Positions 1-64,000 of a stretch of DNA of 64,000 bases are shown here, in pieces. The translations under genes and the position numbers were made by a program. Source of the stretch: an uncultured Gammaproteobacteria bacterium (GTDB taxonomy: Bacteria > Patescibacteriota > Microgenomatia > Daviesbacterales > UBA10151); assembly GCA_964551605.1 (NCBI GenBank), contig CAZKCV010000003.1, positions 15,474 to 79,473 on the forward strand. Direction: 5' to 3'. The number at the start of each line of letters is the position of its first letter. Within the stretch, counting starts at the first letter, position 1. A model generated the notes under the pieces. That model did no database searches and was not told the origin of the DNA. It worked only from the letters and a program-made list of their open reading frames with translations.

Positions 1-1
1 G

Positions 2-553
2 GAAGCGATCACCAAAGATAATGTTTCTGCCCGGGTTAATGCCGTAATTTATTACCGGATCAGTGCCGCCCAAAAGGCTGTTTTAGAAGTAGAGGATTTC
101 TTTTACGCTGTTTCACAGCTGGCCCAGACCACTATGAGAAATGTTATTGGAGAAACCTCTTTAGATGATTTGCTCTCCAAAAGAAATGAAGTAGCAGATA
201 AGATTCAAAGAATTATCGATAAAGCCACTGATCCCTGGGGAGTTAAAGTTGAATCGGTAGAGCTTAAAGATATTATTCTGCCTGATGAAATGAAGCGGGT
301 GATTGCCAGGCAAGCTGAGGCAGAAAGGGAAAGAAGAGCCATTGTGATCCGGGCCGAGGGCGAAAAAGCAGCAGCGGAAAATATCGCCACGGCCGCAGGC
401 AGGCTGGCCAAAACTACCGGCGGTTTACATGTCAGGACCTTACAAACCCTATCCGAGCTTTCTGCTGACAAAAATAATACCATTGTCTTTGTCACGCCTT
501 TGGAAATACTGCGCGCTTTTGATGGCTTCATCAAAAAGGGATCAAAAAAATAA
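2..553 (+). CDS. SPFH/band-7 (stomatin/prohibitin-like) domain protein, 5' end truncated by window edge
   Basis: ORF open from position 2 in the frame of the 134..553 ORF. Translation carries stomatin-like motifs: DNV.V.VNAVIYYRI, QLAQTTMRNVIGE..LDDLLSKR, and a Glu/Arg/Ala-rich C-terminal coiled coil. Confidence 0.7.
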   Translation, partial: EAITKDNVSARVNAVIYYRISAAQKAVLEVEDFFYAVSQLAQTTMRNVIGETSLDDLLSKRNEVADKIQRIIDKATDPWGVKVESVELKDIILPDEMKRVIARQAEAERERRAIVIRAEGEKAAAENIATAAGRLAKTTGGLHVRTLQTLSELSADKNNTIVFVTPLEILRAFDGFIKKGSKK

Positions 554-568
554 TTATGCCGGGGGTTT

Positions 569-1030
569 TCAGCTTCTCCCTCTGAGGAAATTAAGAATTT
601 GGTTTAACAAATCTCTAATTTGATCCAGCGGGCCTCTGGCTCTCACTCTGACATCAGCCCCCTGTTTAAGTTTAATCTCCACCTCTTGATCGTCTCTAAA
701 AACTTTGATTTCCTCAGCAAACTTTTTATTATCCACTATAACCCCCTCTACTTTTGCATCCTCCCCCACTTTTAAAGTGCCTTTTTGTTCAAATTCCCTG
801 ACCAGTGAAGGATCAATAAAAATAGTATTTCCGGCAATGGTGAAATTATCAGAAGCAATGGCCGAAATTCTGCCGCTGATTTCAAATCTATTTCCTTGTA
901 TCTCTACCTTTTGCTCTATCCTCTCTCTTATCTCCACTTCATTCTCATCCCCGTTTCTGCCTTCCACTGCCAAAAGAGAAACCGGCATCAATAACACTAT
1001 ACCTATTAAAACTATAAGTATTCTTTTCAT
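569..1030 (-). CDS. secreted hypothetical protein
   Basis: 153 aa. The N-terminus MKRILIVLIGIVLLMPVSLLA looks like a signal peptide. No recognisable catalytic motif. Confidence 0.5.
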   Translation of the reverse strand: MKRILIVLIGIVLLMPVSLLAVEGRNGDENEVEIRERIEQKVEIQGNRFEISGRISAIASDNFTIAGNTIFIDPSLVREFEQKGTLKVGEDAKVEGVIVDNKKFAEEIKVFRDDQEVEIKLKQGADVRVRARGPLDQIRDLLNQILNFLRGRS

Positions 1031-1095
1031 ATATTTAAGCTAGCACAATCGGGTAAAAAATAAGTAAGTTTTAGGCAACAATTAGGTTAAAGCTA

Positions 1096-1458
1096 TTAGA
1101 GGTACTTTTTAACTTTTTTGACTAAATTAGCTATGTCAAATGGTTTTTCCAAAAAATCATCCGCCCCGAAGTCTTTAGCAGTTTTTGCCAAATCCCGGGT
1201 AGCCGAGACCAAAATAATCGGGATATGCTTGGTGCTGGCTTGACTTTTTAAGTTCCTGCAGATTAGTTTTCCGTCTGAGTGGCCCATCCAAAGATCAAGT
1301 AACAACAAATCAGGTAAATTAGTTCTCATCTCTTTTATGGTTTGCTCATCCACGGCTATTGCTACTTCAAAACCGTTCATCTCTAAAATTGTTTTAACTA
1401 CATCAGCAATCCCCTGGTCATCTTCTGCCACCAGGACTTTTTTCTTGATATCAGTCAT
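1096..1458 (-). CDS. response regulator receiver domain protein (CheY-like, stand-alone)
   Basis: 120 aa with Asp-pocket residues (EDD...LLLLDLWMG..DG) and a conserved K in LEKPF. Overlaps the upstream kinase gene by 4 nt. Confidence 0.8.
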   Translation of the reverse strand: MTDIKKKVLVAEDDQGIADVVKTILEMNGFEVAIAVDEQTIKEMRTNLPDLLLLDLWMGHSDGKLICRNLKSQASTKHIPIILVSATRDLAKTAKDFGADDFLEKPFDIANLVKKVKKYL

Positions 1459-3125
1459 TTAGCCTCTCCTTTGCCTAAAGGAATAGAAAAAGAAAAGACT
1501 GAGCCTTTTCCGGTCTCGCTTTCCACCCAGATTTTACCTTCATGCCTTTTAATTATTTCTGAAGAGATATAAAGCCCCAATCCCAAGCCGGTAGGAGTCC
1601 GCTCTCCCAGGGTTTCAATCTGATAAAACCGCTTAAAGATTTTTTGTTGCTTTTCTTTAGGAATTCCGATACCAAAATCTTGTACTGACAGGACAATTTG
1701 GCCATTCTTACCATTAGTCATAACTTTGACTTGATTTTTTCGTTGAGAGTATTTAACAGCATTTGTCAGAAAATTGGTCAGCACCTGGCCAATACGCTCC
1801 CTATCTCCATAAACAACCGTTGTCCGGGCTAACTCTTTAACCATCTCATGTGCCGGTGAGATACGCTGCACTTCTTCTACAGTCTCATCAACCATTTCAT
1901 TAAAATCAAAATAATCTTTATTAAACTGTAACTTGCCGGTTTGTATCCTGGTAATATCCAGCAGCTCTTTAATTAAGCTGATTAATCTGTTAACTTGTCC
2001 CTCCATCTTTCCCAACATCTCTGCTGACTTGATATCGCCCTGATCATAAAATACCTGTTGTAGTACTTGGGCATAGGCCTTAATGCTGGTAACAGGAGTT
2101 TTTAATTCATGAGTGGCCACTCCCAGAAAGTGATCTTTCTGCTGTTCCAGTCTTTTTAATTCAGTAATATCTACGCCATAAACCCTGACGCTGCCGATTT
2201 CAGCCACATAATGGATACTTTCCCGATACCATCTGTCTCCCAGGTTTACCTCCCGAATCGAAGACCTGTTCGTTTTTTTCATGCGCTGCGGTTTAATACC
2301 AAGAAGAAATGGATGTTGGCTGTTTTTATCTAGGATATCGGGAAAAAGTTTAAGTAAAGCCGGATTAACATAAGTCACATTGCCCTGCATATCCATTTCA
2401 GCAATCGGATTAATGTTCAATCTGGGAAATGAGGCTAAATGAACAATTTCTTTTTCCACCCGACGGAGTGCCTCTTTTGCCTGTTTTTGACCGGCGCTTT
2501 CGATAATTTCCCAGGATCCGGAGCGCTTAATCAGTGCAAATTGGTGGTTGGTAACTACATCTATAATCTCCCCGGCCCCGCATTTATCAAGAAAATAGGT
2601 ACATAAAACCAGTAGCTTGTAAGGGCCGATGACATTATTTATTTGGGCTTCATAAGAGGCAAAATCATCCCAATCTTTTTTATTATCAATCCAGAAAGGA
2701 TTACCGCTTACCCTCATGCCGTCAAAGCCGCGGGCTTTCCCCTCATTGTGTTTCCCTACCCACTTTTTTAGCACCCTCTTCATCTCAAACTTACCGCTTT
2801 TTAAATACCAATTGGTATAAGGAAAAATCTCTATCTGCCCTTTTTTTAAGTATTTGGCAAAATTAGGAATGGCCTTTTTCATGGCCGCCTTAGCCTCCTG
2901 ATCAGTTAGAAATTCTGAAGTCACCCAGACACAGAACTCGTTATTTTCCAACCCGGCCTTAAAATAACGCACTAAAATATCAGAAAGATCTTTTTTTGTC
3001 TGATAAAACTGGCAAAAATGGGTACCCCAGGGTAAATCACCGACAATTTTTAAACCTGAGTCTCTTAGCCCCTGTTTGGCTGTTTTTGCGGCCTTTTTCA
3101 TAGAAGATCTAAAATACCCCCGCAT
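1455..3125 (-). CDS. sensor histidine kinase (MEDS-like N-terminal domain, PAS, HisKA, HATPase_c)
   Basis: H-box HELKTPVTSIKAYAQVL, and a G-box region DFGIGIP...GLGLGLYIS. The N-terminal ~200 aa resemble a MEDS/DcmR sensory domain. The longest ORF starts at 3179 and overlaps the ZIP gene; an internal Met (MRGYF at 3125, or MKK at 3101) is the more likely start. Confidence 0.75.
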   Translation of the reverse strand: MRGYFRSSMKKAAKTAKQGLRDSGLKIVGDLPWGTHFCQFYQTKKDLSDILVRYFKAGLENNEFCVWVTSEFLTDQEAKAAMKKAIPNFAKYLKKGQIEIFPYTNWYLKSGKFEMKRVLKKWVGKHNEGKARGFDGMRVSGNPFWIDNKKDWDDFASYEAQINNVIGPYKLLVLCTYFLDKCGAGEIIDVVTNHQFALIKRSGSWEIIESAGQKQAKEALRRVEKEIVHLASFPRLNINPIAEMDMQGNVTYVNPALLKLFPDILDKNSQHPFLLGIKPQRMKKTNRSSIREVNLGDRWYRESIHYVAEIGSVRVYGVDITELKRLEQQKDHFLGVATHELKTPVTSIKAYAQVLQQVFYDQGDIKSAEMLGKMEGQVNRLISLIKELLDITRIQTGKLQFNKDYFDFNEMVDETVEEVQRISPAHEMVKELARTTVVYGDRERIGQVLTNFLTNAVKYSQRKNQVKVMTNGKNGQIVLSVQDFGIGIPKEKQQKIFKRFYQIETLGERTPTGLGLGLYISSEIIKRHEGKIWVESETGKGSVFSFSIPLGKGEAK

Positions 3126-3144
3126 TCTACCAAAGAAAATAATA

Positions 3145-3936
3145 TTACTCAAGCATACTAACCAGTAAATAAATAACAAACATCCCCAGAAAAAGTAATA
3201 TAGTTTGAATTATAGCCACATTTTTTTTGTCCTCATGGTGGATTTCCGGGATCAAGTCAGAGGCGGCAATATAGATAAAAAAACCGGCCGCTAAGGCCAG
3301 GAAAGCCGGTAAAAAGGCTTTTATATTCTCACCGACTAGAAAGGCAACGATCGCTCCGCCTATAGCCACTAAAGCGCTCAGGACATTGATAGCTATAACC
3401 TTTTTCTTTTTTAACCCCCTATGAAGCATAATGGCAAAGTCCCCTATCTCCTGGGGAACCTCATGAGCTACTATAGCCAGAGACGTTACCACCCCTAAGG
3501 GAATACTGACCATAAATGTTAGGGCAATCACTATCCCGTCAATAAAGTTATGAGTACTATCGCTAATAATTAGTAACGGGATAATTGATTTACCTTCCCG
3601 GGGGCTGGTATGGTCAGAAGCATGGTGGTGAAACCAATGGATAAACCGTTCCACCAAAAACAGCACGGAAAATCCGACCACAGCCCAAAGGAAAATATCC
3701 CCGCCAAACTCTTCTGCCTCCTCAAAAGCTTCCGGCAACAGATCAAAAAAAGCTGTTCCCAATAGCACACCGGCCGCAAAGGAAGTTAGAAAATGAGCTA
3801 TTTTAATAGCAAATTTTTCCTTATACAGCAGTATTAACCCCCCAATTAAAGAAGCAATACTGCCTAAGAATGTAAAAAGTAAAATATAACCTAAAACTGA
3901 CATGATTTTAATTATTATACACAATCTATTTTCCAA
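3145..3936 (-). CDS. ZIP family divalent metal transporter (ZupT-like)
   Basis: 263 aa polytopic protein with HHHASDH and HEVPQEIGDFAIMLHRGL, the ZIP signature with metal-coordinating His/Glu in adjacent TM helices. Confidence 0.8.
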   Translation of the reverse strand: MENRLCIIIKIMSVLGYILLFTFLGSIASLIGGLILLYKEKFAIKIAHFLTSFAAGVLLGTAFFDLLPEAFEEAEEFGGDIFLWAVVGFSVLFLVERFIHWFHHHASDHTSPREGKSIIPLLIISDSTHNFIDGIVIALTFMVSIPLGVVTSLAIVAHEVPQEIGDFAIMLHRGLKKKKVIAINVLSALVAIGGAIVAFLVGENIKAFLPAFLALAAGFFIYIAASDLIPEIHHEDKKNVAIIQTILLFLGMFVIYLLVSMLE

Positions 3937-4787
3937 ACACCTTTTTCTCTAAAAGCAGGAATAGTTTGACGCTTAGCTGCATTTAATATCACAGGGGCTG
4001 GTTTATTCTGCTGAATCGCAAATTCAGTAGCCTCAATAATTGTAGATCCTTTTAAATAAGCCGTTCTTTTATGTAAAGCCTCCATCAGGGCAAGCGAAAT
4101 TATTTTTCCCATTGTTTTAATTGTTTTATCATCTCTGTATTCCTTAAACGAGCTATAATAGATTTGTTTCTCCTTGTCCCGGATGATTATCCCCGGAAAC
4201 CCTAATCTATATAGCTGATAATTTATGATCACTCTGCCGATCCTACCATTACCATCATTAAAGGGGTGAATTGTTTCAAATTGCAGGTGGAACTTAGCAA
4301 TCTTGTCCACAAAATAACTTATGTTGTTACTTGAGTACTCTATTAAAGCCTCTTCAAGCATCCGTTCTATATGTTCCGGAGGTGGAGCAATAAAACTACC
4401 TATCCGGACATACTCTTCTTTCTTCCGTAATCTTCCGGCAATGCCTTCGTCTATATTCCCTAGTAACATTTGATGAAAAAGCAATATGGTTTCCTTAGAA
4501 AGCTCTTCCGAAGACTCGCCGCGCACATACTCCATAACCCCGGCCAGATTCTTAGCTTCGTAAACTTCACGCAGACTGACATTGCGTGAAACTTCCATCT
4601 CAAGGAGAATCTTTTCTGTTTCTTTCAAAGTAAGTGTGGAGTTTTCTATGGCATTGGAGTTATAAACACTTTCCGGAATTTCGGCTTCGTCAATAATTTT
4701 AAGTAAAGACTGCTTACCTATTTTAAAACGGTCATATTCTTTTTTAAGGGTTTCTATTCTTTTTTGCAGAAAAAGAGGAGTTGGCAT
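3915..4787 (-). CDS. Fic family protein (canonical HPFxDGNGR motif)
   Basis: 290 aa. HPFNDGNGRIGRVIINYQL matches the Fic core motif HPFx[DE]GNGRxxR. Confidence 0.8.
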   Translation of the reverse strand: MPTPLFLQKRIETLKKEYDRFKIGKQSLLKIIDEAEIPESVYNSNAIENSTLTLKETEKILLEMEVSRNVSLREVYEAKNLAGVMEYVRGESSEELSKETILLFHQMLLGNIDEGIAGRLRKKEEYVRIGSFIAPPPEHIERMLEEALIEYSSNNISYFVDKIAKFHLQFETIHPFNDGNGRIGRVIINYQLYRLGFPGIIIRDKEKQIYYSSFKEYRDDKTIKTMGKIISLALMEALHKRTAYLKGSTIIEATEFAIQQNKPAPVILNAAKRQTIPAFREKGVWKIDCV

Positions 4788-4805
4788 AAGAATTGTATTA
4801 TATCA

Positions 4806-4867
4806 AATTCACGTTATTTTGTCAATTTAACGTGAATTATATGCCGTTTACGGGATAAATTCACGGT
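4806..4867. promoter_or_regulatory. perfect 10-bp inverted repeat (AATTCACGTT-N13-AACGTGAATT) plus a third half-site copy; candidate operator upstream of the fic gene
   Basis: aattcacgtt at 4806-4815 and its exact reverse complement aacgtgaatt at 4829-4838. A further aattcacgg copy lies at 4858-4866. All sit in the 228-bp intergenic region immediately 5' of the fic start at 4787. Confidence 0.4.
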
Positions 4868-5015
4868 ATTTTTGCTCCCCAAGCCTTGACTTATTATATC
4901 AGCCTATTTTAGATACATTCTCCAATAAAAGTTATCCGGGGCAATTAAGTCAAAGGATAAATGTCCAAAGCTACTTCTTCATAAGGATAGACTTTCTTTA
5001 CTGATCTTCCCATAT

Positions 5016-6110
5016 TTATTTAAAGTAAGTTTCATTGGCAAATTTGATTTGTTCAATAAACAATCTTTTAATATGGACTATACTGAGCTGCTCATAAAAA
5101 AGTATTAAGGCTTTCTTAAATTCCTCTTCATCCACACTCCTGTAAGATAAAGGGTAAAGATCCCAGGCCAGCAAGATAGCATTAGTTAACATCCTTCCTG
5201 TTCTTTTATTCCCGTCAGAATATGGCTGAAGATAGGGAATCATAACATGGGCAATTAGGGCCTTCTCAAAATAATCCTGAGCCAGATTTATTGCTTTGAC
5301 TATTCTCTCAAACGCCTCTTTTATTTGAAATTCATTGTCAGGGGGTCTATAAAGCGTGCCTGTTATACCCACCGCTTGTTTTCTAATTCCGGTGGAGATG
5401 GATAAATCCTTAACTAAAATATTATGCAGTTGATTAATGTCTGAAGTAGAGATTACCTGAAAATCATTTTTATTTTTAAGTATGGTGTCAAAAGCTGATT
5501 TATGGTTTAAAATCATAATAGCCTCATCCTTAGTTTTACCTCTCGCCTCTTCCTGCTCTTTAATTAAACTTTCAGTTTCCAGGAGGGTATAAGTGTTACC
5601 TTCAATTTTGGAAGACTTCCATGATAGCTCAATAACAAATCTTTCCAGTTCCCTTTGCAAGATGTCCGGTGCTAAATGGCTGGTTTTTTGGATAAAACTG
5701 AACTTCGATTTTTGAAGATCAGCCAGCTCGTTGGGTAATAAAAGGTTATGTAGAAATTTAAATACACCCCCGTCAAAACCTTTTTTAACATCTGCTCTTT
5801 TATCAGGATCCAGGGCAAAATACTGTTCAAGATCAAAATAGCGCAGGAGTGGATTATCTACCACTGATAAATAACGGGTTGCCTTTGCTTTACCGTCAAT
5901 TTTTATCAGCTTAGCACTAAGAAGAATATTCAAATCCCGGATTAATGTTGGTTTTGATATTGGATATAATTTCTCAACTTTTCCCTGAATTTCTTCTCTA
6001 AGTAACCCTTCTGACTGGTTGATAATATTTAAAATATAACTTTGCCTTGGAGTAAGGATCGTCTCATTCATGTGTATCAATCGTATCATATTGAGACGAT
6101 CTGTCAACAC
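5016..6110 (-). CDS. Fic/Doc family protein with variant core motif (QPYSDGNKRTGR) and N-terminal winged-helix-like region
   Basis: 364 aa. HVMIPYLQPYSDGNKRTGRMLTNAILL aligns to the Fic/Doc motif, but with Gln in place of the catalytic His and a Doc-like Lys. The N-terminal region (LTPRQSYILNIINQSEGLLREEI) looks like a wHTH. Confidence 0.6.
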   Translation of the reverse strand: MLTDRLNMIRLIHMNETILTPRQSYILNIINQSEGLLREEIQGKVEKLYPISKPTLIRDLNILLSAKLIKIDGKAKATRYLSVVDNPLLRYFDLEQYFALDPDKRADVKKGFDGGVFKFLHNLLLPNELADLQKSKFSFIQKTSHLAPDILQRELERFVIELSWKSSKIEGNTYTLLETESLIKEQEEARGKTKDEAIMILNHKSAFDTILKNKNDFQVISTSDINQLHNILVKDLSISTGIRKQAVGITGTLYRPPDNEFQIKEAFERIVKAINLAQDYFEKALIAHVMIPYLQPYSDGNKRTGRMLTNAILLAWDLYPLSYRSVDEEEFKKALILFYEQLSIVHIKRLFIEQIKFANETYFK

Positions 6111-6367
6111 TTCAATTTAGTCAGTATTGACCTCTTCGAGAGCCTGAGGGCTCCTCGGAGCCTCGAAGGCCTGAGTTTGCCGAAAGTGTCAAGAGGTTAT
6201 AATAGGCAAAGCCTGTTACAACGCTTCGCGTTATAATAACAAATTTCAGCTCCACTGAGTTGGAGAGCTTAAGAACTTGCTCTCAAGTTCGCAAGACCTT
6301 GCGACGCAAGCGTCTTAGGACTGGCACTTTTAGAATCAGCGAATGAGGAAGTATGCTAAAGTAAATT

Positions 6368-7447
6368 ATGGGGCAAAAAGGGAATCTCGCAGTTTTGATT
6401 CTAATTGTCTTTATTATTATCTCCATCATCGCTATTATCGGAAGTCTTCTTATCCATAATCGTTTGGGGCTTTGGCCAAAAGATTTAATTTCAAACAGGA
6501 TATTTTCCAGGGAGCAGATGGAAGAGAAAGCCGCAGGTCTTGAAAGAAATTATCCCAAAGTTATCAAGGGGAACTGGGAACCTTCCTCTTTTCATATGTC
6601 CAAAATGCTGGATGAAGATTTAAATAAGATTAAAAGTCTCGGCGTTAACACAGTTTCCGTTTCTGTAGAATATAGTCTTAACCAAGATGGCACTCCGTCT
6701 CTCAAAGACGAAAACCAGTTGATATCTAATATTGTCAAAGCAAAAGAAAATGGCTTGGCAGTTTTAGTGGCCCCTAATTTTGTAGGTTCTGCCGGGCATA
6801 ATTTTAAGGAGGAAGGAATCGATATTGCTCTTGAGGATTATCTGAAGGTCTCGGAGGAAGTTGCCCTAAAATGGGCGGCAATTTCTGAAAAATATAAAGT
6901 GGAATTTTTTGCTCCACAAAATGAGTTCAACGGGATAATTGGAGGCAATTTTGCCCAAGGCGATGAGGAAATTGCCCATATAACTTCAGAGTGGCACCGC
7001 AATCTCCTGCCCAAAATAAAGACAGTTTATTCTGGCAAAACCATGATGAAGTTGTCCACAGTGCAACAAGGTACGGATGCAGCCGGCTATGACCTGGTGG
7101 GAATTACCATCTTTCATGGAAATGATGAACTGGGAGAATTTAGAAAACGAATTATCTCGCAATATCAAATCCTAAAAGATGTTGCGGAAAAAAGCGAAGC
7201 CATGTGGCTGGTTTCTGAAGCATGGTTTGCATACGGTGGACCATTTTTCCAACAAACCCAAAACAAAGCAGGAGAATCTTTGAATGAACTTCAGGATGAT
7301 TATTTTCAAATTTCCCTGGATGAGTATTTAAAATTTACAATTGATAAACCGGCAGGCTATATTTTTATTGCCTGGATCATGCCCGGAATGGATATTAAAA
7401 ACCGTCCGGCAGAAAAGGTAATTAAAGAATATTTTGGTAAATTATAA
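6368..7447 (+). CDS. membrane-anchored putative glycoside hydrolase (GH5 / clan GH-A-like TIM barrel)
   Basis: 359 aa with an N-terminal TM anchor. Candidate acid/base motif FAPQNEFNG (NEx) and candidate nucleophile region WLVSEAWF. Assignment rests on motif resemblance only. Confidence 0.4.
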   Translation: MGQKGNLAVLILIVFIIISIIAIIGSLLIHNRLGLWPKDLISNRIFSREQMEEKAAGLERNYPKVIKGNWEPSSFHMSKMLDEDLNKIKSLGVNTVSVSVEYSLNQDGTPSLKDENQLISNIVKAKENGLAVLVAPNFVGSAGHNFKEEGIDIALEDYLKVSEEVALKWAAISEKYKVEFFAPQNEFNGIIGGNFAQGDEEIAHITSEWHRNLLPKIKTVYSGKTMMKLSTVQQGTDAAGYDLVGITIFHGNDELGEFRKRIISQYQILKDVAEKSEAMWLVSEAWFAYGGPFFQQTQNKAGESLNELQDDYFQISLDEYLKFTIDKPAGYIFIAWIMPGMDIKNRPAEKVIKEYFGKL

Positions 7448-7613
7448 TGAACTACTAAAAATATCAGAGTAATAAATGAGAGGCTAAGTTCGGGTAGTAA
7501 GCATTCGGCTCCCGCTGGTAAACATGTTCAGGAATAAAGAGATTGAACTTGGACATAGCCTAGAAAGTCTCAAAGTCCTCTACTCTGAGCTTAATATACC
7601 AGAACGTAGCTTC

Positions 7614-7898
7614 TCAATCTAAAATCACTTCTTTCTCCCCCTTTATATATTGACGAATTAATAAACTAATTAAGGTCTGATAGGCTAAACCATTTCTCTT
7701 GGCTTTAGCTTTAACCTTAATGAGATCCTCTATATTCACCCTTAGCGTAATACTCTTGGTCTCTTGTAACTGCCTAAAGTTTTTAGCTGCCTCCTGAAAC
7801 ATTTCTTTAGTAGCTTCTAAGTTAGGTGTACTAACAAACTCACCCTTATCTAGTGCATCTTCTATCTCTTGCTCGTATTTATCAAGTATTACTTTCAT
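7614..7898 (-). CDS. brnA: BrnA-like antitoxin (ribbon-helix-helix)
   Basis: 94 aa. The C-terminal LIKVKAKAKRNGLAYQTLISLLIRQY is typical of BrnA. The gene lies immediately downstream of, and overlaps by 4 nt, the BrnT-like gene. Confidence 0.65.
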   Translation of the reverse strand: MKVILDKYEQEIEDALDKGEFVSTPNLEATKEMFQEAAKNFRQLQETKSITLRVNIEDLIKVKAKAKRNGLAYQTLISLLIRQYIKGEKEVILD

Positions 7899-8218
7899 TT
7901 TTTGACACCTCCTTTCAGATATTTATCAGTCAAAACCCTACTTGGATAGGCTGTTTTAAGAAAAATTGCTTTTCTTTTCTTATCTATCACATAAGGCACA
8001 GCATATACATATTCTTTTATCTTTACTACTAATATTCTTTGGTGAGGATATTTTTTGCTACTATGCCTTATATTACCTAGTATTTTCTTCCCTTCAATAG
8101 CAGTAACGACATCCTCCAACCCCACTCCTCTAGTTTCTTTTAATAAAAGATTTTTCTCTTCGGCAAACTCAATTCTGTAACCCTGGTACTTCACAAATAT
8201 ATTATACTCTCTGTACAT
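7895..8218 (-). CDS. brnT: BrnT-like toxin (DUF497, RelE-fold ribonuclease)
   Basis: 107 aa. The FAEEKN...KETRGVGLEDVVTAI...RILVVKIKEYVYAVPYVIDKKRKAIFLKTAYPSRVLTDKY pattern matches BrnT/DUF497. Toxin-first order is typical of BrnTA. Confidence 0.65.
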   Translation of the reverse strand: MYREYNIFVKYQGYRIEFAEEKNLLLKETRGVGLEDVVTAIEGKKILGNIRHSSKKYPHQRILVVKIKEYVYAVPYVIDKKRKAIFLKTAYPSRVLTDKYLKGGVKK

Positions 8219-8278
8219 ACTTTGTCAATACAGTAATAGGGCTAGTTAAGACATGATCCAAGATTTTGTATAATAAAT

Positions 8279-8745
8279 ACATGATCAATAACCTTGATGT
8301 AGACAAACTTCTTGATGAAGCTGATATAGAACATCAAAAACAACAATTACTTGAAGTGAGAATAAAAAACCAATTGTTCGTTCATATCAAGAATTTCTTG
8401 ATGAAGATGGAAAAGTTAAAGATAAATCCCCTTTTTATGTAGTTGTCCATAAAGCTGTAATCGAAGACGACAAACAACAAATAGATGAACAGACTCGCAA
8501 AAAAATATTAGGAGAGATTGATTTCATTGAAAAGAATTTCGACCATACCTCTGCTGGTCCTTTTCAAAGAGCAGCCGTACCTCACGATCGACCGATCATA
8601 GTGTGCGGTGCCTATGATGCTGTATGTGTTGGACAACAACACGATTTGCTTATTAAAGGAGGATTTGACGCTTATATATCCAAAGAAGGAACACTACCTT
8701 TTACTCCTAATAAACCTGCATACGAACCGAGTAATCAATAGTTTA
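8279..8745 (+). pseudogene. frameshifted ORF (shift at an A7 homopolymer near 8373-8379); hypothetical protein
   Basis: Frame 1 reads MINNLDVDKLLDEADIEHQKQQLLEVRIKN and stops soon after the A-run. The -1 frame then reads PIVRSYQEFLDEDGKVKDKSPFYVVVHKAVIEDDKQQIDEQTRKKILGEIDFIEKNFDHTSAGPFQRAAVPHDRPIIVCGAYDAVCVGQQHDLLIKGGFDAYISKEGTLPFTPNKPAYEPSNQ with no in-frame ATG. This is either a pseudogene or a homopolymer sequencing error. Confidence 0.35.
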
Positions 8746-8932
8746 GCTTATCCTAACAACCTAAACTCTATTTTGCTCCCCCTCCCTAGGATTACTATAC
8801 CGGAAAATACCTTTGTTTCTATCCTACAAACATTCCAAAATTTAGGCTATATTGGTGAAATGAGACAAAGATGGGAAAAGATTAAGAAACTGCAGGTAAA
8901 TACGGAGGGAATTATTGGTACAAATACAGGAT

Positions 8933-9358
8933 TTATAAATTCTTGAAGAAATGATAGCCATAATTCTTGTATCCTAAGCTCTCGTAAAATTTATGCCCTT
9001 GTTCATGCTTGTATTGAGATTCTATATAAACCCTATGACAACCTAGCTCCTTAGCTTTCTTCTCCACTTCTTGCATTAATACCTTTCCAACTCCATGCCT
9101 GCGAGAATCTGGATCAACATACATCTCATCTAATTCTGCTATTGGCTTTGGATAGCGGATAACAGGCCTGACCGAGAAGGTCGCCACTCCAACTAGTTTT
9201 CCCTCCTCTTCTGAAACATACACAAAATTAGTTGTACTGTTTAGAACTTTTGAGAATGAGTCGTTTTCTAATTTTGAATACCTATCTTCCCCAACAAAGT
9301 CATTATACAAACTCATTATTTGGTGATAATCAGACTCCCTAGCTAATCTAACAATCAT
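8933..9358 (-). CDS. GNAT family N-acetyltransferase
   Basis: 141 aa. RRHGVGKVLMQEVEKKAKELGCHRVYIES is the acetyl-CoA binding motif A (R/Q-x-x-G-x-G/A). Confidence 0.8.
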   Translation of the reverse strand: MIVRLARESDYHQIMSLYNDFVGEDRYSKLENDSFSKVLNSTTNFVYVSEEEGKLVGVATFSVRPVIRYPKPIAELDEMYVDPDSRRHGVGKVLMQEVEKKAKELGCHRVYIESQYKHEQGHKFYESLGYKNYGYHFFKNL

Positions 9359-9366
9359 AGATAATT

Positions 9367-9819
9367 TTATGAATTATTCTCCTTAACTAATTCTAACCTA
9401 GGTTCTCCATCTCCAAAATAATTATCTTTCCATCCCTCAATCTGAAAACCCATTTTAAGATAAATACGAATTGCACCACTATTATGTGGGTGAACTACTA
9501 AATCTACTTTCTTTGCATCTTTTATTTGATCCAATAACCATTCCATAGCTTCAGTACCATATCCTTTACCTGCATATTGCGGAAGGATTGCCAAACCATC
9601 TATGGAGATATGACCTGGTTCTTTAGGACTGTAGGCAACAGTTCCGATTGGCTGATTATCTTTAAGAACGAAAAATACTTTACATTTCTGTAAATAATCC
9701 CTCATTTCCTTCTCGGAATTATAGGCAAGAAAAAATCTAGGGGCAACTGAAGCAGCTTTCTTCTCTAAATCTCGCACCGCCTCCCAATCTTGTTCAGTAG
9801 CCTTCTTATAACTTAACAT
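9367..9819 (-). CDS. GNAT family N-acetyltransferase
   Basis: 150 aa. LAILPQYAGKGYGTEAMEWLL is GNAT motif A. It is a tandem paralog of the preceding GNAT gene. Confidence 0.8.
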   Translation of the reverse strand: MLSYKKATEQDWEAVRDLEKKAASVAPRFFLAYNSEKEMRDYLQKCKVFFVLKDNQPIGTVAYSPKEPGHISIDGLAILPQYAGKGYGTEAMEWLLDQIKDAKKVDLVVHPHNSGAIRIYLKMGFQIEGWKDNYFGDGEPRLELVKENNS

Positions 9820-9833
9820 AATAATTTGTAAAA

Positions 9834-10781
9834 TTAGTTTACAGTGTTTTTGGGTACACCGCCAATAAAATTTTCTATATTAGAAGTAAACATTTCCTGC
9901 TTATTGATTGCTGCCTCCTTGCTAATATAAGCCATTGGTGGGTAGATAATGCAGTTTTGGTAAGGTAACAACTTCTTTAAATCTTCCTCTGCCATTTCAT
10001 CAGAATGGTCAAGAATAAAGATAATATCACCCTTTTTAAGCCTTTTGATCAAGGCATCAAGGTCAATTAACTCCATTGGGGCAGTATTAATAACCACAGC
10101 CCCTGCTTTAAGGACTTGGAGTCTGTCTTTGTTAAGTATCTTTTCTGTTTCCGGTGTTTGAGCTAAATTTATTGATAAAAAGGTTGCTTCTGCAACTAAA
10201 TTATCCAAATCCTCATACTTAATACCCTTTGCTTCTACATCATCTTTTCTATTCCTAGACCAATATCTAACTTCAGCATTAAATCCTAAAGCTAATTCTG
10301 CTACCCTTGTGCCTATATTTCCCAAACCAATAACTCCAAAAACCTTATCTTTAATCTCAATAGCTGAAATACTTGCTTCAGAAACATTACCCGCCCTACC
10401 CCTTCTTTTCCCTTCCTCAAGCCCCCTAATCGCTTCTAAAATAGCTGCAATGGTAAATTCTGCTACAGACTCAGTGCTATAACCAGGAAGGTTACAAACA
10501 ATTATCCCTTTTTCTTTAGCGTAAGCTGCATCAACCTTTCCAAAAGCTGTTGCCAAAATACCAATGTATTTAAGATTTGGAGCAGCATCCATCATTTGTT
10601 TATCTACCACCACTCCGAAACCAACTAATAAGCAATCCATATCTTTTAAACTTTCTTTTATTTGGGGATTATCTTTAGGGAGGATCACTTTATTTTCAGC
10701 AAGAGCATCAATTCTTTTCCAATAATCAGGACCAACCTTATTTTCATCCACATTGATTGAAAGAATTTTCTTAAATTTCAT
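9834..10781 (-). CDS. D-isomer-specific 2-hydroxyacid dehydrogenase (glycerate/phosphoglycerate dehydrogenase family)
   Basis: 315 aa. NAD-binding GVIGLGNIGTRVAELALGFNAEVRYWSR (GxGxxG...D), with the catalytic-domain arrangement typical of the family. Confidence 0.8.
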   Translation of the reverse strand: MKFKKILSINVDENKVGPDYWKRIDALAENKVILPKDNPQIKESLKDMDCLLVGFGVVVDKQMMDAAPNLKYIGILATAFGKVDAAYAKEKGIIVCNLPGYSTESVAEFTIAAILEAIRGLEEGKRRGRAGNVSEASISAIEIKDKVFGVIGLGNIGTRVAELALGFNAEVRYWSRNRKDDVEAKGIKYEDLDNLVAEATFLSINLAQTPETEKILNKDRLQVLKAGAVVINTAPMELIDLDALIKRLKKGDIIFILDHSDEMAEEDLKKLLPYQNCIIYPPMAYISKEAAINKQEMFTSNIENFIGGVPKNTVN

Positions 10782-10933
10782 CTAGCTACTTTTTACTCTT
10801 TTTGTCTGGAACCGTCAAGCTTATTCCTATACAATCCTAAATAGTCTAACTGACAGTTTAACTACAATTATAAAAGCATTTCAGAATCCAATCTGGGCTG
10901 AATAAGTAAGACAAAGATTAAAGATAATAAAGA

Positions 10934-11875
10934 CTATAATGGTTTAACCTTTAAATTTCTAATAATAGCTCCATGTTTTAAATGAGCTCTGAATCCGACT
11001 AGGCCATATCCTAATCTAAATGGAATTTTTTGAACGTGACCGGCAAATAATCCACCTACAAGAATGTCTTTGGTTTTTTCTCTGTTGTCTTTAACTCCTG
11101 ACTCTATATGATTTACGTCCACATATACAGGTAGTATCCAGCCAAATATTGGGCTATTTTTGTAAAATATACGAGCAGTATCACCTTTTACTTCCAAGGA
11201 AATCTTAACAAAGTCTGAGAAATCTAAAGGTGGAGTAATTTCCTCTACACTCATTATTTCCCAACCTCCTTTATATCTGACATGTGGTTTTATACTAGAA
11301 ACTAGTACCAATTCTTCTCTCTTATCATCATTTATCCTTATATAACCCTCGGCATTCTCACCAATCTCTATCATAAAATAGTTATCTAAATCTTCAGCCC
11401 TAAAAATGAGACTAATAAGATTTTGGTTCCTAAAGTTATCGGGTTTGAATTTCATTTCAAAACTCATTTTAAAGTCTTTCCAATAATAATTATTTAAAAG
11501 GCATCCAGCACGCGAAGATTTAACAAATAGATACGCATCATCTACGAGTTCTGTTTTTCCATGAAATAGCCACTTATCAGGCCAGTCTTTACTATTAAAC
11601 TGATATGCTTTATTTTTATTCCTATATACATTAAACCAGCAAAACCAATTTTTAATTAATACAAAAAGTAATACCAGCAACAGGAAAAACCCAGCAACTT
11701 CAACAGCGTCTGGCGGATCAATAATATATGGAGAAATTAACTTTAATTGTTCACCAAACAAATTCCCAACCAACCTACCTGTAAAAAGAATGATTAAACC
11801 AGATAAGAACCAAGTGGCTACATCCTTTGTTAATTGCCACTTATCCTTAAAATCTAAAAATCGATTTATATCCAT
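10934..11875 (-). CDS. membrane-anchored hypothetical protein
   Basis: 313 aa with three N-terminal hydrophobic helices followed by a soluble domain. No recognisable motif. Confidence 0.45.
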   Translation of the reverse strand: MDINRFLDFKDKWQLTKDVATWFLSGLIILFTGRLVGNLFGEQLKLISPYIIDPPDAVEVAGFFLLLVLLFVLIKNWFCWFNVYRNKNKAYQFNSKDWPDKWLFHGKTELVDDAYLFVKSSRAGCLLNNYYWKDFKMSFEMKFKPDNFRNQNLISLIFRAEDLDNYFMIEIGENAEGYIRINDDKREELVLVSSIKPHVRYKGGWEIMSVEEITPPLDFSDFVKISLEVKGDTARIFYKNSPIFGWILPVYVDVNHIESGVKDNREKTKDILVGGLFAGHVQKIPFRLGYGLVGFRAHLKHGAIIRNLKVKPL

Positions 11876-11929
11876 AAAAACCTAACGCCTGAGCAGGTTT
11901 AATTTTGGTTCGATTAACGTCAACCCTTG

Positions 11930-12195
11930 CTCCCCCGAGAGGATTCGAACCTCTAACCTAGTCATTACTTTAATGGACTATCTCATCACCATAGATTAAA
12001 CCTTTAGGTGGTGGGCGCTTAAAGATGTACTCATCTAGTCTCTGCACCTTCCCCCCGCCAAAGGCGGGAGGCTTGGCTCAGGATTGTCCTTCACTTTCGT
12101 TCAAGACGTTCCCTGAATTCACCCACTTCTCATTCCGATGTTTCCACCGAAAGCTGCTAACACAGTGACCCGCTCTACCATTGAGCTACAGGGGA
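11930..12195 (-). tRNA. tRNA-Asn(GUU) interrupted by a ~194-nt group I intron in the anticodon loop
   Basis: Reverse complement gives exon 1 TCCCCTGTAGCTCAATGGTAGAGCGGGTCACTGT (12162-12195) and exon 2 TAATGACTAGGTTAGAGGTTCGAATCCTCTCGGGGGAG (11930-11967). Joined, these form a canonical cloverleaf with anticodon loop CU-GUU-AA, a TTCGAAT T-loop and a 7-bp acceptor stem with a U1-A72 pair. Confidence 0.75.
11968..12161 (-). ncRNA. group I self-splicing intron (core P, Q, R, S elements present) inserted after U of the anticodon loop
   Basis: The 5' exon ends in U and the intron ends in G (...ATTAAAG), as expected for group I introns. Intron sequence contains GAATTCAGGGAAC (P-like), AATCCTGAGCC (Q-like), GCAGAGACTAGA (R-like, GACUA G-site side) and GAGATAGTCC (S-like). 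Confidence 0.65.
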
Positions 12196-12304
12196 TTATC
12201 AATGTACGGGTGATATTTTATCATTCAATAACGCCGAAATCCACCCTATTATTTTTGCTTAAAATATAGATTGCCGCGCTAATCACTCGCAATGACGGAA
12301 CAGG

Positions 12305-13393
12305 CTATTCCAGGTAATCTCTTAACTTCTTAGCTCTGGTGGGGTGCTTGAGTTTCCTGATGGCTTTGGCTTCAATTTGCCTGATTCTTTCCCTGGTGAC
12401 CCCAAACTCTTTCCCTACTTCTTCCAGAGTCCGCTGTTTACCGTCTTCCAGCCCAAATCGAAGCTGGAGCACCCTTTTTTCCCGGGGTGACAGAGAGTCC
12501 AAAACTTCATCCAGGTGAATCTTTAATAGCTCTCTGGTGGCCTGTTCATCCGGCTGTAATCCCTGATCAGCGATAAAATCCCCCAAGTGGGAATCTTCCT
12601 CATCCCCTACCGGAGTCTCCAAAGAAGTTGGCTCCTGTGAAACCTTAATAATCTCCCGGGCTTTATTCTCATCTATCCCTAATACTTTGGCTACTTCATC
12701 CGGGGTAGGTTCCCTACCCAGCTCCTGCATTAATCTCCGCTGGGTCCGGTTAAACCTATTGATTGTTTCCACCATATGGACAGGGATACGGATAGTCCTG
12801 GCCTGGTCGGCAATAGCCCTGGTAATAGCCTGTCTGATCCACCAGGTGGCATAAGTAGAAAATTTATAACCCCTTCTCCAATCATATTTATCAACCGCCC
12901 TCATCAAACCAATATTGCCCTCTTCAATTAAATCCAACAAGCTCATCCCCCGCCCGACGTATTTTTTGGCTATTGATACTACCAACCGCAAATTGGCACT
13001 GATCAGCTTATCCCGGGCCCTCTTTTCATTTTTTTCTGCTTTTTTGGCCAGCTCTATCTCGTCTTGTGCTGTTAAAAGCGGAATTTTACCGATATCACGA
13101 AGGTATTGCCTAACAGGATCTGTCACCGCACCTCCCTCCAGAGTAGATAATATCTCCAACTCTTTTTCCAACTCAGAAGGGGTTTTACTCTCAGCCTCAA
13201 GTTCTTCCGTAGTAGTTTCAAAAACATCAATGTTTTCCGCAATTAACTTAATATAAAACTCGTCTAGCTCTTTTATTGTTTCCTCCGGCTTTGGGAAAAT
13301 CTGCAAGATCTCTTCTTGGGTCACAAACCCCCGATCCTTACCTAATTTCAGGAGTTTTTTAACGTCTAATTGTACTTGTTTTTTCTTAGCCAT
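12305..13393 (-). CDS. rpoD: RNA polymerase sigma-70 factor RpoD
   Basis: 362 aa. Regions 2-4 are conserved: [18 protein letters not shown], the [24 protein letters not shown] 2.4/3 region, and a C-terminal region 4 HTH ([28 protein letters not shown]). Confidence 0.9.
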
Positions 13394-13395
13394 AT

Positions 13396-13484
13396 ATTTA
13401 ATTAGTCGTCAGCTTTCAGCTTTCAGTCGTCAGATTTTTAATTTTTAGTCTGATAGCTGAAGACTGATGACTGATAGCTACTAG
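13396..13484. repeat. intergenic palindromic element built from inverted arrays of heptamer repeats (NNNTCAG x4 / CTGANNN x4) around an AT-rich centre; copy 1
   Basis: Left arm tcgtcag ctttcag ctttcag tcgtcag; centre atttttaattttta; right arm ctgatag ctgaaga ctgatga ctgatag. The element exactly fills the dnaG-rpoD spacer. A related copy lies at 24300-24380. Confidence 0.5.
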
Positions 13485-15322
13485 AGATTCTTCAACTTTA
13501 CCGACAAGTCTCTAAACCGCCTGTTCAAAGACTCTACTGTTTCCATCTTATCAAATTCCTGGGCATTCTTGATTTCCAGGGAAAGTTTTTCTAGGGATGC
13601 CTTGATTAAGGCTTTTTTAAGTTCTGAAACTACCCCCTCCAGCTCCTTCTGCCAGTATTTTGCATCAATCAGCTTGCTGTCAAGTTCTATTAAGTATAAT
13701 CTATCTATCTCTGAAAGCAACTCTTTTGGCAGGCCGGAGGCAAATTCATTAATATCAAATGCCCTACTCTTAAAAGATATGGAATCCAGGTATAATACCA
13801 GCAAAACAAAAATCTGGCGCCATTTTTCGGCTAAGAATAATGTTTCCGGAAAATTAGGAAAAAAATTGGATTCCTGTGGCGGATGTAGCAGCAAAGTAAT
13901 TAAATATTCCTCCAACAGCTCCCTTCTTGATTTGATAGAAACCACATTATCAGCAGTGGTTTTCTTCAGCAAATTAACATAGCTTTTTGAGGTCTCCTGA
14001 CGGGCTTTTTCTACGCTTTCTCTGATTATTTTTTCTTCGGTTTTCAAGAAGGCTGCCAGCCTTTGGATATAGCGCTCCCTGATTAAGTCATCCGTAATCT
14101 TCGCCCAGACAGGAATCAGCTCTTCCCCGATTCTCCTTAAATCTGCCGCTTTTTTAGTGTCATATCTTTTGGCAATCGAGGCCAAATAATAATCATAAAT
14201 AGGCACGGCTTCCTCCAAGGCCTTCTGCCATAGAGCAGGGTTCTCACGAATGACTTCTGCCGCATCCTTGCCGCCTGCCAATTGAATCACTGACAAATTT
14301 AAGCCGGCTTTATCTGCTATTTCAATACCACGGCGGGAGGCGCTATCTCCGGCCAAATCCATGTCAAAACCCAATTTTAGGTTTTCCGTATATTTTTTTA
14401 ACAGTTCAATTTGCCCTTCAGTTAAAGCCGTCCCCTTTGAGGCCACAATATTCTTAAAACCGGCCTGGAAAGACATAATCATATCCATTTCCCCTTCCAC
14501 CAAAATAGCCTCATTTGTATTCCTAATCTCTCCTTTGGCCAAATTGATACCGAAAAGGAAACTGCTTTTATCAAAAATTGCCGTCTGGGGGCTGTTAATG
14601 TATTTTGGCTCAGCCGGCAGTAAGACCCGGCCGGAAAAACCCCGCAGATGTCCTTTACCGTCAATTAAGGGAAAAGTAATCCGACCTCTAAAACGGTCAT
14701 AAGCGGAGCTTGCGGCTGCACCTAAGCTGCCGGATTTTGATGCTACCCCTAAACCGGAGGCAATAATTTCCTGGTGGCTAAAACCTCTTTTGAGTAAAAA
14801 CTTAGTCAAAGATTCCCAGGAATTAGGGGCATATCCCAAACCAAATTCTTCAATTGAAGAATTGCTGATCCCCCGTTTTCTTAAATATTCCAGGGCATTT
14901 TTACCCAGGGAGTGTTTGGTTAAAATATGGTGGAAAAATTCCTGGGCTTTTAAGTTAGCCTCAAACAACCGTTCCTTGGCATCTTTTTTATCAGAAGTCC
15001 TTTTCTGCAGAGTTATGCCGGCCTTTTTAGCCAACATTTCCAAAGCTTCCTTAAACTCCATGCCTTCCTTCTGCATCAAAAAGGTGAATAAATCGCCCCC
15101 AGCTCCGCAGCCAAAACAATGCCAGATTTGCCGTTCCGGAGAAACCACAAAAGAAGGTGTTCTCTCGTTGTGGAAAGGGCAATTGGCTTTAAAATTTACA
15201 CCTGATTTTTTTAGGGGAAGGTATTCGGAGATTAAATCAACAATATTAATTTTTTCTTTGATCAGATCAACGTCGTCCATAGCTTTGCAATCATCTTGTC
15301 GTCCGAAAAAACGGGACCACAA
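13481..15322 (-). CDS. dnaG: DNA primase DnaG
   Basis: 613 aa. N-terminal zinc ribbon CPFHNERTPSF...CFGCGAGGD, a TOPRIM domain (EAILVEGEMDMIM, DMDLAGD), and a position upstream of rpoD as in the classical dnaG-rpoD operon. Confidence 0.9.
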   Translation of the reverse strand: MWSRFFGRQDDCKAMDDVDLIKEKINIVDLISEYLPLKKSGVNFKANCPFHNERTPSFVVSPERQIWHCFGCGAGGDLFTFLMQKEGMEFKEALEMLAKKAGITLQKRTSDKKDAKERLFEANLKAQEFFHHILTKHSLGKNALEYLRKRGISNSSIEEFGLGYAPNSWESLTKFLLKRGFSHQEIIASGLGVASKSGSLGAAASSAYDRFRGRITFPLIDGKGHLRGFSGRVLLPAEPKYINSPQTAIFDKSSFLFGINLAKGEIRNTNEAILVEGEMDMIMSFQAGFKNIVASKGTALTEGQIELLKKYTENLKLGFDMDLAGDSASRRGIEIADKAGLNLSVIQLAGGKDAAEVIRENPALWQKALEEAVPIYDYYLASIAKRYDTKKAADLRRIGEELIPVWAKITDDLIRERYIQRLAAFLKTEEKIIRESVEKARQETSKSYVNLLKKTTADNVVSIKSRRELLEEYLITLLLHPPQESNFFPNFPETLFLAEKWRQIFVLLVLYLDSISFKSRAFDINEFASGLPKELLSEIDRLYLIELDSKLIDAKYWQKELEGVVSELKKALIKASLEKLSLEIKNAQEFDKMETVESLNRRFRDLSVKLKNL

Positions 15323-15394
15323 GAGATTGTGGCTGGATTGTACACCAAAGAAGGCCCGAAAACAAGGCTACGGGTGAATCGAGGTAAAAACGGG

Positions 15395-15481
15395 CGGTGG
15401 GAGAGGGATTCGAACCCTCGGTAGACTTACGCCCACACGATCTTTCCAGGATCGCCGGTTAAACCACTCCCGAATCCCACC
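15395..15481 (-). tRNA. tRNA-Ser(GGA), type II with long variable arm
   Basis: Reverse complement GGTGGGATTCGGGAGTGGTTTAACCGGCGATCCTGGAAAGATCGTGTGGGCGTAAGTCTACCGAGGGTTCGAATCCCTCTCCCACCG. Anticodon stem CGATC/GATCG, loop CU-GGA-AA, long variable arm, and a 7-bp acceptor stem. Confidence 0.8.
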
Positions 15482-15520
15482 TTCTAAATCCTAGTGATTT
15501 TAACACTTTTGACGCAAATC

Positions 15521-15570
15521 AGACAATGCCCTTGACAAAAAACAGGTATTACTATAAAATAGGTAATACT
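15521..15570 (+). promoter_or_regulatory. promoter (TTGACA -35, TATAAAAT -10) overlapped by a 7-bp-arm inverted repeat GTATTAC-N10-GTAATAC; the start codon lies immediately downstream, implying a leaderless transcript
   Basis: ttgaca at 15521-15526; gtattactataaaataggtaatac spans the -10 region; ATG at 15571. The longer ORF start at 15526 would contain the -35 box, so 15571 is preferred. Confidence 0.45.
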
Positions 15571-15867
15571 ATGTTGCAAATTCAAGCTACTACTATTACT
15601 CAAAAAGGGCAAGTAACAATACCTGCACCGGTCAGAAAAGCTTTAGGCCTGAAACCCGGCGATCAAATAAATTTTAAAGTTACCGGCAAAACTAAGGCAG
15701 AGATAAAACCTAAAAAGAGATTTTCTATCATGTCACTCTACGGCTCCTTAAAACCAAAAGTCATACCAAATCTAAGCGGCCAGGAGCTAATTAAATGGGA
15801 AGAACAGGCTTGGCCGCAAGCAGCTGTAGAAAGAGATCAAAAAACTATGAGAAGTATTAACAAGTAA
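15571..15867 (+). CDS. AbrB/MazE/SpoVT-type antitoxin (VapB-like)
   Basis: KGQVTIPAPVRKALGLKPGDQINFKV is the swapped-hairpin beta-barrel motif of AbrB/MazE antitoxins. The gene lies directly upstream of a PIN gene. Confidence 0.7.
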   Translation: MLQIQATTITQKGQVTIPAPVRKALGLKPGDQINFKVTGKTKAEIKPKKRFSIMSLYGSLKPKVIPNLSGQELIKWEEQAWPQAAVERDQKTMRSINK

Positions 15868-15872
15868 AAATC

Positions 15873-16274
15873 ATGATTTTACTTGATGCTAATATTATCC
15901 TGCGTTTTATTCTTGCTAATGACCCCGAGCTTTCTCCTAAAGCTGAAATTATAATTAAAAAAATTGAACAGGGAAAAGTAAAAATTCAGATAACTCTACT
16001 GGCTTTTTCGGAAGTGGTTTTTACTTTGGAGAGAGCTTACAAGATGCCTAAAGCAGAAATTACCCAAAAATTACTTTATTTACTACAAGTTAACAACTTA
16101 AAATTCGAAAAACAGAATATGCTACCTGAAATTTTTAAGTATTACCATGAAAAAAATATCAGTTTTATTGATGCTTACCATATTGTCCTGATGAATAAAA
16201 AGAAAATTAAGAATATTTATTCTTTTGACCGGGATTTTGATAAATTTCCTGAGGTTAAAAGACTTGAAAATTAA
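15873..16274 (+). CDS. PIN domain toxin (VapC-like)
   Basis: 133 aa. The N-terminal MILLDANIIL carries the first catalytic Asp. Further acidic residues are distributed as in VapC (FIDAYHIV..., SFDRDF). Confidence 0.8.
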   Translation: MILLDANIILRFILANDPELSPKAEIIIKKIEQGKVKIQITLLAFSEVVFTLERAYKMPKAEITQKLLYLLQVNNLKFEKQNMLPEIFKYYHEKNISFIDAYHIVLMNKKKIKNIYSFDRDFDKFPEVKRLEN

Positions 16275-16293
16275 AGTATTGTATACTTAGCAT

Positions 16294-16536
16294 ATGTTTA
16301 ACTGGAACATGCCGGATTTAGGAGTAGGAATTTTTATCCTGGTTTTATGGGAGGCTTTTTGGAAAGGCATTGGCCTTTGGAAATCAGCCAAAAAGGGTAA
16401 TCTTCTGTGGTTTGCAGCTATATTTTTAATTAACTTTTTCGGCTTGATCCCTATCTTTTACCTTTGGAGAACCAAGCAATTAGAAAATGTAGTAAAAGAT
16501 TTCCAAAACTTCTTTAAATCAAAGTTTCAGAAGTAA
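16294..16536 (+). CDS. small two-TM membrane protein, hypothetical
   Basis: 80 aa with two hydrophobic helices (VGIFILVLWEAFW and LWFAAIFLINFFGLIPIFYLW). Confidence 0.4.
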   Translation: MFNWNMPDLGVGIFILVLWEAFWKGIGLWKSAKKGNLLWFAAIFLINFFGLIPIFYLWRTKQLENVVKDFQNFFKSKFQK

Positions 16537-16543
16537 TTAGAAT

Positions 16544-17710
16544 TTAAGCAACTCCTACAGCAGGATAAAAATTTGCAAGATAATCCTTTGCTGTATCTGT
16601 CCAAAGCTGAGGATCGCATCCAGCTTTTTCAACTACTCCACCACGAACCTTTAAGGTCTCCGGGTCAGTATCTAAATAGCGGTAAGTTCTAAAACTAACC
16701 TCTTTCACATGCTCAAAAGCATCAACTAAATAATGTAAACCTTCTTGCTTTGCTCTTTGTTGTAACCGGACAGCCCCTCTATGAATGGTTGCACTTTCTT
16801 TAGGCCAAACTCTTGCATGATAATCATCTTCCATAGTCTCAGCAATCTTGGGCTCTATATTTAGGTAACCGGCCACTGTCTCAAGCGCTGCAGAGGTTTT
16901 AATAATAGCTTCCCATTGCCCAGGTTCCAAATCCTCAAAATCCAGGTAAGCAAACATATTTAATCCATCTGAGCTTATCCCTTGAATAAAGCCTAATTTA
17001 TCTATAGCGATGTAAAAAGTTCCTAGAGGAGAATCAAATAAAGCTTGTAGTCCTTTCCTCATCTTATTAGCTTCCTTCGTGAATTCGGTAGTCCCGAGTA
17101 GTGAGTCAGCCTCTCTTAATGCTGCCATATATTGAGCTTGAAGATTAGGAAAAACAACAGGATAAACAACTTTACCATCCTCTCTACCTGGCGTCATTGA
17201 ATCTTTCCAATCAGTCCTGTCAAGGGCAAAATCCTGCGCGCCGCATAGCTTAGGGTCTTCCTCAAATTGATAGGTACATGAATTAATGTGAGAAAATACG
17301 TAAACCTCTATTGCTCCCTGTAGATTATCTCTAAATCTTTCTGCTAACGATCTATCCCCAGTTGCTCTTTGATAATGAGCGTGACCTATCAGATAAAGCG
17401 CGTCGGCATCAGAAGCATTATATTCTGTTGATAGCCCTCTTTTTACAACTACACCTGGTAACTGATGATGGTATTTAAAACGCTCAGCACCAGTTAAAGA
17501 GTCAGCTGTCTTTGCCTGATGTAAGTTACCAAAGATTAATTGACCTCTAATCATTTCTAGGTCATTAGCCATTATGCCAGATTCAAGCTGATCCCTGGAA
17601 AAATTTTGGATGAAGCCTTCATCTTCTCTACCTTCGTTTAAACCAGCCTTATAGAGTAATAATCCATCCGGCGTACAGATCTTTAGTCTTTCCCTTAGCT
17701 CAGGTGACAT
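16544..17710 (-). CDS. putative (alpha/alpha)6-barrel glycosidase (amylo-alpha-1,6-glucosidase / GDE C-terminal domain-like)
   Basis: 388 aa. Composition and motifs (DALYLIGHAHYQRATGD..., acidic residues in helical hairpin-like repeats) resemble glycogen-debranching-type six-hairpin glycosidases. Low-certainty family call. Confidence 0.35.
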   Translation of the reverse strand: MSPELRERLKICTPDGLLLYKAGLNEGREDEGFIQNFSRDQLESGIMANDLEMIRGQLIFGNLHQAKTADSLTGAERFKYHHQLPGVVVKRGLSTEYNASDADALYLIGHAHYQRATGDRSLAERFRDNLQGAIEVYVFSHINSCTYQFEEDPKLCGAQDFALDRTDWKDSMTPGREDGKVVYPVVFPNLQAQYMAALREADSLLGTTEFTKEANKMRKGLQALFDSPLGTFYIAIDKLGFIQGISSDGLNMFAYLDFEDLEPGQWEAIIKTSAALETVAGYLNIEPKIAETMEDDYHARVWPKESATIHRGAVRLQQRAKQEGLHYLVDAFEHVKEVSFRTYRYLDTDPETLKVRGGVVEKAGCDPQLWTDTAKDYLANFYPAVGVA

Positions 17711-17747
17711 ATGCTAATATTACAAATTTATACTAAGGTTATCTCCT

Positions 17748-18344
17748 TTAAAAAGTCAAGCACAAGAGATATTCCTGATTACCTCCTCCACCCAAAATCG
17801 GTGATGCCATTTGATTATTGGCCTTAAATCCTAAATTAGTAATCTTATCTATAACTTGTTCTTTGACCAACTCAGCTTTATCTGACGGCAGAACACCCTT
17901 AACAAGATCTCTTTTTTCTGCTTCATAATGAGGTTTTAAAAGAGCAATAATTTTGCCTTCCGGCTTTAGAAACTTTTTCACAATAGGCAGAATCAATTCC
18001 AATCTTGTCCAGCCGGCATCAATAGTGATTAAATCCACCTGGAAGGAGTAAGCAGAGCTTGCGACCTGACGGTCTTCAGAGCCCACCTTCCAGGTGTCGG
18101 GAAAAAGGATATTGGTTCTCTCCATTACCACTACCCGGGGGTCATTGCGAAGTTTCCAGGCTAATTCCCCATAAGCTGTATCTAACGCATAAACTTTTTT
18201 GGCTCCAGTTTGTAACAGGCAATCCACAAAACCACCTGTAGAAGAACCGACATCCAGCACTGTTTGGTCTTGAATATCAACATGAAATTGCTCTAGTGCT
18301 GCTCGGAGTTTAATGCCGCCTCTGGAAACAAACTGGTTATCCAT
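17748..18344 (-). CDS. tlyA: TlyA-family rRNA 2'-O-methyltransferase (FtsJ-like), lacking the S4 domain
   Basis: SRGGIKLRAALEQF...VLDVGSSTGGFVDCLLQTGAKKVYALDTAYGELAWKLRNDPRVVVMERTNI matches the TlyA/FtsJ SAM-binding core. Confidence 0.75.
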   Translation of the reverse strand: MDNQFVSRGGIKLRAALEQFHVDIQDQTVLDVGSSTGGFVDCLLQTGAKKVYALDTAYGELAWKLRNDPRVVVMERTNILFPDTWKVGSEDRQVASSAYSFQVDLITIDAGWTRLELILPIVKKFLKPEGKIIALLKPHYEAEKRDLVKGVLPSDKAELVKEQVIDKITNLGFKANNQMASPILGGGGNQEYLLCLTF

Positions 18345-18744
18345 TTTTTCTCATTTCCAAAGCTTTTTTAAGTAATGACCTGTCCTGAGAAAAAGTCAAC
18401 TGTTTTAAGGCTTCTTCCGGCTCAAACCACCCTGACTCCTCCACCTCCCAATCATGATCAGCTATATTTCCGGATACATACTTCATCAAAAAATAAGTTA
18501 CTACTTTGAAGATCTTTTCATCATTAAAAGTATATACATATTTGGAATAGCCTACCTTACCTATAATCTCGGCCTCCACCCCGCCTTCTTCCCTGACTTC
18601 CCTTAAGGCAGATTCTTCCATTGTTTGTCCAGGATGATCAAGCAAGCCTTTAGGAAAACTCCAATGGTGATTTTGGGAGTGCTTAGTTAAAAGCACTTTT
18701 CCTTCGTTAAAAACTATTCCACCAGCTGAAAATTCTCGTTTCAT
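18337..18744 (-). CDS. NUDIX hydrolase
   Basis: Nudix box GQTMEESALREVREEGGVEA. The longest ORF begins at 18801 but overlaps the tRNA-Arg gene. The internal start MKREFSAGGIVF at 18744 is more likely. Confidence 0.75.
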   Translation of the reverse strand: MKREFSAGGIVFNEGKVLLTKHSQNHHWSFPKGLLDHPGQTMEESALREVREEGGVEAEIIGKVGYSKYVYTFNDEKIFKVVTYFLMKYVSGNIADHDWEVEESGWFEPEEALKQLTFSQDRSLLKKALEMRKNG

Positions 18745-18768
18745 GTTTTTAATCCACTTTATAATAAG

Positions 18769-18842
18769 TACGCCTGAGAGGATTCGAACCTCCGACCCCA
18801 AGATCCGGAATCTTGTACTCTAATCCACTGAGCTACAGGCGC
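18769..18842 (-). tRNA. tRNA-Arg(CCG)
   Basis: Reverse complement GCGCCTGTAGCTCAGTGGATTAGAGTACAAGATTCCGGATCTTGGGGTCGGAGGTTCGAATCCTCTCAGGCGT. Anticodon stem CAAGA/TCTTG, loop UU-CCG-GA, and a G1-U72 wobble. Confidence 0.8.
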
Positions 18843-19002
18843 ATCATAACAACGCATCTTCGACATCTTTTTTAAAAGACTTTTTATCAAAAAATCCAAT
18901 CTTCCATCTGGCTGTTGCTCCACGACACCATGCTCTCGCAAATAAGAGCTTCTTGACTTTTCTTGGTTTAATTGGTTTTTTAGTTTTTGGTAATGACATA
19001 AG

Positions 19003-19084
19003 CGGAGGGTGCAGGAGTCGAACCTGCTAGGGCTTTCACCCGATGGTTTTCGAAACCATTACCTTACCGTCCGGCCCACCCTCC
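19003..19084 (-). tRNA. tRNA-Ser(CGA), type II (D-arm fold less certain)
   Basis: Reverse complement ...GGAGGGTGGGCCGGACGGTAAGGTAATGGTTTCGAAAACCATCGGGTGAAAGCCCTAGCAGGTTCGACTCCTGCACCCTCCG. Perfect anticodon stem ATGGT/ACCAT, loop UU-CGA-AA, long variable arm, T-arm GCAGG/CCTGC, and acceptor GGAGGGT/ACCCTCC. Confidence 0.6.
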
Positions 19085-19090
19085 CTAAAG

Positions 19091-19163
19091 CGCGCCTGGA
19101 GGGAATTGAACCCCCGACTTCAACGTCCGCAACGTTGCGCTCTATCCGCTGAGCTACAGGCGC
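19091..19163 (-). tRNA. tRNA-Arg(GCG)
   Basis: Reverse complement GCGCCTGTAGCTCAGCGGATAGAGCGCAACGTTGCGGACGTTGAAGTCGGGGGTTCAATTCCCTCCAGGCGCG. Perfect anticodon stem CAACG/CGTTG, loop UU-GCG-GA. Shares acceptor and D-arm with the tRNA-Arg(CCG) gene 250 bp away. Confidence 0.75.
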
Positions 19164-19203
19164 AGGTAATGTGTATTGTACAACAGGCGAAGCTAATATG
19201 CGA

Positions 19204-19794
19204 TTAACGATGGACGTTTTCCAGAGGAAAATGCTTTTGCAGTGATTCTGACCATTTCTCCATCAGTGATTTATATGGCTTTTCATGAAATGGCAAAAAG
19301 CGGGCTACTATTTTTTTAATCTTCTCATCATCTTCTTTGCCTAAAACCAACATCAACTGAGTAGGAAATCTAAGCCGTGTCTGAACATGTAAAACCTTTA
19401 AATTATCTTTTTCTTTAAACCAGAATGAATCCAAAAAATGCCAGAAATAAAAATCCTCACCTATTGTAATCCCCTGGGTAGAAATATGGTAAGTAATATT
19501 GTGCGGCGGCACAAAAGCCAGGACATAAGTCACGAAAGCAAAAGAAAGTATCACTCCAATCAGTAAAAACTCCTGGGCTAAGAAAGCAATTAGAACTAAA
19601 AGTAAAGCAATTATGGCAATGGTGGTGTAGTAGGAACGGTCTTTTTTCTTAAAAGGCCGGGCCGGCGCTTCCCAAGACAGTAGAGTTTTAAGCTCCTCTG
19701 CTTCACTCATTTTGGGGGTGAAAAATTCCGGTCCGGTAGCTTTTTCTGAATGTTTTTCTTTAGGTGCTTCTTCTCTAGGATTATCCTTGGGCAT
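19204..19794 (-). CDS. membrane hypothetical protein
   Basis: Internal start MPKDNPREE (19794) is preferred because it avoids overlap with the endonuclease gene. Two TM helices (YYTTIAIIALLLVLIAFLAQEFLLIGVILSFAFVTYVLAF). Confidence 0.45.
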   Translation of the reverse strand: MPKDNPREEAPKEKHSEKATGPEFFTPKMSEAEELKTLLSWEAPARPFKKKDRSYYTTIAIIALLLVLIAFLAQEFLLIGVILSFAFVTYVLAFVPPHNITYHISTQGITIGEDFYFWHFLDSFWFKEKDNLKVLHVQTRLRFPTQLMLVLGKEDDEKIKKIVARFLPFHEKPYKSLMEKWSESLQKHFPLENVHR

Positions 19795-19804
19795 TTGATT
19801 TAAA

Positions 19805-20581
19805 TTATATATCAAAAAAAAATTTAGTAACAGTTGCTCTATCAAATTCTGTTTTCCAGCTATCATAAGAAGATATATCTTTAATGAAACTTCTTTTCAG
19901 TAACTTAGGATTACTAAAACCAATCCTTTCTCGATATATGTCTATGCTTTCATGATTACTTAAATAAAGCGATCTCTTCATTGTAAGCGTAGGCTTTAAA
20001 CCTAAATTGAGTAAGTTATCTTTTACAAATCTCATAAGTATCATATTTGCATTCCTGAAATTTAATTGTTTGTAAACACGAATCCCCTTTCTACTGTTAT
20101 AAAGCTTAAATGATATTGACCCCTCTGTGTCGAATAACCCACGAACGCATGCTCTACTATATTCTTCTCTCTTCAATATCCAATTTGGCACTACTTTTGC
20201 GTTGGATATAATCCCCATGCTTTTAAGAAAATTTACCGCGATTTTGGAATTTATTCTAATATCTACAGCATTTTCTCTTTTTCTTTTGATTACAGAAAAA
20301 GTGGCTCCAGGAAATAAGTTTCTTGCTAAATTTTCCACATATGATAAATAATCTCGATCCGCGATAAAGTTTAGTGTAATACCTACCTGATAACCAGAAG
20401 CATAGCCATCTCCAAGACAAATACCAATAAATTCTGCTAAAAGTTTACCTTTACGAGGCAGTGTTACTTTATTAAGGCCATTCCTATTATAACCACTTGA
20501 ACATGATAAAGAACAAAATTTACGAATACTTTCTCTTTTCCGATACTCATTCTTACAATGTTTGCAAACACCAAGCATCAT
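19805..20581 (-). CDS. LAGLIDADG-family homing endonuclease-like protein (double motif) with N-terminal Zn ribbon
   Basis: 258 aa. CKHCKNEY...CSLSCSS Zn ribbon; first motif LAEFIGICLGDGYAS; second motif CVRGLFDTEGSISF. Apparently free-standing, not inside an intron or intein. Confidence 0.65.
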   Translation of the reverse strand: MMLGVCKHCKNEYRKRESIRKFCSLSCSSGYNRNGLNKVTLPRKGKLLAEFIGICLGDGYASGYQVGITLNFIADRDYLSYVENLARNLFPGATFSVIKRKRENAVDIRINSKIAVNFLKSMGIISNAKVVPNWILKREEYSRACVRGLFDTEGSISFKLYNSRKGIRVYKQLNFRNANMILMRFVKDNLLNLGLKPTLTMKRSLYLSNHESIDIYRERIGFSNPKLLKRSFIKDISSYDSWKTEFDRATVTKFFFDI

Positions 20582-20666
20582 ATTTTTACACTAAACCACT
20601 CTGCATATATCATCCCATCAAGCTTCTAGCTTATCAAGTATCAATTTGCTACAATTAGCTTCTGAG

Positions 20667-20754
20667 GGTGGGGTGCTTGGAGTGGTTTATCAGGTTGGTC
20701 TTGAAAACCAATGATCGAGCAATCGGTCCGTGAGTTCGAATCTCACCCCCACCG
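20667..20754 (+). tRNA. tRNA-Ser(UGA), type II
   Basis: GGTGGGGTGCTTGGAGTGGTTTATCAGGTTGGTCTTGAAAACCAATGATCGAGCAATCGGTCCGTGAGTTCGAATCTCACCCCCACCG. Anticodon stem TTGGT/ACCAA, loop CU-UGA-AA, long variable arm. Confidence 0.75.
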
Positions 20755-20777
20755 CCCTAGGTTAATAACCTATAGTA

Positions 20778-20864
20778 GGAGAGGTCGCATAGAGGCCGAG
20801 TGCCGCGCAGTGCTAATGCGCTATACCCGTAAGGGTATCGTGGGTTCGAATCCCACCCTCTCCG
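20778..20864 (+). tRNA. tRNA-Ser(GCU), type II
   Basis: GGAGAGGTCGCATAGAGGCCGAGTGCCGCGCAGTGCTAATGCGCTATACCCGTAAGGGTATCGTGGGTTCGAATCCCACCCTCTCCG. Anticodon stem GCGCA/TGCGC, loop GU-GCU-AA, long variable arm, acceptor GGAGAGG/CCTCTCC. Confidence 0.7.
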
Positions 20865-20885
20865 CAGATAGGCTACAATAAAAAT

Positions 20886-21181
20886 ATGGCTAAAAAATTT
20901 AAAATATTTAATATTTCCCAAGTACCGTTTGAAGATATCCATGACACGCCAAACTAACAAAAGGCGCCTTAAAACCAGGACAAAAATGGAACTGGCATAA
21001 ACATGATCAATACGATGAACTTGGAATTGTTTTAAAAGGAAAAGGTAAATTTTATTGGGTGGATGAAATTGCAAATTATAAAGAGGAAGATGTAATTATC
21101 ATTCCAGCCGACACTAACCATAAATTTGAGGCCGAAGGCGATATAAACAGTGAATTTTACTTTGTCCGCATCAAAGTTTAG
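20886..21181 (+). pseudogene. cupin-domain protein gene interrupted by a frameshift in an A-rich run (~20951-20962)
   Basis: Frame 0 reads MAKKFKIFNISQVPFEDIHDTPN then stops at 20955. A second frame continues TKGALKPGQKWNWHKHDQYDELGIVLKGKGKFYWVDEIANYKEEDVIIIPADTNHKFEAEGDINSEFYFVRIKV, which is cupin-like (HKH...E, conserved barrel), with no ATG of its own. Confidence 0.5.
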
Positions 21182-21184
21182 TTT

Positions 21185-21883
21185 TTATCTAGCTAACGTA
21201 ATTGCCCAGACTTTTTTGACTCCATTTCTTTTCAAAACATAAGCGCATTCCCGGAGCGTTGAACCGGTAGTCCAGACATCATCTATGAGCAGCGTATAGG
21301 GTTTAGGGTGTAGGGTATAGTTAGGAGAAATCTCAAAAGCGTCCCGGATATTTTGGTGGCGGTCATAACCTTTTATTTTTACTTGAGGCTTAGTGTAGCG
21401 AACTCGTTTTAAACCTTCACAGTAATCTAAACCTAACTTTTTGGATAAAGTTTGTCCAATCAAAGAAGACTGGTTAAAACCTCTGTCATTACTCCTCCAC
21501 CAATGTAGCGGTACCGGAATTACCACCCATCCTTCCCCTTTACTCTTTTTAATTTGCTCTAAAACAAACGGCTGATATTTACCCCAATATTCCACCAATA
21601 TATCCACCAAGGTTTCTGCCAAACCGCTGACTCTACCATACTTCAGCTGTTTTATAGCTTCTCTTAATGAACCCTGGTATATGCCTAAACTCCACAGGCC
21701 GTCTAAGCCGTATCTTCTTTTGCAAATCGGGTGGGTTTGGCCTCCAACAGCTAACTGTTCACACTTAGGGCACACCAAATCCGTTTGCAAAATATTGGAA
21801 ATACAATCCGTGCAGTAATAAGTATCTAACTTTTTACAGCCAACACACCTTTTTGGAAAAAGCAGATCTAAAATTAGATTCAT
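21185..21883 (-). CDS. comFC: ComF family protein (ComFC-like: N-terminal Zn finger + phosphoribosyltransferase domain)
   Basis: Cys clusters CVGCKK...CTDC...CPKCEQ...HPIC. The C-terminal PRT motif LLIDDVWTTGSTLRECAYVLKRNG is present. Internal start MNLILDLLFPKRC (21883) is preferred over the longer ORF. Confidence 0.75.
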   Translation of the reverse strand: MNLILDLLFPKRCVGCKKLDTYYCTDCISNILQTDLVCPKCEQLAVGGQTHPICKRRYGLDGLWSLGIYQGSLREAIKQLKYGRVSGLAETLVDILVEYWGKYQPFVLEQIKKSKGEGWVVIPVPLHWWRSNDRGFNQSSLIGQTLSKKLGLDYCEGLKRVRYTKPQVKIKGYDRHQNIRDAFEISPNYTLHPKPYTLLIDDVWTTGSTLRECAYVLKRNGVKKVWAITLAR

Positions 21884-22311
21884 ATAATTGATTTTAAGCC
21901 TATTTTGTGGTAATATACAAACCTGGGGATGTATTGTCTCGACAGAATTGCTCTTTGAAAACTGCAAGCCGAATAGGAAACATTATTCGTTAAATATTGT
22001 TTCAAAACACAAACGGCAATAAAATTGTCGGATCCCTCAAGGGTCAAATTCAAAGCCTTATGGCTTTGAACGGCCAAGGCAGCTTTGCTGCTTTAGCAGC
22101 CTAACAGGGTACTTTAGAAATTGTTCTCTTTCTGACGGAATACTAAAGTACGTACAAAGTCAGGATGCTGTTAATCAGGTGTTGGTTGATCCGTATTAAC
22201 AAAAGACAACTCAATCATTCATTAGTTTTCCTGCTAATTGGTTACAACTAATGAACAAAAATTAATTAGCTAAGCTTGTAGAAGATTTTAAAGTCACAAT
22301 TTTGGACGGGG

Positions 22312-22839
22312 GTGCAAAGCCCCCCATCTCCACCCATTGACTATAACTCCACAGTAATATACGCTGAAGGTGTGAGAAAAAAGTGTCTTAAGTGTTATAG
22401 AATATTTGCTCCATCCAGTAGACACATACTATGTCCATCTTGTAGAGGACAAATATACAAAAAGCCATGTCCTAACTGCGGAAAGCTTATCCAACCAAAA
22501 TCATTTCTTTGTGGCAAATGCGACGGTATGAACCGAAGAAAAGCGGACGGTGATCTTTACACTGATAAGAAAGGTTATATTCTTGTTTTTTCTAGAAATC
22601 ATCCAAGGGCATCAAATCGTTATGTTTTTGAACATATTTTAGTGATGGAGAAAAAGTTAGGAAGATATGTATTACCCAATGAAAATATTCATCATAAAAA
22701 TGGTGTTAAGGATGATAATCGCATTGAAAATTTGGAATTATGGGTCAGACCGCAACCAACAGGGGTAAGAGCAAAAGATGCCATAGTTTGGGCAAAGGAA
22801 ATATTAAAAACTTACGGGAATGACGAAAATCAGTATTAG
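22312..22839 (+). CDS. HNH endonuclease with N-terminal Cys-rich Zn-ribbon repeats (homing-endonuclease-like)
   Basis: CLKCY..CPSCRG..CPNCGK..CGKCDG followed by the HNH core NIHHKNGVKDDNRIENLELW. The ORF as listed starts with GTG inside a G5-N8-C6 hairpin. The true start could be a downstream ATG. Confidence 0.7.
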   Translation: MQSPPSPPIDYNSTVIYAEGVRKKCLKCYRIFAPSSRHILCPSCRGQIYKKPCPNCGKLIQPKSFLCGKCDGMNRRKADGDLYTDKKGYILVFSRNHPRASNRYVFEHILVMEKKLGRYVLPNENIHHKNGVKDDNRIENLELWVRPQPTGVRAKDAIVWAKEILKTYGNDENQY

Positions 22840-22938
22840 TTGTGTCCAACAAGATTGTTTCGCTGATCGCTCACAATGACGAAAGAAGAGGATGATTCTC
22901 TACCGCAAAGTTCTTATTCCGCATGTTATAGTTAATTT

Positions 22939-23853
22939 ATGAGTGATATCGGTAAAGAAGGTCCGCGTATCCCCACTACTTCCTGGGAACAAATTAGGGC
23001 TATGCAATTAAGTACTCCCTATTCAGAAACGTTGAGGGCCTTTTTTGCAAGATCCAAAGAGTGGAGGGCTCAACCAAGACAACCAATTTCAGAAGAGGAG
23101 TTGAGAAATGCAATAAAACAACAAGTTATTAAGGCTAATGCTATGGTCCAAAATTACCATAACCCCGATTTAAAAATGATGAAATCCAGAAAAGTATTTG
23201 CTCAAGGTCTTGCTCGACCAGAGATTGGACAGCAAGTTCTAACCAGACTTTATTTTGGAATTGATTCCAGGCATTCAGCGGATGCTTTTAGTATATTGAT
23301 TGATGAATTCTCAAAGGCTGGATGTATGAGGGATATTGATATTGCCTTTAATGAAACAGCTATTGAGGAAGGTCGAACTACCTCCGATATGCTTGTAATC
23401 TATGAACCGCAGTCTCGCCCAGTTGTATTAAACAAAATCTTATCTGCTTACCGTTTAGCCAAAGAGCAACACCCAGATGTTTTCAATCTGACTCCCAGAC
23501 AGAGAGAGGCTGTGATGAGGCACGCCGTAATGCAATTTAAGGCTCCGATTGATGCAAACCTATCTTTTGTAGAAATGGATCCGGAAGATGCAGGGAAAAG
23601 CTGGGATACCGACGAAGTAAGAGAGATAAGAGCAGTTTCTGGTATAAATCATGTTCCTATTCCGAGCTTACCTAGACTAACTGACGAGGATTGGCTAAAA
23701 AAACAAGAGGCTGTAGAAAAAAGAGTTGTTTGGACTAAAAAGGCCGAAGAAGCCATAAAAAGCGGCAATGTAAAATCTGGAGATCAGTTAGAGTATAAAA
23801 GAAAATTATCCACCCCAGCTTTAGTTCAAAGAGGAACAATTACTGCAAAGTAG
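22939..23853 (+). CDS. hypothetical protein (no recognisable motif; GC-richer than surroundings)
   Basis: 304-aa intact ORF; coding is likely from its length and codon usage. Confidence 0.4.
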   Translation: MSDIGKEGPRIPTTSWEQIRAMQLSTPYSETLRAFFARSKEWRAQPRQPISEEELRNAIKQQVIKANAMVQNYHNPDLKMMKSRKVFAQGLARPEIGQQVLTRLYFGIDSRHSADAFSILIDEFSKAGCMRDIDIAFNETAIEEGRTTSDMLVIYEPQSRPVVLNKILSAYRLAKEQHPDVFNLTPRQREAVMRHAVMQFKAPIDANLSFVEMDPEDAGKSWDTDEVREIRAVSGINHVPIPSLPRLTDEDWLKKQEAVEKRVVWTKKAEEAIKSGNVKSGDQLEYKRKLSTPALVQRGTITAK

Positions 23854-23859
23854 AAAAAA

Positions 23860-24306
23860 TCATTCCCTCCCCCGTAGCTCTTGTTCCACTCTGCGCTGAT
23901 GATCTTTTGCTTTAATTAGCTTTCTCTTATCAAATTCTTTTTTACTCTTAGCCAGGCCTATTTCCAGCTTAAACCGGTTATTTTTCTCATAGATTGATAC
24001 CGGTACTAAGGTAGTCCCTTTTCCGGAGACTTTTCCAACCAGGGAGTTTATTTGATCTTTATGCAGTAATAACTTCCGGCTCTTCCCCGCATCATATTCT
24101 TTGTCTGCCGCCTGGTTATACCTGGGGATATTGGCATTGATTAAATAGGCCTCCCCATTTAGTACCCTGATATGACTCTCTCCCAAATCAATTCTGCCGG
24201 CCCGGATTGATTTAACCTCAGCACCTGACAGAACTATCCCGGCTTCCAGATGTTCCAGAATGTGATAATTATGGAGAGCTTTTTTGTTAATAATTCTCAT
24301 AGTCAT
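23860..24306 (-). CDS. smpB: SsrA-binding protein SmpB
   Basis: RIINKKALHNYHILEHLEAGIVLSGAEVKSIRAG...HIRV...EAYLINANIPRY..., the characteristic SmpB sequence. The start may be the second Met (24300). Confidence 0.85.
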   Translation of the reverse strand: MTMRIINKKALHNYHILEHLEAGIVLSGAEVKSIRAGRIDLGESHIRVLNGEAYLINANIPRYNQAADKEYDAGKSRKLLLHKDQINSLVGKVSGKGTTLVPVSIYEKNNRFKLEIGLAKSKKEFDKRKLIKAKDHQRRVEQELRGRE

Positions 24307-24380
24307 CAGTCTTCAGCTATCAGCTTTCAGACTTTTTAATTATATCAGTCTGATGACTGACGACTGACAGCTGATGACTA
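24300..24380. repeat. second copy of the heptamer-array palindromic element (NNNTCAG x4 / CTGANNN x4)
   Basis: tcatcag tcttcag ctatcag ctttcag - actttttaattatat - cagt ctgatga ctgacga ctgacag ctgatga. Fills the spacer between the stop of the 608-aa gene and the smpB start. Its left arm is near-identical to the reverse complement of the right arm of the 13.4-kb copy. Confidence 0.5.
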
Positions 24381-26204
24381 TTTCAAGTCCACAGTATAGA
24401 TCTTGCTACCATCAAGCAGATAAACCTTCTTCCCTTTTTCATCCACCACCAAATCCGTGGCTGCAGCAAATTTAGCACCAGTGATCTGGCCTTTATAAGC
24501 GCCGGTTTTAGTTAAAATAAGTAGCCGGGAATTACCGGAATCCAGCAGGTATAAGTTCTCGGTATCGGATGAGACAAAGAAGCTTTTCGGATCTTTAACT
24601 CCTTTATCTAACCCGCTATAGGCAAAATTATCTTTATCTCCCCTGGTTAAGCGGGTTATCTCTCCGCCAGTTTTAAGCACATAAATGGAGGATTCAATCT
24701 GCATTCTTAAAGCATTACTAAAATCAGCTGTAGTACCACCTTTCGTCAAATACTCTCTTTTGTCGGAATAACCCTCAGAAGTAGCCACATATTTCCAGAT
24801 TTGATTAGTATCCAAAAGATAAACATTGCTGGCAAAGCCATACAGATCTTTAACCCCTTTTAGATCATCATCTTTTTTAGCTACAGTTGTTAACTTGGAA
24901 TTGGTAATATCCACCCTTAAAACACCTTTATCCTTGGAATAGATAAATGCTAACCCACCGTTTAAAGAAACCAAGTTAGCCTCACCCAACTGCTCAGAAC
25001 CGGCCAGGATTTGATTGCTCTTTTTGGCTAAATCTATTACCACCAGTGTTTTTACTCCCGGATCCAATAAAAGCAATTTTTCTCCTGATAAACTCATCCG
25101 GGTAGCCCGGAAATTCTTTTTTATTAAATCCAGATCTAAAAACAGCGGAAATTCGGAAACAGCTGATTCCTGCAAAATGGAAGCGGTTTCGCTCTCGAGT
25201 TGTGTTTTGAAATTTTGGGCTTCAATCTCTTTTGGCTTTAAGCTTAAAGCAGCATCAACCTTTTCTTTAGCCAGATCCAGTTTCTTCTTAGCTTCAGCCG
25301 GGTTTAAGCTGGCTAATCCTTTGGCCGCGTTAAAATTATCCCTGGCTTCCTGCAAACTGCTATTAAACTGTAAATCCCTTTCCCGGTCGCGGGTTGCTTT
25401 ATATTGGTATCCGACACCCAAAGCAATAATTATGATTAAAATAACGGCTGCTGCCAACTTTCCCCTACCGCTGGTGGGAAAACGCGACCTCAGCTTATCC
25501 AAAAGTTTTAATATACCGCTTATAATAGCCTTCAGGAGTAGGGATGGTTTACTTATCCTCTTTTCACTGGCCGGCTCCGTCACCTCTAAATCTTTATTTT
25601 CTGATGAAATAGGTGCAATTTCCACTCTTTCTTCCACTGCCTCAACCAACAAACCTGCTAAACCTTCATTTTCTAAATCCGAGGCTCCGATTTTACTTTC
25701 TACTTCTTCTTCAAAAATCTCCAGCGGTAAATTTAAGGATTTCTCCAGCTCCTCTCCCAAAAACGAGATTAAGCTGCCGGTGGAAAAAAGTACTCTGTCA
25801 CCATCCTGCAAAAACCCGGATATTATTTGGGACGGCGCACCGACTGATAAAAGCGCAGATAAAGTTTCTCCCCGCTTTAGATGCACTGCCACCGCTCCTT
25901 TGCCTATCAGATAGAGAGCCTTGCCGGAAACAGCCGCTAAACACAGATCAAAATCAGATCCTTCAGGAATTTTTTTCCCGGCCTCCTGGAAGGTGGCGTT
26001 TAATTTTTCTGCCGCCGTTCCTTCTGATTCAAAATAAAAATCTTCCAGTTCAGATAAAATTTGTCTGCCGGAGGTAAAAGCATCATCTGAAGTAAGTTCC
26101 AAAACCGCGAAGAATGAATTGTCGTCTTCCCGGACTGAAGAGACCACTTGAGCGGCTTTCTGATCAGTATTTAAGCCAATGACCTGAGCAATTTTAAGTT
26201 TCAT
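24378..26204 (-). CDS. single-pass membrane protein with a cytoplasmic N-terminal domain, coiled coil and a C-terminal beta-rich (propeller-like) extracytoplasmic domain; hypothetical
   Basis: 608 aa; TM helix KLAAAVILIIIIALGVGYQY near residue 245; C-terminal repeats rich in YxL/ LLD / VxD patterns. The N-terminal domain has weak PP2C/SpoIIE-like character (low certainty). Confidence 0.5.
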   Translation of the reverse strand: MKLKIAQVIGLNTDQKAAQVVSSVREDDNSFFAVLELTSDDAFTSGRQILSELEDFYFESEGTAAEKLNATFQEAGKKIPEGSDFDLCLAAVSGKALYLIGKGAVAVHLKRGETLSALLSVGAPSQIISGFLQDGDRVLFSTGSLISFLGEELEKSLNLPLEIFEEEVESKIGASDLENEGLAGLLVEAVEERVEIAPISSENKDLEVTEPASEKRISKPSLLLKAIISGILKLLDKLRSRFPTSGRGKLAAAVILIIIIALGVGYQYKATRDRERDLQFNSSLQEARDNFNAAKGLASLNPAEAKKKLDLAKEKVDAALSLKPKEIEAQNFKTQLESETASILQESAVSEFPLFLDLDLIKKNFRATRMSLSGEKLLLLDPGVKTLVVIDLAKKSNQILAGSEQLGEANLVSLNGGLAFIYSKDKGVLRVDITNSKLTTVAKKDDDLKGVKDLYGFASNVYLLDTNQIWKYVATSEGYSDKREYLTKGGTTADFSNALRMQIESSIYVLKTGGEITRLTRGDKDNFAYSGLDKGVKDPKSFFVSSDTENLYLLDSGNSRLLILTKTGAYKGQITGAKFAAATDLVVDEKGKKVYLLDGSKIYTVDLK

Positions 26205-26212
26205 AGGTTAAT

Positions 26213-26479
26213 TCAAAGAATCCCGAATGCTAATATGATTAATCCAATGGCAAAGCCGGCATGGACTATGGAAAAAGCCTTCAGGATAGGCGAGACTTTA
26301 GTAATTAAGGTTTTGCTCATCAAATCCACCTGTCTAATGACTATTAAGGCAAATATAGCGTAAAACACTAAAATTATCAAAATGGCAATCTTTAAAGCTA
26401 TTCTGATAACCTCAAATTCTAATAAATCAGGTGTGGTGTTAGGCATCTTTTCTCCTTCCGTGAATTCGATGGGTTTCAT
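26213..26479 (-). CDS. small membrane protein, hypothetical
   Basis: 88 aa with two hydrophobic helices. Confidence 0.4.
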   Translation of the reverse strand: MKPIEFTEGEKMPNTTPDLLEFEVIRIALKIAILIILVFYAIFALIVIRQVDLMSKTLITKVSPILKAFSIVHAGFAIGLIILAFGIL

Positions 26480-26996
26480 CCAGGATAAAATCCGCTACAT
26501 GATGCGGTCTGGGCACAGAGTGAAAATCAATGTTTCTTGAAGCGCCGGCTGTTTGAATAAAGACATTACCGTAATGGAAGATAGAACTTAATAACCCACC
26601 CATAGAAGAAGCAGTATCTTCTATATTCCTTAAGGGCGCCACATCAATGTTTTTAAACATTAAAGAATGAAAATCCACATCAATTATATTTTTCTCAGTG
26701 ACAATGTAGACATTAAAATACCAATGCAGGAAACCCTCAAAGCTGATCAATAGAACCAGCAAATAGTTAATAATTAAAGAAATTGCAATAAAAGTGGCAG
26801 GTACTACTGCTAAGCTTAAATTAAATAAGGGCAAAGCAAGCGAAATAATAAAAGGGACCAAGAAAAGCAAAACAGCCAGACTGATCCAGCTTAGATTGGT
26901 AATAGGATGAGCCCGAAGCACCAGTAATATTTTTTCATCAGCATCCTGGCCTTCAAAACGGAAATCTGTCGGATGCTCTAAGTAGGCTGGGAACAT
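26439..26996 (-). CDS. membrane protein with bacterial PH-like (YdbS/YdbT-type) architecture; hypothetical
   Basis: 185 aa. N-terminal soluble segment, two TM helices, then a beta-rich C-terminal domain. The architecture resembles DUF304/bPH_2 proteins. Confidence 0.4.
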   Translation of the reverse strand: MFPAYLEHPTDFRFEGQDADEKILLVLRAHPITNLSWISLAVLLFLVPFIISLALPLFNLSLAVVPATFIAISLIINYLLVLLISFEGFLHWYFNVYIVTEKNIIDVDFHSLMFKNIDVAPLRNIEDTASSMGGLLSSIFHYGNVFIQTAGASRNIDFHSVPRPHHVADFILDETHRIHGRRKDA

Positions 26997-27009
26997 TAAG
27001 CTGAGTATA

Positions 27010-27050
27010 GCATAAGTAACTTAAGTTACTTAGGTCACTTAGGTTACTTA
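27010..27050. repeat. short tandem repeat, 4 x 9 bp (TTARGTYAC-like)
   Basis: ttaagttac ttaggtcac ttaggttac ttaggttcg. It lies immediately upstream of the start of the 26439..26996 gene. Confidence 0.5.
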
Positions 27051-28723
27051 GGTTCGATATTAAAGAAAGCAAAGCCGCTTTGGGGGATAGACATTCTGCC
27101 AGGTGCCCGCAAATTAAAGGCTTTCTTAAAATCAGCCCCGGATAAACTAACCCCCTCAATAGTCACCTGACTAGTATTGCCGTCACCTTGAATGACACTG
27201 ACAGAGATAGCTCCGGAAATCCCCCCGTATTTAGAAGCTACTGACCGCAGTTCATCCATACTGTAAGGATTCCCTCCCCAGCAGGAAGAAACCGGAGTCA
27301 CCCGGGAAGCCTCCTCGCTACTTCCTTTAATTAAAACTAAAGCAGCATTAACTATATCAGCCATTTCACTCCCATTAAGCCACGGATTACTCCTACCGCA
27401 TTTATCACTATTTACACTGTATCCTTGGGTATACCAGGCTTTATAAACCCAGGGGGAACCGCCGGCTTTTTCATAGGATTTATCAACAAAACTGGAGCCG
27501 CCGCCGCCGTCAGTAGTGTCCCAGCCCATCGATGGTATATAAACCCCATGGGTAGAAGCATAATAAGTCACCACGTCTTCAATGACCTGGCCGCGGGTGC
27601 TGTCTACTGCATCTTTCCAGGCCTGCGGCGGGCTGTCGGATTTGGATTTTGAATAGACCTGACAAGCTTCACTGGTACAAATGGCCTGGCCGTTTTGTTT
27701 ATACCGATAAGCATAAGTCCGGGCTGCCACAGCCTGGGCTTTTAATGCCTCCATATGCCAGCTGGAAGGCATCTCAGCAATGCCATATAAGTACTTTTCT
27801 TCAAAATTCATTGAACCATAACCTGAGACATTAATATCCCCACCGGTATCCTTACCCACCGGCTCTTTACCGTAATAGGCCCGTAAAATGGCTTTATAAT
27901 CCTGGCCAGACTGGGCCCGGCCCCGGGCTCCGTATTGGCTCATCCCTTTTCTGTGGGTATGGGCTCCGAAGGAAAAAACCGCAAAAGAACCCGAGGGAGC
28001 CGCTTCCCGGAAACCTTTAATAGAGGCATTATAATCATCTGCCAGCTCACTGTCCCCGATACTGGCGGTAAACTGGCCGGATCGGGCGGCTAAAATTTCC
28101 TGCTGCTTGGCGGAAAGTTCGGCAATTTTACCTGATAAATCAGATTGATAGGCTATAGCCTTTTTTATTTCTCCCCCCAAGAATGTCGCATTCTTATCTA
28201 CCTGCTCCTGAAAAGCAGCCAGTTTAATTTTATCTTTCTCCAGGCTTTCCTTATCTGTCAGAATACTCACTACTTCATTGCTGATACTTCTGATAATTTC
28301 CCGGTTTTGATTGATAGTTTTTAAGTGATAGAGTTTATCGGATAATCTGGATTGTCCCAGCAAAAAACCAATCGGATTATAGGAGTAAAGATTTTTATAA
28401 TCCTCTGCCACCCGTTCATTAAAGATAGCTGTCAGACCCACCAGGTTTTCTTCCCTGATATCAATTTCCTTTTGCTTTTTTTGGATATTCAAAGATAAAT
28501 TATTTAAGTTGGCCTGGATTTGAGCCAGTTGCAATTTCAAAGAGTTAAGCTGACCCTCTAAAGGCTTGGTGGCATTAACAGAAGATTCCCGGGCTTTATT
28601 TAATTCATTAATCTGATTTTGCAGATCCTCAATTTCATCTGCCCGGATAGGAGATGTAATGCCGGATAAAACCAGCAGAAAAAAGGTCAGTAGTAAAAGG
28701 AGGATTATCCTGGGCATGAGCAA
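27044..28723 (-). CDS. SpoIID/LytB-domain protein with signal peptide and N-terminal coiled coil
   Basis: 559 aa. Signal peptide; long heptad-rich segment (EIEDLQNQINELNKAR...); C-terminal AHTHRKGMSQYGARGRAQSGQDYKAILRAYYG matching the SpoIID/LytB signature. Confidence 0.65.
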   Translation of the reverse strand: MLMPRIILLLLLTFFLLVLSGITSPIRADEIEDLQNQINELNKARESSVNATKPLEGQLNSLKLQLAQIQANLNNLSLNIQKKQKEIDIREENLVGLTAIFNERVAEDYKNLYSYNPIGFLLGQSRLSDKLYHLKTINQNREIIRSISNEVVSILTDKESLEKDKIKLAAFQEQVDKNATFLGGEIKKAIAYQSDLSGKIAELSAKQQEILAARSGQFTASIGDSELADDYNASIKGFREAAPSGSFAVFSFGAHTHRKGMSQYGARGRAQSGQDYKAILRAYYGKEPVGKDTGGDINVSGYGSMNFEEKYLYGIAEMPSSWHMEALKAQAVAARTYAYRYKQNGQAICTSEACQVYSKSKSDSPPQAWKDAVDSTRGQVIEDVVTYYASTHGVYIPSMGWDTTDGGGGSSFVDKSYEKAGGSPWVYKAWYTQGYSVNSDKCGRSNPWLNGSEMADIVNAALVLIKGSSEEASRVTPVSSCWGGNPYSMDELRSVASKYGGISGAISVSVIQGDGNTSQVTIEGVSLSGADFKKAFNLRAPGRMSIPQSGFAFFNIEPK

Positions 28724-28779
28724 TTAATTTTAACATATCGGCTTGAGTTTTAAGTTGATCCCATGCTAAGCTTACCTTA

Positions 28780-30159
28780 ATGTCCAGAATCCTTTCTTCA
28801 AGATTTTTATTCCAAATCTTTAGTGTGATACTTTCCCTTTTTATACCCTTTTTAGCATCAGAAAAGGTGCTGGCTCAAAATGTTAATATTCGGTGTAGCG
28901 ACAATTTCCAAAAGTATATCCGGTCTGTTAATCTACCAGAAGAAGTTCGCCTCGGAGAAGCTTTTAATGTCAAAGTGGCGTTTACCTCCATTGCAGATAC
29001 TTCCTTAAATTATTATCTGAAATTCACTCAGCCAGGAACTCCACTGTTCGGCCAAAATATCGGTAATGCGGATTTCCGAACAGAGTGGCAACATATTAGT
29101 AACCCAGCAAATCCGGAAATTGATTTCAGTTTTGATAATCGCAACGATACTAGCCCAGGCACCTTCCAACTCAGCTTAATGTATACCACACGTAATTTCG
29201 ATAGAGAAGAAGAGGTATGTAAATTAGGCACTATTAATTTTGTCGAAAAAAACATGAATGAAATTACTTGTAATCTGAAAATGCCTGATAAGGTTGAGCA
29301 AGATAAACCCTTCACTATGAACCTGGATAAAGTTGATAAGCCCAATATCGAATATGCCTTCTATTTCTTTTCCAAAGGAGACATCGATATTAATAAATTA
29401 CCCAAAGGTATGGCAGTTGTTCAAACTGGTAGAAATTTAGCACCCATCTCGAAATTCACTCCCGGTAAAAATACACGCTACAGCAGTGGAGCACTGCCTT
29501 CAAATCCTTCCGGGTCAATTCCCATAACATATAGCAATAACGGAGGTGACCGACTTCGTGGAGGGGAATATATTGCTGTCATCGAAGCTAGAAGACTTCT
29601 AAACTGGAATCCTAGCTTCACTCTTACCGGAGATGACAATAAATGGCTGGTTTCTTACTGTAGTTACCACCCCTTTACCGTCAGCTCAGAACCTACCTCT
29701 GCGGAAACTGACGGGACAGCTATTGCCAAACCAGGGAAAGGTGGTACTTTAGGCGGAGAAGACCTCAAAACTGAAACTTGTTTGGAAAGATTAAGAAAAG
29801 ATCCTACTGCCAAGTGTGCAGAGGCAGGCGGAAAACAAATAAGCGGTTGCGGTGGCCAGGATGACCCAAGAGGACCGGCCATTGCCACTGCTATTGGCTG
29901 TATCCATACCAATCCTGTGGAATTTACTAAAGATATCATGAAGTTTGTTTTGGGTATTGCCGGTGGCCTGGCTTTCTTAATGATGCTGATGGGTGCTTTT
30001 CAAATTCTTTCTTCTGCTGATAACCCGGACACCTTAAAAGCCGGCAGAGAAAGATTAACCAGCGCTGTAATCGGACTTCTGTTAGTTATTTTTGCCGTCT
30101 TGCTGCTGCAAATAATCGGAATTGATATACTGCATTTGCCCGGATTCGGAAGATCATGA
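28780..30159 (+). CDS. large pilin-domain protein: signal peptide + ~370-aa extracellular domain fused to a C-terminal VirB2/TrbC-like pilin module
   Basis: The C-terminal 80 aa (FVLGIAGGLAFLMMLMGAFQILSSADNPDTLKAGRERLTSAVIGLLLVIFAVLLLQII) share the motif of the five small pilin genes downstream. Confidence 0.55.
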   Translation: MSRILSSRFLFQIFSVILSLFIPFLASEKVLAQNVNIRCSDNFQKYIRSVNLPEEVRLGEAFNVKVAFTSIADTSLNYYLKFTQPGTPLFGQNIGNADFRTEWQHISNPANPEIDFSFDNRNDTSPGTFQLSLMYTTRNFDREEEVCKLGTINFVEKNMNEITCNLKMPDKVEQDKPFTMNLDKVDKPNIEYAFYFFSKGDIDINKLPKGMAVVQTGRNLAPISKFTPGKNTRYSSGALPSNPSGSIPITYSNNGGDRLRGGEYIAVIEARRLLNWNPSFTLTGDDNKWLVSYCSYHPFTVSSEPTSAETDGTAIAKPGKGGTLGGEDLKTETCLERLRKDPTAKCAEAGGKQISGCGGQDDPRGPAIATAIGCIHTNPVEFTKDIMKFVLGIAGGLAFLMMLMGAFQILSSADNPDTLKAGRERLTSAVIGLLLVIFAVLLLQIIGIDILHLPGFGRS

Positions 30160-30182
30160 CAATATACAACATCAATTAACCT

Positions 30183-30600
30183 AATTAATCTAATTTCTAA
30201 TTTACCTAAAGAATGACTAATGACGAAATTACCAAAAAGTTTAACCTGGAAGATAGAACAGCTCTATTTGGAGAAAGTGTGATTAAATTTTGCCAAAAGA
30301 TATTCAGGGGACCTTTAACTGATCCTTTGATTATACAACTGGTAAAATGTGGCACCAGTGTAGGTGCTAATTATTGCGAAGCAGATGATGCAGAGAGTAA
30401 AATGGACTTTAAGCATAAAATAGGCATTTGTAAAAAAGAGGCTAGGGAAGCTAAACATTTTATCAGAATGGTTGTAATTGCAATACCTGCTTTAAAAGAA
30501 GAAGCCAAACCACTATGGCAAGAAGCGAAAGAATTAAACTTGATATTTAACGCTATTTATAAGAAAGTAAAATAAGGAAGAATTAATCTAATTTCTAATT
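30183..30600. mobile_element. putative insertion cassette: four-helix-bundle gene bounded by perfect 20-bp direct repeats (AATTAATCTAATTTCTAATT)
   Basis: Identical 20-mers at 30183-30202 and 30581-30600 flank the 30213..30575 CDS. An inverted partial copy (aattagaaatt) lies at ~30665-30675. Confidence 0.45.
30213..30575 (+). CDS. four-helix-bundle protein (23S rRNA intervening-sequence protein family, TIGR02436-like)
   Basis: 120 aa. LVKCGTSVGANYCEADDAESKMDFKHKIGICKKEAREAKHFIRM matches this family. Confidence 0.75.
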   Translation: MTNDEITKKFNLEDRTALFGESVIKFCQKIFRGPLTDPLIIQLVKCGTSVGANYCEADDAESKMDFKHKIGICKKEAREAKHFIRMVVIAIPALKEEAKPLWQEAKELNLIFNAIYKKVK

Positions 30601-30675
30601 ATTCTAATTGATCTAAACTTAGACATTTGATCATTGGGATTTATTTAGAAATTAGTAATTAAAAATTAGAAATTT

Positions 30676-30990
30676 ATGAAGCTAGCTCTAACCTTACCTG
30701 GCTCTAATAATATTGTTGATAGCCCTGTAAAAGAGAAGTTTACTGATCTCGCTGGTGTCCTAACCGGCATACTTAATATCGTCTTTTACCTGGCAGCCTT
30801 TATGGCTTTTTTCTATATCCTCTGGGGGGCATTTTCCTATATCAGCGCCCAGGGCAAAAAAGAAGATTTGGCCAAGGCCCGGGCCAGGATCACCTGGGCT
30901 ATAATCGGATTAGTGATTGTCTTTCTGGCCTTTATCCTCACCCAATTTATTGCCGAAGTATTTAAGCCGCAAGGAGGATTACCATTCTGA
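30676..30990 (+). CDS. VirB2/TrbC-like T4SS pilin paralog
   Basis: 104 aa with two hydrophobic helices and the shared loop motif GAFSYISAQGKKEDLAKARARITWAIIGLVIV. Confidence 0.6.
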   Translation: MKLALTLPGSNNIVDSPVKEKFTDLAGVLTGILNIVFYLAAFMAFFYILWGAFSYISAQGKKEDLAKARARITWAIIGLVIVFLAFILTQFIAEVFKPQGGLPF

Positions 30991-30992
30991 AA

Positions 30993-31022
30993 AAGGGTAC
31001 AGGGTACAGGGTACAGGGTACA
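30993..31022. repeat. tandem heptamer repeat (GGTACAG x4)
   Basis: gggtacagggtacagggtacagggtacag lies between two pilin genes. Confidence 0.5.
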
Positions 31023-31037
31023 GTTAAGAAAGCTTTT

Positions 31038-31406
31038 TTGGCTATAGTATTTTTTGTTTTGCTATACTACATGCCCACTCCTGCTTATGCTGCCTGTGTT
31101 GAACCGGGGAAAGGTGTCCGGATTAGCGACTGTTTCGGCTTTGGGGATGTTAAATCCGTAGGAGATGCCACCAACAGAGGAATTCCTGCCTTATTTGCCC
31201 TACTGGCAGCCATAGTGGTGGTATATTTTGTCTGGGGAGCTTTTAAGTTTATTTTATCCAGAGGGAATAAAGAAGCAGTAGCAGAAGCCAGAGGTATGAT
31301 TACCCATGCCATTATCGGTTTTATTCTATTAATCTTTGTTTTTGTGATCTTGCAATTTTTACTAAATAGCTTATTTAAGATACAATTTAGTATTATAGGA
31401 ACCTAA
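31038..31406 (+). CDS. VirB2/TrbC-like T4SS pilin paralog
   Basis: 122 aa; motif GAFKFILSRGNKEAVAEARGMITHAIIGFILLIFV. Confidence 0.6.
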   Translation: MAIVFFVLLYYMPTPAYAACVEPGKGVRISDCFGFGDVKSVGDATNRGIPALFALLAAIVVVYFVWGAFKFILSRGNKEAVAEARGMITHAIIGFILLIFVFVILQFLLNSLFKIQFSIIGT

Positions 31407-31411
31407 ACTAT

Positions 31412-31840
31412 ATGCGAATTTTACAGATTGTACTGCTGGGAATTTTTTGTCTTTTTGTTTTCGTACCTAGAACTTTAGCTATCGACCCTCCATGTCAGCC
31501 GGACGACAAAAGGGTGGAATGCGTTTTTGGCACCATATCTGCTCCCCCTCCTTTGGCTGAGTTTCTAAAAGATGATCCGACCGGGGCCGGAGCAATCAGT
31601 AATTTTTTATCTAACCTGGTAGCCTTATTTTTTACCTTGGCAACTATAGTGGCATTGTTTATGTTTCTGTGGGCAGCAATTGAATGGATGACTTCCGGCG
31701 GGGAAAAAGAGAAAGTTGCCTCAGCCCGCAATAAAATCATCTATACCATTATTGGTATAGTCCTTTTGGCCACAGCTTTTGCCATTCTTAACATAGTAGG
31801 CATATTTACCGGCTTTACTTTCTTTGCCGGTCAAAAGTAG
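31412..31840 (+). CDS. VirB2/TrbC-like T4SS pilin paralog
   Basis: 142 aa; motif AAIEWMTSGGEKEKVASARNKIIYTIIGIVLL. Confidence 0.6.
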   Translation: MRILQIVLLGIFCLFVFVPRTLAIDPPCQPDDKRVECVFGTISAPPPLAEFLKDDPTGAGAISNFLSNLVALFFTLATIVALFMFLWAAIEWMTSGGEKEKVASARNKIIYTIIGIVLLATAFAILNIVGIFTGFTFFAGQK

Positions 31841-31883
31841 TCACTTGACAAGTGCTTTATGATGCGGATATAGTTAAACTAGA

Positions 31884-32273
31884 ATGAAAAAATTAGCTGT
31901 TATTGGAGCCGGAATTACCAGCCTCTTAACACCGGTCAAAGCTTTCGCGCAAGGAACGGTAGTGATCCAACCCCCACCAGGCAAAGGATTCCCCTCATTA
32001 TCCAATTTTATCCAAAATGCCCTATTGTTAGTTTTTACAGTCGGGGCTTTCATTGTCTTGCTGATGTTAATTATCGGAGCATACGAGTGGATGACTTCCG
32101 GCGGCGACAAAGAAGCCGTCGGTAAAGCCAGAAACAGGATCATTAATGCCTTGATTGGCTTAGTAATATTAGCTATCGCCTTTGCTCTAGTCAACCTGAT
32201 TGGTGTATTCACCGGCTTAAATCTTAGAAATTTGACAGTACCTGGTCCTGCGGCAACCGATACCAATCTTTAA
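31884..32273 (+). CDS. VirB2/TrbC-like T4SS pilin paralog
   Basis: 129 aa; signal-like N-terminus; motif GAYEWMTSGGDKEAVGKARNRIINALIGLVILAIA. Confidence 0.6.
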   Translation: MKKLAVIGAGITSLLTPVKAFAQGTVVIQPPPGKGFPSLSNFIQNALLLVFTVGAFIVLLMLIIGAYEWMTSGGDKEAVGKARNRIINALIGLVILAIAFALVNLIGVFTGLNLRNLTVPGPAATDTNL

Positions 32274-32322
32274 AACTGTTACCTGCATTGATCTTCAAGG
32301 ATATCCATGATAAGTTTAAGTA

Positions 32323-32643
32323 ATGGGACCTCCTCCGGCCGGTTTAACTGAACTGGAAAATTTAGTAGCAAATGTAATCTCGGTAATAGTAGCCCTGGGA
32401 TTTATTGCCATGTTTGTGACGCTGATCATGGCCGGATTTAAATACCTAACCTCCGGCGGTGAACCCAAAGCCATCCAGACCGCTCACCATACCTTATCCT
32501 GGGCCATTTTAGGCATCTTACTTATGATCGTAGCCTGGATACTGTTACAGCTTATCCAGGCCTTTACCGGAATAGAAGTAACCGTGTTTAACATCAAAAC
32601 ACTTTGTAAAAATGCCGCAGGAGCCTTGTCATTTTGTCCGTAA
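32323..32643 (+). CDS. VirB2/TrbC-like T4SS pilin paralog
   Basis: 106 aa; motif AGFKYLTSGGEPKAIQTAHHTLSWAILGILLMIVA. Confidence 0.6.
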   Translation: MGPPPAGLTELENLVANVISVIVALGFIAMFVTLIMAGFKYLTSGGEPKAIQTAHHTLSWAILGILLMIVAWILLQLIQAFTGIEVTVFNIKTLCKNAAGALSFCP

Positions 32644-32701
32644 CCCACCCCCGGACCGTAAGGGGTTGCAAAAATGGATTGGTTTGGGTTAGTGTTAAAG
32701 T

Positions 32702-34480
32702 ATGACTGCCCTGAGTAGAATTAAGGATTTAGAATTAGGAATTAAACTTTTCATACCTTTATTCTTTATTCTTATTGCTTTATTCTTACCCAACCCTGCC
32801 TTTGCCCAAACCGCTTCCTCAAGTGCTGCAGCTCTAGCGCCTGCCACCTATAACCTACCACCTACCGTCTCCCCTGTTTCCCCGCTTTATACTGACCTGT
32901 TAGTAAATAATATGTTCCATACTTTTTCCTGCCTGGCTATTGGCCAATCAATCATCGGCCAGCCTTGTTTAACTTATCAACTAACCCAAAATGCCCAAGG
33001 CATGCTGCAAGGAGTGCCGGTTCTTTCCCAGACTAATTTATCAGGAGGGGCTTTAGGCGGCGTCACTTCCGTAATAGGCATGCTATACACCAATCCGCCG
33101 GTTCGGACTGCCGATTATTTAGCCAGCGTAGGAGAGGGTTTAGGTGTAGTCAAACAGGCTCATGCCCAAGGGGTAGGCGGTTCCGGAGCGGCAGTTCTAA
33201 ACCCCATCCTAAAACTCTGGCAGGTTTCCCGGAATATTTCTTATGTCATACTCATTCTTATCTTTCTGGTAATCGGACTGATGGTCATGTTTAGGAATAA
33301 AATCAACCCACAGACAGTTATCACAGCCCAAACAGCTTTACCGGGACTGGTAATCGGCCTGGTCATGATTACATTTTCCTACTTCTTTGCCGGCCTGATT
33401 TCCGATTTGGCCTTTGTAGGGACAAATGTTGTAGGTTTTTATTTTACAACCGCACAGAATAAGCCACCCGAAGATTTAACACAAAAAATCTCAGGTAGTA
33501 ATATCTTGAATATCATGGGCTCGCTTACAGGAATTATCGAAAGCGGAGATGTTGCTAGCTTTTCCGGCATACTGTTTGACTCTCTCGGTGGTGAAGCCCA
33601 AAAAGCCATCCGGATCTTGGTATTTTGGCTGAGTTCCCAGTTCGTATCAGGCTTAATACCAGACGTAGGAGGAACCGGTAATGCTTTGACACCCTTAATA
33701 AAACCCATTGCCGGTATTATCACAGGAATAGCAACAAATGCCATGATTTCTCCCCTGCTGGGACAATTTTTAAGTCTTGCTGCAGCTTTAGCCTTAGTCT
33801 ATCAACTACTCAAACTACTATTTAAGTTAATTATGACCTGGCTGACAATTATTTTTTTAACCATCATAGCACCATTTCAGTTTCTTTTTGCCTCCTTGCC
33901 GGGCAGACAAGGAATGGCTACCGGTTGGATGCTAAACATGTTGGGTAACATCCTAGTGTTTCCGGCTGTTATAGCTGTAATTTATTTTGTCGCTTTTTTA
34001 CTGGGTCCTAGATTTGCAGCCAACTGCCCCAAAGATAATACTGGTTCTTGTCTGATTCAAATTTCTGCTGTTAACCAACAAGATGATAGTATTTTAGCAG
34101 CACCAGTATACGCAGCGGATAGTAATGATGTAATCGGAACTCATGCTTTCCCTTTATTTGGGGGAATGGATTTAAGTTGGATTCAAATATTACTGGCTTT
34201 TGGGGCCTTAATGGCATTACCGGCAATACCTGATATAATAGTAAGAACTGTTGGAAAGGCAGGACAAGCAGGACAAATGATTGGACAAGAAGTTGTGGGT
34301 GGCGGCAGAACCGGCCAGGGTTTTGCCCAACGGAGCTATAGCTCAGGTATCCAAACCGGACAGACCTGGAAAACAGGTCTCCTTGGTGAAACACAAGTTT
34401 TGCCGTCAGGCGACACTAAGGTAGTAAAACGCGGTCTATTTAGAAATGTCTACGGATGGGGAGTGGGGAGGAAACCTTAA
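32702..34480 (+). CDS. VirB6/TrbL-like polytopic inner-membrane T4SS component
   Basis: 592 aa with a signal peptide and at least six TM segments separated by loops. It sits directly after the pilin array, as in VirB/Trb operons. Confidence 0.5.
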   Translation: MTALSRIKDLELGIKLFIPLFFILIALFLPNPAFAQTASSSAAALAPATYNLPPTVSPVSPLYTDLLVNNMFHTFSCLAIGQSIIGQPCLTYQLTQNAQGMLQGVPVLSQTNLSGGALGGVTSVIGMLYTNPPVRTADYLASVGEGLGVVKQAHAQGVGGSGAAVLNPILKLWQVSRNISYVILILIFLVIGLMVMFRNKINPQTVITAQTALPGLVIGLVMITFSYFFAGLISDLAFVGTNVVGFYFTTAQNKPPEDLTQKISGSNILNIMGSLTGIIESGDVASFSGILFDSLGGEAQKAIRILVFWLSSQFVSGLIPDVGGTGNALTPLIKPIAGIITGIATNAMISPLLGQFLSLAAALALVYQLLKLLFKLIMTWLTIIFLTIIAPFQFLFASLPGRQGMATGWMLNMLGNILVFPAVIAVIYFVAFLLGPRFAANCPKDNTGSCLIQISAVNQQDDSILAAPVYAADSNDVIGTHAFPLFGGMDLSWIQILLAFGALMALPAIPDIIVRTVGKAGQAGQMIGQEVVGGGRTGQGFAQRSYSSGIQTGQTWKTGLLGETQVLPSGDTKVVKRGLFRNVYGWGVGRKP

Positions 34481-34490
34481 ATTAAAGTAA

Positions 34491-37400
34491 TTATTTTGCC
34501 AGAATTGCCCGCCTCATTAATTCAGTCAAAAGCGTCCCATCCTGACCAAAGTAGTTCTCCTGTTTGCTCAACGGTGTCTTAGCTGTAAACGGTTCAAGCA
34601 CTGCCCTTATTAAAGGCATATTGATATTATAAACTGATTGTCCCTCAGGATGCGCTACCGCCCAATAAGCCATTCTCCTAATAGCAGTATCGCCGCTAAA
34701 TTTAGCTGCTAAAGGTACCTGGGAAGCAGTACCAACAAAGGCTAGGCTATTTCCGTAAATTGTCACCCTCTCCCATCTGTTTTCTATTTCGTCTATAGCT
34801 TTTTCATAGTCCCCTGCTTCTAATTTATCCCATTTCCTTTTTGACATAAGCCACAAAGACGAACTTTCGCTCTCTAGTCCTGAGTTGGATTGTGCAAGAG
34901 TATAATTATTTCTCCCAATAGTTTTGACTATTTTTTTGAAAATGCCCTCAAAATTAGGATTCTGGCCGACTTGCCCGCCGATTAAAACCGGACGGACTGC
35001 TTCTGCGCCCTTGGCTGCCTCTAACCAGCGCTCGGTCTGCAATTCATCCATGGCACCACTAAAATCTACTTCATAATCAAACCCGTGCGTCCTAAAGCCA
35101 TTATAAGTAGAAATAATGCCCCTTAATCCTCTGCTGCCGATACTATGATCTAAACCTCTGAAATTAGATTCCAGATATTTCAGAAAACCCCTACCACGGG
35201 CAGCCTGACCACGGTTCCATAAAGTCCAAAACCGCTGTTCAATCATCCTTCTGCCAATAAAAGGTGTGTTTCGGCGATTTTCCACATATTCTGCTTCCAC
35301 TTCCCCGTCTTTATACAAATCAGGCTGGTAAAAAGCCCCGAAAACTTTCACACTATCTACTGCAAAACAAAACCTTCTCTGGGTTTCCTGAGCCCGGAAG
35401 ATTCGTTTCCTTTTTTCATCGGGATCAGAAATGCCTTTTAATAAAGTATTATCCGGATCAATCAATCGTCTGGTTCTGGCCGGGTAGGTATTATAATGAG
35501 GGTGATCAGAGTTATAGGCGGCAGCGGTGATTTCCTGCGACATCAACAAGCTGCTGTAATTTTGATCATCAGTCATGGAAAAATTATACTGCGGATCAGC
35601 ATCTTCCCGATTGATAATATCGCGATAGCCAACAGAAGCTCTTTTTTGTGTTTCTCCCTTATGAACACTCAGAACCTGCTTATCTCTGGCAGCTTGTCTG
35701 CTGGCAAAATTAATCGGTAGTTGACTTTGAATTATTTCATTTTGGATTATTCCATCTATATCAGCAACAGTTAAATCACTTCCTTTTTCTTTTAATTTTT
35801 CCAAAACTTTTTCCTGAATGTCTTCCACTGTTTGAACATAAGTCGCATATTGTTGTTCTTCTTCTGTCAAAGTAATTAATCTTAATGACTCTTGGGCATT
35901 CTTCCCTAATTCACTGTCTTTTCCTTTATCACTGATCACCTTGTTAGATATTTTTCTAAATTCCAATTTATCAGCTATATCCACATATCTTAAACCGGCT
36001 CCCTCTTTGGTAGCAGAGGTAATTGCTTTGGCAATAGTTTCGGGCAAACTGGCGATGGCTCTTTCCCTGACAAATTTATTCAGGCGGACCACATCATTAT
36101 ATGCAAGTAATTCACCTTTACCCTTGCCGGGTATCTCATGCTTGGTGATCAGCAAGGCGCCGGCTTTTTCCGCACTGATGAAAAATACGTCTCTGGTCTT
36201 AATTGCCAAATCAACTGCCTGCCTGGCCCGGGAAATTTCCGGAAACATACGCAGTTCTTTCTCTGTTAATTTACCGCCATCTTCTAGTTTTTTAAGTAGC
36301 TCATCTCTAGCCAAAAATTGCCTTTCAGTTTCGCTTAGCTGTTCATTATTATTGTGCTTTAGCCATAATTCTGCTACTTTAGCATCATAGCCTGCCTTCG
36401 ACCCAAAACCCGCATATTCTGTGTAGAGACTTCTAAATTGTCTATCTGTCTGGTCAATTACTACCAGTTCCTCGGTTTTTTGATAAGGTCTAATCCGATC
36501 TAAAATCAGCATTTTTTTCTCTATATCCGTTAACTGATCTGTCACTGTGACAGTTTGGGGATCTTTTTGGTTTAAAGCCTTTAATTTATCATTAATTCTT
36601 TTTATTTCATCTAAATATTGGGAATTCTGGAATAACCTTGTAACAGAAAGGGGTTGATTAGTAACAGGATCAATGGCGTTTCTGTCAAAACCAAATCCAT
36701 CAATTTGCGTCTCAATACCGACAAAGTTTTCTCTGATTACCGTATCGATATCTTTAAGCTGTGACAAGGCAATTCTGACTTCTAATCTACGGCGCTCTTT
36801 TGCCCGATCAGACCATAATACTTCATCGTTTTGTCCGCTTGGATCTGAAAGAAATTCGGCCGGCCTGGAGAATTTATCATATTCTTCATCATTATCTAAA
36901 ATATCTGCCGCATGCATCACTTCGGCTTCATGAGCTTTGGCAATAGCATTTAACCTAATATTAATATGCTTACCGATTTCTGAAGTGATCTGGTGCCACT
37001 CAGGCACATTCCAACGGACAGCAAAATGATCAGATACATTAACCAATAAAGTGCCTTGTGCCCTAGCCACTTCACTAGATATCCTCTCTTCTTCCATTCC
37101 CATTTGACGGCCGGTACGCTGAATCTCCTCATTTAATCCGTAAGCATCCTGCCTCATTTGATCGGGCGTAAAAGTACTGCTTTCGCTGGTAGCAACCTGC
37201 AGAAAATGATCAATTCCTTTGACAATTTCCTCAGGAGTCCTGCCGGTTAAAACGATCCTGCCCCAACTTCTATCCCAAAATGGGTTTTTTTCGCGCTGCT
37301 CGTTTAATCTCTCATCTTCTCTGGTTCTGATTGACTCTATCAATCGATCACCTATTTCTGTAGGAGATAAAGCAACTCCTTTGAAAACTTTTTCTAGGGC

Positions 37401-38090
37401 TAAAGCCACCTTTGGAGCCAAGTAAGTTGCCACCCCCTTATGGCGCGCTTGCAAACCAGATAGATTCGGATCATTGTAGTCCCAAAATCTTTCCTGATAA
37501 TTATCCAGGGCCCCATGCACCATTGTAATTCTATCTGCATATGTTCGCCGAGATTCAGCGCCATGTTCATCCCGGTAACGGGAAGTAGACTCGGCCATCA
37601 CTTCCCTATACAACTGACTAATCTCCCCATAAAAGTGCCTTAAGGCGCCGCTATTGTTTGCATCATTAATTAAATCATTTATTTCCCGCTCATTTTGCCG
37701 AACTAAAGCATCGTATTCTGCTTGTCGGTCAATCCCTTGAGCCGGATCAACCGGAAGCTTATTACGGTCAACTTTGGCCAATTGTTTCTGGCGGTCAACT
37801 GCCAACTCAAACTCTGAAAGAGCGGGAGGTTTTTCCACTTGAGCCTGCAGGATCCATTCCGGTTCTCCGGCGCCGCCGGCTACCTTAGGAAAGCGGCGTA
37901 CTTCTTTTGCGAGGCCGGTTGTTGAATCGATCTGCAGTGGATCAGCAACAATAACATAATTACCTTCCTGCCGCGTTTGATAATCTTCCCGCTTCGGGTC
38001 ATACCCCCCCTCTTTGATCACCCCTTGAGAGGGTACTTGCGTAGGATTAACAGCCGGTGTATTTTCTGCCATACTTTCTATTCTAGTCAT
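34491..38090 (-). CDS. large (1199 aa) soluble hypothetical protein within the T4SS-like island
   Basis: Long uninterrupted ORF with no TM segments and no P-loop or relaxase histidine triad. Charged, coiled-coil-rich middle section and a Gly/Arg-rich C-terminal domain. Confidence 0.6.
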   Translation of the reverse strand: MTRIESMAENTPAVNPTQVPSQGVIKEGGYDPKREDYQTRQEGNYVIVADPLQIDSTTGLAKEVRRFPKVAGGAGEPEWILQAQVEKPPALSEFELAVDRQKQLAKVDRNKLPVDPAQGIDRQAEYDALVRQNEREINDLINDANNSGALRHFYGEISQLYREVMAESTSRYRDEHGAESRRTYADRITMVHGALDNYQERFWDYNDPNLSGLQARHKGVATYLAPKVALALEKVFKGVALSPTEIGDRLIESIRTREDERLNEQREKNPFWDRSWGRIVLTGRTPEEIVKGIDHFLQVATSESSTFTPDQMRQDAYGLNEEIQRTGRQMGMEEERISSEVARAQGTLLVNVSDHFAVRWNVPEWHQITSEIGKHINIRLNAIAKAHEAEVMHAADILDNDEEYDKFSRPAEFLSDPSGQNDEVLWSDRAKERRRLEVRIALSQLKDIDTVIRENFVGIETQIDGFGFDRNAIDPVTNQPLSVTRLFQNSQYLDEIKRINDKLKALNQKDPQTVTVTDQLTDIEKKMLILDRIRPYQKTEELVVIDQTDRQFRSLYTEYAGFGSKAGYDAKVAELWLKHNNNEQLSETERQFLARDELLKKLEDGGKLTEKELRMFPEISRARQAVDLAIKTRDVFFISAEKAGALLITKHEIPGKGKGELLAYNDVVRLNKFVRERAIASLPETIAKAITSATKEGAGLRYVDIADKLEFRKISNKVISDKGKDSELGKNAQESLRLITLTEEEQQYATYVQTVEDIQEKVLEKLKEKGSDLTVADIDGIIQNEIIQSQLPINFASRQAARDKQVLSVHKGETQKRASVGYRDIINREDADPQYNFSMTDDQNYSSLLMSQEITAAAYNSDHPHYNTYPARTRRLIDPDNTLLKGISDPDEKRKRIFRAQETQRRFCFAVDSVKVFGAFYQPDLYKDGEVEAEYVENRRNTPFIGRRMIEQRFWTLWNRGQAARGRGFLKYLESNFRGLDHSIGSRGLRGIISTYNGFRTHGFDYEVDFSGAMDELQTERWLEAAKGAEAVRPVLIGGQVGQNPNFEGIFKKIVKTIGRNNYTLAQSNSGLESESSSLWLMSKRKWDKLEAGDYEKAIDEIENRWERVTIYGNSLAFVGTASQVPLAAKFSGDTAIRRMAYWAVAHPEGQSVYNINMPLIRAVLEPFTAKTPLSKQENYFGQDGTLLTELMRRAILAK

Positions 38091-38177
38091 AAATTCCTTT
38101 CTCTGGCAAGTTTATACAATACGATCTTTAACTGCTTGATTAAATTCTAATAAAATCCTGACGAAGTGCTTCTTAAA

Positions 38178-39110
38178 TTAGCCGCATCTTTTGACAGCTC
38201 TGCATTTGGGACAACTATCCCCGGCCCTGACTATACAATTTATTTCTTCTTGGCAAATCGGACATACCCGGCAAAAATCAGAGTCTTTACCGCTGGAACC
38301 TGATGAACCCCCATAAGAAATAGCGTTTTCCGAAACAACCTGAAAGCCGGTTCTGCCACCACTACCAGATCGCGGCGGACAACTGCCACCCTGTAAGCCC
38401 AGTATTTGCATAACGGCCTTTTTTGCCTCATCTGAATAAGATAATCTCGAATCAGTAAAAAACTGTTTTTGGACCATTGCAGCCCGCCTCAAGGCTTCTT
38501 TTTTATATTCTTTATCTTCCCCATTTCTGATCATTGTCCAAACTTTGGGAGCATCAATTAATTTTTCCAGAATATCAACCCAGGATTTTTTCTCTTCATC
38601 TAAAATTAAAGGGGTCGCCCTGATCCCGTCTGAACTCCGAAATATAGGTTTATTAAGGCTAAAGCTGGTTAAATTCCAGGCAAATTTCATACACTGCTCT
38701 TCATTAAAATCCAGCACAATCGCCCGGTTAAATACTTTTTTAACTCCTGCTTCATAAATAATTTCCTGAACAATTATCTTAGAAGTAGGATAAACCCCTG
38801 CTTTTGGCGGACTAATCCAAATAGAAGCCCCTTTTTTATTAGCAGCAGCCCATTGTTCGTTTGCTAATACAGCCTGATATTCTAGTTGCCCCAACAGACT
38901 GGTTTTATCATCAATAGTAGCTTTCACCAGACACTGACCGATCGGCGAGAATAATTCTCCGCTTGCTGTAATCGAATAAAAATAAGGATCAGGAATCCGG
39001 TAAGTCTCTTGGCTTAAAGAAGCCAGATATTCAGCAAATTGCGCGGCGGTGGTGTTTCGTAAACCGGGAATATTTTCGGTAGCCGTTCGCTCTTGTTCTA
39101 ATACTGGCAT
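38178..39110 (-). CDS. hypothetical protein with C-terminal 4-Cys zinc ribbon
   Basis: Preferred start is MPVLEQ (39110), preceded by a GGAG Shine-Dalgarno. The C-terminus reads CRVCPICQEE...CPKCRAVKRCG. A Gly/Ser-rich linker precedes the Zn ribbon. Confidence 0.5.
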   Translation of the reverse strand: MPVLEQERTATENIPGLRNTTAAQFAEYLASLSQETYRIPDPYFYSITASGELFSPIGQCLVKATIDDKTSLLGQLEYQAVLANEQWAAANKKGASIWISPPKAGVYPTSKIIVQEIIYEAGVKKVFNRAIVLDFNEEQCMKFAWNLTSFSLNKPIFRSSDGIRATPLILDEEKKSWVDILEKLIDAPKVWTMIRNGEDKEYKKEALRRAAMVQKQFFTDSRLSYSDEAKKAVMQILGLQGGSCPPRSGSGGRTGFQVVSENAISYGGSSGSSGKDSDFCRVCPICQEEINCIVRAGDSCPKCRAVKRCG

Positions 39111-39454
39111 ATAACTCCTGCTCGGGATAAAAAATTGTGGTCGGTCTCCTGACTTTACCCTTCGATTCCACTCAGGGTTATAACAGTTGCGGCACAGTCT
39201 CTGATTTACACAGAGTTCCCTTAAGAGCGAAGCTTGCAAGCTCCGCTTATTGTACTTTGAGTTCAATTCTGAACCTAGTACACCACCATCCCAGCATAGC
39301 CGGAGAATTATCAATTTTCAAGTCCCAATTTTCTCCACTGATTTAATCTGATCTTGTCCGAATTGATCTGTTTTGTGCCGCTTGCCAATACTTTTTTCAC
39401 GTTGTATAACAGTGATGAGTTCGTAGTTGGTAGTTCGTAGTACTAAGTTATAAA

Positions 39455-39823
39455 ATGACTAACTTCAATTTTCAAAACCTGAGCGTCTATAAAAAATCCC
39501 TGGATTTTTGTGAGCAGATTTATCAAACTACAAAGACATGGCCTAAGGAATACTCGTTTGATATAACAAGCCAACTAAGAAGAGCTTCGCTGTCAATATC
39601 TTTAAATATAGCAGAAGGCACAAGCAGGACGAAAAAGGAATTCAGCAGGTTTCTTGATATTGCCCGTGGTTCATGTTTCGAATGCGTTGCATTAATAGAA
39701 ATAGGTGTGAAATTAACCCTTATAGAAAATACTCTGAAAGCTAGATTTCTCATGGATCTAGAAGAATTATCTAAAATGCTTTCCGGTCTTAAGAAATCTA
39801 TGAACTATGAACTCAAGGCGTGA
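39455..39823 (+). CDS. four-helix-bundle protein (23S rRNA IVS protein family), second copy
   Basis: 122 aa. NLSVYKKSLDFCEQIYQ...LRRASLSISLNIAEGTSRTKKEFSRFLDIARGSCFECVALIEI matches TIGR02436-type proteins. Confidence 0.75.
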   Translation: MTNFNFQNLSVYKKSLDFCEQIYQTTKTWPKEYSFDITSQLRRASLSISLNIAEGTSRTKKEFSRFLDIARGSCFECVALIEIGVKLTLIENTLKARFLMDLEELSKMLSGLKKSMNYELKA

Positions 39824-39845
39824 AACGCCGTACTAATAACAAACT

Positions 39846-40904
39846 ATGGATGCCCACCCTATCCCTCAAAACGTAACCTCTTTCCAATTCAAACTGGTAG
39901 GAGATATGACCTTGAAGCAATTTGCCTACCTGGCTACCGGTGCCGCCGCCGCTTACATTACCTTTGTATTTTTTACCAAAGACTACCCTTTTTTTGCCTG
40001 GCCTCTGACAATTTTATTTGCCGGCTCAGGAGCAGTCTTTGCCTTTTTGCCGATCGGTTCCCGCCCCCTGGATTATTGGACCAAGGCTTTCTTAAAGGCC
40101 GTTTACTCACCCACCAAAAGAGTCTGGAAGAAAAACGGAAAAACCTTCAGGGATGATCCTTTATTTAAGAGCCGGCTGGCTATGTATCTGGCCGGGACAC
40201 AACTGCCTCAACCGATAATTGATAATCCGCTGCTGGCTCCAGCGGAAAACGGCAAGCCAAAGACGGAAGACATTTCTTTACCCCTGGTTAATAAACCCGG
40301 CCCACCACTCCCCACGCCGGACGCTTTGAAAAAAACCGTGGACCTGGCCAGGGAGGCCCAACAAGTCCAGATGCAAATCATTCAAACAGAGAGAACCCTT
40401 TCCCAAATCAAATCCCAGGCTCAAAAACCCACTCCCATTCCCGTAGACTATAGCCAGCAGGTTAATAAGGTTTTATCTGACTTACAGGGCCTGATGAGCC
40501 ATGCCTCAGAGGTCAAGCAACAAATTCAAACTATCCAGACACCGCCACAAAAGGCTCCGGAAAGCATCCCGGCAGTCAGCCGGGAAAAAGTTAAAGTGGT
40601 AGCTTCACAAAAGGCTCAACCAGTGCCTATCACCTTAACCACCTTTCCGAATGTAATTAATGGCATTGTCAAGGATAAAAGCAATAATTACCTGGATGGT
40701 GTGGTGGCCGTTATCTATGATAAAGATGGTCTGCCGGTTAGAGCACTGAAAACTAATAAATTAGGCCAGTTTACCGGCTCCACCCCGCTTTTGGACGGAA
40801 CTTATACTTTGGAACTGGAAAAAGAAGGCTTTACCTTTGATGTTTTACAAATTGAATTAGCAGGACAAGTCATGCCGCCGCTGACGATTACGGCTAAGGG
40901 ATAA
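39846..40904 (+). CDS. membrane protein with two N-terminal TM helices, Pro-rich linker and C-terminal beta-sandwich (carboxypeptidase-regulatory/Big-like) domain; possible VirB3/VirB8-analogous T4SS component
   Basis: 352 aa. TM helices (LATGAAAAYITFVFF, FAWPLTILFAGSGAVFAFL); C-terminal region NGIVKDKSNNYLDGVVAVIYDKDGLPV...GTYTLELEKEGF. Confidence 0.4.
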   Translation: MDAHPIPQNVTSFQFKLVGDMTLKQFAYLATGAAAAYITFVFFTKDYPFFAWPLTILFAGSGAVFAFLPIGSRPLDYWTKAFLKAVYSPTKRVWKKNGKTFRDDPLFKSRLAMYLAGTQLPQPIIDNPLLAPAENGKPKTEDISLPLVNKPGPPLPTPDALKKTVDLAREAQQVQMQIIQTERTLSQIKSQAQKPTPIPVDYSQQVNKVLSDLQGLMSHASEVKQQIQTIQTPPQKAPESIPAVSREKVKVVASQKAQPVPITLTTFPNVINGIVKDKSNNYLDGVVAVIYDKDGLPVRALKTNKLGQFTGSTPLLDGTYTLELEKEGFTFDVLQIELAGQVMPPLTITAKG

Positions 40905-40914
40905 TACCAATACA

Positions 40915-41655
40915 ATGAACACTACACAACAACATCTGGCTGTTAGGGATATTCACGGTGACATTCTGATTCTCAAAGACGGCGGAGGCGCCCTGGTGCT
41001 GCAGGTTTCAGCTGTTAATTTTGGCTTGCTTTCCGAACGTGAACAGATGGCCATTATCCAAAGTTTTGCCCAAATGCTTAATTCGTTATCTTTTAGCCTG
41101 CAGATTGTCATTCATTCCGAAAGGCTTAACTTAAGCTCTTATCTGACGCTTTTGGAAAAAGCCCAAAAAGCTCAGACTAATCCGCTGCTGTCGCAAATGA
41201 TTACCGACTATAAACAATTCATACAAAGTGTAGTTAAAGACATGGAAGTACTGGATAAAAAATTTTATATTATCATTCCTCTGTTTAGCATAGAACTAGG
41301 TCTAACTGCCTCCAAAGCTAATTTAGAACAAAAAATTAAAACCGTACTCACGCCCAGAAAAGATCAGGTCATCAGACAACTGCAGCGGGTAGGACTGCAG
41401 GCTGTTCAATTAGACAAAGCAAAATTAATTGAGGTTTTCTATGATATCTATAACGGAGAACAAATCCAGCCGGCTGAATCAGTTCAACTACAGGACCTGG
41501 CAGTCAGGCTCAAAAATCCGCAACCCAGTCAAGCCGGTCCGCAAGCCAATATACCGCCACCTATCCAACAACCCACTCCTCAACCAGTTCAGGCACCAAC
41601 TGCCACCCAAACAGCAAGAAACCATCCTTTTATTGTAGAGGAGCTGGAAGCATGA
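40915..41655 (+). CDS. VirB4/TrbE N-terminal domain protein (split from the ATPase domain)
   Basis: 246 aa. LAVRDIHGDILILKDGGGALVLQVSAVNFGLLSEREQMAIIQSFAQMLNSL matches the VirB4/TrbE N-terminal pattern. Ends in a Pro/Gln-rich tail and overlaps the next ORF by 4 nt (ATGA). Confidence 0.5.
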   Translation: MNTTQQHLAVRDIHGDILILKDGGGALVLQVSAVNFGLLSEREQMAIIQSFAQMLNSLSFSLQIVIHSERLNLSSYLTLLEKAQKAQTNPLLSQMITDYKQFIQSVVKDMEVLDKKFYIIIPLFSIELGLTASKANLEQKIKTVLTPRKDQVIRQLQRVGLQAVQLDKAKLIEVFYDIYNGEQIQPAESVQLQDLAVRLKNPQPSQAGPQANIPPPIQQPTPQPVQAPTATQTARNHPFIVEELEA

Positions 41656-43409
41656 AACTACCAAGTTTACTTAAAAAAACAAAGCAAACTGATCCGGCGA
41701 TTCCTCAGTTAACTCTGGAGGATGTTCTGGCACCGGCTGAACTGGAAGTAGATTTTAACTACCTAAAAGTAGACGGCCGCTTTTTCAGAACCTATTTTGT
41801 GTCTAATTATCCCCGCTATGTTGATCCCAACTGGCTGGAGCCGTTAATTTCCTTTGACCATACCCTGCTCATTTCCATGTTTATTTATCCTTCCCAATCA
41901 CAAGGGGTGCTGGATGAGCTTAAACGCAAGGTAGCTGAGATGGAAGCCACCATCCAAACAGACCTGGAGCGGGGCCGGGCTATTGACCCGGCAGTAGAAG
42001 TCGCTTTAGAAGATGCCAGGGGCTTGCAGGACCAGCTGGTCAGGGGGGTAGAGCGGTTTTTCCAGTTTGGTCTCTATATTTGTGTACCGGCTGCTTCCCT
42101 GGAAGAGCTGCAAAATACTTCCAAGCTCGTGGAATCTACTTTAGCGGCTCTTTCCATTACCGCCAAACAGGTCATCTTGCAAATGGAGGACGGGTTTAAG
42201 TCCTGCCTGCCCCAGGGTCAGGATTTATTAAACCTAAACCATAATATGGACACCACCTCCCTGGCTACTACTTTTCCCTTTGCCTCATCAGAATTGACTG
42301 CCAACGAAGGTATTATGTACGGAATTAATGAGCATAACGGCTCGCTGATTTTATTTGACAGGTTTAGTTTGGAAAACTTTAATTCAGTTATTTTTGCCAA
42401 AGCCGGGGCCGGCAAATCATACTTTGTAAAACTGGAGGCCTTAAGATCATTAATGTTCGGAGCGGAAATTATCGTCATTGATCCTGAACAGGAATACCTA
42501 CCCCTCTGCCAGGCAGTCGGAGGTGAATATATTAACTTTTCCGCCTCATCACCGGTAAAAATCAATCCCTTTGACATGTCAGGCGAACTGGTACCCGGGG
42601 AAAATGAGCTGGGCCGAAAAATCTTATCTTTAACCAGCTTCTTAAGGATTGTTTTAGGCAACTTAAACGCCCAGGAAACAGCGGTTTTAGACCGGGCCCT
42701 AAAACAAACCTATCAATTAAAAGGCATTACTGATAATCCGGAAACCCAAAATAAAATCCCGCCCTTAATGGAGGATTTATATAAAGTCTTAATCGGGATG
42801 GAAGAAGGCCCGACCATGGAGCTGGCTGCCAGATTAGAGCGCTTCATTAAAGGCTCATTGACCGGTATTTTTTCTGCCCACTCCAATATTGACCTTAAAA
42901 ATTCCTTTACTGTCTTTTCTGTCCGGGATTTGCCGGATCAGCTGCGGCCCTTAGCCATCCATATGATTTTGGAATATGTCTGGACCAAAATCAGGGGGAA
43001 GCTTAAAAAAAGATTATTAATCGTAGATGAAGCCTGGTATTTAATGAGAAACCAGGATTCGGCTGACTTTTTAGTGGATATGGCCAAAAGGGCCAGGAAA
43101 TATTATCTGGGGCTAACTACTATTACTCAGGATGTCGAGGATTTTCTGGCCACTGAGCGGGGCAAGGAAATTATCTCCAACTCCTCCATCCAGGTACTCT
43201 TAAAACAAGCTCCGGCTTCTATTGACCTTTTGGCGGAAGTTTTTAATTTATCAGAAGGGGAACAAAGGCTGCTCATGTCAGAAGGAGTAGGTGAAGGAAT
43301 ATTCTTTGCCGGTAATACCCATGTCGCTATGAGGGTGGTGGCCTCCTCCAACGAGCATGAATTAATTACCACCAGCCCCCAGGAGATCCTGGCCAGACAA
43401 GAAGAATAA
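41652..43409 (+). CDS. VirB4/TrbE-family T4SS ATPase (central and C-terminal ATPase domains)
   Basis: 585 aa. Walker A FAKAGAGKSYFVK, Walker B RLLIVDEAWYLM, and a VirB4-like mid region (RTYFVSNYPRYVDPNWLEPLI). Confidence 0.8.
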   Translation: MKLPSLLKKTKQTDPAIPQLTLEDVLAPAELEVDFNYLKVDGRFFRTYFVSNYPRYVDPNWLEPLISFDHTLLISMFIYPSQSQGVLDELKRKVAEMEATIQTDLERGRAIDPAVEVALEDARGLQDQLVRGVERFFQFGLYICVPAASLEELQNTSKLVESTLAALSITAKQVILQMEDGFKSCLPQGQDLLNLNHNMDTTSLATTFPFASSELTANEGIMYGINEHNGSLILFDRFSLENFNSVIFAKAGAGKSYFVKLEALRSLMFGAEIIVIDPEQEYLPLCQAVGGEYINFSASSPVKINPFDMSGELVPGENELGRKILSLTSFLRIVLGNLNAQETAVLDRALKQTYQLKGITDNPETQNKIPPLMEDLYKVLIGMEEGPTMELAARLERFIKGSLTGIFSAHSNIDLKNSFTVFSVRDLPDQLRPLAIHMILEYVWTKIRGKLKKRLLIVDEAWYLMRNQDSADFLVDMAKRARKYYLGLTTITQDVEDFLATERGKEIISNSSIQVLLKQAPASIDLLAEVFNLSEGEQRLLMSEGVGEGIFFAGNTHVAMRVVASSNEHELITTSPQEILARQEE

Positions 43410-43424
43410 TGATAATCTAAACTT

Positions 43425-45299
43425 ATGGCTATCTTAAATCCTTTAGAACTTACCCGGCTTAAGTCACTGCTTTCAGGAAAAGTGCTTACAACAGAAGAGC
43501 AAATCAACACCTTGGACCTGCTGCGATCCAGGTTTTCTAATTTCTTTTCCAGTCTGGAACCTAATCTAACAGAAGAAAAGCTCAAGGATAATAAATTTCT
43601 TATCAAATACTTATCAAATCCCTATAACAGAAATAAAATCAAAAATGCCCTTCGCAGCGAACTATCCCTGCCTGCAGACCAACAAATCGCCCTGGAACAA
43701 GCGCTCAGCGAAAAGCCTGTTGCAGCAGAAGAAGCCGGTGGACAGTCAACTAACCAAGAAGCAACACCAGCAACCGGTCAAGAAACACAACCAGCAGGAG
43801 CAGCCGGCAGTTCTGCCGTGAACATGCCTTTTGGCGGCATGTCATCCGTTCCCTCTTTCTCTTCCTCCCCGCGTGTTTTTGCAACTCAACAAACCCCGCC
43901 GGTCGGCGGGATGGAAGGCGGCACTGGCCAAGGCACAGCTGCCACCAATAAAGCAGGCCGGAGTTTTAACTTTTCGTCTTTTAGATCTAAGGTGGGATCA
44001 AAAATAACTGGAGCTGCCAGAACCGGACTGGAGAAAGCTAACCCATTTCTAAAACAGATGGGTACCGGAGGAATCAACGCCCTCTCTGGTATGGCTAATT
44101 TCGGCGGGGGACAGGGAGGTATTTTCTCATCATTGGGAAGATTCGGTAAAGGCGGCGGACGAGACAGCTCTTTAGTCAGTAAAGCTAAAGGCAGAGGGGG
44201 ATTGATTTTTGCAGGAGCTTTAATAGGCGCTATGTTTCTGGTAGGAGCAATGGCAGCTTTCGCCCCAAACCCCACCCCTGGCCAGACTGCACCTATAAGT
44301 AATACTTCCGGCCTGGATTATACCCTCCCTTTGAAAAGCACATCTGTTCAACCTTTGGATATTAAAAATCAAGTTACAGCAGCTTTCCCGGGAGCCAAAC
44401 TGGAATATTGGGATAAAATCGTCCAAAGCAGTATAGCTGCCGGATTTAATCCAGCTTTAGCGCTAGCCTTGTGGATTGAGGAGACAGGCGCTTCACACAC
44501 CACGCTTGCCAGAAATGGCGGCAGCGAAATTCCCGTTAACGGAAACTTAACCAAAGGCCATCTGGGCTGTGCGCCAACACAGGACCAGGCCATAGACGAA
44601 AGCTTAAGTTGTTTATTTAAATTTATGGCCACATATAACTTTACCAATGACCAGTTCGCGGATTTTATGGCCAAATATTCCGGAGGACCAACCAACGCTC
44701 CGTTTTCTAACAATCCAAATTTCCCCAAAAATCTTAAGGAGTGGTATTCAAAATTGGTACCTTCCGGAGCCGGAGCCATCGTGGCAGTCACCCCCAGTCC
44801 AATGCCTCAGCAAGCTATAGCTTCTTGCCCTGTAGCCGAAGGACGCATTAGCACGCCTTCTTATAATGCCAGCCCCAATACAGGACACTGTGGAGGTAGT
44901 TATGCTTCTTCTTGTCATTGCGGAACAACAGGCAGAAGAGCCAAAGCTATTGATGTCCCCACCAACGGCCAAAGTGTGGTTCTACCAACCGTCAACGGTC
45001 AATCGGTCAACTGGAAACTCATCGAGGGACCTTACCAAGTAGAGATTGGCGAGGGCGGCGGACAAGGCTATACTTTCCAAGCCAATCAGGGAAACGATAC
45101 CTGGTATCTGGATATGTTGCACTTAAACACATCTTCTCTAGCGCGGAACACAGAGTACCCTTCCGGGACGCCTGTAGCAAAAAGCGCGATTACACACGTA
45201 CATATGACCATAGGCAGAAACTTAAGCAGCCGGCCGATAGCCGGAACTGCAACGGATTGCGACCCCAACTGGCTGCCATCAGACTTTTTATGTCAATGA
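43425..45299 (+). CDS. T4SS-associated putative cell-wall hydrolase (Gly-rich linker, TM segment, C-terminal degenerate M23/LytM-like domain)
   Basis: 624 aa with a TM helix LIFAGALIGAMFLVGAMAAF. C-terminal motifs HCGGSYASSCHC...AIDV...GNDTWYLDMLHLN resemble the HxxxD / HxH of M23 peptidases (inference). Confidence 0.4.
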   Translation: MAILNPLELTRLKSLLSGKVLTTEEQINTLDLLRSRFSNFFSSLEPNLTEEKLKDNKFLIKYLSNPYNRNKIKNALRSELSLPADQQIALEQALSEKPVAAEEAGGQSTNQEATPATGQETQPAGAAGSSAVNMPFGGMSSVPSFSSSPRVFATQQTPPVGGMEGGTGQGTAATNKAGRSFNFSSFRSKVGSKITGAARTGLEKANPFLKQMGTGGINALSGMANFGGGQGGIFSSLGRFGKGGGRDSSLVSKAKGRGGLIFAGALIGAMFLVGAMAAFAPNPTPGQTAPISNTSGLDYTLPLKSTSVQPLDIKNQVTAAFPGAKLEYWDKIVQSSIAAGFNPALALALWIEETGASHTTLARNGGSEIPVNGNLTKGHLGCAPTQDQAIDESLSCLFKFMATYNFTNDQFADFMAKYSGGPTNAPFSNNPNFPKNLKEWYSKLVPSGAGAIVAVTPSPMPQQAIASCPVAEGRISTPSYNASPNTGHCGGSYASSCHCGTTGRRAKAIDVPTNGQSVVLPTVNGQSVNWKLIEGPYQVEIGEGGGQGYTFQANQGNDTWYLDMLHLNTSSLARNTEYPSGTPVAKSAITHVHMTIGRNLSSRPIAGTATDCDPNWLPSDFLCQ

Positions 45300-45742
45300 A
45301 AAATATTAAAATCATAATATTTATAATAGTTATGCTAAGTATTATGGCTTTTATTCTGAAAAGCCGTATTACTATCTTACCTTCCCCCTCCCAGTCACCC
45401 TCACCACAAACAGTATCCTCATCCGACAAGCCCACAATAATTTCTACCAAACCTAATCCTTTGGATGAAAGTATTATTACAGCCACGGAAATAGTAGAAA
45501 TTACTTTTAACCGGACCATTGAGAATGTGGGGGAATTTAAGGTCAAAATTGAGCCGGAAATAGAATACAGGATGGAGCTTTCCGGGGACAGAAAAACCGC
45601 TAAAATTATCCCCCTTAAACCTTACCAGCTAGGCACAACTTATACCTTGTTTATCGGCACTGAAACTAAATTTGACGGCGTGGGCAGATGGGGAGAAGAA
45701 AAGGTTTTCCATTTTAGAACCATTAAGTATACGGGTGTATAA
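45257..45742 (+). CDS. secreted/anchored hypothetical protein with Ig-like (SbsA/Big-type) domain
   Basis: 161 aa with an N-terminal hydrophobic helix and a Ser/Pro linker. ATEIVEITFNRTIENVGEFKVKIEPEIEY...KIIPLKPYQLGTTYTLFIG resembles a bacterial Ig-like domain. Confidence 0.4.
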   Translation: MRPQLAAIRLFMSMKNIKIIIFIIVMLSIMAFILKSRITILPSPSQSPSPQTVSSSDKPTIISTKPNPLDESIITATEIVEITFNRTIENVGEFKVKIEPEIEYRMELSGDRKTAKIIPLKPYQLGTTYTLFIGTETKFDGVGRWGEEKVFHFRTIKYTGV

Positions 45743-45824
45743 GCGTATGGTGAATAGCGTACAGCGTATAGTTAAAGAAAAATTATGCGCTTACAACTAT
45801 ACCCTAAACGCTATACGCTAAACC

Positions 45825-46925
45825 CTAGTTAAGTCTCACCGGCATTACAATATATTCCAATCCTTCAACACCCATTGGCTTAATCAAAGCCGCTGACAGA
45901 GCTCCGGAAAATTCAATCATAATCTGGGTCGCAGGAGCGTTAGAGATAGCATCCAATAAAAACTTGGTATTAAAGGCGATTTTTAACTCTTCTCCTTCAA
46001 TTTCTCCTTCTATTTCATTTTCCTGGCTGCCCAGTTCCTTAGCCTGTGATTCCAGCTTTAATATGCCTTTTTTAGTGGTTAAAACTACTACATTAGCTTC
46101 ATTTTTGGCAAAAATAGCTGCCAGTTTACTGGCTTTTAATAATTCCTCTTTCCCAATCATTGCCCTGGCCACAATCTTTTCCGGGATTATCTTTTCCCAA
46201 GCCGGGAATTGGCCTTCAATTAATCGGGAAGAAACAATCGTATTTCCCAGCTTAAATACTACCTGATTTTGGTTCTGACTGGTGGCAATACCAACCTCTT
46301 CAACTTCTTCTTCAGCTATAATCCGCAGTAATTCCTCAAACGTTCTCCGGGGAATTAAACTCCTAAACTGATCTTTGCCTTTAGGTAATTCAAACCGGCG
46401 GTGGGCTAGCCTAAATCCATCTGTGGCTACAAAATCCAACTTGCCATTAGACACTTCAGTCAATATACCGGTCAAAATCGGCCTGCCCTCATCCACCGCC
46501 GAGGCAAACAGAATTTGCGATGAGATTAAAAAGGCTTCCTTAGGAAAACTGATGCCAGTACCTTCAGCCAAAGGGATAGCCGGAAATTCAGCAGCGGCAA
46601 TCCCGTTAATACTGGCCTTTAGTTTACCGGACTGCACAGTTAAAACTTCATCTTCTGATGTCAAAATCACCTTAGCTTGTCCTAAACCGGAAATAAGCTC
46701 TACTAAAGTCTTGGCAGGCACAGTAACTTCTCCGGGAACTTCAATTTCCGTATTAATATACTTAATTACCCCGATTTCTAGATTTGTGGCTGCTATCTTT
46801 AATTTCTGTCCTTCAGCGGAAAGTAAAATATTATCCAGTACCGGCAAGGTGGAACGGATACCAACTGACCGGGCCACAGCTTGCAATGCAGGCAGTAAAT
46901 CTTGTTGTAAACATGTAAATTTCAT
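45825..46925 (-). CDS. dnaN: DNA polymerase III beta subunit (sliding clamp) DnaN
   Basis: 366 aa. MKFTCLQQDLLPALQAVARSVG is the classical DnaN N-terminus; three-domain length. Confidence 0.9.
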   Translation of the reverse strand: MKFTCLQQDLLPALQAVARSVGIRSTLPVLDNILLSAEGQKLKIAATNLEIGVIKYINTEIEVPGEVTVPAKTLVELISGLGQAKVILTSEDEVLTVQSGKLKASINGIAAAEFPAIPLAEGTGISFPKEAFLISSQILFASAVDEGRPILTGILTEVSNGKLDFVATDGFRLAHRRFELPKGKDQFRSLIPRRTFEELLRIIAEEEVEEVGIATSQNQNQVVFKLGNTIVSSRLIEGQFPAWEKIIPEKIVARAMIGKEELLKASKLAAIFAKNEANVVVLTTKKGILKLESQAKELGSQENEIEGEIEGEELKIAFNTKFLLDAISNAPATQIMIEFSGALSAALIKPMGVEGLEYIVMPVRLN

Positions 46926-47380
46926 TATTTCTCTCTTGAGCCGGAAACGAATCTATGAACCTCTTCTTCTGTTACTTTAATTAATCTGAAATTAACTCTT
47001 CCAGATGCAATAAGGTTTTTAATGTGTTTTTCTTCATCTGTCAAGACATGAAACTCCCCGGACTTTACTTCAATAAAATCAATCCGCTCGTTATTTTTAA
47101 TACCAATAAAATCAATCGGCCAACCTAAAGGAATAATCCGGTCATAGTCATACCGAAGTTCGGCATAAGTTAATAACTCTGCCATTTTACCCTTTTGAGG
47201 ATTGATTGACCCCTGTATAGTTTGCAGCACCCTGGCCGGTAAATCCTGTACTCCCCGGTAAAGATCAATTAGATCTGAAGGAATATCCACAGATTTTCTA
47301 GCATGCAATCTGCCGATTAAATAAGTGATTACCAATAGTAACACTAGTATTCCCAGTAATACCCAGTTAATTTTATCCAC
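46925..47380 (-). CDS. membrane-anchored PD-(D/E)xK nuclease-like (NERD/Mrr-cat-like) hypothetical protein, inserted between dnaA and dnaN
   Basis: 151 aa. N-terminal TM helix; DFIGIKNNERIDFIEVKSGEF resembles the D...E-x-K core of restriction-endonuclease-fold proteins (inference). Confidence 0.4.
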   Translation of the reverse strand: MDKINWVLLGILVLLLVITYLIGRLHARKSVDIPSDLIDLYRGVQDLPARVLQTIQGSINPQKGKMAELLTYAELRYDYDRIIPLGWPIDFIGIKNNERIDFIEVKSGEFHVLTDEEKHIKNLIASGRVNFRLIKVTEEEVHRFVSGSREK

Positions 47381-47384
47381 AAGT

Positions 47385-47550
47385 CGTTCGATTATACTAC
47401 ATCATATTAATAATAATAGTAATAGTAATATGTGGTGTGGATATGTGTAAAAACCAATTTTTCCGTTCACTTTTGGGAGAATTTCGTGTGAGTAAATTCC
47501 TGATATTTGTGGAAAAGTAGGTGGATAACTGACTTTACCCGGTGGATAAT
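47385..47550. promoter_or_regulatory. candidate oriC segment: AT-rich unwinding-like stretch plus DnaA-box-like 9-mers downstream of dnaA
   Basis: attaataataatagtaatagtaatat (47405-47430). tgtggatat at 47436-47444. ggtggataac at 47520-47529. ggtggataat at 47541-47550, which lies inside the dnaA 3' end. Confidence 0.45.
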
Positions 47551-48860
47551 TGTTGCCTTACTTCAATAGAAATCCGCTGGATTTCCCTGTCTGTTAATAT
47601 CAGTTTTTTGATTTTATCCCGGCCGTGCATAACTGTAGTGTGATCTCTGCCGCCTAACAGTTCTCCGATTTTTTCCACAGTCATGTTTAACTGGTCGGAT
47701 AAAATGTGCATAACTAAATGTCTTGGCAAAACTAACTCTTTGACTCTTTTAGGCCCGGTTAAGTCAGTATGCTTGACCTTAAAGTAGTCACAAACTACAT
47801 TAATCACCTGCTTGGGGGAAAGAGCTTTCAATTCACTTTCGCTTCGTCCTCCCAGCAAAGATCGGACATTTTCCACAGTTGGCTCCATGCCCTTGGTTTT
47901 TAAAGATTGCAGTACCTGGATTAATTTTCCCTCCAGGTCCCTGGCGTTTGTTTCAACTGAAGCTGCCACTAAATTTAAACAATTTTCTTCCAGGAGAAAA
48001 TTTTGTTCCTTGCATTTATTTTTTAATATGGCTACCCGGGTGTCAAAATCCGGAGCTTGGATGTCGACCATTAGCCCGCCCTGGAAGCGGCTTTTTAAGC
48101 GGTCTTCCAGTTTGGCGATTTCATAAGGGGGCCGGTCCGAGGTGATGACAATCTGGGAATTCCTGGCGGATAATTCATTAAAGGTGTGGAAAAACTCTTC
48201 CTGGGTGCCTTCCCGGCCGGAGAAAAACTGGATGTCATCAATCAGCAAAATATTAACGCCCCGGTAGCGGTTCCTAAATCTGCCAAACTGCTTGGTCTGT
48301 AGCGCTTCCACATAGTCGTTGGTAAATTTTTCAGAAGAGCAATAATTGACTTTGAAGTGAGGATGCTTTTTAAGTATGGCATTGCCAATGCCTAACATCA
48401 GGTGAGTTTTTCCTACGCCGGTTCCCCCGTAGACAAAAAGCGGATTGTAGGATGTGCCGGGATTTTGGGCTACAGCTTGGGCAGCCGCAAAAGCTACGTT
48501 ATTGGTGGGTCCCACCACAAAATTTTCCAGGGTATATTTCGGGTTAAGGTCAGAGGTGACAGCAGTTTGAACAGGCTGGAAGAAATCCTGCTCCTCAGCC
48601 GGAGGTGCTGTTTCATGTTCCTTGATGATGAATGTAACTTGTACCTTATTGCCCAGCAGGTTTTCAAAAGCCTGTTCAATCAAGGCCTTAAATTTTTGAT
48701 CCAGGTTTTCTTTAATGAAGGCTGAAGGAGCAGATAAAACAATCAGCCCCCCATTAGCTGATTTTAAAAGGGTTTTCAAAAAGTAGGCTTTAAAGTTGTC
48801 AGGCCCGACTTGGGGTTTAATGGTTTGCAAAAATTTATGCCAGAGGCGGAGATTGTCCAT
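47535..48860 (-). CDS. dnaA: chromosomal replication initiator DnaA
   Basis: 441 aa. AAA+ Walker A GGTGVGKTHLM, box VII, and a C-terminal DNA-binding domain (VVCDYFKVKHTDLTGPKR...RHLVMHILSD). Confidence 0.9.
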   Translation of the reverse strand: MDNLRLWHKFLQTIKPQVGPDNFKAYFLKTLLKSANGGLIVLSAPSAFIKENLDQKFKALIEQAFENLLGNKVQVTFIIKEHETAPPAEEQDFFQPVQTAVTSDLNPKYTLENFVVGPTNNVAFAAAQAVAQNPGTSYNPLFVYGGTGVGKTHLMLGIGNAILKKHPHFKVNYCSSEKFTNDYVEALQTKQFGRFRNRYRGVNILLIDDIQFFSGREGTQEEFFHTFNELSARNSQIVITSDRPPYEIAKLEDRLKSRFQGGLMVDIQAPDFDTRVAILKNKCKEQNFLLEENCLNLVAASVETNARDLEGKLIQVLQSLKTKGMEPTVENVRSLLGGRSESELKALSPKQVINVVCDYFKVKHTDLTGPKRVKELVLPRHLVMHILSDQLNMTVEKIGELLGGRDHTTVMHGRDKIKKLILTDREIQRISIEVRQQLSTG

Positions 48861-48861
48861 G

Positions 48862-48890
48862 TTGATAAGTTATCCACAATTTATTCTACC
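48862..48890. promoter_or_regulatory. perfect DnaA box TTATCCACA immediately upstream of the dnaA start (dnaA promoter/oriC-proximal box)
   Basis: ttatccaca at 48870-48878, 10 nt upstream of the dnaA start codon at 48860. Confidence 0.5.
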
Positions 48891-48946
48891 AGGCTTTGAT
48901 TGGCAATATAGAGAAACTATTAAAAACTAGATCATTTTTGGAGTTA

Positions 48947-49291
48947 TTAGATCAGCTCTAAGCCTGCTACTGAATAGACGGTAGTAAAATACCGCTTTCT
49001 CTTTTTCAGGCGGTTGATAGATTCAATGGCTTTATCCATATGAACAAGGATATCATTGGGTTCTGTGTAAGGAAAATCAAAAACCACTACGTTAAATAGT
49101 CTCCCGCCTTCTTTTTTAAGAAAATCTTTATCAAAGGTGAATATAATGCGGTTTTCCTGAACAGCCAGTTTTTTGATACTTAAATCGGAAATTGTTTTGG
49201 CTGATCGTTGGATTCGCTTGACATCATGATGTTTCTTTTGGAGATAAGAAATGAGTGTTGGAGGAAAATTTTCGTCAGCGAGTAATTTCAT
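48947..49291 (-). CDS. DUF5615-type PIN-like domain protein (putative toxin)
   Basis: MKLLADENFPP...IFTFDKDF matches the DUF5615/PIN-like pattern (D-E-N acidic cluster). The internal start at 49291 is preferred. Confidence 0.55.
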   Translation of the reverse strand: MKLLADENFPPTLISYLQKKHHDVKRIQRSAKTISDLSIKKLAVQENRIIFTFDKDFLKKEGGRLFNVVVFDFPYTEPNDILVHMDKAIESINRLKKRKRYFTTVYSVAGLELI

Positions 49292-49541
49292 GCAAGGTAG
49301 TTGCGAAGGCCTCGTTATTTTTGATCCTACGGGGGTTTGTCTTGGCAACTAAGCGGGTTGCATATTCTATGGCGGCAATGACTTCAGATTTTTTAAGCTC
49401 GGGGTATTCCGCAGTAATTTCTTTGACACTCATGTCGGCTCCCAGAAAATTCATAATAAGCTCCACAGAAATCCTTGTCCCCGCTATAATTGGTTTCCCG
49501 CCCAGGATCTTTGGATTTGAAACAATTATTGCTTTTGCCAT
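49275..49541 (-). CDS. DUF433 domain protein (putative antitoxin partner of DUF5615)
   Basis: 88 aa. IVSNPKILGGKPIIAGTRISVELIMNFLGADMSVKEITAEYPELKKSEVIAAIEYA is the DUF433 signature. It overlaps the downstream PIN-like gene by ~17 nt. Confidence 0.6.
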   Translation of the reverse strand: MAKAIIVSNPKILGGKPIIAGTRISVELIMNFLGADMSVKEITAEYPELKKSEVIAAIEYATRLVAKTNPRRIKNNEAFATTLHEITR

Positions 49542-49578
49542 ACCCGTATTATACTACAAGAGGGAAGAATCTTTTGAC

Positions 49579-50424
49579 TTAATTTCTAAGCCAATTAATG
49601 CCTAATGTATAAAGGATATTGGCTGAACGCCAAGATCTGTCAAGTTGGGGCGGCGTGTTAACAGGATCGTCTATAGTTTCTGGGTGGAATAATCTGGAAG
49701 CTATTTCTTCCGGGTTAATACTTGAGGGTGCTACAAGTTTATCAGCCGGTTGTTGACGGGAGAATTTTTCTACGGTTACCCATTGCGGATCAAATGAAAG
49801 GAGGTAGCTATAATGGCGGTTTATTCTAATACGGACAGCACCTTTTTCTTTCAGAGTTGCCAGGCTACCAGCCATTTGTAAAAGGTTTGGCCATCCTTCA
49901 AAGCGCCCGGCTGGAGTGCGATCGTTAGCCAGAGGGTCGACTTCTTTCAAAGAACCAGTGCCGTCATATCGCAGAGCTAGATGATGCCCGTAGATTGATG
50001 CACCCAAGCATGTTGGACTATGTTGTTCTCGGTAGCGTTGCCAAAACGCAAGATGGATCATGTCCCGGCTCCTGGGGTTTAGACGAGTATCTTTAGGTGG
50101 TTCGCCCCAGAGGGTAAGTTCTACGGGATGGCATTGGCCTCGGGAGATTATAAATTGGGCTTCGGCCAGCTCTCTGAACTCAGGAGATTTATTATTGGGA
50201 ACGAGTCCAAAATAGGTTCTGGTAACAGTAATTGCAGGAATGGGTTTTGGCCAAACATGTTTAGTTATAACCAGTAATTGTTCAGGGTCTGTCTTAGCTA
50301 CTCTTCCGAATAACTGACGGTTTCTTCTTAAGCCACTGACATGAGCCAAGAAAGCTTCTTGGGTATGCAATGGAAGTGCATCTTCCATGTAAACAGGTTG
50401 AGTTGTTGGTGACTCGATCCGCAT
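49579..50424 (-). CDS. hypothetical protein (Arg/Pro-rich, GC-richer than flanks)
   Basis: 281-aa intact ORF with no recognisable motif. Confidence 0.4.
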   Translation of the reverse strand: MRIESPTTQPVYMEDALPLHTQEAFLAHVSGLRRNRQLFGRVAKTDPEQLLVITKHVWPKPIPAITVTRTYFGLVPNNKSPEFRELAEAQFIISRGQCHPVELTLWGEPPKDTRLNPRSRDMIHLAFWQRYREQHSPTCLGASIYGHHLALRYDGTGSLKEVDPLANDRTPAGRFEGWPNLLQMAGSLATLKEKGAVRIRINRHYSYLLSFDPQWVTVEKFSRQQPADKLVAPSSINPEEIASRLFHPETIDDPVNTPPQLDRSWRSANILYTLGINWLRN

Positions 50425-50496
50425 AAGTAGTATATTATAGAAGATTGCTCTGGTGGATTCAAATCAGGTGTGCTAAAATACTAACCAGATAAAAAT

Positions 50497-50634
50497 ATGC
50501 CAAAGAGGACTTATCAACCAAAGAAATTAAAGAGGATCAGGAAGCACGGTTATCGGGCCCGGGCGGCCACTTCCGGCGGGCGCAGGGTTTTAAAAAGAAG
50601 AAGGGCTACGGGTAGAGCGCGCCTCACAATTTAA
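50497..50634 (+). CDS. rpmH: 50S ribosomal protein L34
   Basis: Translation [45 protein letters not shown] is the canonical L34. Absent from the ORF track because it is shorter than 60 aa. Confidence 0.85.
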
Positions 50635-50972
50635 TGCTTCCTAAATCCCAACGCTTAAACTTAAAAAAAGATTTCAAATGGGTAGCTGGTGGCAAAAAGC
50701 TGGAGACTGCCTATTTGAAGCTTTTTATTAAAATGGGAGATAACCGGCAGCCCCGAATTGGCATAGCAGTCTCTTCCCGGATCTTTAAGAATGCTACAGA
50801 GAGAAACCGGGCCAAACGAGTAGTTTCAGCAGCATGGGAAGTTCTTTATTCAAATCTACCCGATACTATTAACATAGTGGCCCTTCCCAAAGCCGGGGTA
50901 ATTAAGGTAAAATCAGGTGATCTGCTTTTAGATTTGGAAGCAGCTTTAAAAAATGCAAAGATTATTAATTAG
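50634..50972 (+). CDS. rnpA: RNase P protein component RnpA
   Basis: [17 protein letters not shown]...[22 protein letters not shown] is the RnpA RNR motif region. The start overlaps the rpmH stop (TAATG). Confidence 0.85.
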
Positions 50973-51153
50973 TTTAATTAGTTTTTACCAAACCTTTCTG
51001 TCATTTGATAAAGGAGTGCTGGCGGTATTTGCGCCGGGCGGAGCATGCAGGTATAATCCAACCTGCTCTGAGTATGCTAAGCAGCAGGTCAGGAAGTTTG
51101 GGGTCCTCAGGGGAATTTGGTTTGGCTTAAAAAGAATTTGGAGTTGTAGATGA
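50953..51153 (+). CDS. yidD: membrane protein insertion efficiency factor YidD
   Basis: 66 aa. [37 protein letters not shown] is the YidD signature. Confidence 0.8.
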
Positions 51154-51992
51154 GCGGAATAACAGCTATTTTTGACTTATTATTTTTCGGACCGATTATT
51201 AATATTTTAGTCTTAATTTATCAGGGTCTTTCCTCCCTGAATATCCCGGGTGCGCTAGGTTTTTCCATAATAGCTTTAACTCTGGCGATAAGAATCCTGG
51301 TTTGGCCATTTATGAGCTCACAGATTAAAGCTACCAAAAAGATGGCTGACTTAAAGCCACACCTGGATGAATTGAAACGAAAGCATACCGGCGATAAAAA
51401 GGCTTTAGCTGCTGCCCAAATGGCTTTATATAAGGAGCACGGAGTAAATCCGGCCGGTGGTTGTTTGCCGGCCCTAATTCAGCTGCCGGTATTTTTTGCT
51501 TTATATCAGGCTATTATTAATATTTTACCGGGAACAGGTGGAAATCTAAACCGAATAAATGACTTGTTGTACTTTCCTCAGCTTAAACTACCTTCCACTA
51601 TTGACCCGAATTTTTTTGGGCTTAATTTAGGGCTAAAGCCGGCTGATTTCGGCAAGTATGGGGTGTTTCTTTTGTTGGTACCGGTGGTGACTGCCCTTTT
51701 GACCTTTGTACAATCTAAGATGACCTTGCCAAAACCAATTAAACATTACCCTTCTGATTCACCTAAGGAAGCAAAAGAAAAGGAAGGCTTAGAAGAAAGC
51801 ATGGGAGCAGTCCAATCCCAAATGGTTTACCTGATGCCGATTATGATCGGTTATTTTGCCTTTTCTTTTCCGATCGGGCTTGCAATTTATTGGAATACCT
51901 ATACAATATTGGGCATTACTCAACAGTACCGGATGGCCGGCTGGGGTGGTTTGGAGAGTCTAGTGGCTAGAGTCAAGAGTCTAGGCAAATAA
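51150..51992 (+). CDS. yidC: membrane protein insertase YidC (short form)
   Basis: 280 aa with five TM segments and the conserved C-terminal region [34 protein letters not shown]. Confidence 0.85.
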
Positions 51993-52017
51993 ATCTAGAC
52001 TCTAGCCACTAAAAATT

Positions 52018-52518
52018 ATGGAAAATCAATTAAGCGATGTATTGGATAATGTGCTGGGTTTGTTGCTCCTTGAGGGTAGCTACGATATTGAAGAGGGAGA
52101 GGAAGGTTTTTCTGTTTCCATCGAAACCCAAGATGCCGGTAGGTTAATCGGAGCCAGAGGCGAATCGCTGGATGCGTTGCAGCTTTTAGTTAACCAAATG
52201 GTAGCCAGAAAAGTCGGAGAAGAGGGTTTTAAAAGGGTGGTTATAGATGTGGAAGGCTGGAGAAAGCAGAAAGAGGAGGAGTTGGTAAAAAGCGCGGAAA
52301 GCTGGGGTAAACAGGTTTTGGAAACAAAAAAAGAAATTGAGCTTGAGCCGATGTCATCCTGGCAAAGAAGAATTGTACATATGACGATTTCCGAGATGGA
52401 AGGGGTGGAATCTGAGAGTTTGGGAGAAGGAAGAGACAGGCATATTGTAATAAAACTCAAAGATCAAAAGTCAAAGGTCAAAAGTGAAGAGCAAGATGTC
52501 AAAACTCAAGAGAGTTGA
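52018..52518 (+). CDS. jag: Jag/KhpB-like RNA-binding protein (KH + R3H domains)
   Basis: 166 aa. The C-terminal R3H-like region MSSWQRRIVHMTISEMEGVESESLGEGRDRHIVIK. Located after yidC as in the conserved rpmH-rnpA-yidC-jag cluster. Confidence 0.7.
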   Translation: MENQLSDVLDNVLGLLLLEGSYDIEEGEEGFSVSIETQDAGRLIGARGESLDALQLLVNQMVARKVGEEGFKRVVIDVEGWRKQKEEELVKSAESWGKQVLETKKEIELEPMSSWQRRIVHMTISEMEGVESESLGEGRDRHIVIKLKDQKSKVKSEEQDVKTQES

Positions 52519-53773
52519 GAGCGTTCTCCTTTTTTTAATCCTGCTTTTTCTTCCCACGCAGTTAGGTAAGCATTTTTGGCCGCAGTTTGCGTATATTTAT
52601 TCCCTTAAAATAGATTATTTATCTCCCGCCATTTATTTCTGGGATTTCTTAGTAGCAGGGTTGGTAATTGTTTGGCTTGTAGGCAGGCCGGCGATTAACA
52701 GGTTAGCCCTAAATTTATTTTTACTTTTTCTGTTTACACAGATTGTATCTTTACCTGGTGCTTTGAATATAGAAGCGGGATTGGTTAGGCTGGAACAATA
52801 TTTATTGGCAGGTTTGTTTGGAGTTTTTTTAGCCTCCCAGGATATGAAAAATTTATCTAAGAAGATATACCTCCCGTTTGTCATAGGTTTGCTGGGTGAA
52901 GCTGCATTAGCAATTTTACAATTTATAAAAGGCGGTACCTTAGGGTTGTGGATTCTAGGAGAGAGGACTTTTAATCTTTCTACACCGGGAATTGCCAAGT
53001 TTGATTTTTATGGTCATCAGTTTTTGCGGCCTTACGGCACTTTCCCGCATCCGAATGTGCTGGCAGGATTTATTATTCTTTCGATTGTCATCCTGAGGCG
53101 ATTAGTCCCGATTTTATCGGGATCCCGATCTATCGGGGCCGAAGGATCTAATTATATTCTTCTCCGGCAGAGCCGGATCAGAATGACAGTTCTGGATTTC
53201 ATTAGTCTTTTTGCCGGCCTCACTATTTTTCTGACTATGTCACGTACAGTCATTCTGGCAGGAGTAATAACGCTTCTTTTAACTGTGAAAAGACGATGGT
53301 TTGTCTGGATAATGCTGATCTTGCTAGTTATGTCCCCCATTTTGTTTACCAGGTTTTCCAGCCTTTTTAGCTTTGATAATCTAACTTTACTCAGAAGGGA
53401 AGAACAAATCAGTACTGCTTGGCAAATATTTCAAAACCGGCCGATTTTTGGGGTAGGTTTAAATAATTTTATTCCCACCATTGCAACTGATTTAACAGTC
53501 GGCCCCAGCCGCTTTTTGCAGCCGGTCCATAATATTTTCCTGTTAGCTTTATCAGAAACTGGTTTGGTTGGCCTGAGCGGGTTAATTATTCTTATTGGGT
53601 TTCCTATCTTAAAAATTATTAAACTAAACCCTTTCCGCTTCACGCTTTACCCTGTCCTGCCCTGGTTAATAATTCTGTTTCTGGGAATGTTTGACCACTA
53701 CTTTTTAACTTTGCCCCAGGGTTATCGAATGCTTTTCTTGGTATGGGGTCTGTCTTTGGCCATGTTAAAATGA
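52496..53773 (+). CDS. O-antigen ligase/polymerase-like polytopic membrane protein (Wzy_C-type)
   Basis: About 425 aa with at least 10 TM helices and one larger periplasmic loop (RRLVPILSGSRSIGAEGSNYILLRQSR). Start is uncertain: 52484 or 52496. Confidence 0.45.
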   Translation: MSKLKRVESVLLFLILLFLPTQLGKHFWPQFAYIYSLKIDYLSPAIYFWDFLVAGLVIVWLVGRPAINRLALNLFLLFLFTQIVSLPGALNIEAGLVRLEQYLLAGLFGVFLASQDMKNLSKKIYLPFVIGLLGEAALAILQFIKGGTLGLWILGERTFNLSTPGIAKFDFYGHQFLRPYGTFPHPNVLAGFIILSIVILRRLVPILSGSRSIGAEGSNYILLRQSRIRMTVLDFISLFAGLTIFLTMSRTVILAGVITLLLTVKRRWFVWIMLILLVMSPILFTRFSSLFSFDNLTLLRREEQISTAWQIFQNRPIFGVGLNNFIPTIATDLTVGPSRFLQPVHNIFLLALSETGLVGLSGLIILIGFPILKIIKLNPFRFTLYPVLPWLIILFLGMFDHYFLTLPQGYRMLFLVWGLSLAMLK

Positions 53774-53774
53774 C

Positions 53775-54986
53775 TTGGTGAAGCCTTTCGTAAAAATTTT
53801 GGAGCAATCGTCCTGGCAGGTTTTAGGCAAAGTTGTCACCGCTTTTTCCACTTTTGTGATTTTAGGCCTGGTTACGAGAAATTATGGTCAATCAGGAACC
53901 GGAACCTTTACTCTGGCTTTAACTTATGTGGCCATATTTTATCTGTTGGCTGATTTTGGGTTCAATGCACATATTCTGAGAAGAATTAAGAGTCTAGAGT
54001 CTGGAGTCAAGGAATGGAATAAATTACTGGGAACAAGATTGGTTTGGTCAGGAATTTTAGTAGTCGTGGCAGTCGGGTTGTTGCCTTTTTGGCCATTTAG
54101 CACGCCCGAGTTTATGGAGGCGGTGGTATTTGGCAGTTTAGCAATCATAGCTTCTGCAGTGTTTGTGACCGCTAATTTAATCTTCCAGGGAAAACTGCGC
54201 TATAATCTGTCAGTTGTTGCCACCATTATCGGTACCCTGGTTGGTTTAGTAGTTTTTGCGCTTTTAGCTTCTTCCCGCTTCCCCATTTCGTTTTTGATGC
54301 TGGCTCATTTAATTAGCTGGTGTATTATGGCCCTGGCTGCGCTTGTATTAATACGAAAATTATTTTCTGATATTGCTCCGATATACGATATACGATATAC
54401 CATAAACCTGTTCCGGCAGTCCTGGCCGGTAGCAGCTACTTTGGCCCTGAACGTAATTTATTTCCGGGCTGATGCTTTTATGATTGCTTATTTTAAGTCT
54501 GCTGCGGATGTGGGTATTTATAATGTGGCTTACTCTGTTTTTCAGTCTGCTCTGGTCCTGCCAACTTTTATTATGAACTCTTATTATCCGATGATGCTTA
54601 AATCTTTTAGCGGCATTAAAGTGGTTCTCCTAAGCTTACTGGGGTTATCACTAACTGGTTTGGTGATGACTTTTGTTTTGGCACCGCTGGTGATTGATGT
54701 CCTCACCGGAGGCGGCTTTAGTGGTTCTGCAGTTTCATTGCGAATTTTATCCTTAGGTTTCCCGGCCTATTTTTTATCTTCCTTGTTGATGTGGGTTTTA
54801 ATTGCCAAGGGTAATTATAAGCAAATGCTTTTACTTTACATGTTGGGGTTGATTGTTAACCTAGCCTTAAATCTAATCTATATTCCGCAGTATTCATATT
54901 TGGCAGCTTCGTGGATAACGGTAATTTCAGAATACCTGATTTTAGTGCTACAAGTTATGGTATTATGGTGGAAACTTAAGCGATGA
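53775..54986 (+). CDS. polysaccharide biosynthesis/oligosaccharide flippase family membrane protein (Wzx/MOP-like)
   Basis: 403 aa with about 12 TM helices. The organisation is typical of the MOP flippase superfamily. Confidence 0.5.
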   Translation: MVKPFVKILEQSSWQVLGKVVTAFSTFVILGLVTRNYGQSGTGTFTLALTYVAIFYLLADFGFNAHILRRIKSLESGVKEWNKLLGTRLVWSGILVVVAVGLLPFWPFSTPEFMEAVVFGSLAIIASAVFVTANLIFQGKLRYNLSVVATIIGTLVGLVVFALLASSRFPISFLMLAHLISWCIMALAALVLIRKLFSDIAPIYDIRYTINLFRQSWPVAATLALNVIYFRADAFMIAYFKSAADVGIYNVAYSVFQSALVLPTFIMNSYYPMMLKSFSGIKVVLLSLLGLSLTGLVMTFVLAPLVIDVLTGGGFSGSAVSLRILSLGFPAYFLSSLLMWVLIAKGNYKQMLLLYMLGLIVNLALNLIYIPQYSYLAASWITVISEYLILVLQVMVLWWKLKR

Positions 54987-55396
54987 AACTGATTATTTAT
55001 ACAGATGGAGCTTCGCGCGGCAATCCCGGCCCGGCCAGTTATGGTTTCACTATTTCTGATGACAAGGGAGGTTTACTCTATAGAGAAGGTAAGTATATTG
55101 GTTTTACCACCAATAATGTAGCTGAATATACGGCTGTTTATCAGGCGCTAAAATATATTAAGGAGAAATTTGGCGGTGAGGATCTAAAAATTGAATTATA
55201 TGCAGATTCAAAATTAGTAGTTGAGCAATTGGCCGGCCGGTTTAAGATAAAAAGCGCTCACTTAAAGCCGCTGATTGAGAAAATTAAAATTTTAACTCCG
55301 GAACTGGGTGGAATAATCCATATTCACGTACCCAGATCTCAAAATACAGAAGCAGATAGGTTAGCCAACCTGGCCTTAGATTCCCGCGGCCCTTAG
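54983..55396 (+). CDS. rnhA: ribonuclease HI
   Basis: MKLIIYTDGASRGNPGPASYG...EYTAVYQALKY...ADSKLVV...HVPRSQNTEADRLAN contains the RNase H catalytic residues D, E, D, D. Confidence 0.85.
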   Translation: MKLIIYTDGASRGNPGPASYGFTISDDKGGLLYREGKYIGFTTNNVAEYTAVYQALKYIKEKFGGEDLKIELYADSKLVVEQLAGRFKIKSAHLKPLIEKIKILTPELGGIIHIHVPRSQNTEADRLANLALDSRGP

Positions 55397-55456
55397 TTAT
55401 ACTCCGATACGTTTGATCACTCTTGCAATTTATGATTATCATGCTACGATTTACGC

Positions 55457-58333
55457 GTGGTTGAATCTGCCGAATCTATCAATGAAAAAAATAGTATCCT
55501 GCTTTCGCGAAACAGCCCGGTGGCTTTAGTCGTGGGCGCTGCAGGCTTTTTGGGTTCGCATTTGGCAGATAAGCTATTGGCTAAAGGTATACAGGTGGTT
55601 GGGGTGGATGATCTGCAATATGGGGATAAGTCTAATTTGAGAAGAGCTGCCGAAAATCGAAATTTTCATCTGGTGATTGAATCTCCGGAAAAGATTGATC
55701 TAAGTTTACCGAGACTTGATTATATTTTCCTCTTGCCGGGCGGAGAGACGAATTTGGGCAGGATATTGGCGCAATTTAAGAAGGAAAAAAGCCGGTGCCT
55801 TTTAGTGTCTTCAATTGATTTATACGCCGGCCCACTGGAAAATGGTCTGGGATGGCTTAAGGAGACTGAGGCACGAATTGCCAAGTTTGCCAGAGAACAT
55901 AACTTAAACGCCCGGGTATTACGGCTGGGGCCTGTTTACGGGCCGCGAATGAATTTTAGCCTTAAGGATCCGGTCATAAAATTAATTGCTCAGGCTCTGG
56001 GCGGAAATTTACAGAAAGAAGTGGCATTGGATTTTTCTTCACGGGCGCTTTATGTAGATGATGCCGTAGATTTAATCACCAGAACCATATTTGCCGGGAG
56101 TACCGCCCAGAAGATCTTTGACGGAGTATTGCCCGGTCCGGTTAAGGTATCTGAGATAAAACAAGTCCTGCTTGACCCGGTCTGGTATAGCGAAAAGGAG
56201 TTTTCTTTTACGGAATTGCCACCCTGGCCGACACCTAACCTGGAGAAAACCATCAGAACACTGAATTGGCATCCTAAACCCCGGATCCTGGCTAATCTAA
56301 AAGAAACTTTAAGCTATTTTAAGGACAATGAAATCAAGGTGCCTGACATAGAAAGCGGGCAGGAAGATTTAAACGAAATGGAACAGGAGAGTTGGAATGA
56401 AGAAAAAAGGGAGGTGCTGGAAGCATTCAGGCAAGAAAGAAAAGAAGAGGTTAAAAACGAGTCTAAGCCAAAAAAGGGGAGTAGAATATCAGGATTTTCC
56501 TTATCCAGGTTGTCTATGATCCTGGTACTGGCGTTGGTGACATATGCCTTGATTTGGCCGGGTATAATTCTGGGCTGGAGCATATTTAGTTTCCGCTACC
56601 AGTTAAATGAAAGCTTAAAAAATCTGGAAAAAGGACAATTTGAGAAAAGTCTGGATAATATCAGACAAGCGCAAGTAGGGGTAGGGGAGGCGAAAATCAT
56701 CTACGACAGCTTCGAACCGATCCGAAAAACCGGACTGCTGAAGGAGCAATTTGAATTGGGTGATAACTTGCTGGATCTATCCTTTCTTTCCGTCTCTGCC
56801 GCCAAAAATACGGCTTTCGGGATGCAGGCTCTCCTGCAAAGCATCAAGACGGTAATCGGTGAACAAAATGAACCGGCGCAAAAATATTTTGAAACGGCTC
56901 AGATGGAGCTCGGCTCAGCCGGCCAGAATTTATCTAAAGCAGAAGTTATCTTAAAGGAAGAAAATTTCAAAAAAGATCTGCCTGAATTGTTAAAGGCCCG
57001 GATAAATGAATTATCAGCCAAGCTTTCCCGCTACAGCAAATTAGCTACTAAAGCAGAAGCTATTAGTATTTTACTGCCGAAGTTGGTAGGAATGAAAGGA
57101 GTCAGGAACTATCTAGTGCTGTTGCAAAATAATATGGAGCTTCGCCCGGGCGGAGGCTTCATAGGCTCTTTTGCCGAAGTTTCCTTTGAAGGGGGAAAGC
57201 TGAGAAAGATTGAGGTAAATGATATTTATACCATTGACGGTCAGTTGAATCTTCGTGTTGAACCGCCGGTGGAAATTAAGGAAGACTTAGGTCAAAAGGA
57301 TTATTACTTGCGTGATTCCAATTGGGAACCGGATTTTCCAACCAGCGCCCGGCAGGCAGAGTGGTTTTATAATAAAGAAACCGGAAACAGCGTGGAGGGG
57401 GTAGTAGCTTTGGATGTTTCAGCCATGGAGGAGTTATTGTCGGTGATCGGTCCGATAGACCTGGCTGATTATAAGGAAAAGATCACAGCTGAAAATCTTT
57501 TTGAAAAGGCGGTCACGCATGCGGAAACAAGTTTTTTCCCGGGCACCCAAGCTAAAAAAAGTTTTTTAACCGCTCTAAGTAACGGGGTATTTGAGAAGAT
57601 TTTCTTTCTGCCCCAAAATAATTGGCCCGGGATTATCTCGGCGCTGGGGAAATCACTGGAGGAAAAACACATCAGCTTTTACTTAAACGATCCCAAGCAA
57701 TTCCAGTTTCTACATTCCCAAAATTGGACCCATATTTTACCAAGGCAATCAAAGGAAAACCTGGGAAGTGATTTTTTAAGCATAGTTGAGGCTAATTTGG
57801 GAGCTAATAAAGTAAATTACTACCTGGACAGGTCTTATAACCTGCATACGATTATCGGGAAGGAAGGGGATGTCAGTCAAAGACTGAGAATAAATTATAT
57901 TAACAGAAGCCCTTCTGAAGCTTTTCCCGGCGGCAAATATAAAAACCGGATGCGGATATATTTACCATTCGGAGCCAGTTTAACCAGAGCTATTTGGGGG
58001 GAGGCGGATATTACTGCTGATGTAAACGGGTTTGTGGATTATGGCCGATCCGGCTATTCTTTGTTATTAGAGCTGGCTCCCAAAGAGCAAAAAATGCTGG
58101 TAATAGATTATACCGTGCCTCTTAAATTGGATTTTCAGGAAGGTAAAGCCTCTTACCGGTTGGATATCATTAAACAAGCCGGCACCGGAAAAGACCCGTT
58201 TGCCTGGACCGTTACTTATCCGATCAGCTATAAAGCGTCTTCAAGTCAAGCTAGAAACTCCAGTCCGCAAGAGAGTTCCATTTCCACGGATCTATCCCGG
58301 GATCGCAGCTTTGAGGTAGAATTCAGAAGGTAG
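55457..58333 (+). CDS. fusion protein: N-terminal NAD-dependent epimerase/dehydratase (SDR-type Rossmann) + TM segment + large C-terminal DUF4012-like domain
   Basis: 958 aa. N-terminal VVGAAGFLGSHLADKLLAKG matches the GxxGxxG NAD-binding motif. The TM helix MILVLALVTYALIWPGIILGW is followed by ~600 aa of unknown function. Confidence 0.55.
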   Translation: MVESAESINEKNSILLSRNSPVALVVGAAGFLGSHLADKLLAKGIQVVGVDDLQYGDKSNLRRAAENRNFHLVIESPEKIDLSLPRLDYIFLLPGGETNLGRILAQFKKEKSRCLLVSSIDLYAGPLENGLGWLKETEARIAKFAREHNLNARVLRLGPVYGPRMNFSLKDPVIKLIAQALGGNLQKEVALDFSSRALYVDDAVDLITRTIFAGSTAQKIFDGVLPGPVKVSEIKQVLLDPVWYSEKEFSFTELPPWPTPNLEKTIRTLNWHPKPRILANLKETLSYFKDNEIKVPDIESGQEDLNEMEQESWNEEKREVLEAFRQERKEEVKNESKPKKGSRISGFSLSRLSMILVLALVTYALIWPGIILGWSIFSFRYQLNESLKNLEKGQFEKSLDNIRQAQVGVGEAKIIYDSFEPIRKTGLLKEQFELGDNLLDLSFLSVSAAKNTAFGMQALLQSIKTVIGEQNEPAQKYFETAQMELGSAGQNLSKAEVILKEENFKKDLPELLKARINELSAKLSRYSKLATKAEAISILLPKLVGMKGVRNYLVLLQNNMELRPGGGFIGSFAEVSFEGGKLRKIEVNDIYTIDGQLNLRVEPPVEIKEDLGQKDYYLRDSNWEPDFPTSARQAEWFYNKETGNSVEGVVALDVSAMEELLSVIGPIDLADYKEKITAENLFEKAVTHAETSFFPGTQAKKSFLTALSNGVFEKIFFLPQNNWPGIISALGKSLEEKHISFYLNDPKQFQFLHSQNWTHILPRQSKENLGSDFLSIVEANLGANKVNYYLDRSYNLHTIIGKEGDVSQRLRINYINRSPSEAFPGGKYKNRMRIYLPFGASLTRAIWGEADITADVNGFVDYGRSGYSLLLELAPKEQKMLVIDYTVPLKLDFQEGKASYRLDIIKQAGTGKDPFAWTVTYPISYKASSSQARNSSPQESSISTDLSRDRSFEVEFRR

Positions 58334-58352
58334 GGGATGCTATCATGTATAG

Positions 58353-59195
58353 ATGGCAACTTTAGGAATCCTGGCGGCATTGACTACTGCTTTATGTTGG
58401 GGTTCCTACATGGTCCCTTTTAAGAGATCCGGCAGCTTAAATTTAATTCAATTTCAGGCTTTAATGGCAGTCGGAATAGGAATTTCCGGTTTAATGTTGT
58501 CGCTTATCTTAGGTTATGCTTTTAGCTTAGATGAATACGGACTTTTTAGCGGAGCATTATGGGCGGTGGCCAATCTAGTAGCATTAGTGGCTATTTCCAA
58601 CTTGGGACTTTCCAGGGCTACCCCGGTAATAGCTTCCTTAGTAGTCATCTTTTCTTTTTTGTGGGGAACTTTGATCTTTAATGAATTGCCTTCGGGTTTA
58701 ATGATAGGTCTTGCAGGGATTGGAATGATTATTTTAGGGGTTATTTTAATTAATACTATTGGTAATACCGGAAGTAAAAATATTAGAAAAGGCATGCTGG
58801 CTGCAGCCTTAGCCGGTTTAATTTGGGGTAGCCAGTGGGTGCCTTTAAAAATAAGTAATCTATCGACGGCTGATTTTTTCTTTCCATTTTGTCTGGGGAT
58901 ACTTATTTCCGGTTTAGCTATTTTTATTTTAAGAAGAGAAAAATTTAAGAGAGAGGCAATTAAGGAAAGCTTGTTAAGTGGGCTAGTTTGGAACATTGGT
59001 AATTTATTATCACTTATTTCACTTTCTTTAATTGGTCTTTCGAAGATGGGCCCTATTAGTCAAGTAGCCACACTGGTGGCTGTTTTATGGGGGGTATTTT
59101 ACTTTAAAGAAGTTAAGGTTCTGCGGGCCAAGGTGCAAATTTTAATAGGCGCCGCCATTTTATTGATGGGGGTGATTACCCTTGGCTTGGCTTAG
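58353..59195 (+). CDS. 10-TM membrane protein, putative sugar/metabolite transporter (GlcU/RhaT/EamA-like two-fold repeat)
   Basis: 280 aa with two homologous 5-TM halves. The fold assignment is tentative. Confidence 0.4.
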   Translation: MATLGILAALTTALCWGSYMVPFKRSGSLNLIQFQALMAVGIGISGLMLSLILGYAFSLDEYGLFSGALWAVANLVALVAISNLGLSRATPVIASLVVIFSFLWGTLIFNELPSGLMIGLAGIGMIILGVILINTIGNTGSKNIRKGMLAAALAGLIWGSQWVPLKISNLSTADFFFPFCLGILISGLAIFILRREKFKREAIKESLLSGLVWNIGNLLSLISLSLIGLSKMGPISQVATLVAVLWGVFYFKEVKVLRAKVQILIGAAILLMGVITLGLA

Positions 59196-59240
59196 CTCTT
59201 GCCCTCTGAGCCTAAATGTGGTAAATTATCTTAACTAATT

Positions 59241-60014
59241 ATGGATAGACTAAGCTTACAAGCCGAAGAAAGAATACTCTTAGGCAAAAAGGTTAAAAAT
59301 TTAAGAAAAGACGGTAAGCTCCCGGCTCATGTTTTTGGCAAGGGTTTGGAAACTGATCATGTGTCAGTTGACGGAAAGACCTTCTTGAAAGTTTTTAAGG
59401 AAGCCGGAGAGACTGGTTTAATTGACTTAAAAATCGGTTCAGAAAAAGTCAGGCCGGTAATGATCAGGGGTCTGCAGTTTGATCCAGTTTCCGGTGAGCC
59501 TATTCATATCGATTTTTACCAGGTTAATCTGACCCAAAAAGTCAGGGTGCCGGTTCCTTTGGTATTAATAGGCGAACAACCTGAATCAGTGCATTTGGGT
59601 GAAACTATAGTTCTGCAGACTATGAATGAAGTTGAGGTTGAGGCTCTTCCTACGGACTTAGTGGAAAATATTGAAGTAGATATTACTTCTTTGAAAAATA
59701 TTGATGATGCCATTACTGTGGGGCAGTTAAATTATGACAGAAGTAAATTAACAGTTCATGCCGGAGAAGAAGATATTGTCGTAAAACTGGCCCCGGCTGT
59801 AACAGCAGAGATGCAGCAGCAAATGGAAGAGGCGGCAGCTGAAGCGGCAGCCGCTGCTGTTGAAGCAGAGGAGGGGGAGGCTGCCGAAGGGGCTGAGGGT
59901 GTCGAAGCTGCTGAAGGCGAACAAGCTGCAGAGGGTGAACAGCCACCTGTTGAAGCTGGGAGGGAAATTCCCACTAAAGGAGCAGAAGAAACTAAACAGG
60001 CGAAAGAGAAGTAA
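59241..60014 (+). CDS. rplY: 50S ribosomal protein L25 / general stress protein Ctc with long Ala/Glu-rich C-terminal tail
   Basis: The N-terminal ~190 aa (LQAEERILLGKKVKNLRKDGKLPAHVFGKG...VRPVMIRGLQFDPVSGEPIHIDFYQV) match the L25/Ctc beta-barrel. The C-terminus is AEAAAAAVEAEEGEAAEGAEG... Confidence 0.8.
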   Translation: MDRLSLQAEERILLGKKVKNLRKDGKLPAHVFGKGLETDHVSVDGKTFLKVFKEAGETGLIDLKIGSEKVRPVMIRGLQFDPVSGEPIHIDFYQVNLTQKVRVPVPLVLIGEQPESVHLGETIVLQTMNEVEVEALPTDLVENIEVDITSLKNIDDAITVGQLNYDRSKLTVHAGEEDIVVKLAPAVTAEMQQQMEEAAAEAAAAAVEAEEGEAAEGAEGVEAAEGEQAAEGEQPPVEAGREIPTKGAEETKQAKEK

Positions 60015-60039
60015 GGTTTCTGCCCGGAAAGGAGGAATT

Positions 60040-60378
60040 ATGGAGGATGAAAGAAGAATAGGATGTGATTCTTTTGGAGAGGCGGCAGCTAGACTAGGTG
60101 AAGCTGTTAAGCCATCTTGGCCGGTACTTGAAATAGCTTCTCAAAAAGCAATGATAGGTGTGGGAGAGTTAATCAAACGTTTAGCACAAGACCAGCGTGG
60201 TGGTGGAAGAGCAGGTTGCGCTGTATTTATGGTTGGGGGCGCCATTATTGTAGGAAGCTATGTAAATGCAGTGAGAATCGGTGTGCTGAATGATGGGTTT
60301 CTACTAGGTCTTGTTATCGGTGGAGCAACAATGGCGGTTGGTGCTGTCGCTGCGATGGTGCCGTCGGATAGGTGGTAG
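60040..60378 (+). CDS. small hypothetical protein with C-terminal hydrophobic helix
   Basis: ATG at 60040 preceded by GGAGG. Translation MEDERRIGCDSFGEAAARLGEAVKPSWP...VIGGATMAVGAVAAMVPSDRW. The longer ORF from 59860 overlaps rplY and is unlikely. Confidence 0.35.
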   Translation: MEDERRIGCDSFGEAAARLGEAVKPSWPVLEIASQKAMIGVGELIKRLAQDQRGGGRAGCAVFMVGGAIIVGSYVNAVRIGVLNDGFLLGLVIGGATMAVGAVAAMVPSDRW

Positions 60379-60491
60379 GAGGCTAAGTGCCTCGGCAGAA
60401 GGTGAAGCGTGGCTGAGGGTGAGGCCCCGGCAGAAGGCGCTGAGGAAGGCAAAAAGGCTGAACAAACTCCAACTGAAGAAAACAAAGAAGG

Positions 60492-61631
60492 TTAGTTATC
60501 TATTAATTGTGCGCCCATTTTTCTCAATTTTTGGTTAATTTTTAACTCTGTTTCTGGTGTAGTGGTCTCTGGATCTATCCCGAGTTGAAAAACCACAGTT
60601 TCTGCCCGGGCATCCATGCCCTGTTGAATAGCTTCTTTGGTAGGTGGTACCCGCATAGAACCAATTGCTGTTAAGCTAACTTTACTTCGGTCAAAAGGAT
60701 TTAATAACCTTCTTAAGGTGCCGGGAGTGTCAGAGGGAATACTGAGGTTTTGACTACACAGCGAGGTACGCAGTATTTGTGCTATTAATAGTCCGGTGTT
60801 ATTGAACATCTCCTGGAGTTTTCCGGTGGATCCGCCATGGAAATTTTGCAGCCTATCGATGAAATCTTCCAACTCTTTTCTATTCGACACCAAACTTTTA
60901 AGTAATTGCAGGGCCTGAATTTGGCTGTCGATAATTCTTTCTGTGGTGGGGAGCTGGCCGTTTAAAATCTCTCCTATAGTTCCTGCACGCTGGCCCAATC
61001 CGCGGATATCAGAATCTCCGCCTAATTGCGAATTTGCTGTTGAATTTTGATCTAACTCCTGGAAAGTGATGTCTCTATCCATTAAAGATATGGCAGCGGC
61101 AAGTTGTTTAACAAAGGTATGAACTTGGGTTTCCTGAATTTTGTGATGATCCCTTAATTTAATGGGTACGATGCGGGTACGGAAATGGGAAAAAAGATCC
61201 TGGGCCAATAGCAGGGCGTTCCCAGAATTTGATCCTACTTCGCAGTTCCACAGCTTGGCACCGGCCCAGGAATTATCAGTTTTGATCCCCAAATGCACAG
61301 AGGCAACGCTTATTCCGTTTTTATCAAACTCTTCAAACAATGGAATCAGTTGTTGTTTAGTACTAGCACCTTCTACTATCACAAAACCAGGTGTTATTTC
61401 CGGTTTGCAAGATTCCAAAATATCTTTAGTAACCATTTCTTCTGTGGCAAAGAAGGCTATCCGGCTACGGGTTAACACTTCACGAATGGGATCTCCAATA
61501 TCACAAGTTGTTAGTTGTGCTATTTTCAGGCCTCTTTTTAAGCCATCAGCCATCCTGGTCCCAAGTTCGCCCCGGCCTCCAATTACTACAGTGGGCTCAC
61601 GTGTGTAGTCCCAAGTTTTACCCTCGATCAT
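60492..61631 (-). CDS. prephenate/arogenate dehydrogenase family protein (TyrA-like)
   Basis: 379 aa. N-terminal Rossmann VVIGGRGELGTRMADGL and a dimerisation-domain-like helical C-terminus. Family-level call only. Confidence 0.45.
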   Translation of the reverse strand: MIEGKTWDYTREPTVVIGGRGELGTRMADGLKRGLKIAQLTTCDIGDPIREVLTRSRIAFFATEEMVTKDILESCKPEITPGFVIVEGASTKQQLIPLFEEFDKNGISVASVHLGIKTDNSWAGAKLWNCEVGSNSGNALLLAQDLFSHFRTRIVPIKLRDHHKIQETQVHTFVKQLAAAISLMDRDITFQELDQNSTANSQLGGDSDIRGLGQRAGTIGEILNGQLPTTERIIDSQIQALQLLKSLVSNRKELEDFIDRLQNFHGGSTGKLQEMFNNTGLLIAQILRTSLCSQNLSIPSDTPGTLRRLLNPFDRSKVSLTAIGSMRVPPTKEAIQQGMDARAETVVFQLGIDPETTTPETELKINQKLRKMGAQLIDN

Positions 61632-61740
61632 AGTGGGAGATTAACAGTATTATAGGTTTTTGTCAAGCCAAAAAGAAAAATAATTGCGGATAATCTGCTG
61701 TAATTTTGTGGGAAACTCTGAATAGTTACCAATTTAATGC

Positions 61741-61785
61741 TTGACATAAATAAAGCGACTATGGTACTATGACTATAGTCATATG
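61741..61785 (+). promoter_or_regulatory. promoter (TTGACA -35, TACTAT -10) with a perfect 16-bp palindrome TATGACTATAGTCATA abutting the start codon; leaderless toxin-antitoxin operon operator
   Basis: ttgaca at 61741-61746. tatgactatagtcata at 61768-61783 is its own exact reverse complement. The ATG of the antitoxin begins at 61783. Confidence 0.5.
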
Positions 61786-62022
61786 CAACAAACTATTTCC
61801 AAATCACAATTTAAGGCTCATGCTTTAGAATTACTACGGGTGGTTGAACAACAAAAAAAGCCGCTTATCATTACTCACGGGGGCAAGCCAGTGGTTAAGG
61901 TGATTCCCTATAAAGAAGAATCTAAGTCGGAAGACATACTGAAGTCCTTAAGGGGTAGCGTGCTCCGCTATGATAACCCCACCGAACCAGTAGGTTTAGA
62001 GGATTGGGATATGCTCAAATGA
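61783..62022 (+). CDS. Phd/YefM-type antitoxin
   Basis: 79 aa. SKSQFKAHALELLRVVEQQKKPLIITHGGKPVVKVIPY is the Phd/YefM N-terminal fold motif. Confidence 0.65.
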   Translation: MQQTISKSQFKAHALELLRVVEQQKKPLIITHGGKPVVKVIPYKEESKSEDILKSLRGSVLRYDNPTEPVGLEDWDMLK

Positions 62023-62414
62023 TAGTTTTAGATACCCACGTACTTCTGTGGTGGCTCAGCAGTCCGGAAAAACTTTCCAAAAAGGCAGGCAAAGCAATTG
62101 ATGAAGCGGTTAAACATCAAGAAATTTTAGTTTCCTCGATTAGTGTTTTAGAAGTTTATACGTTAGTTAAAAAAGGCAGGCTAGAGTTAAATACTCTTCC
62201 TGATAGTTGGCTTCAGAATGTTGAGAGTTTGCCGTTTATCAGGTTTATACCAGTGGATAATAAAATAGCAGTGCAGTCCGTTGATCTGCCTGAACTTTCA
62301 CATAAGGACCCTGCTGACAGGATTATCATAGCTACATCTTTAAATACCGGAGCAAAGCTTGTTACTGCTGATAAAGAAATCTTGAGGTATCCTCACATCC
62401 AATCAATTTGGTAA
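62004..62414 (+). CDS. PIN domain toxin (VapC-like)
   Basis: 136 aa. MIVLDTHVLLWWL carries the first catalytic Asp; further acidic residues E/D/D follow at typical spacing. Overlaps the antitoxin gene by 19 nt. Confidence 0.75.
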   Translation: MGYAQMIVLDTHVLLWWLSSPEKLSKKAGKAIDEAVKHQEILVSSISVLEVYTLVKKGRLELNTLPDSWLQNVESLPFIRFIPVDNKIAVQSVDLPELSHKDPADRIIIATSLNTGAKLVTADKEILRYPHIQSIW

Positions 62415-62504
62415 ACCCGGCCATTTTGCCGGAGTTCTTCCTTGTATTGTTTAATGCGTCAATTATGCGTTAAATTTGCGGGGAATGGTGCCTAAAGAAG
62501 ATGA

Positions 62505-62858
62505 TTACGCGGCGCAAGCTAGATGAACAGCAGCCGGCAAGCTAGGACCTACTGTAAAACAATTTTCGCTGTCTTTTGGATCCGTAATACAAAGCCTATC
62601 AGGTAGTACTTCCAGAGTACCATTTTTGATTTGCAGCCTTATAGGTATCCCTCTCAAAGGATATATTGCTATGTTGCAAAATTGAGAGAAAGGAGTTTCT
62701 GTTCGGACAGTTAAGGATACAAAATTGCCTGTTGTTGGGTCCTTTCCATCTATGAAAGTAGCCCCTTTGGGGAATGCTGCAGATCCTCTAGGGACCTGTA
62801 CCGCTTCAGTATTTAATGCTCGTGCCACTTCGCCTAAATTTTCTCTACTCAGAAACAT
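62505..62858 (-). CDS. hypothetical protein
   Basis: 117-aa ORF with no motif. Lies in tandem with the following ORF. Confidence 0.3.
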   Translation of the reverse strand: MFLSRENLGEVARALNTEAVQVPRGSAAFPKGATFIDGKDPTTGNFVSLTVRTETPFSQFCNIAIYPLRGIPIRLQIKNGTLEVLPDRLCITDPKDSENCFTVGPSLPAAVHLACAA

Positions 62859-62866
62859 ATAATAAA

Positions 62867-63211
62867 TTACTTTGTATGATGGTAAATAGTAGCCGATGAG
62901 TCAGGATTTATGGTAATACCATCTGTTTCATTTCCAATCCCAATTCCGCCTTCCGGCGTGTCTATAAAGTTACCATTTAATATATCAATTCTATGTATTT
63001 CGCCATTTGGAGCAACTGCTTCTGCACTGCATAACTCTGTGACCCTATTAACCTGTTCTATTCTCAATGCTACCCCTAATCTCCCTCTGCCGCTTGTAGG
63101 AAAAGATAGGATATGGGCAACTCCGCTAGGGCCCCAGGTTATGCCTTCACCAAGAATTTTGGCTACTTGAGCAAAATCTCCTATGCGTTCAGCACCTAAT
63201 CTTCCACTCAT
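62867..63211 (-). CDS. hypothetical protein (Gly-rich)
   Basis: 114-aa ORF with no motif. Confidence 0.3.
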   Translation of the reverse strand: MSGRLGAERIGDFAQVAKILGEGITWGPSGVAHILSFPTSGRGRLGVALRIEQVNRVTELCSAEAVAPNGEIHRIDILNGNFIDTPEGGIGIGNETDGITINPDSSATIYHHTK

Positions 63212-63242
63212 ATATTATGAATACCTCTTTTCATACCAGATG

Positions 63243-64000
63243 TCAAGTCGCTGGCCAACTGGTAGTCATGATGGATTTACCCTGGTGTGGCAATTTCTGC
63301 CAAAGCTCTTCTGTTAGAAATGGCATGAATGGGTGTAACAGCTCTAGGGATGTCTTCAGAACATATTCCAGGGTTGGTTGGGCTTCGGCTCGTCTGGTTT
63401 TCGTAGATTCAATATATTTATCGGCAAATTCATGCCAGATGAACTCATATAAAACTTCAGTAGCCAAGTGTAATTGAAAGCTCTCAAGATTTTTAGTAAC
63501 AGACTTTATTGTTTTGTCTAGTTCTTCCATGATTTTTTTATCATCCGCATTTTTCATTTGTACCACGATCGTGGGACGTTTGTTTTTTATGGCTTCAGGT
63601 TTCAGTTCAATTATAAATCTATAGATATTGCGCAGTTTGGTGCCGAAATTGCGGAAGTTTTTACATCTTTCATCCATCTGTTGTCTGGAGGTCCGGCCAT
63701 CCCGGCCGGGAATGGAATACCCATAAAGAGCCATTCTGGTAGAATCAACGCCCCACTGGGCTACCAAATCATAGGGACTGATGCCGTTTCCTAAAGATTT
63801 GGAGAATTTCCGGCCTTGTAAGTCTCTTAACATGCCATGAAAGAACATATTCCTAAAAGGGATATCGTCCTTAAACCACAGTCCCAGCATGATCATCCTG
63901 GCAATCCAGAGGAATTTAATTTCCGGGGCTGAGGTTTCAAAATCCCAGGGGTAGTATTTTTTAAGTTCTGTTGTCTCATCAGGCCCGCCTGCATCGCTAT
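63243..64000 (-). CDS. valS: valyl-tRNA synthetase, C-terminal part (5' end beyond window)
   Basis: WVARMIM-like ETSAPEIKFLWIARMIMLGLWF, FRNMFFHGMLRD, KFSKSLGNGISPYDLVAQWGVDSTRMAL (KMSKS region) and NFGTKLRNIYRFI (ValRS NFCNKLWNA-like). The ORF is open to the window end. Confidence 0.6.
   Translation of the reverse strand, partial: SDAGGPDETTELKKYYPWDFETSAPEIKFLWIARMIMLGLWFKDDIPFRNMFFHGMLRDLQGRKFSKSLGNGISPYDLVAQWGVDSTRMALYGYSIPGRDGRTSRQQMDERCKNFRNFGTKLRNIYRFIIELKPEAIKNKRPTIVVQMKNADDKKIMEELDKTIKSVTKNLESFQLHLATEVLYEFIWHEFADKYIESTKTRRAEAQPTLEYVLKTSLELLHPFMPFLTEELWQKLPHQGKSIMTTSWPAT

Follow-up and report, generated by a model that had tools for sequence, protein, structure and literature searches.

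A probable origin-proximal T4SS with six VirB2-like pilins and a separate TrsD-like partner of VirB4 in a Candidatus Daviesbacteria-like patescibacterium

Gene content of the locus

The window, which is the whole 64-kb stretch of DNA analyzed here, contains a T4SS block in which the plus-strand genes follow one another in the order six PF18895 ORFs, polytopic protein, PrgI/VirB3-like protein, 246-aa TrsD-like protein, VirB4, bitopic protein, Ig-like protein and dnaN. Two further genes lie on the minus strand. All of the ORFs named in the original prediction are present. The features are:

28780..30159, plus strand: large pilin, 459 aa (PF18895, 34 bits, residues 379-446)
30676..30990, plus strand: small VirB2-like pilin 1, 104 aa (PF18895, 41 bits)
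31038..31406, plus strand: small VirB2-like pilin 2, 122 aa (PF18895, 38.6 bits; positional orthologs 43-90% identical)
31412..31840, plus strand: small VirB2-like pilin 3, 142 aa (PF18895, 43.3 bits; positional orthologs 39-67% identical)
31884..32273, plus strand: small VirB2-like pilin 4, 129 aa (PF18895, 38.8 bits; positional orthologs 43-66% identical)
32323..32643, plus strand: small VirB2-like pilin 5, 106 aa, without signal peptide (PF18895, 34.6 bits; positional orthologs 39-85% identical)
32702..34480, plus strand: polytopic membrane protein, 592 aa, with six to seven hydrophobic segments, candidate VirB6 equivalent
34491..38090, minus strand: giant protein, 1199 aa, convergent with the polytopic gene
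38178..39314, minus strand: 378-aa protein with a C-terminal CxxC...CxxC zinc ribbon; its gene precedes that of the giant protein in the direction of transcription
39846..40904, plus strand: PrgI/VirB3-like protein, 352 aa, whose C-terminal beta domain is CarboxypepD_reg-like (PF12666, 32.2 bits)
40915..41655, plus strand: TrsD-like protein, 246 aa, stand-alone homolog of the VirB4 N-terminal region (NCBIfam matches)
41652..43409, plus strand: VirB4 ATPase, 585 aa, CD1110/MPF_FATA type (NCBIfam NF045971; Pfam P-loop_TraG)
43425..45299, plus strand: bitopic protein, 624 aa, in the PrgK/VirB1 position, with one TM segment (residues 256-281)
45257..45742, plus strand: Ig-like (Big_5) protein, 161 aa, membrane-anchored or exported, the last before dnaN (PF13205, 26.6 bits)

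The order fusion pilin, five pilins, polytopic gene and giant gene is kept in four related loci (L004, L006, L081 and L083).

The pilin array

All six plus-strand pilin ORFs match Pfam PF18895 (T4SS_pilin) with 34-43 bits, above the cut-off of 26.6 bits. None of the six passes the classical TrbC/VirB2 model PF04956, for which pilins 3 and 4 score 18.7 and 19.4 bits, under its cut-off. The small ORFs are thus VirB2-like as predicted, by way of PF18895 and not of TrbC. The six proteins align as a helix, a charged loop and a second helix, and pilin 3 has in addition a signal peptide and an N-terminal extension that contains Cys. The 20-residue motif originally proposed for the array is a loose consensus only: over its 13 specified positions the small ORFs have 0, 1, 1, 2 and 2 mismatches and the fusion protein has 5, and the best match in any other protein of the locus has 6-8.

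The 459-aa protein is the one large fusion member that the original prediction had described; it has PF18895 at its C-terminus and an exported region of beta domains. Its signal helix is followed by two Ig/PKD-like beta-sandwich domains, then by a Cys-rich linker and the two-helix hairpin of T4SS_pilin. In its AF2 model (pLDDT 82.5) these correspond to a helix at residues 6-25, beta domains at residues 35-155 and 164-302, and helices at residues 379-411 and 416-446. Comparison of the model with the PDB returned generic Ig/PKD/CARDB folds only. In 35 homologs, residues 361-459 are 69-83% identical, whereas residues 1-340 are only 13-25% identical. The protein is therefore a highly conserved anchor carrying a hypervariable ectodomain of two Ig-like domains, which goes beyond the descriptions in PMC12102498 and PMC10633639.

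It is possible, though somewhat unlikely, that the PF18895 proteins are membrane-embedded parts of the translocon, or a short conduit across the cell wall, and that no extracellular pilus is formed. Monoderm T4SSs normally lack pili, PF04956 is not passed, and a patescibacterial pilus is only a matter of speculation in PMC12102498 and in a FEMS review; the literature examined contains no report of a pilus made by such a system, and the FEMS review mentions it as a possibility only. However, the hairpin with its charged loop and the size of the proteins match VirB2-type pilins, and an exported, Ig-like ectodomain of 340 aa on a conserved hairpin would fit display on the outside best.

Another question is whether the paralogs are distinct subunits of one structure or interchangeable alternatives serving antigenic or host-range variation. 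The latter has been suggested by analogy with Bartonella and Anaplasma (PMC12102498), and it is consistent with the low identity between paralogs (24-46%) and with the hypervariable ectodomain of the large pilin. Yet positional orthologs are 39-90% identical and thus more similar than paralogs are (for pilin 1, the same-position orthologs in L004, L081 and L083 are 47-68% identical). The six positions recur with their own orthologs, in the same order, in species with a VirB4 divergence of up to 27% or more, and neither recent duplicates nor recombination repeats were found in the array. Moreover, the six pilin genes of Southlakia epibionticum are listed as essential (supplementary table of PMC10633639), which argues against redundancy. 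Interchangeable pilins are therefore improbable. Because every array position has an ortholog of its own across the relatives, the sequence comparison indicates that the pilin set is old and fixed, a point also beyond the two publications. The number of pilins as such, which had been thought unusual, is typical of the group, as arrays of 2-11 pilins were already published for 383 assemblies, especially of Microgenomatia (PMC12102498).

Chromosomal position of the locus

The VirB4 protein is 55-87% identical to the VirB4 proteins of 80 Patescibacteria species (Daviesbacteria and other Microgenomates MAGs), and in 61 of these 80 species dnaN/dnaA adjoin the T4SS block. Judged by its sequence, the region is most probably (at roughly 0.85) a chromosomal, origin-proximal T4SS of a Candidatus Daviesbacteria-like (Microgenomatia) patescibacterium, Patescibacteria-specific and derived from MPF_FATA. 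The original proposal of a T4SS locus with an array of VirB2-like pilins is borne out by the six PF18895 matches and the VirB4 family match.

The label of an island, on the other hand, does not suit a block that adjoins dnaN/dnaA so regularly and in which relaxase, coupling protein and integrase genes are all missing. An ICE-like conjugative island, acquired horizontally and active in DNA transfer, would account for the monoderm conjugation (MPF_FATA) type of VirB4, PrgI and TrsD and for a gene order matching prgH-I-J-K of pCF10. It is nevertheless very improbable: the scan of ORFs of at least 200 aa in the 64-kb window detected neither a relaxase nor a T4CP, and no integrase was found among the scanned window ORFs; no flanking repeats surround the block; its G+C is close to that of the remainder of the window; its position is fixed in 61 of 80 species; and, of about 3,000 genomes, only about 100 are reported to have relaxases (PMC12102498). 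As neither a relaxase nor a coupling protein was found among the scanned ORFs of the 64-kb window, the system is probably not conjugative, although a gene for either could be located beyond the ends of the window.

VirB4 and its TrsD-like partner

The 585-aa ORF is VirB4, as predicted. It matches the CD1110 family (NF045971) with 376.5 bits (cut-off 325 bits) over profile positions 181-734 of 752, and Pfam P-loop_TraG with an E-value of 1.6e-26. The 246-aa ORF in front of it is indeed homologous to the N-terminal part of VirB4, with NCBIfam matches to VirB4_plasma (positions 132-282, E 3.3e-10), TrsD (E 1.2e-7) and CD1110 (positions 26-172, E 4.9e-6), so that the two ORFs jointly cover the CD1110 profile. 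An ATGA overlap at 41652-41655 couples VirB4 to the TrsD-like ORF, and a GAGGAG Shine-Dalgarno sequence is located 8 nt upstream of the VirB4 ATG.

In 74 of 80 loci the TrsD-like gene immediately precedes VirB4, and 72 of these 74 related species have them as separate ORFs. All three relative frames are represented among the separate pairs, the gaps range from -149 to +169 nt, and 18 of the pairs have the identical 4-nt overlap. The reading of the two ORFs as a pseudogene, or as a single VirB4 gene disrupted by a sequencing or assembly frameshift, draws on this overlap, on the single profile covered by both ORFs and on the two species in which the parts form one ORF of 814 or 834 aa, but it is close to refuted by the separation in 72 independent species-level assemblies, which speaks against an artefact, by the ribosome-binding site before the second ATG, by the S. 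epibionticum homolog SEML1_0009, a separate gene reported to be essential, and by the documented cases of TrsD as a protein of its own, which comprise 1,664 patescibacterial loci as well as the pGO1-type systems (PMC12102498). The "split VirB4" is the known pair of TrsD and VirB4. It is not unusual, as had been supposed, since the TrsD-type protein, found beside virB4, is the most abundant T4SS component in Patescibacteria (PMC12102498).

Other components

The PrgI/VirB3-like gene, which the original prediction had overlooked, precedes the TrsD-like gene in 72-73 of 80 loci. Its product exceeds the PF12666 cut-off of 27 bits and reaches 24.1 bits with PF13620, under the cut-off of that model.

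The polytopic gene is found directly 3' of the pilin array in 25 loci, and none of the 282 database homologs of its product is annotated. Pfam and NCBIfam searches gave no match to VirB6/TrbL or another family, an hhalign comparison with PrgH gave 0.2%, and one of 16 orthologs matched TrbL (E 0.0015). Its position is that of the VirB6-like SEML1_0013, and by this analogy it is a probable VirB6 equivalent. The bitopic protein had no match in Pfam, NCBIfam, PHROGs, PADLOC or PDB profile searches, and one of six orthologs gave a weak SLT match (E 0.0013). In its C-terminal domain H25, C26, D47, H103, H128 and H130 are invariant. The slot is occupied by PrgK in pCF10 and by SEML1_0006/0007 in S. 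epibionticum. No HMM confirms the earlier labels of VirB6/TrbL and cell-wall hydrolase for these two proteins, which derive solely from position and membrane topology. The Ig-domain protein, by contrast, was correctly recognized: it passes the Big_5 cut-off of 23.6 bits, begins with a hydrophobic segment and has orthologs in six Daviesbacteria-like loci. Its slot is that of the Ig-like/PEGA protein SEML1_0005 in S. epibionticum.

The giant protein is highly charged and mostly helical, with neither a TM segment nor a signal peptide, and its AF2 model has a pLDDT of 41. Six homologs were found among 5.8e9 proteins, and a search of 1.84e9 representatives gave 22 partial, mosaic matches; two of the mosaic relatives likewise converge with a VirB6-like gene. 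Proteins of 753-1569 aa that phmmer does not relate to one another fill the same slot in more than 20 loci. The position is thus conserved and the sequence hypervariable and fast-evolving, a further feature beyond PMC12102498 and PMC10633639. The essential, helical, 998-aa SEML1_0011 is a possible counterpart. The 378-aa zinc-ribbon protein matched no family in profile searches. It has orthologs in L001 (74% identity), L081 and L072, and in L085 an analogous upstream ORF likewise ends in a zinc ribbon.

Proposed working of the system

Building on the gene identities, the synteny and the conservation of the VirB4 split and of the pilin array observed here, we infer how a pilus might be assembled, which roles its subunits and the VirB6 and VirB1 equivalents might have, and what kind of transfer is served. 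The motor in the cytoplasm would be the CD1110-type VirB4, its N-terminal domain being supplied as a separate, translationally coupled TrsD-like polypeptide, and the PrgI/VirB3-like protein would anchor it. The polytopic protein, as the probable VirB6 equivalent, and the bitopic, extracytoplasmic protein at the PrgK/VirB1 position would then complete the envelope channel. The six VirB2-like proteins may assemble into a heteromeric pilus or channel extension, the body of which would be formed by the five small subunits. The conserved hairpin of the 459-aa pilin would join the polymer, leaving the hypervariable ectodomain to face outwards; this protein might thus be a minor, tip or target-recognition subunit.

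The role of patescibacterial T4SSs is described as unknown in the literature examined. The original statement, which gave T4SS-like pili a central part in attachment to the host and in DNA uptake, confuses type IV pili and ComEC with the T4SS. For the present system, exchange with a host cell is a more likely function than conjugation.

Comparison with known systems

The cluster belongs to the Patescibacteria T4SSs described by Wang et al. 2023 (PMC10633639) and surveyed by Quiñonero-Coronel et al. 2025 (PMC12102498). The best-studied of these is the essential cluster SEML1_0005-0019 of S. epibionticum ML1 (PMC10633639), which has the same components as the window, in the same order outward from dnaA/dnaN: an Ig-like exported protein, one or more proteins in the wall-hydrolase position, VirB4 (about 600 aa), the TrsD-like protein, PrgI (about 300 aa), a helical protein (about 1000 aa), the polytopic VirB6-like protein and six PF18895 pilins. 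Both clusters lack a relaxase and a T4CP. In the window, unlike S. epibionticum, the giant gene and its zinc-ribbon partner are on the opposite strand, no NTF2/VirB8-like gene is recognized in the cluster, and the protein in the hydrolase position has no detectable lysozyme or peptidase domain. The pilin genes are co-oriented with the polytopic gene in the window and divergent in S. epibionticum, where the pilins measure 103-185 aa; one of the six window pilins bears an ectodomain of about 340 aa.

With the MPF_FATA systems (prgH-prgI-prgJ-prgK of pCF10; trsC-trsD-trsE of pGO1/pSK41) the window shares a CD1110-family VirB4, a PrgI-family VirB3 and a large bitopic protein after VirB4, in the PrgK position. 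The separate TrsD-type N-terminal-domain protein is shared with the pGO1 type, whereas PrgJ of pCF10 is a single protein of 796 aa. The polytopic protein has no profile similarity to PrgH of pCF10. Unlike the window, these systems are without VirB2-like pilins and carry a relaxase, a T4CP and LPXTG adhesins on plasmids or ICEs.

The diderm VirB2/TrbC/TraA pilins resemble those of the window in their small size and in having two hydrophobic helices that form a hairpin with a basic loop, and two of the window paralogs have the sub-threshold TrbC matches mentioned above. The window pilins, however, belong to a different Pfam family (PF18895) and to a monoderm organism, and they form a set of six fixed paralogs, whereas a diderm T4SS has one major pilin. 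The idea of a specialized tip or adhesin subunit has its parallel in the VirB5 tip protein; in diderm systems this is a separate VirB5-fold protein, whereas in the window the putative adhesin is fused to a pilin.

The T4SS locus and its genomic setting

The T4SS block of the window (28780-45742) contains the following genes:

28780-30159 (+), large pilin, 459 aa
30676-32643 (+), five small pilins
32702-34480 (+), polytopic protein, 592 aa
34491-38090 (-), giant protein, 1199 aa
38178-39314 (-), Zn-ribbon protein, 378 aa
39846-40904 (+), PrgI/VirB3-family protein, 352 aa; missed in the original prediction
40915-41655 (+), TrsD-like protein, 246 aa
41652-43409 (+), VirB4, 585 aa
43425-45299 (+), bitopic protein, 624 aa
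45257-45742 (+), Ig-like (Big_5) protein

The ORF locations that had been predicted were confirmed, and the Ig-like (Big_5) call for 45257-45742 holds. The identification of 41652-43409 as VirB4 is borne out by a score of 376.5 bits against the NCBIfam CD1110 family NF045971 (cut-off 325) and by a match to Pfam P-loop_TraG (PF19044; E 1.6e-26). When compared with 80 species-level genomes, this VirB4 is 55-87% identical to its relatives, of which the closest belong to Candidatus Daviesbacteria and the rest to other Microgenomates/Patescibacteria. The 80 best matches at species level come from CPR MAGs, or from bins wrongly labelled as other taxa. The MAGs behind many of the closest related loci (L001, L008, L012, L016, L017 and others) are labelled 'uncultured Gammaproteobacteria', 'Pseudomonadales', 'Nevskiaceae' or 'Methanoperedens'; given their patescibacterial gene content, these labels are probably wrong.

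Among the 80 related loci, 74 have the TrsD-like gene immediately upstream of virB4, and the PrgI-like gene is kept beside them in 72. Six PF18895 proteins are encoded 9-13 kb upstream of virB4. The cluster is followed on the opposite strand by dnaN, which lies 83 nt beyond the last T4SS gene, and dnaA; 61 of the 80 loci have the same neighbourhood. The GC skew changes sign at ~48 kb of the window, which places the cluster right next to the origin. Neither a relaxase nor a coupling protein was found among the scanned window ORFs of at least 200 aa.

The locus is the T4SS described by Quiñonero-Coronel et al. 2025 (PMC12102498) and not a new system. Those authors reported a monophyletic clade of Patescibacteria VirB4 nested in MPF_FATA, with TrsD as its commonest accompanying component (1,664 copies beside virB4), PrgI/VirB3, and PF18895 VirB2-like pilins that include 441 arrays of 2-11 genes, especially in Microgenomatia. 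Relaxases were almost absent and dnaA/dnaN often nearby.

As judged from the skew switch and the orientation of dnaA/dnaN, the plus-strand T4SS genes are transcribed head-on to replication at less than 20 kb from the origin (28780-45742, set against 45825-48860), whereas the giant and Zn-ribbon genes run in the direction of replication; relatives keep this arrangement. The intergenic region 45743-45824, where the Big_5 gene and dnaN converge, contains AGCGTA/TACGCT repeats and the inverted repeat AGCGTATAG ... CTATACGCT, to which a 32-nt sequence at 21291-21322 is related. This element may act as a terminator in both directions, or it may be a small repeat element. Promoter and terminator scans gave nothing above the shuffled background. 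Elsewhere, the window encodes two side-by-side Fic-domain proteins and a LAGLIDADG endonuclease-like ORF beside putative tRNA-like sequences (inverted-repeat pairs I1 and I5), these features jointly occupying 3915-4787, 5016-6110, 19805-20581, 15392-15431 and 20728-20865.

The TrsD-like protein, VirB4 and PrgI

The ORF at 40915-41655 had been proposed to be homologous to the N-terminal region of VirB4, and its matches to VirB4_plasma (positions 132-282, E 3.3e-10) and CD1110 (positions 26-172) agree with this. Its score against the TrsD/TraD family NF041427 is 31.8 bits (E 1.2e-7), far under the cut-off of 200. The 585-aa protein takes up CD1110 positions 181-734, so that both ORFs jointly cover one VirB4 profile. 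The ATGA overlap of the two ORFs was confirmed, and a GAGGAG ribosome-binding site is located 8 nt ahead of the second ATG.

The split of VirB4 into two ORFs could in principle be an artefact. Where the TrsD-like ORF precedes VirB4, the two are separate in 72 of 74 species; each of the three relative frames is represented among these pairs, their gaps range from -149 to +169 nt, and a 4-nt overlap is common to 18 of them. For these reasons the artefact is rejected, and the split is, by comparison of these loci, the conserved state of the lineage. It had been called unusual; it is a documented norm, TrsD being widespread (PMC12102498).

[quoted passage not shown] These fusions, though rare, support the view that the two proteins are functionally linked. 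With 352 aa, the PrgI/VirB3-like protein is three times as long as the 117-aa PrgI of the monoderm conjugative plasmid pCF10 (NC_006827). It possesses a linker rich in Gln and Pro and, at its C-terminus, a CarboxypepD_reg-like beta domain that is kept in the Curtissbacteria orthologs.

The pilin array

All six consecutive plus-strand ORFs between 28780 and 32643 exceed the cut-off of PF18895 (T4SS_pilin), with 34-43 bits vs 26.6. They had been predicted to be VirB2/TrbC-type pilins; none reaches the cut-off of the classical TrbC/VirB2 family PF04956, to which two of the ORFs give sub-threshold matches (best 18.7 and 19.4 bits vs 27.9). In the alignment, where identity to the first sequence is 25-35%, each pilin shows a hydrophobic helix, a short charged loop and another hydrophobic helix; the same layout is seen in the hydropathy profiles and in the AF2 model of the large pilin (helices 379-411 and 416-446). 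The six ORFs had also been described as sharing a loop motif. The five small proteins miss 0-2 of its 13 specified positions and the large one misses 5, as compared with 6-8 in unrelated proteins; the motif is a loose consensus.

The order of the large pilin, five small pilins and the polytopic gene recurs in the related loci L004, L006, L081 and L083. Each pilin of the window is most similar to the pilin at the corresponding array position, with 39-90% identity as against 24-46% between paralogs, and the pilin set is therefore old and position-specific. Such a set is more in keeping with separate functions within a single structure than with variation through recent duplication, and it argues for a heteromeric structure. 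The number of pilins, which had been thought unusual, is within the arrays of 2-11 genes on record (PMC12102498).

In Daviesbacteria, L081 and L083 included, a block upstream of the pilins (24378-28723, minus strand, in the window) shows synteny with the T4SS locus. It encodes SpoIID, a 185-aa membrane protein, a DUF5657 protein and a ~610-aa protein with a beta-propeller-like C-terminus.

The large pilin and its ectodomain

The ORF at 28780-30159 was correctly predicted to be a pilin fused to a large domain, as its PF18895 match and the two-domain ectodomain of its AF2 model indicate. The model (pLDDT 82.5) comprises a signal helix, two beta-sandwich domains, a linker and the two-helix hairpin; PDB searches returned generic Ig/PKD/CARDB folds and nothing else. 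The protein has 239 detected homologs. Among the 35 compared, residues 361-459 are 69-83% identical and residues 1-340 are 13-25% identical. In VirB2 the termini are outside and the loop is inside. By analogy with this topology, the ectodomain of the large pilin would face outward. A pilin-ectodomain fusion of this kind was not found described in the literature consulted.

Small genes of the PF05635 family (23S_rRNA_IVP / bAvd-like four-helix bundles) recur inside related T4SS loci, near the large pilin or the giant gene:

window 30213-30575
window 39455-39823
L081 9578-9934
L081 11203-11559
L083 17727-18088
L085 1688-2080

Since bAvd-like genes flank the variable pilin, a diversity-generating retroelement (DGR) was considered as the source of its variation. 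It is rejected: no direct repeat in the window exceeds 38 nt, a template/variable-like repeat pair was not found, and no reverse transcriptase is encoded among the scanned window ORFs.

The giant and Zn-ribbon proteins

The 1199-aa giant, which had been predicted to be soluble, possesses neither a TM segment nor a signal peptide, and matches no family. Only six homologs were found among 5.8 billion proteins. An exhaustive search of 1.84 billion representatives, using a profile built from 3 sequences, gave 22 matches, mostly giants (950-1690 aa) in which the similarity is confined to an N-terminal module (residues ~50-280) or to a stretch at about 812-1055. The relatives are mosaic, and the sequence becomes unrecognisable between genera. 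Two of these mosaic relatives are also convergent to a VirB6-like gene.

Wherever the related flanking DNA reaches far enough, a giant of 753-1569 aa, likewise TM-free and with ~30% charged residues, is encoded convergently with the polytopic gene (the window, L004-L007, L009-L011, L022, L025, L030, L034, L040, L043, L052-L054, L063, L074, L081, L083, L085 and L086). More than 20 groups, unrelatable to one another by sequence, can be told apart among these giants, while the neighbouring VirB4 is still at least 55% identical. The giant-family profile found nothing among the positional analogs of other loci, and hhalign gave one weak link only (55% probability). The AF2 model from a 6-sequence alignment is unusable (pLDDT 41). 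Many giants begin with an 'MAE' motif, after which comes a stretch rich in Pro and Gly.

The Zn-ribbon protein, encoded upstream of the giant, ends in a CxxC...CxxC zinc ribbon and matches no known family; the same is true of its analog in L085 (263-1609). A defence-system or phage origin of the giant, Zn-ribbon, polytopic and 624-aa proteins was rejected, there being no PADLOC or PHROGs matches. The giant may be the counterpart of SEML1_0011, an essential helical protein of the Southlakia epibionticum T4SS cluster, or else a substrate.

The polytopic and bitopic proteins

The 592-aa protein had been labelled VirB6/TrbL-like. Hydropathy gives it 6-7 hydrophobic segments, and its position after the pilin array is conserved; it is a candidate VirB6 equivalent. 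No significant similarity to VirB6, TrbL or PrgH was found: there was no Pfam or NCBIfam match, the hhalign probability with pCF10 PrgH was 0.2%, the PDB profile search found nothing, and the database profile search for links to VirB6 yielded nothing decisive. One of 16 orthologs matches TrbL (E 0.0015). VirB6 is scarcely detectable in Microgenomatia (PMC12102498).

A single TM segment is present in the 624-aa protein, whose position is that of PrgK in pCF10. The cell-wall-hydrolase label given to it found no support in the protein itself: Pfam, NCBIfam, PHROGs and PDB profile searches detected no transglycosylase, lysozyme, CHAP or M23/LAS domain. The signs in favour of the label are a weak SLT match in one ortholog and the invariant His, Cys and Asp residues of the C-terminal domain. 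A search for M23/LAS similarity with the profile of this domain against PDB and Pfam gave only chance-level matches to alginate lyase (E 0.025).

A tentative description of the machine

By combining these observations, the locus can tentatively be described as two fast-evolving modules on a conserved Microgenomatia machine, a reading to which we assign a probability of about 0.3. The ectodomain pilin would recognise the host cell, and the giant together with the Zn-ribbon protein would be a substrate or an adaptor. In the pilin module, the conserved hairpin would insert in the pilus and the hypervariable two-Ig ectodomain would bind the host cell, replacing VirB5 as a pilin-borne adhesin. In the giant module, a charged mosaic cytoplasmic protein and its Zn-ribbon partner, fixed beside the VirB6-like gene, would constitute a translocated substrate or a lineage-specific adaptor, the giant possibly being equivalent to the essential SEML1_0011.

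The original prediction had presented T4SS-like pili as an apparatus for attachment and DNA uptake, a statement that mixes up T4SS with type IV pili. The locus offers three modest leads: fixed orthology of the pilins, a variable ectodomain on one of them, and a hypervariable giant slot tied to the locus. A single pilin carries the variable part, which is probably target-facing. These leads are concrete candidates for host-specificity determinants and a substrate.

Comparison with Southlakia epibionticum

The function of the patescibacterial T4SS has been called completely unknown in the literature. In S. epibionticum, the one genetically tractable patescibacterium, the T4SS cluster is essential (Wang et al. 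2023, PMC10633639). Outward from dnaA/dnaN, this cluster encodes an exported Ig-like protein, then lysozyme and peptidase proteins, a 612-aa VirB4 and a TrsD-like protein of 293 aa; beyond these come PrgI, a helical protein of 998 aa, an NTF2-like and a VirB6-like protein and, lastly, six small pilins. The order of components is common to the S. epibionticum cluster and the window. The two differ in their pilins, which are all 103-185 aa long in S. epibionticum, whereas the large pilin of the window has 459 aa.

Follow-up and report, generated by a model that had tools for sequence, protein, structure and literature searches.

The locus raises two questions: how a gene of the four-helix-bundle family of rRNA intervening sequences (IVSs) came to stand between two pilin genes, and what the two perfect copies of a 20-mer around it represent. 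No rRNA gene was found in the window (the whole stretch of DNA analysed, 64,000 nt); the cassette carrying the bundle gene, here called 4HB-1, sits between two T4SS_pilin genes. The initial annotation had placed 4HB-1 between a large pilin-domain gene and the first small pilin gene and had assigned it to the rRNA-IVS family, and both statements were borne out: the upstream neighbour encodes 459 aa with a T4SS_pilin domain, the downstream neighbour is the first small T4SS_pilin gene, and 4HB-1 passes the cut-offs of TIGR02436 (55.6 bits, cut-off 24) and PF05635 (35.8 bits, cut-off 33.8). The features of the locus are:

28780..30159, forward strand: upstream host gene, 459 aa, C-terminal T4SS_pilin domain (PF18895, 34 bits)
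30160..30675, forward strand: whole insert, from the stop of the large pilin-domain gene to the start of the first small pilin gene (blastn against L098, a close relative)
30174..30212, forward strand: LE, left end array, containing 20-mer copy 1 (30183-30202); same units upstream in 78 of 82 cassettes
30213..30575, forward strand: 4HB-1 ORF, 120 aa, TIGR02436/PF05635 (S23p/23S_rRNA_IVP) family (HMM, AlphaFold2, Foldseek)
30581..30618, forward strand: LE', second forward array, containing 20-mer copy 2 (30581-30600); comparable array in 5 of 82 cassettes
30634..30642, forward strand: conserved inner box TTGGGATTT, which recurs past the stop codon in most cassettes
30644..30675, forward strand: RE, right end array, inverted units TTTAGAAATTAG and TAATTAAAAATTAGAAATTT (AATTAG counts, fold)
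30581..30675, forward strand: local hairpin of LE', box and RE (fold -20.4 kcal/mol, z = -2.6)
30676..30990, forward strand: downstream host gene, first of five small T4SS_pilin genes (PF18895, 41 bits)

The cassette is roughly 516 bp long and its ends are inverted arrays of 7-9-base repeats. LE consists of the units AATTAACCT, AATTAATCT, AATTTCT and AATTTACCT, after which AAAGA leads straight into the ATG, and LE' of AATTAATCT, AATTTCT, AATTATTCT and AATTGATCT, followed by AAAC; RE ends 0 nt from the small-pilin ATG. The minimum-free-energy fold pairs 30192-30203 in LE with 30663-30674 in RE; the mixture of 7-nt and 9-nt units makes the LE-RE stems imperfect. In many relatives the box TTGGGATTT complements AAATCCCAA, a sequence shortly before the ATG. 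The layout of 30581-30675 in the window is that of ORF-less miniature elements in relatives (see below). The left boundary is not base-exact, because CAATATACAACATC (30160-30173) may, judging from a similar stretch in L102, be old spacer rather than cassette. ATGA is present at 30156-30159 and at 30676-30679 and occurs once in the empty site, which is weak evidence of a short duplication just outside the element, as these four nucleotides encode a stop and a start codon. A scan of LE and RE for promoter- or terminator-like sites found none, the counts being not above those in shuffled sequences.

The 20-mer AATTAATCTAATTTCTAATT was confirmed at 30183-30202 and 30581-30600, exactly two copies within the 64-kb window, bracketing the 120-aa ORF at 30213-30575; no third copy was found in the window with up to three mismatches allowed. 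With 89% identity the match can be lengthened to 27 nt. Shuffling gave 0.05 expected matches and two or more in 0/100 shuffles, a figure that overstates the surprise: the 20-mer is made of two units from a small repertoire, so that its recurrence within arrays is much less surprising. These two consecutive units, AATTAATCT and AATTTCT, are common to LE and LE'. The inverted partial copy AATTAGAAATT noticed earlier was located at 30664-30674, and another one, TTAGAAATTAG, was found at 30645-30655. The 20-mer belongs to the cassette's own end arrays and is not a duplicated target site.

This conclusion is grounded in a comparison of empty and filled sites. The close relative L098 has a SpoIID 94% identical to that of the window organism and flanks 82-86% identical at the nucleotide level. 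In the BLASTN comparison the two are colinear at 80-96% identity, and the window has about 529 extra nucleotides at the junction, where in L098 the stop codon of the large pilin gene overlaps the start codon of the small one as ATGA and there is no cassette. The empty-site junction was read from the BLASTN coordinates, as MAFFT alignment to the filled loci misplaced the short sequence. By the BLASTN alignment the cassette is shown to be an insertion relative to L098. The initial annotation had expected an empty site with adjacent pilin genes and a single 20-mer; the adjacency was found in L098, while neither the 20-mer nor the CTAATT cluster is present there. The pilin genes are adjacent without 4HB-1 in L099, L100 and L101 as well. 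Among filled sites, the three closest contigs (L001-L003) encode an identical 4HB-1 protein and lack the downstream 20-mer because of a 25-nt indel that reduces LE' to one unit; their upstream copy carries a mismatch. The number of units in the 4HB-1 cassette thus varies, LE' differing by 25 nt between the window and L001. The pilin genes neighbouring 4HB-1 are hypervariable between relatives.

Relatives of the cassette are numerous, at least 564 in species-representative genomes, and are spread over CPR and other phyla, including records labelled Ignavibacterium, Caldithrix and Bacteroidota. Homologues with 78-80% identity are found in an ATP synthase operon, before a sortase gene, and between rhamnose-pathway genes with epimerase/dehydratase-type and dTDP_sugar_isom domains. 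Arrays were counted in 82 non-redundant cassettes. At least two CTAATT motifs upstream and at least two AATTAG motifs downstream of the ORF were present in 78 of them, with AATTAG averaging 2.84 downstream vs 0.05 upstream; a forward array downstream of the ORF was seen in five only, and one unit repertoire serves both ends. Since CTAATT units flank the ORF whatever the host context, the element brings its units along, and the comparison of these cassettes shows the end arrays travelling with the ORF into unrelated operons and phyla. The earlier description of a small, mobile-looking cassette is upheld by the empty site of L098 and by near-identical cassettes in unrelated operons.

Of 81 cases, the cassette ORF reads in the same direction as the upstream gene in 77 and as the downstream gene in 70, and its ATG follows the upstream stop codon at a median distance of 41 nt. 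These figures show that the cassette takes up the space between stop and start codon and that it almost always has the orientation of its neighbours. ORF-less miniature derivatives of the cassette exist: elements of 110-140 nt in L030, L040, L047 (three), L060, L068, L075 (two) and L077 keep LE, remnants of ATGAC... and TTGGGATTT, and RE. Copies inside one genome are each other's nearest relatives, and in L074 two copies have a 45-nt identical LE and ORFs that are only 77% identical. No target-site duplication was seen at these two copies and no consistent one across the cassettes. As no recombinase, transposase or reverse transcriptase was found associated with the cassettes, we infer mobility from their distribution alone; the spread must be ancient rather than recent, because dS is saturated between phyla.

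The AlphaFold2 monomer of 4HB-1 (pLDDT 91.5) is predicted to form four long helices (12-27, 36-58, 63-90 and 92-118). The best Foldseek matches of this model are 2RLD (TM 0.75-0.83) and 2GSC (TM 0.70-0.83), and a profile search of the PDB also gave 2rld (E = 1e-11), which has five chains of one sequence. The dN/dS ratio is about 0.07-0.17, with dS mostly saturated, demonstrating at the level of substitution rates that the protein is under purifying selection; the unit sequence stays conserved although dS is mostly saturated. PADLOC defence-system models gave no match, and the search for phage carriage gave one weak phage match only.

The window contains a second bundle gene, 4HB-2, at the position reported before, and other heptamer arrays:

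13404..13480, reverse strand: ORF-less mini-element, AGTCATC type, between dnaG and rpoD
24301..24380, reverse strand: ORF-less inverted heptamer-array mini-element, AGTCATC type, absent in L098
30994..31023, forward strand: perfect heptamer array standing alone, AGGGTAC x4.3, between small pilin genes 1 and 2
39416..39444, forward strand: left heptamer array of the second cassette (AGTTCGT, AGTTGGT, AGTTCGT, AGTACT), conserved in the L108, L110 and L111 orthologues
39455..39823, forward strand: 4HB-2, 122 aa, first gene of a PrgI/TraC-like/VirB4 operon (HMM, orthologues)
39800..39815, forward strand: inverted heptamers ATGAACT x2 inside the 4HB-2 3' end, pairing with 39416-39428 (one G-U pair)
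45742..45828, no strand assigned: ORF-less inverted heptamer-array element, AGCGTAT type, adjoining dnaN

4HB-2 is confirmed as a bundle gene by its HMM scores (TIGR02436 107.5 bits, PF05635 109.8 bits). Its orthologues, with 65-68% identity, likewise stand immediately ahead of PrgI in three other genomes, and L108 has a third bundle gene in the same secretion/pilin cluster. The initial annotation had treated the two bundle genes of the window as copies; the idea that both stem from a single cassette was rejected, since BLASTP gave no alignment between 4HB-1 and 4HB-2 and 4HB-2 keeps its conserved position before PrgI in the three other genomes. The same layout with different heptamers was found for 4HB-2 and its orthologues and for seven cyanobacterial plasmid bundle genes, the plasmid search having returned only distant cyanobacterial homologues (33-38% identity), which served as a test of generality and did not point to plasmids as vehicles. 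Inverted flanks were present at 17 of 22 other bundle ORFs vs 7.3% of control ORFs (p = 3e-11). The mini-element at 24301-24380 spans exactly from the stop codon of the upstream gene to the start codon of smpB.

We consider it probable (about 0.72) that 30160-30675 is a small selfish IVS-type cassette whose insertion site is an operon junction and not rRNA. Such a cassette would be promoterless and transcribed by read-through of the pilin operon. In the transcript LE and RE would pair and form a stem, which RNase III might cut as it does in rRNA IVSs; the cut would yield separate mRNAs for the upstream gene, the bundle protein and the downstream pilin, and the insertion would stay tolerable. 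Should recombination or slippage occur between LE and LE', the ORF would be lost and what stays behind would be precisely a miniature element. More speculatively, the putatively pentameric bundle protein could bind three to five repeat units of its own subfamily. The mean energy of the LE/RE duplexes is about -25 kcal/mol. Locus-specific LE/RE covariation was considered and set aside, because cognate and non-cognate duplexes have similar energies (-24.7 vs -25.1 kcal/mol, p = 0.55), with no cognate advantage, and this neither supports nor opposes a stem. No sense-vs-antisense (G-U) asymmetry was found in the arrays, so that in this respect an RNA stem is no better supported than a DNA hairpin or a role in protein binding.

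These last results speak for the idea that the arrays act at the DNA level, as subterminal sites or single-strand hairpins for a transposase or recombinase working in trans, like REP/RAYT or MITE systems, with no role in RNA processing and with the bundle protein as cargo or cofactor. The conservation of unit sequence, and not just of complementarity, while dS is saturated points the same way, as do the MITE-like ORF-less derivatives and the L074 copies, whose left ends are identical over 45 nt and whose ORFs have diverged to 77% identity. We nevertheless regard this explanation as unlikely: no transposase is linked to the elements, there is no consistent target-site duplication, the strong co-orientation with host transcription is not expected of a purely DNA-level element, and RNase III cleavage in the repeats is experimentally established for the rRNA members. 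Far less probable still is the interpretation offered by the initial annotation, that the 20-mers are a target-site duplication or attL/attR cores produced by insertion at a single-copy site. The gene is truly an insertion and the repeat brackets the ORF perfectly, beyond chance in shuffles, but the empty site of L098 has no 20-mer or CTAATT cluster, L001-L003 encode the identical protein without the downstream copy, the same units surround the ORF in unrelated host contexts, and only 5 of 82 cassettes have any downstream forward array; moreover, 20 bp far exceeds known target-site duplications, and no integrase gene is nearby. The earlier interpretation as a whole is partly supported.

Two further explanations take the pilin neighbourhood as their starting point. 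If the bundle gene were a resident accessory of the type IV secretion/pilin cluster and the repeats its regulatory region, one could understand the conserved place of 4HB-2 directly upstream of PrgI in three other genomes, the third bundle gene within the L108 cluster, and the presence of 4HB-1 at the same junction in several Daviesbacteria. This is very unlikely, as many other contexts, among them ATP synthase, rhamnose and sortase loci, also harbour the 4HB-1 subfamily, and for 4HB-1 itself it is contradicted by the adjacent pilin genes of L098, L099, L100 and L101. CPR genomes are rich in diversity-generating retroelements, and Avd is a pentamer that binds nucleic acid and reverse transcriptase; 4HB-1 could be imagined as the Avd of such an element diversifying the pilins. 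It has the same four-helix-bundle fold, 4DWL and 8UB7 are among the structural matches, and the neighbouring pilin genes are hypervariable between relatives. Against this, no scanned neighbour has a reverse-transcriptase domain, there is no template/variable-repeat pair (direct repeats over 18 kb reach 34 nt at most, with 74% identity), and the Avd model NF033474 does not match 4HB-1 and gives 4HB-2 18.6 bits vs a cut-off of 80. We find this reading highly improbable.

The selfish IVS-type cassette has its closest counterparts in the 23S rRNA IVSs of Coxiella burnetii and Leptospira, which share the S23p family and fold, an ORF in the sense of the host transcript, stem-capable inverted repeats enclosing it, and a patchy, horizontal-looking distribution. 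The S23p ORF of the Coxiella IVS is immediately preceded by tandem heptamers, two or three of them depending on the strain, and the first repeat is where RNase III cuts (PMC4990558). Tandem heptamers of varying number directly upstream of the ATG are common to both, the variation at our locus being seen in the post-ORF LE'. Unlike the rRNA IVSs, which occupy helix 25 or 45 of 23S rRNA, the 4HB-1 cassette lies between protein genes of an operon, combines 7-mers with 9-mers in its arrays, and shares its genome with scattered miniature copies that have no ORF; 4HB-1 is under strong purifying selection, whereas the Coxiella protein is decaying. With REP/BIME (REPIN) elements and MITEs the cassette shares short inverted-repeat hairpins in intra-operon gaps, presence or absence between close relatives, and the occurrence of ORF-bearing and ORF-less forms; it differs in that its arms are tandem arrays of 7-9-nt units and not a single palindrome, its ORF encodes a four-helix bundle and not a Y1 (RAYT) or DDE transposase, and there is no consistent target-site duplication. 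The resemblance to Avd is confined to the fold: the 4HB-1 locus has no reverse transcriptase or template/variable repeats, and the protein does not match the Avd model.

The short tandemly repeated heptamers (STRR) of cyanobacteria and the GGGAATC/GGGGA(T/C)T arrays of Xanthomonas and Nostoc are intergenic tandem heptamers, often in convergent inverted pairs, whose length differs between close relatives and which have no known function (Rehm et al. 2015, PMC4692102); S23p/four-helix-bundle genes are mentioned 0 times in that paper. Arrays of just this STRR type flank the bundle genes on cyanobacterial plasmids. From nine loci and the CPR data we infer that STRR/heptamer arrays are linked to bundle genes. 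The literature searched contained no published link between bundle proteins and heptamer arrays outside rRNA, which is no proof of absence.

We tentatively suggest, at clearly less than even odds, that S23p/IVP genes with inverted tandem-heptamer arrays form one widespread, hitherto unrecognised class of small mobile elements; such a class would perhaps take in the rRNA IVSs, the cyanobacterial STRR, the Xanthomonas GGGAATC arrays, and the CPR cassettes with their mini-hairpins. The S23p/four-helix-bundle family has thousands of members and solved structures. To our knowledge it has no known function outside the retroelement Avd, and the spread of rRNA intervening sequences has been an open question since the 1990s. 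The locus described here supplies a clean filled-vs-empty pair and defined end arrays, and it shows that in CPR bacteria and cyanobacteria the unit of ORF and inverted heptamer arrays settles between the stop and start codons of neighbouring genes in essential operons (pilin, ATP synthase, dnaG-rpoD, smpB), which calls for caution in annotating operons and small RNAs in reduced genomes. If the link to bundle genes holds, it would give an origin for the unexplained tandem heptamers that have long served to fingerprint cyanobacteria and a testable role for the protein, in repeat binding or RNase III-linked processing. If the proposed class is real, the putatively pentameric bundle protein would be a sequence-specific binder of its own heptamer arrays, governing their processing or spread.

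A metagenome scan with the neighbouring SpoIID protein recovered L098, a related locus on a 1.15-Mb contig, which is colinear with the window (80-96% DNA identity) and whose SpoIID is 94% identical to that of the window. At the junction between the 459-aa large pilin-domain gene and the first small pilin gene, the window has approximately 529 nt more than L098, where the stop codon of the former and the start codon of the latter overlap as ATGA and where no bundle gene, CTAATT cluster or copy of the 20-mer AATTAATCTAATTTCTAATT was found. An empty site, which the initial annotation had proposed to seek in relatives, is thus present with overlapping pilin genes, but without the 20-mer; judged by this sequence comparison, the 120-aa four-helix-bundle gene (4HB-1) is an insertion. 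The two pilin genes are 2-5 nt apart in the more distant loci L099, L100 and L101, while L103/L004 harbor the cassette (the ORF with its end arrays) at this junction. ATGA is found on both sides of the cassette and once in the empty site, which is weak evidence for a possible 4-nt duplication; no duplication was seen around the two cassette copies of L074.

At the same junction, L102 (reverse complement, 8079-8300) carries a different, ORF-less, hairpin-like insert of 220 nt with G-rich repeat arrays (GAAGTGAGA...) on one side and the C-rich inverse (CCCACCTCCCATTTC...) on the other. Relative to L098, the window has approximately 970 extra nt at 22880-23857 between colinear flanks, holding an ORF of 304 aa (22939-23853), and L098 exceeds the window by approximately 800 nt between small pilin genes two and three. 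In L097 (SpoIID identity with the window, 91%), the place of the large pilin gene next to the SpoIID start is taken by a bundle gene (reverse complement, 1004-1348) that is 30% identical to the second bundle gene of the window (4HB-2).

The 64-kb window has exactly two copies of the 20-mer, at 30183-30202 and 30581-30600, around the 4HB-1 ORF (30213-30575); no third copy was found in the window with up to 3 mismatches allowed, two or more matches were seen in 0 of 100 dinucleotide-preserving shuffles, and the match can be extended to 27 nt at 89% identity. These copies, the inverted partial copies and the position of 4HB-1 between pilin genes agree with the initial annotation, whose interpretation was half right: the mobile cassette of the rRNA intervening sequence (IVS) type is retained, while the reading of the 20-mer as a target duplication or recombination site was rejected, since the empty site in L098 has no copy and the downstream copy is missing in L001-L003, three contigs whose 120-aa protein and synteny are the same as those of the window. 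In these contigs one base of the upstream copy is mismatched, and the downstream array is 25 nt, or three repeat units, shorter than that of the window. Because the more distant Daviesbacteria L004 and L017 also have a multi-unit downstream array, the state in the window is probably ancestral, and L001-L003 would have lost units.

Both ends of the cassettes draw on one repertoire of units (AATTTCT, AATTAACCT, AATTGACCT, AATTGATCT, AATTATTCT and others). The left array in the window (LE, 30174-30212) comprises four of them, the 20-mer spanning units two and three and four bases at the start of unit four; its downstream copy is a part of a second forward array (LE', 30581-30618), a type found downstream of the ORF in only five of 82 non-redundant cassettes. 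Of the 82, 78 have two or more CTAATT in the 80 nt upstream and two or more AATTAG in the 140 nt downstream, with mean counts of 2.67 CTAATT vs 0.05 AATTAG upstream and 0.20 vs 2.84 downstream. The right array (RE), with inverted units, is preceded by a TTGGGATTT box, which matches AAATCCCAA before the ATG in many copies. Clusters of CTAATT/AATTAG in the window are limited to the 4HB-1 cassette, except for one weak pair (50967-50981).

The assignment of 4HB-1 to the rRNA-IVS-type family is supported by scores above the curated cut-offs (TIGR02436, 55.6 vs 24 bits; PF05635, 35.8 vs 33.8) and by an AlphaFold2 model forming a four-helix bundle (pLDDT 91.5). The best matches of the model among solved structures are the S23-family 2RLD and 2GSC, with the DGR accessory protein Avd lower in the list, and a profile search of PDB sequences found 2rld at E = 1e-11. 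By all features that could be assessed, 4HB-1 belongs to the S23p / 23S_rRNA_IVP family. The dN/dS ratios in its subfamily are 0.07-0.17 where measurable, demonstrating purifying selection; dS is saturated between lineages, and therefore the conserved sequence of the repeat units is itself constrained.

The surrounding island, with nearest relatives in Daviesbacteria, is a CPR-type type IV secretion-like cluster with one large and five small T4SS_pilin genes, PrgI and VirB4. The VirB4/TraC-like ATPase is represented by two overlapping ORFs, 40915-41655 (the N-terminal TraC-like part) and 41652-43409 (the P-loop part), an arrangement also seen in the relatives L108, L110 and L111.

Homologs of the 4HB-1 protein at 78-80% identity are located in quite different contexts:

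Contexts of 4HB-1 homologs
Levybacteria: inside the ATP synthase operon
Curtissbacteria: between two rhamnose-pathway genes (epimerase/dehydratase-type and dTDP_sugar_isom domains)
Gottesmanbacteria: before a sortase gene

At least 564 relatives at 63-86% identity were identified in a scan of species-representative genomes; besides numerous CPR lineages, their sources include records labelled as Ignavibacterium, Caldithrix, Bacteroidota and other groups. Of 81 cassettes, 77 have the same orientation as the upstream gene and 70 the same as the downstream gene; the left array starts at or a few bases from the upstream stop codon (median stop-to-ATG distance 41 nt), and the right array often ends 0-15 nt ahead of the next ATG. 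Nearest relatives of same-genome copies are each other (L027/L032, 84% nucleotide identity), and the two L074 copies share an identical 45-nt left end, their ORF cores being only 77% identical. ORF-less miniature copies of 110-140 nt, in which LE, the box, RE and traces of the ORF start (ATGAC...) are preserved, were found in L030, L040, L047 (three), L060, L068, L075 (two) and L077. The segment 30581-30675 of the window (LE', box and RE) has exactly this layout and folds as a local hairpin. Through their 20-nt identity, LE and LE' might mediate loss of the ORF, with precisely a miniature element left behind, a plausible route to ORF-less copies. The distribution, orientation bias, insertion status and miniature derivatives argue that 4HB-1 resides in a mobile IVS-type cassette; no mobility enzyme was identified for it. 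Bundle cassettes also cluster: L074 has three in 2.4 kb (993-3393; one with TAGGCAC units, the others of the CTAATT type), and in L108 (4001-6011) two different bundle genes flank PrgI.

The two bundle ORFs, the only ones found in the window, have no detectable similarity to each other. Upstream of 4HB-2 (39455-39823) lie AGTTCGT/AGTTGGT heptamers (39416-39444), which are paired in the minimum-free-energy fold with inverted ATGAACT heptamers located within the 3' end of the gene (39800-39815). Unlike 4HB-1, 4HB-2 is positionally stable, because its orthologs (65-68% identity) are always directly upstream of PrgI, with matching arrays; in the L110 ortholog both arrays are switched (AGTTATT/AATAACT). 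Divergent from 4HB-2 within the secretion-like cluster lies a putatively B12-regulated 310-aa gene (38178-39110, minus strand) with an AGGAG ribosome-binding site and no Pfam match, directly downstream of a cobalamin riboswitch (39122-39259, minus strand; 39.9 bits vs the gathering score of 31.5). Distant homologs on cyanobacterial plasmids have perfect inverted heptamer arrays on both sides:

Flanks of cyanobacterial homologs
Nostoc punctiforme: (GTCGGAG)n...(CTCCGAC)n
N. flagelliforme: (TAATTCG)4...(CGAATTA)4
Nostoc ATCC 53789: (CAATTCG)4...(CGAATTG)4

On plasmid pNsp_c of the last strain (L117, 549-1008), a gene for a DNA cytosine methyltransferase is apparently interrupted by the cassette; its annotation shows a fragment of 76 aa and, downstream, a hypothetical ORF. 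A scan of all 802 kb of sequence collected for this analysis for inverted tandem arrays, assuming no repeat sequence, found arrays enclosing 350-570 nt with a bundle ORF in six cases and none in one; pairs at most 150 nt apart were ORF-less. Among 22 bundle ORFs in which the subfamily-defining GANY[CS]EAD motif is not exactly present (three being close variants), 17 had an inverted match of at least 12 of 14 between flanks, vs 7.3% of 575 control small ORFs (p = 3e-11). The layout of an ORF with inverted heptamer arrays thus appears, at the sequence level, to be family-wide.

Arrays without a bundle ORF also occur in the window:

ORF-less arrays in the window
13404-13480, minus strand: inverted heptamer-array element between dnaG and rpoD
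24301-24380, minus strand: inverted heptamer-array element in the stop-to-start gap before smpB
45742-45828: inverted heptamer-array element adjoining dnaN
27013-27054: 9-mer array (ACTTAGGTT)x4 at the 3' end of the SpoIID gene
30994-31023: solo perfect array (AGGGTAC)x4.3 between the first two small pilin genes

The three inverted elements are hairpins filling stop-to-start gaps at operon junctions. The smpB element is missing in L098, where the genes are nine bases apart, and its first unit provides the TAG stop codon of the upstream gene. The last two arrays, having no obvious inverted partner, may be cassette remnants. An AAAAGTC x8 array (52452-52509) in the 3' end of ORF 52018-52518 encodes a low-complexity tail, resembling 4HB-2 orthologs, whose right-end arrays are read as C-terminal tails. 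Separately, a group I intron (Rfam, 11958-12169, 69 bits) interrupts the anticodon region of a tRNA gene (11928-12195, minus strand; exon halves 12164-12195 and 11928-11958), which was not called by ARAGORN and is followed by a 313-aa ORF without a Pfam hit.

Since no promoter-like or terminator-like site was found in LE or RE, the cassette would be transcribed by read-through of the host operon. In the transcript LE could pair with RE, as suggested by the minimum-free-energy fold and by duplexes of approximately -25 kcal/mol, and RNase III might cut this stem by analogy with rRNA IVSs, freeing the bundle mRNA, so that the leader of the downstream pilin mRNA would be very short. Action of the arrays at the DNA level or by protein binding stays a serious rival, because cognate LE/RE pairs are not more stable than non-cognate ones and the arrays show no sense-versus-antisense asymmetry. 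As a speculation from the conserved unit sequence and the subfamily-specific units, the pentameric bundle protein may bind 3-5 repeat units of its own subfamily.

In the Coxiella IVS the S23p ORF is immediately preceded by 2-3 tandem heptamers, whose number differs among strains, with RNase III cleavage at the first of them (PMC4990558). The cassette may work like ORF-containing rRNA IVSs; however, these lie in rRNA by definition, whereas the 4HB-1 cassette does not, so that it differs in location. Unexplained heptamer arrays were described in Xanthomonas, many in convergent pairs, and in Nostoc, with bundle genes not mentioned (Rehm et al. 2015, PMC4692102). Earlier work noted scattered bundle genes within cas operons and within rRNA insertions of CPR bacteria (PMC3936711; bioRxiv 10.1101/2024.02.27.582315). 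No published operon-junction cassettes with inverted heptamer-array ends, miniature derivatives or link to STRR-type repeats were found in the literature searched, though prior work is possible. The S23p / 23S_rRNA_IVP family, ORF-containing rRNA IVSs and scattered bundle genes elsewhere are thus already known, while the operon-junction bundle cassettes with inverted heptamer arrays, their miniature derivatives and the possible link to STRR-type repeats are apparently new.

Follow-up and report, generated by a model that had tools for sequence, protein, structure and literature searches.

The locus and its fixed slot

The window (the whole 64-kb stretch of DNA analysed here) carries a T4SS-like locus whose plus strand encodes (i) an array of six T4SS_pilin (PF18895, VirB2-like) genes (28780..32643), with a 23S_rRNA_IVP gene (30213..30575) placed after the first pilin gene, (ii) a membrane protein of 592 residues with seven predicted transmembrane (TM) segments (32702..34480), and (iii) PrgI (VirB3-like), TrsD/TraC-like and VirB4-like ATPase genes (39846..43409). 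Divergent from the latter block, the minus strand holds a cobalamin riboswitch aptamer (39122..39259; Rfam RF00174), the first gene after it, which encodes a cytoplasmic protein of 310 residues (38178..39110; hereafter 'gene A'), and, in tandem with gene A, a giant orphan gene (34491..38090) encoding 1199 residues from the ATG at 38090. The initial annotation of this DNA correctly placed the giant on the strand opposite to the pilus genes, given that the pilin array and the PrgI/TrsD-like/VirB4 genes all lie on the plus strand. Its wording 'antisense' within an 'island' has to be revised: the giant has no gene opposite it and stands by itself on the minus strand, facing 32702..34480 in convergent orientation and following 38178..39110 in tandem, and the locus is a conserved chromosomal one adjoining dnaN/dnaA. 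The riboswitch and the gene pair behind it had been overlooked.

This type of locus has been surveyed previously (PMC12102498), and genes without a profile match, including the giant, were left unassigned there. The occurrence of PrgI/VirB3, TrsD, VirB4 and VirB2-like pilins next to dnaN/dnaA agrees with the monoderm-conjugation-related, MPF-FATA-like T4SS locus of Patescibacteria, and the window is likewise devoid of a relaxase motif (PMC12102498). Beyond that survey are the giant, gene A, the riboswitch and a membrane protein with 7–11 TM segments, which we regard as a candidate VirB6 analogue on the basis of its topology and position only. Its representative in the window has no Pfam match, and VirB6 is described as scarce in Microgenomatia (PMC12102498). 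No coupling protein/ATPase was found among the locus genes scanned.

A scan anchored on PrgI yielded 80 species-representative loci from Daviesbacteria and related Microgenomates. Where enough flanking sequence is available, a giant soluble protein of ∼1100–1760 residues (530–880 in distant lineages) fills the identical slot between the PrgI–VirB4 block and the VirB6-like/pilin block, in most loci downstream of gene A, and the gene order of the window is repeated in loci L004, L006, L008, L010 and L011 as well as in GTDB loci. The constancy of this slot over dozens of species, with the giant and the VirB6-like gene tail to tail, is well supported: the membrane-protein partner of the giant, with 7–11 TM segments, is so arranged in 44 loci, and the slot is occupied in nearly all loci, whether PrgI identity is as high as 72% or has fallen to about 33%. 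Identified giants are intact or cut by the end of the locus, with the sole exception of L016, where the gene is broken into three ORFs. The proposal that the giant belongs to the T4SS-like locus is thus sustained by its position in Daviesbacteria and related Microgenomates, and the comparison with related genomes that had been suggested as a way to refute it failed to do so.

In many genomes toxin-antitoxin or abortive-infection-type genes (PIN, Phd, HicB, AbiEii, AAA_14/DUF4143) have collected between gene A and the giant. This accumulation, together with the cassette-like exchange of the giant along with its 5' region (see below), is what one would expect if the giant were itself an accessory or selfish cassette (of the defence, exclusion or addiction type) that takes no part in secretion and resides in a recombination hot spot inside the T4SS locus. 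However, a slot filled in nearly all loci is unexpected for a dispensable cargo gene, a search with 5027 defence-system models (PADLOC-DB) assigned no family to the window giant, to gene A or to five other giants, with five giant classes covered, and tblastn searches of plasmids and phages with the giant returned no relatives. We thus consider a selfish origin improbable.

The giant gene, its product and its divergence

The giant ORF starts with an ATG, is uninterrupted and is, as had been noted, the largest of the window, the runner-up comprising 958 residues. Comparison with a 78%-identical relative on L092 gives a dN/dS of 0.115 over 1187 codons at a dS of 1.1, similar to the dN/dS of 0.086 obtained for the adjacent membrane-protein gene. 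It is therefore well supported that the giant is a functional gene under purifying selection and more than a chance ORF. A Shine-Dalgarno-like GAAAGGA (38101..38095, minus strand) precedes the ATG at 38090. The true start may instead be Met7 (ATG 38072), yielding a protein of 1193 residues: the promoter-like element TTGCCA-18-TAGAAT (38080..38109, minus strand) overlaps codons 1–4 of the long ORF, attains the top minus-strand promoter score in 34000–39900 (10/12) and is kept in L092. With 7 nt between its -10 box and ATG 38072, it could drive a leaderless or short-leader mRNA that begins at Met7. Further upstream is a conserved motif of the giant cassette, CGTCAGGATTTTATTAGAATTTAATCAAGCA (38133..38163, minus strand), to which GTATAAACTTGCC and the GAAAGGA succeed; it aligns in the window, L092, L093 and L003 whatever the upstream gene, and is seen in several GTDB loci too. 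Most giants possess a promoter-like element of their own, TTGACA-17-TATGCT, which comes with an inverted repeat. Binding of this repeat by the gene A product appears unlikely, since L027 has the repeat but is devoid of gene A. The N-terminal peptide M-A-x-I/P-E-R/N-x-M-A-E is kept across otherwise unalignable giant classes and may belong to the 5' UTR.

The predicted protein is soluble and acidic (net charge -19) and contains a single Cys (0.08%). Sequence scans revealed no 19-residue hydrophobic segment, signal peptide, HExxH or CxxC, and regular-expression scans found no Walker A, HUH or 3-His motif, in agreement with the initial annotation and leaving the giant without the hallmarks of a relaxase or a VirB4/VirD4-type ATPase. 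Consistently, no TM segment is predicted for the window giant and for 39 of the 44 paired giants, the remaining five having one hydrophobic segment each. The low-complexity N-terminal region described earlier was recovered, residues 1–60 being rich in Ser/Thr/Asn/Gln and Pro. As for the Gly/Arg-rich C-terminal domain, its glycine component is borne out by an enrichment in residues 961–1080 (12–17%), and the segment quoted for it, GRRMIEQRFWTLWNRGQAARGRGF, is located at residues 946–969 within the most conserved block of the family. The window giant terminates in an amphipathic basic helix, TLLTELMRRAILAK. C-termini vary between giant classes, some ending in W/F-rich basic tails, and do not share a T4SS-type signal. 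Self-BLAST returned the identity match alone, so that internal repeats can be dismissed. The coiled-coil-like middle proposed earlier is not confirmed: an AlphaFold2 model of the full-length protein (six sequences) is all-helical but, with a pLDDT of 41, of very low confidence and unusable. The GC content previously thought to exceed that of the pilin genes does not do so (0.424 for the ORF, 0.39–0.45 for the pilin genes, 0.411 for the window), and horizontal acquisition as judged by GC was likewise rejected in view of the missing anomaly.

The designation as an orphan has stood up to all searches. Neither a known family (Pfam, NCBIfam, PHROGs, PADLOC) nor housekeeping homology was detected for the giant, and when PDB sequences were searched with profiles, neither the giant nor gene A obtained a credible match. 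Among 1.84 billion proteins, searched exhaustively with a profile of the conserved 935 residues of the giant, 12 relatives were identified, a word-indexed protein search with an alignment of 14 sequences returned known close relatives only, and a scan of a genome collection with the giant's own peptides gave no match.

Between the window and L004/L006/L008, sequence identity amounts to 86–89% for VirB4, 64–71% for PrgI, 56–70% for gene A and 57–62% for the VirB6-like protein, but BLASTP does not match the giants at all; the more distant L010 (VirB4 78%) has a giant with 33% identity over 202 residues. Blastn similarity to related genomes stops at 38178 and at ~34340, exactly the borders of the giant gene, so that the giant is exchanged together with its own 5' region as a cassette. 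Identity between giants shows no correlation with that between the PrgI proteins (Spearman 0.14). Single linkage based on phmmer joined 29 of 47 giants into one family. The giants form deep, barely alignable classes whose distribution is at odds with the phylogeny of the flanking genes, as expected for a gene that behaves as a replaceable cassette. Hence, sequence comparison provides good support for the giants being one very divergent family that has been cassette-swapped between lineages.

One conceivable source of such variability is a diversity-generating retroelement. Two PF05635 (23S_rRNA_IVP, bAvd-like) genes are found in the locus, one of them matching bAvd weakly, and the 23S_rRNA_IVP gene of L004 is annotated with PF22296. 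However, (i) the giants diverge over their full length rather than in a C-terminal variable region, (ii) no template/variable repeat pair of at least 25 nt involves the giant, 26000–46000 containing short chance repeats only, and (iii) a reverse transcriptase is absent among the genes examined in 26–46 kb. A retroelement origin is thus hardly credible and effectively refuted for this window.

The cobalamin riboswitch and gene A

The most informative feature of this neighbourhood is the riboswitch together with the two genes behind it. The aptamer scores 39.9 bits against an Rfam gathering score of 31.5 (E 1e-6), and with its P1 helix the riboswitch probably spans about 39288..39137. Its core consists of GGGAAC, a hairpin and CUGUGCCGCAAC at 39226..39180, accompanied by the B12 box AGUCAGGAGACC. 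Immediately 5' to the Shine-Dalgarno sequence of gene A, which follows the aptamer after 12–25 nt, is a conserved UCCCG (39127..39123); in the window, 12 nt separate the end of the aptamer from the ATG at 39110. A promoter-like element, TTGAAA-17-TATGCT (39293..39321, minus strand), is located directly upstream of the riboswitch and is kept in L003, with changed versions in L004/L006/L008. No conserved local hairpin masking the Shine-Dalgarno sequence was found in the riboswitch platform.

Orthologous riboswitches in 12 other loci match RF00174 or RF01689 with 44–67 bits. A purpose-built covariance model of the core (R1), which scores 65.9 bits in the window, detects exactly one copy per locus in 50 of the 80 loci, in each case on the gene A strand in the spacer between PrgI and gene A, and none elsewhere in 1.49 Mb. 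In the core helix four of five pairs covary, 99.3% of the cells are paired, and none of 500 shuffles reached the observed score. Long, short and AdoCbl-II-type forms, which differ in their peripheral elements, alternate at this one genomic position. The conservation of a cobalamin riboswitch ahead of gene A in 50 of the 80 loci is thus well supported. Loci L011, L027 and L052 have neither gene A nor the riboswitch and retain the giant; in L057, a gene A homologue is present and the riboswitch search gave no match.

The leader of gene A resembles those of cobalamin-controlled genes such as btuB in that it (i) exceeds the curated thresholds of RF00174 (Cobalamin) and RF01689 (AdoCbl-II), (ii) combines a B12 box with a GGGAA/GCCGCAAC core and its covarying helix, and (iii) belongs to a 5' UTR, where a Shine-Dalgarno sequence follows it closely. 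Cobalamin riboswitches usually head genes for B12 transport or synthesis or for B12-independent isozymes, and binding of B12 usually turns expression off. By analogy, plentiful cobalamin would shut off translation of gene A. In contrast to btuB-type leaders, however, the one described here precedes a gene with no recognisable link to B12 transport, synthesis or isozymes and sits in a T4SS-like locus. Our literature search found no published link of cobalamin riboswitches or B12 sensing to Patescibacteria or T4SS.

Gene A encodes a Cys-rich protein (homologues of 278–581 residues) whose α/β core bears a weak resemblance to PAS domains. It also has a helical domain, a GSCPP motif that is invariant and, at the C-terminus, a zinc ribbon with four Cys. 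NCBIfam, PHROGs and PADLOC contain no match; weak matches to HypA, a family of metallochaperones, were obtained for six of 37 members and probably reflect only the zinc ribbon.

These features invite the suggestion that gene A and the giant constitute a cobalamin-starvation module which, with the T4SS-like machine, captures or imports host corrinoids or offsets their shortage. Such a function would be in line with the presence of a riboswitch ahead of the two genes in 50 of the 80 loci, with the gene content and off-switch behaviour usual for cobalamin riboswitches, and with the Cys-rich gene A product, its GSCPP motif and its HypA matches; nutrient uptake has, moreover, been proposed for the T4SS of Patescibacteria (PMC11665869). 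However, neither protein contains a known B12-binding domain or motif, the HypA similarity is probably confined to the zinc ribbon, no B12-dependent enzyme was seen in the 64-kb window, and the giant, which usually has its own promoter, occurs in some lineages without the riboswitch. A dedicated role in cobalamin starvation is hence unlikely. Whether the riboswitch reaches beyond gene A is a related question. The gap of 87 nt between gene A and the giant contains no predicted terminator-like site, so that read-through of the riboswitch transcript may feed the giant too, beside its own candidate promoter; the toxin-antitoxin modules often inserted between the two genes imply that riboswitch control of the giant is not required.

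Possible roles of the giant

Taken together, the best explanation of our findings is that the giant is a lineage-specific, soluble, mostly helical protein that serves the chromosomal T4SS-like machine of Daviesbacteria as a dedicated but highly variable partner. What this partner does can be outlined more tentatively. We lean, with considerable reserve, towards the giant being handled by the T4SS-like machine, either as cargo or as a component that confers specificity, with gene A acting along with it and B12 possibly tuning the pair. The giant might then reach the cell surface or enter a host bacterium, and it may have diversified because it meets partners on the host side; gene A might assist it, for instance, in the capacity of adaptor or chaperone. 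Translocated cargo would be in keeping with the extreme divergence between lineages, the low Cys content, the acidity, the missing export signal and TM segments and the short N-terminal peptide kept across unalignable classes. To this extent the earlier proposal of a substrate or effector is viable; the absence of a conserved C-terminal signal from the giants and of a coupling protein from the locus genes scanned speaks against it.

Genes for T4SS or T3SS effectors can be paired with a small neighbouring chaperone or adaptor gene, as is the case for VirE2 and VirE1. The giant, a large soluble protein devoid of a Sec signal and encoded in a secretion locus in tandem with the smaller, cytoplasmic gene A product, is reminiscent of such pairs. 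However, homology and a recognised translocation signal are both lacking, secretion of the giant is a proposal, and gene A products (278–581 residues, with a zinc ribbon) are far larger than classical chaperones. A second parallel is provided by the specificity determinants of conjugation, that is, the variable regions of TraG/VirB6 and the Eex proteins of entry exclusion. Arrays of variable VirB2 paralogues are, in addition, found in Bartonella and Anaplasma (cited in PMC12102498). As in these systems, a conserved machine is combined with one component that exists in sharply distinct variants, which is consistent with partner recognition; here, in contrast, it is a giant soluble protein in its own right that varies, and most pairs of variants are unalignable.

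Alternatively, the giant might stay in the cytoplasm at the periphery of the membrane and, instead of being transported, serve the T4SS-like machine as a structural or gatekeeping part, for example, as a scaffold or substrate receptor which replaces the missing locus-encoded coupling protein and docks to the VirB6-like channel. The location of the giant tail to tail beside the VirB6-like gene in at least 44 loci, its retention in L011, L027 and L052, where both gene A and the riboswitch are missing, and purifying selection within a class that matches in strength the selection on the membrane partner would all be accounted for. The same holds for the C-termini: proteins in the same slot end in a hydrophobic, tail-anchor-like helix in the Gottesmanbacteria-like loci L078, L082 and L084, forms of 560–870 residues end in an amphipathic helix, and the basic helix of the window giant is amphipathic as well. 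Considering the tail-anchor-like helices of distant lineages, a machine-associated cytoplasmic protein is as plausible as an effector. On the other hand, core parts are 56–89% identical between genomes with unalignable giants, and alleles moving independently of the core are unusual for an obligate structural subunit. Covariation of the C-terminal tail of the VirB6-like protein with the giant class was looked for and gave no signal (median identity 23% versus 22%). On balance, a purely structural role is somewhat less likely than the cargo reading.

Returning to the giant as a cargo or specificity component, it is tempting to speculate further that shortage of B12 frees the expression of gene A and the swappable giant, which then act on the host via the T4SS-like machine. 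In these ultra-small, host-dependent bacteria, such a B12-wired module could extract corrinoids or other nutrients from the host, or switch between an attached and a free state, and the allele classes of the giant would mirror host range. We offer this more elaborate scenario as a long shot.

The T4SS-like system proved essential to epibiotic growth in the only Patescibacterium tested so far, and its role was called completely unknown (PMC11665869). To the Daviesbacteria locus, the present analysis adds three conserved elements that had not been described: the riboswitch-controlled gene A, the giant soluble protein and the candidate VirB6 analogue. Since the giant alone among the components is exchanged in the form of widely differing alleles, it is the likeliest seat of host or partner specificity. 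The riboswitch ties the locus to a small-molecule signal, cobalamin, via a well-understood RNA sensor, and testable predictions follow on how B12 affects expression, secretion and the association with the host. Finally, it represents a native ligand-controlled switch for organisms that are short of inducible expression tools.

A divergent protein in a constantly occupied slot

The 1199-residue soluble protein encoded from an ATG start at 34491..38090 on the minus strand, referred to as the giant, (i) is a constant occupant of a T4SS-like locus, (ii) represents the single component exchanged as strongly different alleles, and (iii) is in most Daviesbacteria the downstream neighbour of a gene controlled by a cobalamin riboswitch. 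In agreement with the initial annotation, no larger ORF exists in the window, and the protein is devoid of TM-length hydrophobic segments and of Walker A, HUH and 3-His motifs. It contains one Cys and carries a net charge of -19, and the Gly/Arg-rich stretch quoted in that annotation corresponds to residues 946-969. The GC content of the gene was, however, said to exceed that of the pilin genes, a claim that fails because its value of 0.424 is in line with the window as a whole (0.411) and within the range of the pilin genes (0.39-0.45). Nor is the gene 'antisense': it opposes no other gene, being convergent with a polytopic membrane-protein gene (32702..34480, plus strand) and in tandem with gene A (38178..39110, minus strand).

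Comparison with P0002, a relative that is 78% identical and resides on the related locus L092, yields dN 0.127, dS 1.11 and dN/dS 0.115, and dN/dS for the adjacent membrane-protein gene is 0.086. The giant is a genuine, functional coding gene, and each giant class evolves under purifying selection. It belongs to no described family; family libraries, solved structures, plasmids and phages provided no match, and a search of 1.84 billion representative proteins with a profile of the 935 conserved residues retrieved 12 proteins, with all full-length matches comprising 950-1590 aa. Blocks of conservation extend over about residues 265-470, 620-790 and 820-1199. The AlphaFold model is all-helical and, at pLDDT 41, unusable.

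A soluble protein is found in the same slot of the related loci L004, L006, L008, L010 and L011 and of the loci from the PrgI-anchored scan, with a size of 1100-1760 aa in most and of 530-880 aa in more distant lineages, and in 44 loci its gene is convergent with one encoding a protein of 7-11 TM segments. In nine further loci the giant is intact or merely cut by the locus edge, and it is fragmented in L016 only. There (Daviesbacteria MFDZ01000028.1; 1642-5583, minus strand), three consecutive ORFs of 591, 169 and 531 aa together cover one class-I giant, which indicates a pseudogene or else an error of assembly.

When the window is compared with L004, L006 and L008, sequence identities are 86-89% for VirB4, 64-71% for PrgI, 56-70% for gene A and 57-62% for the VirB6-like protein, and BLASTP yields zero matches between the giants; DNA similarity breaks off at 38178 and is back at about 34340. 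In L010, which is more distant (VirB4 identity 78%), the giant is 33% identical to that of the window over 202 aa. Using phmmer, 29 of 47 giants, among them those of the window, L012, L019 and L022, are joined in one family, which splits into many classes at E below 1e-30, and the identities of giants and of PrgI proteins show no correlation (Spearman 0.14). Taken together, these results point to one very old and very divergent family, the classes of which were reshuffled among lineages as cassettes. Neither template/variable repeats nor a reverse transcriptase were found among the sequences and genes examined in 26-46 kb when a diversity-generating retroelement was considered as the source of giant diversity, and variation driven by such an element, fifth in our preference, is exceedingly improbable.

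We tentatively prefer the reading that the T4SS-like machine would handle the giant as cargo or specificity protein, that contact with host-side partners would drive its diversification, and that it would work with gene A in an action damped by plentiful B12. The resemblance to effector-plus-adaptor pairs and to the variable specificity determinants of conjugation systems is one of analogy only. Second in preference, and rather unlikely, is a role as a cytoplasmic, membrane-peripheral part of the machine: distant proteins at the same position have hydrophobic or amphipathic C-terminal helices, but the alleles of the giant are swapped, and it does not covary with the tail of the VirB6-like protein.

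The 5' region of the giant and the interval to gene A

The 5' region of the giant is part of the exchanged cassette. Upstream of the window giant and its relatives on L092, L093 and L003 lies the motif CGTCAGGATTTTATTAGAATTTAATCAAGCA ... GTATAAACTTGCC ... GAAAGG, regardless of the upstream gene. Many other giant classes exhibit the consensus promoter TTGACA-17-TATGCT with a 13-14-nt inverted repeat, which is absent from the window; this element precedes the giant in every locus possessing it, and L033 and L038 contain an additional copy at a greater upstream distance within the gene A-giant interval. The -10 box is located inside the left arm of the repeat (GGAAGTTCTATGC...GCCATAGAATTTCC; arm variants in other giant classes, CCAAAGCCCTAAAC...TCCATAGGTTTTGG), which may act as an operator or form an RNA hairpin. 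Minus-strand positions of TTGACA-17-TATGCT upstream of giants are about 7740 in L012, 7981 in L013, 7751 in L015, 7703 in L020, 6694 in L022, 9600 in L027, 6689 in L035 and 7219 in L040.

On the minus strand of the window between 34000 and 39900, TTGCCA-18-TAGAAT (38109..38080) is the most promoter-like site; 7 nt separate its end from the second in-frame ATG (38072). The N-terminal peptide M-A-x-I/P-E-R/N-x-M-A-E-G (38072-38090 in the window) is kept in at least 40 loci with otherwise unalignable giant classes. It may be a recognition signal, or may reflect a conserved Shine-Dalgarno sequence or -10 box for the second start Met7. Either translation would really begin at Met7 on an mRNA that is leaderless or has a short leader, in which case part of the 'conserved peptide' would be 5' UTR, or two starts would be used.

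The gene A-giant interval is an insertion hot spot, filled in many genomes by genes of the toxin-antitoxin or abortive-infection type (RHH/PIN, Phd/PIN, RelB/ParE-like, HicB, AbiEii, AAA_14/DUF4143 ATPase), which share one common strand. Insertions are located at 7263-9766 in L003, 10919-11763 in L004, 10957-12794 in L006, 10931-12561 in L008 and 33-1187 in L093; no such insert is present in the interval of the window. One might regard the giant itself as an unrelated selfish or defence cassette residing in this hot spot, but its slot is constantly occupied and no defence profile was matched, and we consider this explanation, fourth in preference, quite improbable.

Gene A and its cobalamin riboswitch

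A cobalamin riboswitch overlooked by the initial annotation (39259..39122, minus strand; Rfam 39.9 bits, gathering score 31.5) is preceded on the same strand by the promoter-like site TTGAAA-17-TATGCT and followed, after 12 nt, by AGGAG and the ATG at 39110. A mechanically listed 378-aa ORF (TTG 39314) therefore spans the aptamer, and the real gene is gene A (39110..38178, 310 aa). Rfam identifies the riboswitch at the equivalent place in L003, L004/L005, L006, L008, L010 (matched as AdoCbl-II) and seven further loci, with 44-67 bits. Our own covariance model of the 47-nt core, searched against 84 sources (1.49 Mb) at E below 1e-4, provided a single match per locus in 50 of the 80 species-representative loci and none elsewhere in the 1.49 Mb. 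All matches are on the gene A strand and, except in L041, between PrgI and the first minus-strand gene. In the core helix, four of five pairs covary, 99.3% of cells are paired, and none of 500 shuffles reaches the observed score. PrgI faces the giant directly in L011, L027 and L052, where gene A and riboswitch are both missing; L057 encodes a gene A homologue, and the riboswitch search gave no match there.

By its membership features, this RNA is an ordinary representative of a known riboswitch class, with ligand binding predicted. A UCCCG motif is kept in the platform, 2-3 nt upstream of the Shine-Dalgarno sequence, and a search for a conserved local hairpin sequestering the latter yielded none; by analogy with other cobalamin riboswitches, we infer that a long-range contact may shut off translation. 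Full-text literature searches turned up no publication in which cobalamin riboswitches are linked to Patescibacteria or to T4SS function, and the context of a T4SS locus is previously unreported. That the arrangement constitutes a B12-starvation or acquisition module is third in our preference and improbable.

A word search identified 57 homologues of gene A, and of 48 ORFs that immediately follow the riboswitch (278-581 aa), 39 belong to one BLAST family. In Pfam and NCBIfam, only weak zinc-ribbon or HypA-like matches were obtained. The good AlphaFold model (pLDDT 83.8) comprises an alpha/beta core, a helical domain, a disordered linker containing the invariant GSCPP motif, and a four-Cys ribbon; with 3.2% Cys, the protein is clearly cytoplasmic. 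Because 87 nt separate the end of gene A from the ATG of the giant and no terminator-like site is predicted in this gap, the riboswitch might also control the giant in the window genome, and the giant's own promoter candidates make such control unnecessary.

The T4SS-like locus, its surroundings and implications

The locus contains six VirB2-like pilin genes (PF18895), PrgI (VirB3-like), a TrsD/TraC-like protein and a VirB4-like ATPase. It belongs to a T4SS type that is chromosomal, lacks a relaxase, is related to monoderm conjugation systems and was surveyed in PMC12102498, where the giant gene, its upstream partner and the riboswitch are absent from the descriptions. The 44 VirB6-like partners comprise 470-640 aa with 7-11 TM segments and are convergent with the giant every time; the last ~60 residues form a fast-evolving Gly/Gln/Arg-rich tail. 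Downstream of VirB4, 43425-45299 (plus strand) encodes a 624-aa protein with one TM segment and no Pfam match, which is 75% identical to its L004 counterpart and 30-42% identical over 110-200 aa to those of L006, L008 and L010, and is a second variable component.

Two 23S_rRNA_IVP genes (bAvd-like four-helix bundle) are inserted in the locus at 30213-30575 and 39455-39823 (both plus strand). The former is bracketed exactly by 27-nt direct repeats (30183-30209 and 30581-30607, 89% identical), an arrangement reminiscent of a small mobile cassette. Many other loci have similar plus-strand ORFs of 120-130 aa immediately upstream of PrgI, IVP-annotated in L004-, L010- and L011-type contexts.

The locus adjoins dnaN and dnaA (45825-48860, minus strand), and the sign of the GC skew switches at ~48 kb, which together put about 3-10 kb between the T4SS locus and the replication origin. 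Elsewhere in the window, a histidine kinase (1455-3179, minus strand) carries a MEDS sensory domain (PF14417, E 1e-45) at its N-terminus, and the anticodon loop of a tRNA-Asn(GUU) gene (11929-12195, minus strand) is interrupted by a 194-nt group I intron (Rfam Intron_gpI, 69.1 bits, 11958-12169), detected by ARAGORN in intron mode and missed by default. The window stems from a genome of the Candidatus Daviesbacteria type (Microgenomates, Patescibacteria); named homologues and related genome records are from Daviesbacteria or Patescibacteria. Many records with a typical Daviesbacteria locus (L013, L018, L024 and others) are titled 'uncultured Gammaproteobacteria bacterium' and one 'Bathyarchaeia archaeon', which are probably mislabels.

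In sum, we regard this arrangement as a T4SS locus equipped with an accessory pair that the riboswitch may gate, and with a giant component that can be swapped. VirB6 was called scarce in Microgenomatia (PMC12102498), and the 592-aa protein with seven predicted TM segments encoded at 32702..34480 is, from topology and position only, a candidate for a VirB6 analogue. The T4SS-like system, essential for epibiotic growth in the one Patescibacterium tested, has been described as having a completely unknown role (PMC11665869), and the link to B12 makes this system experimentally approachable.
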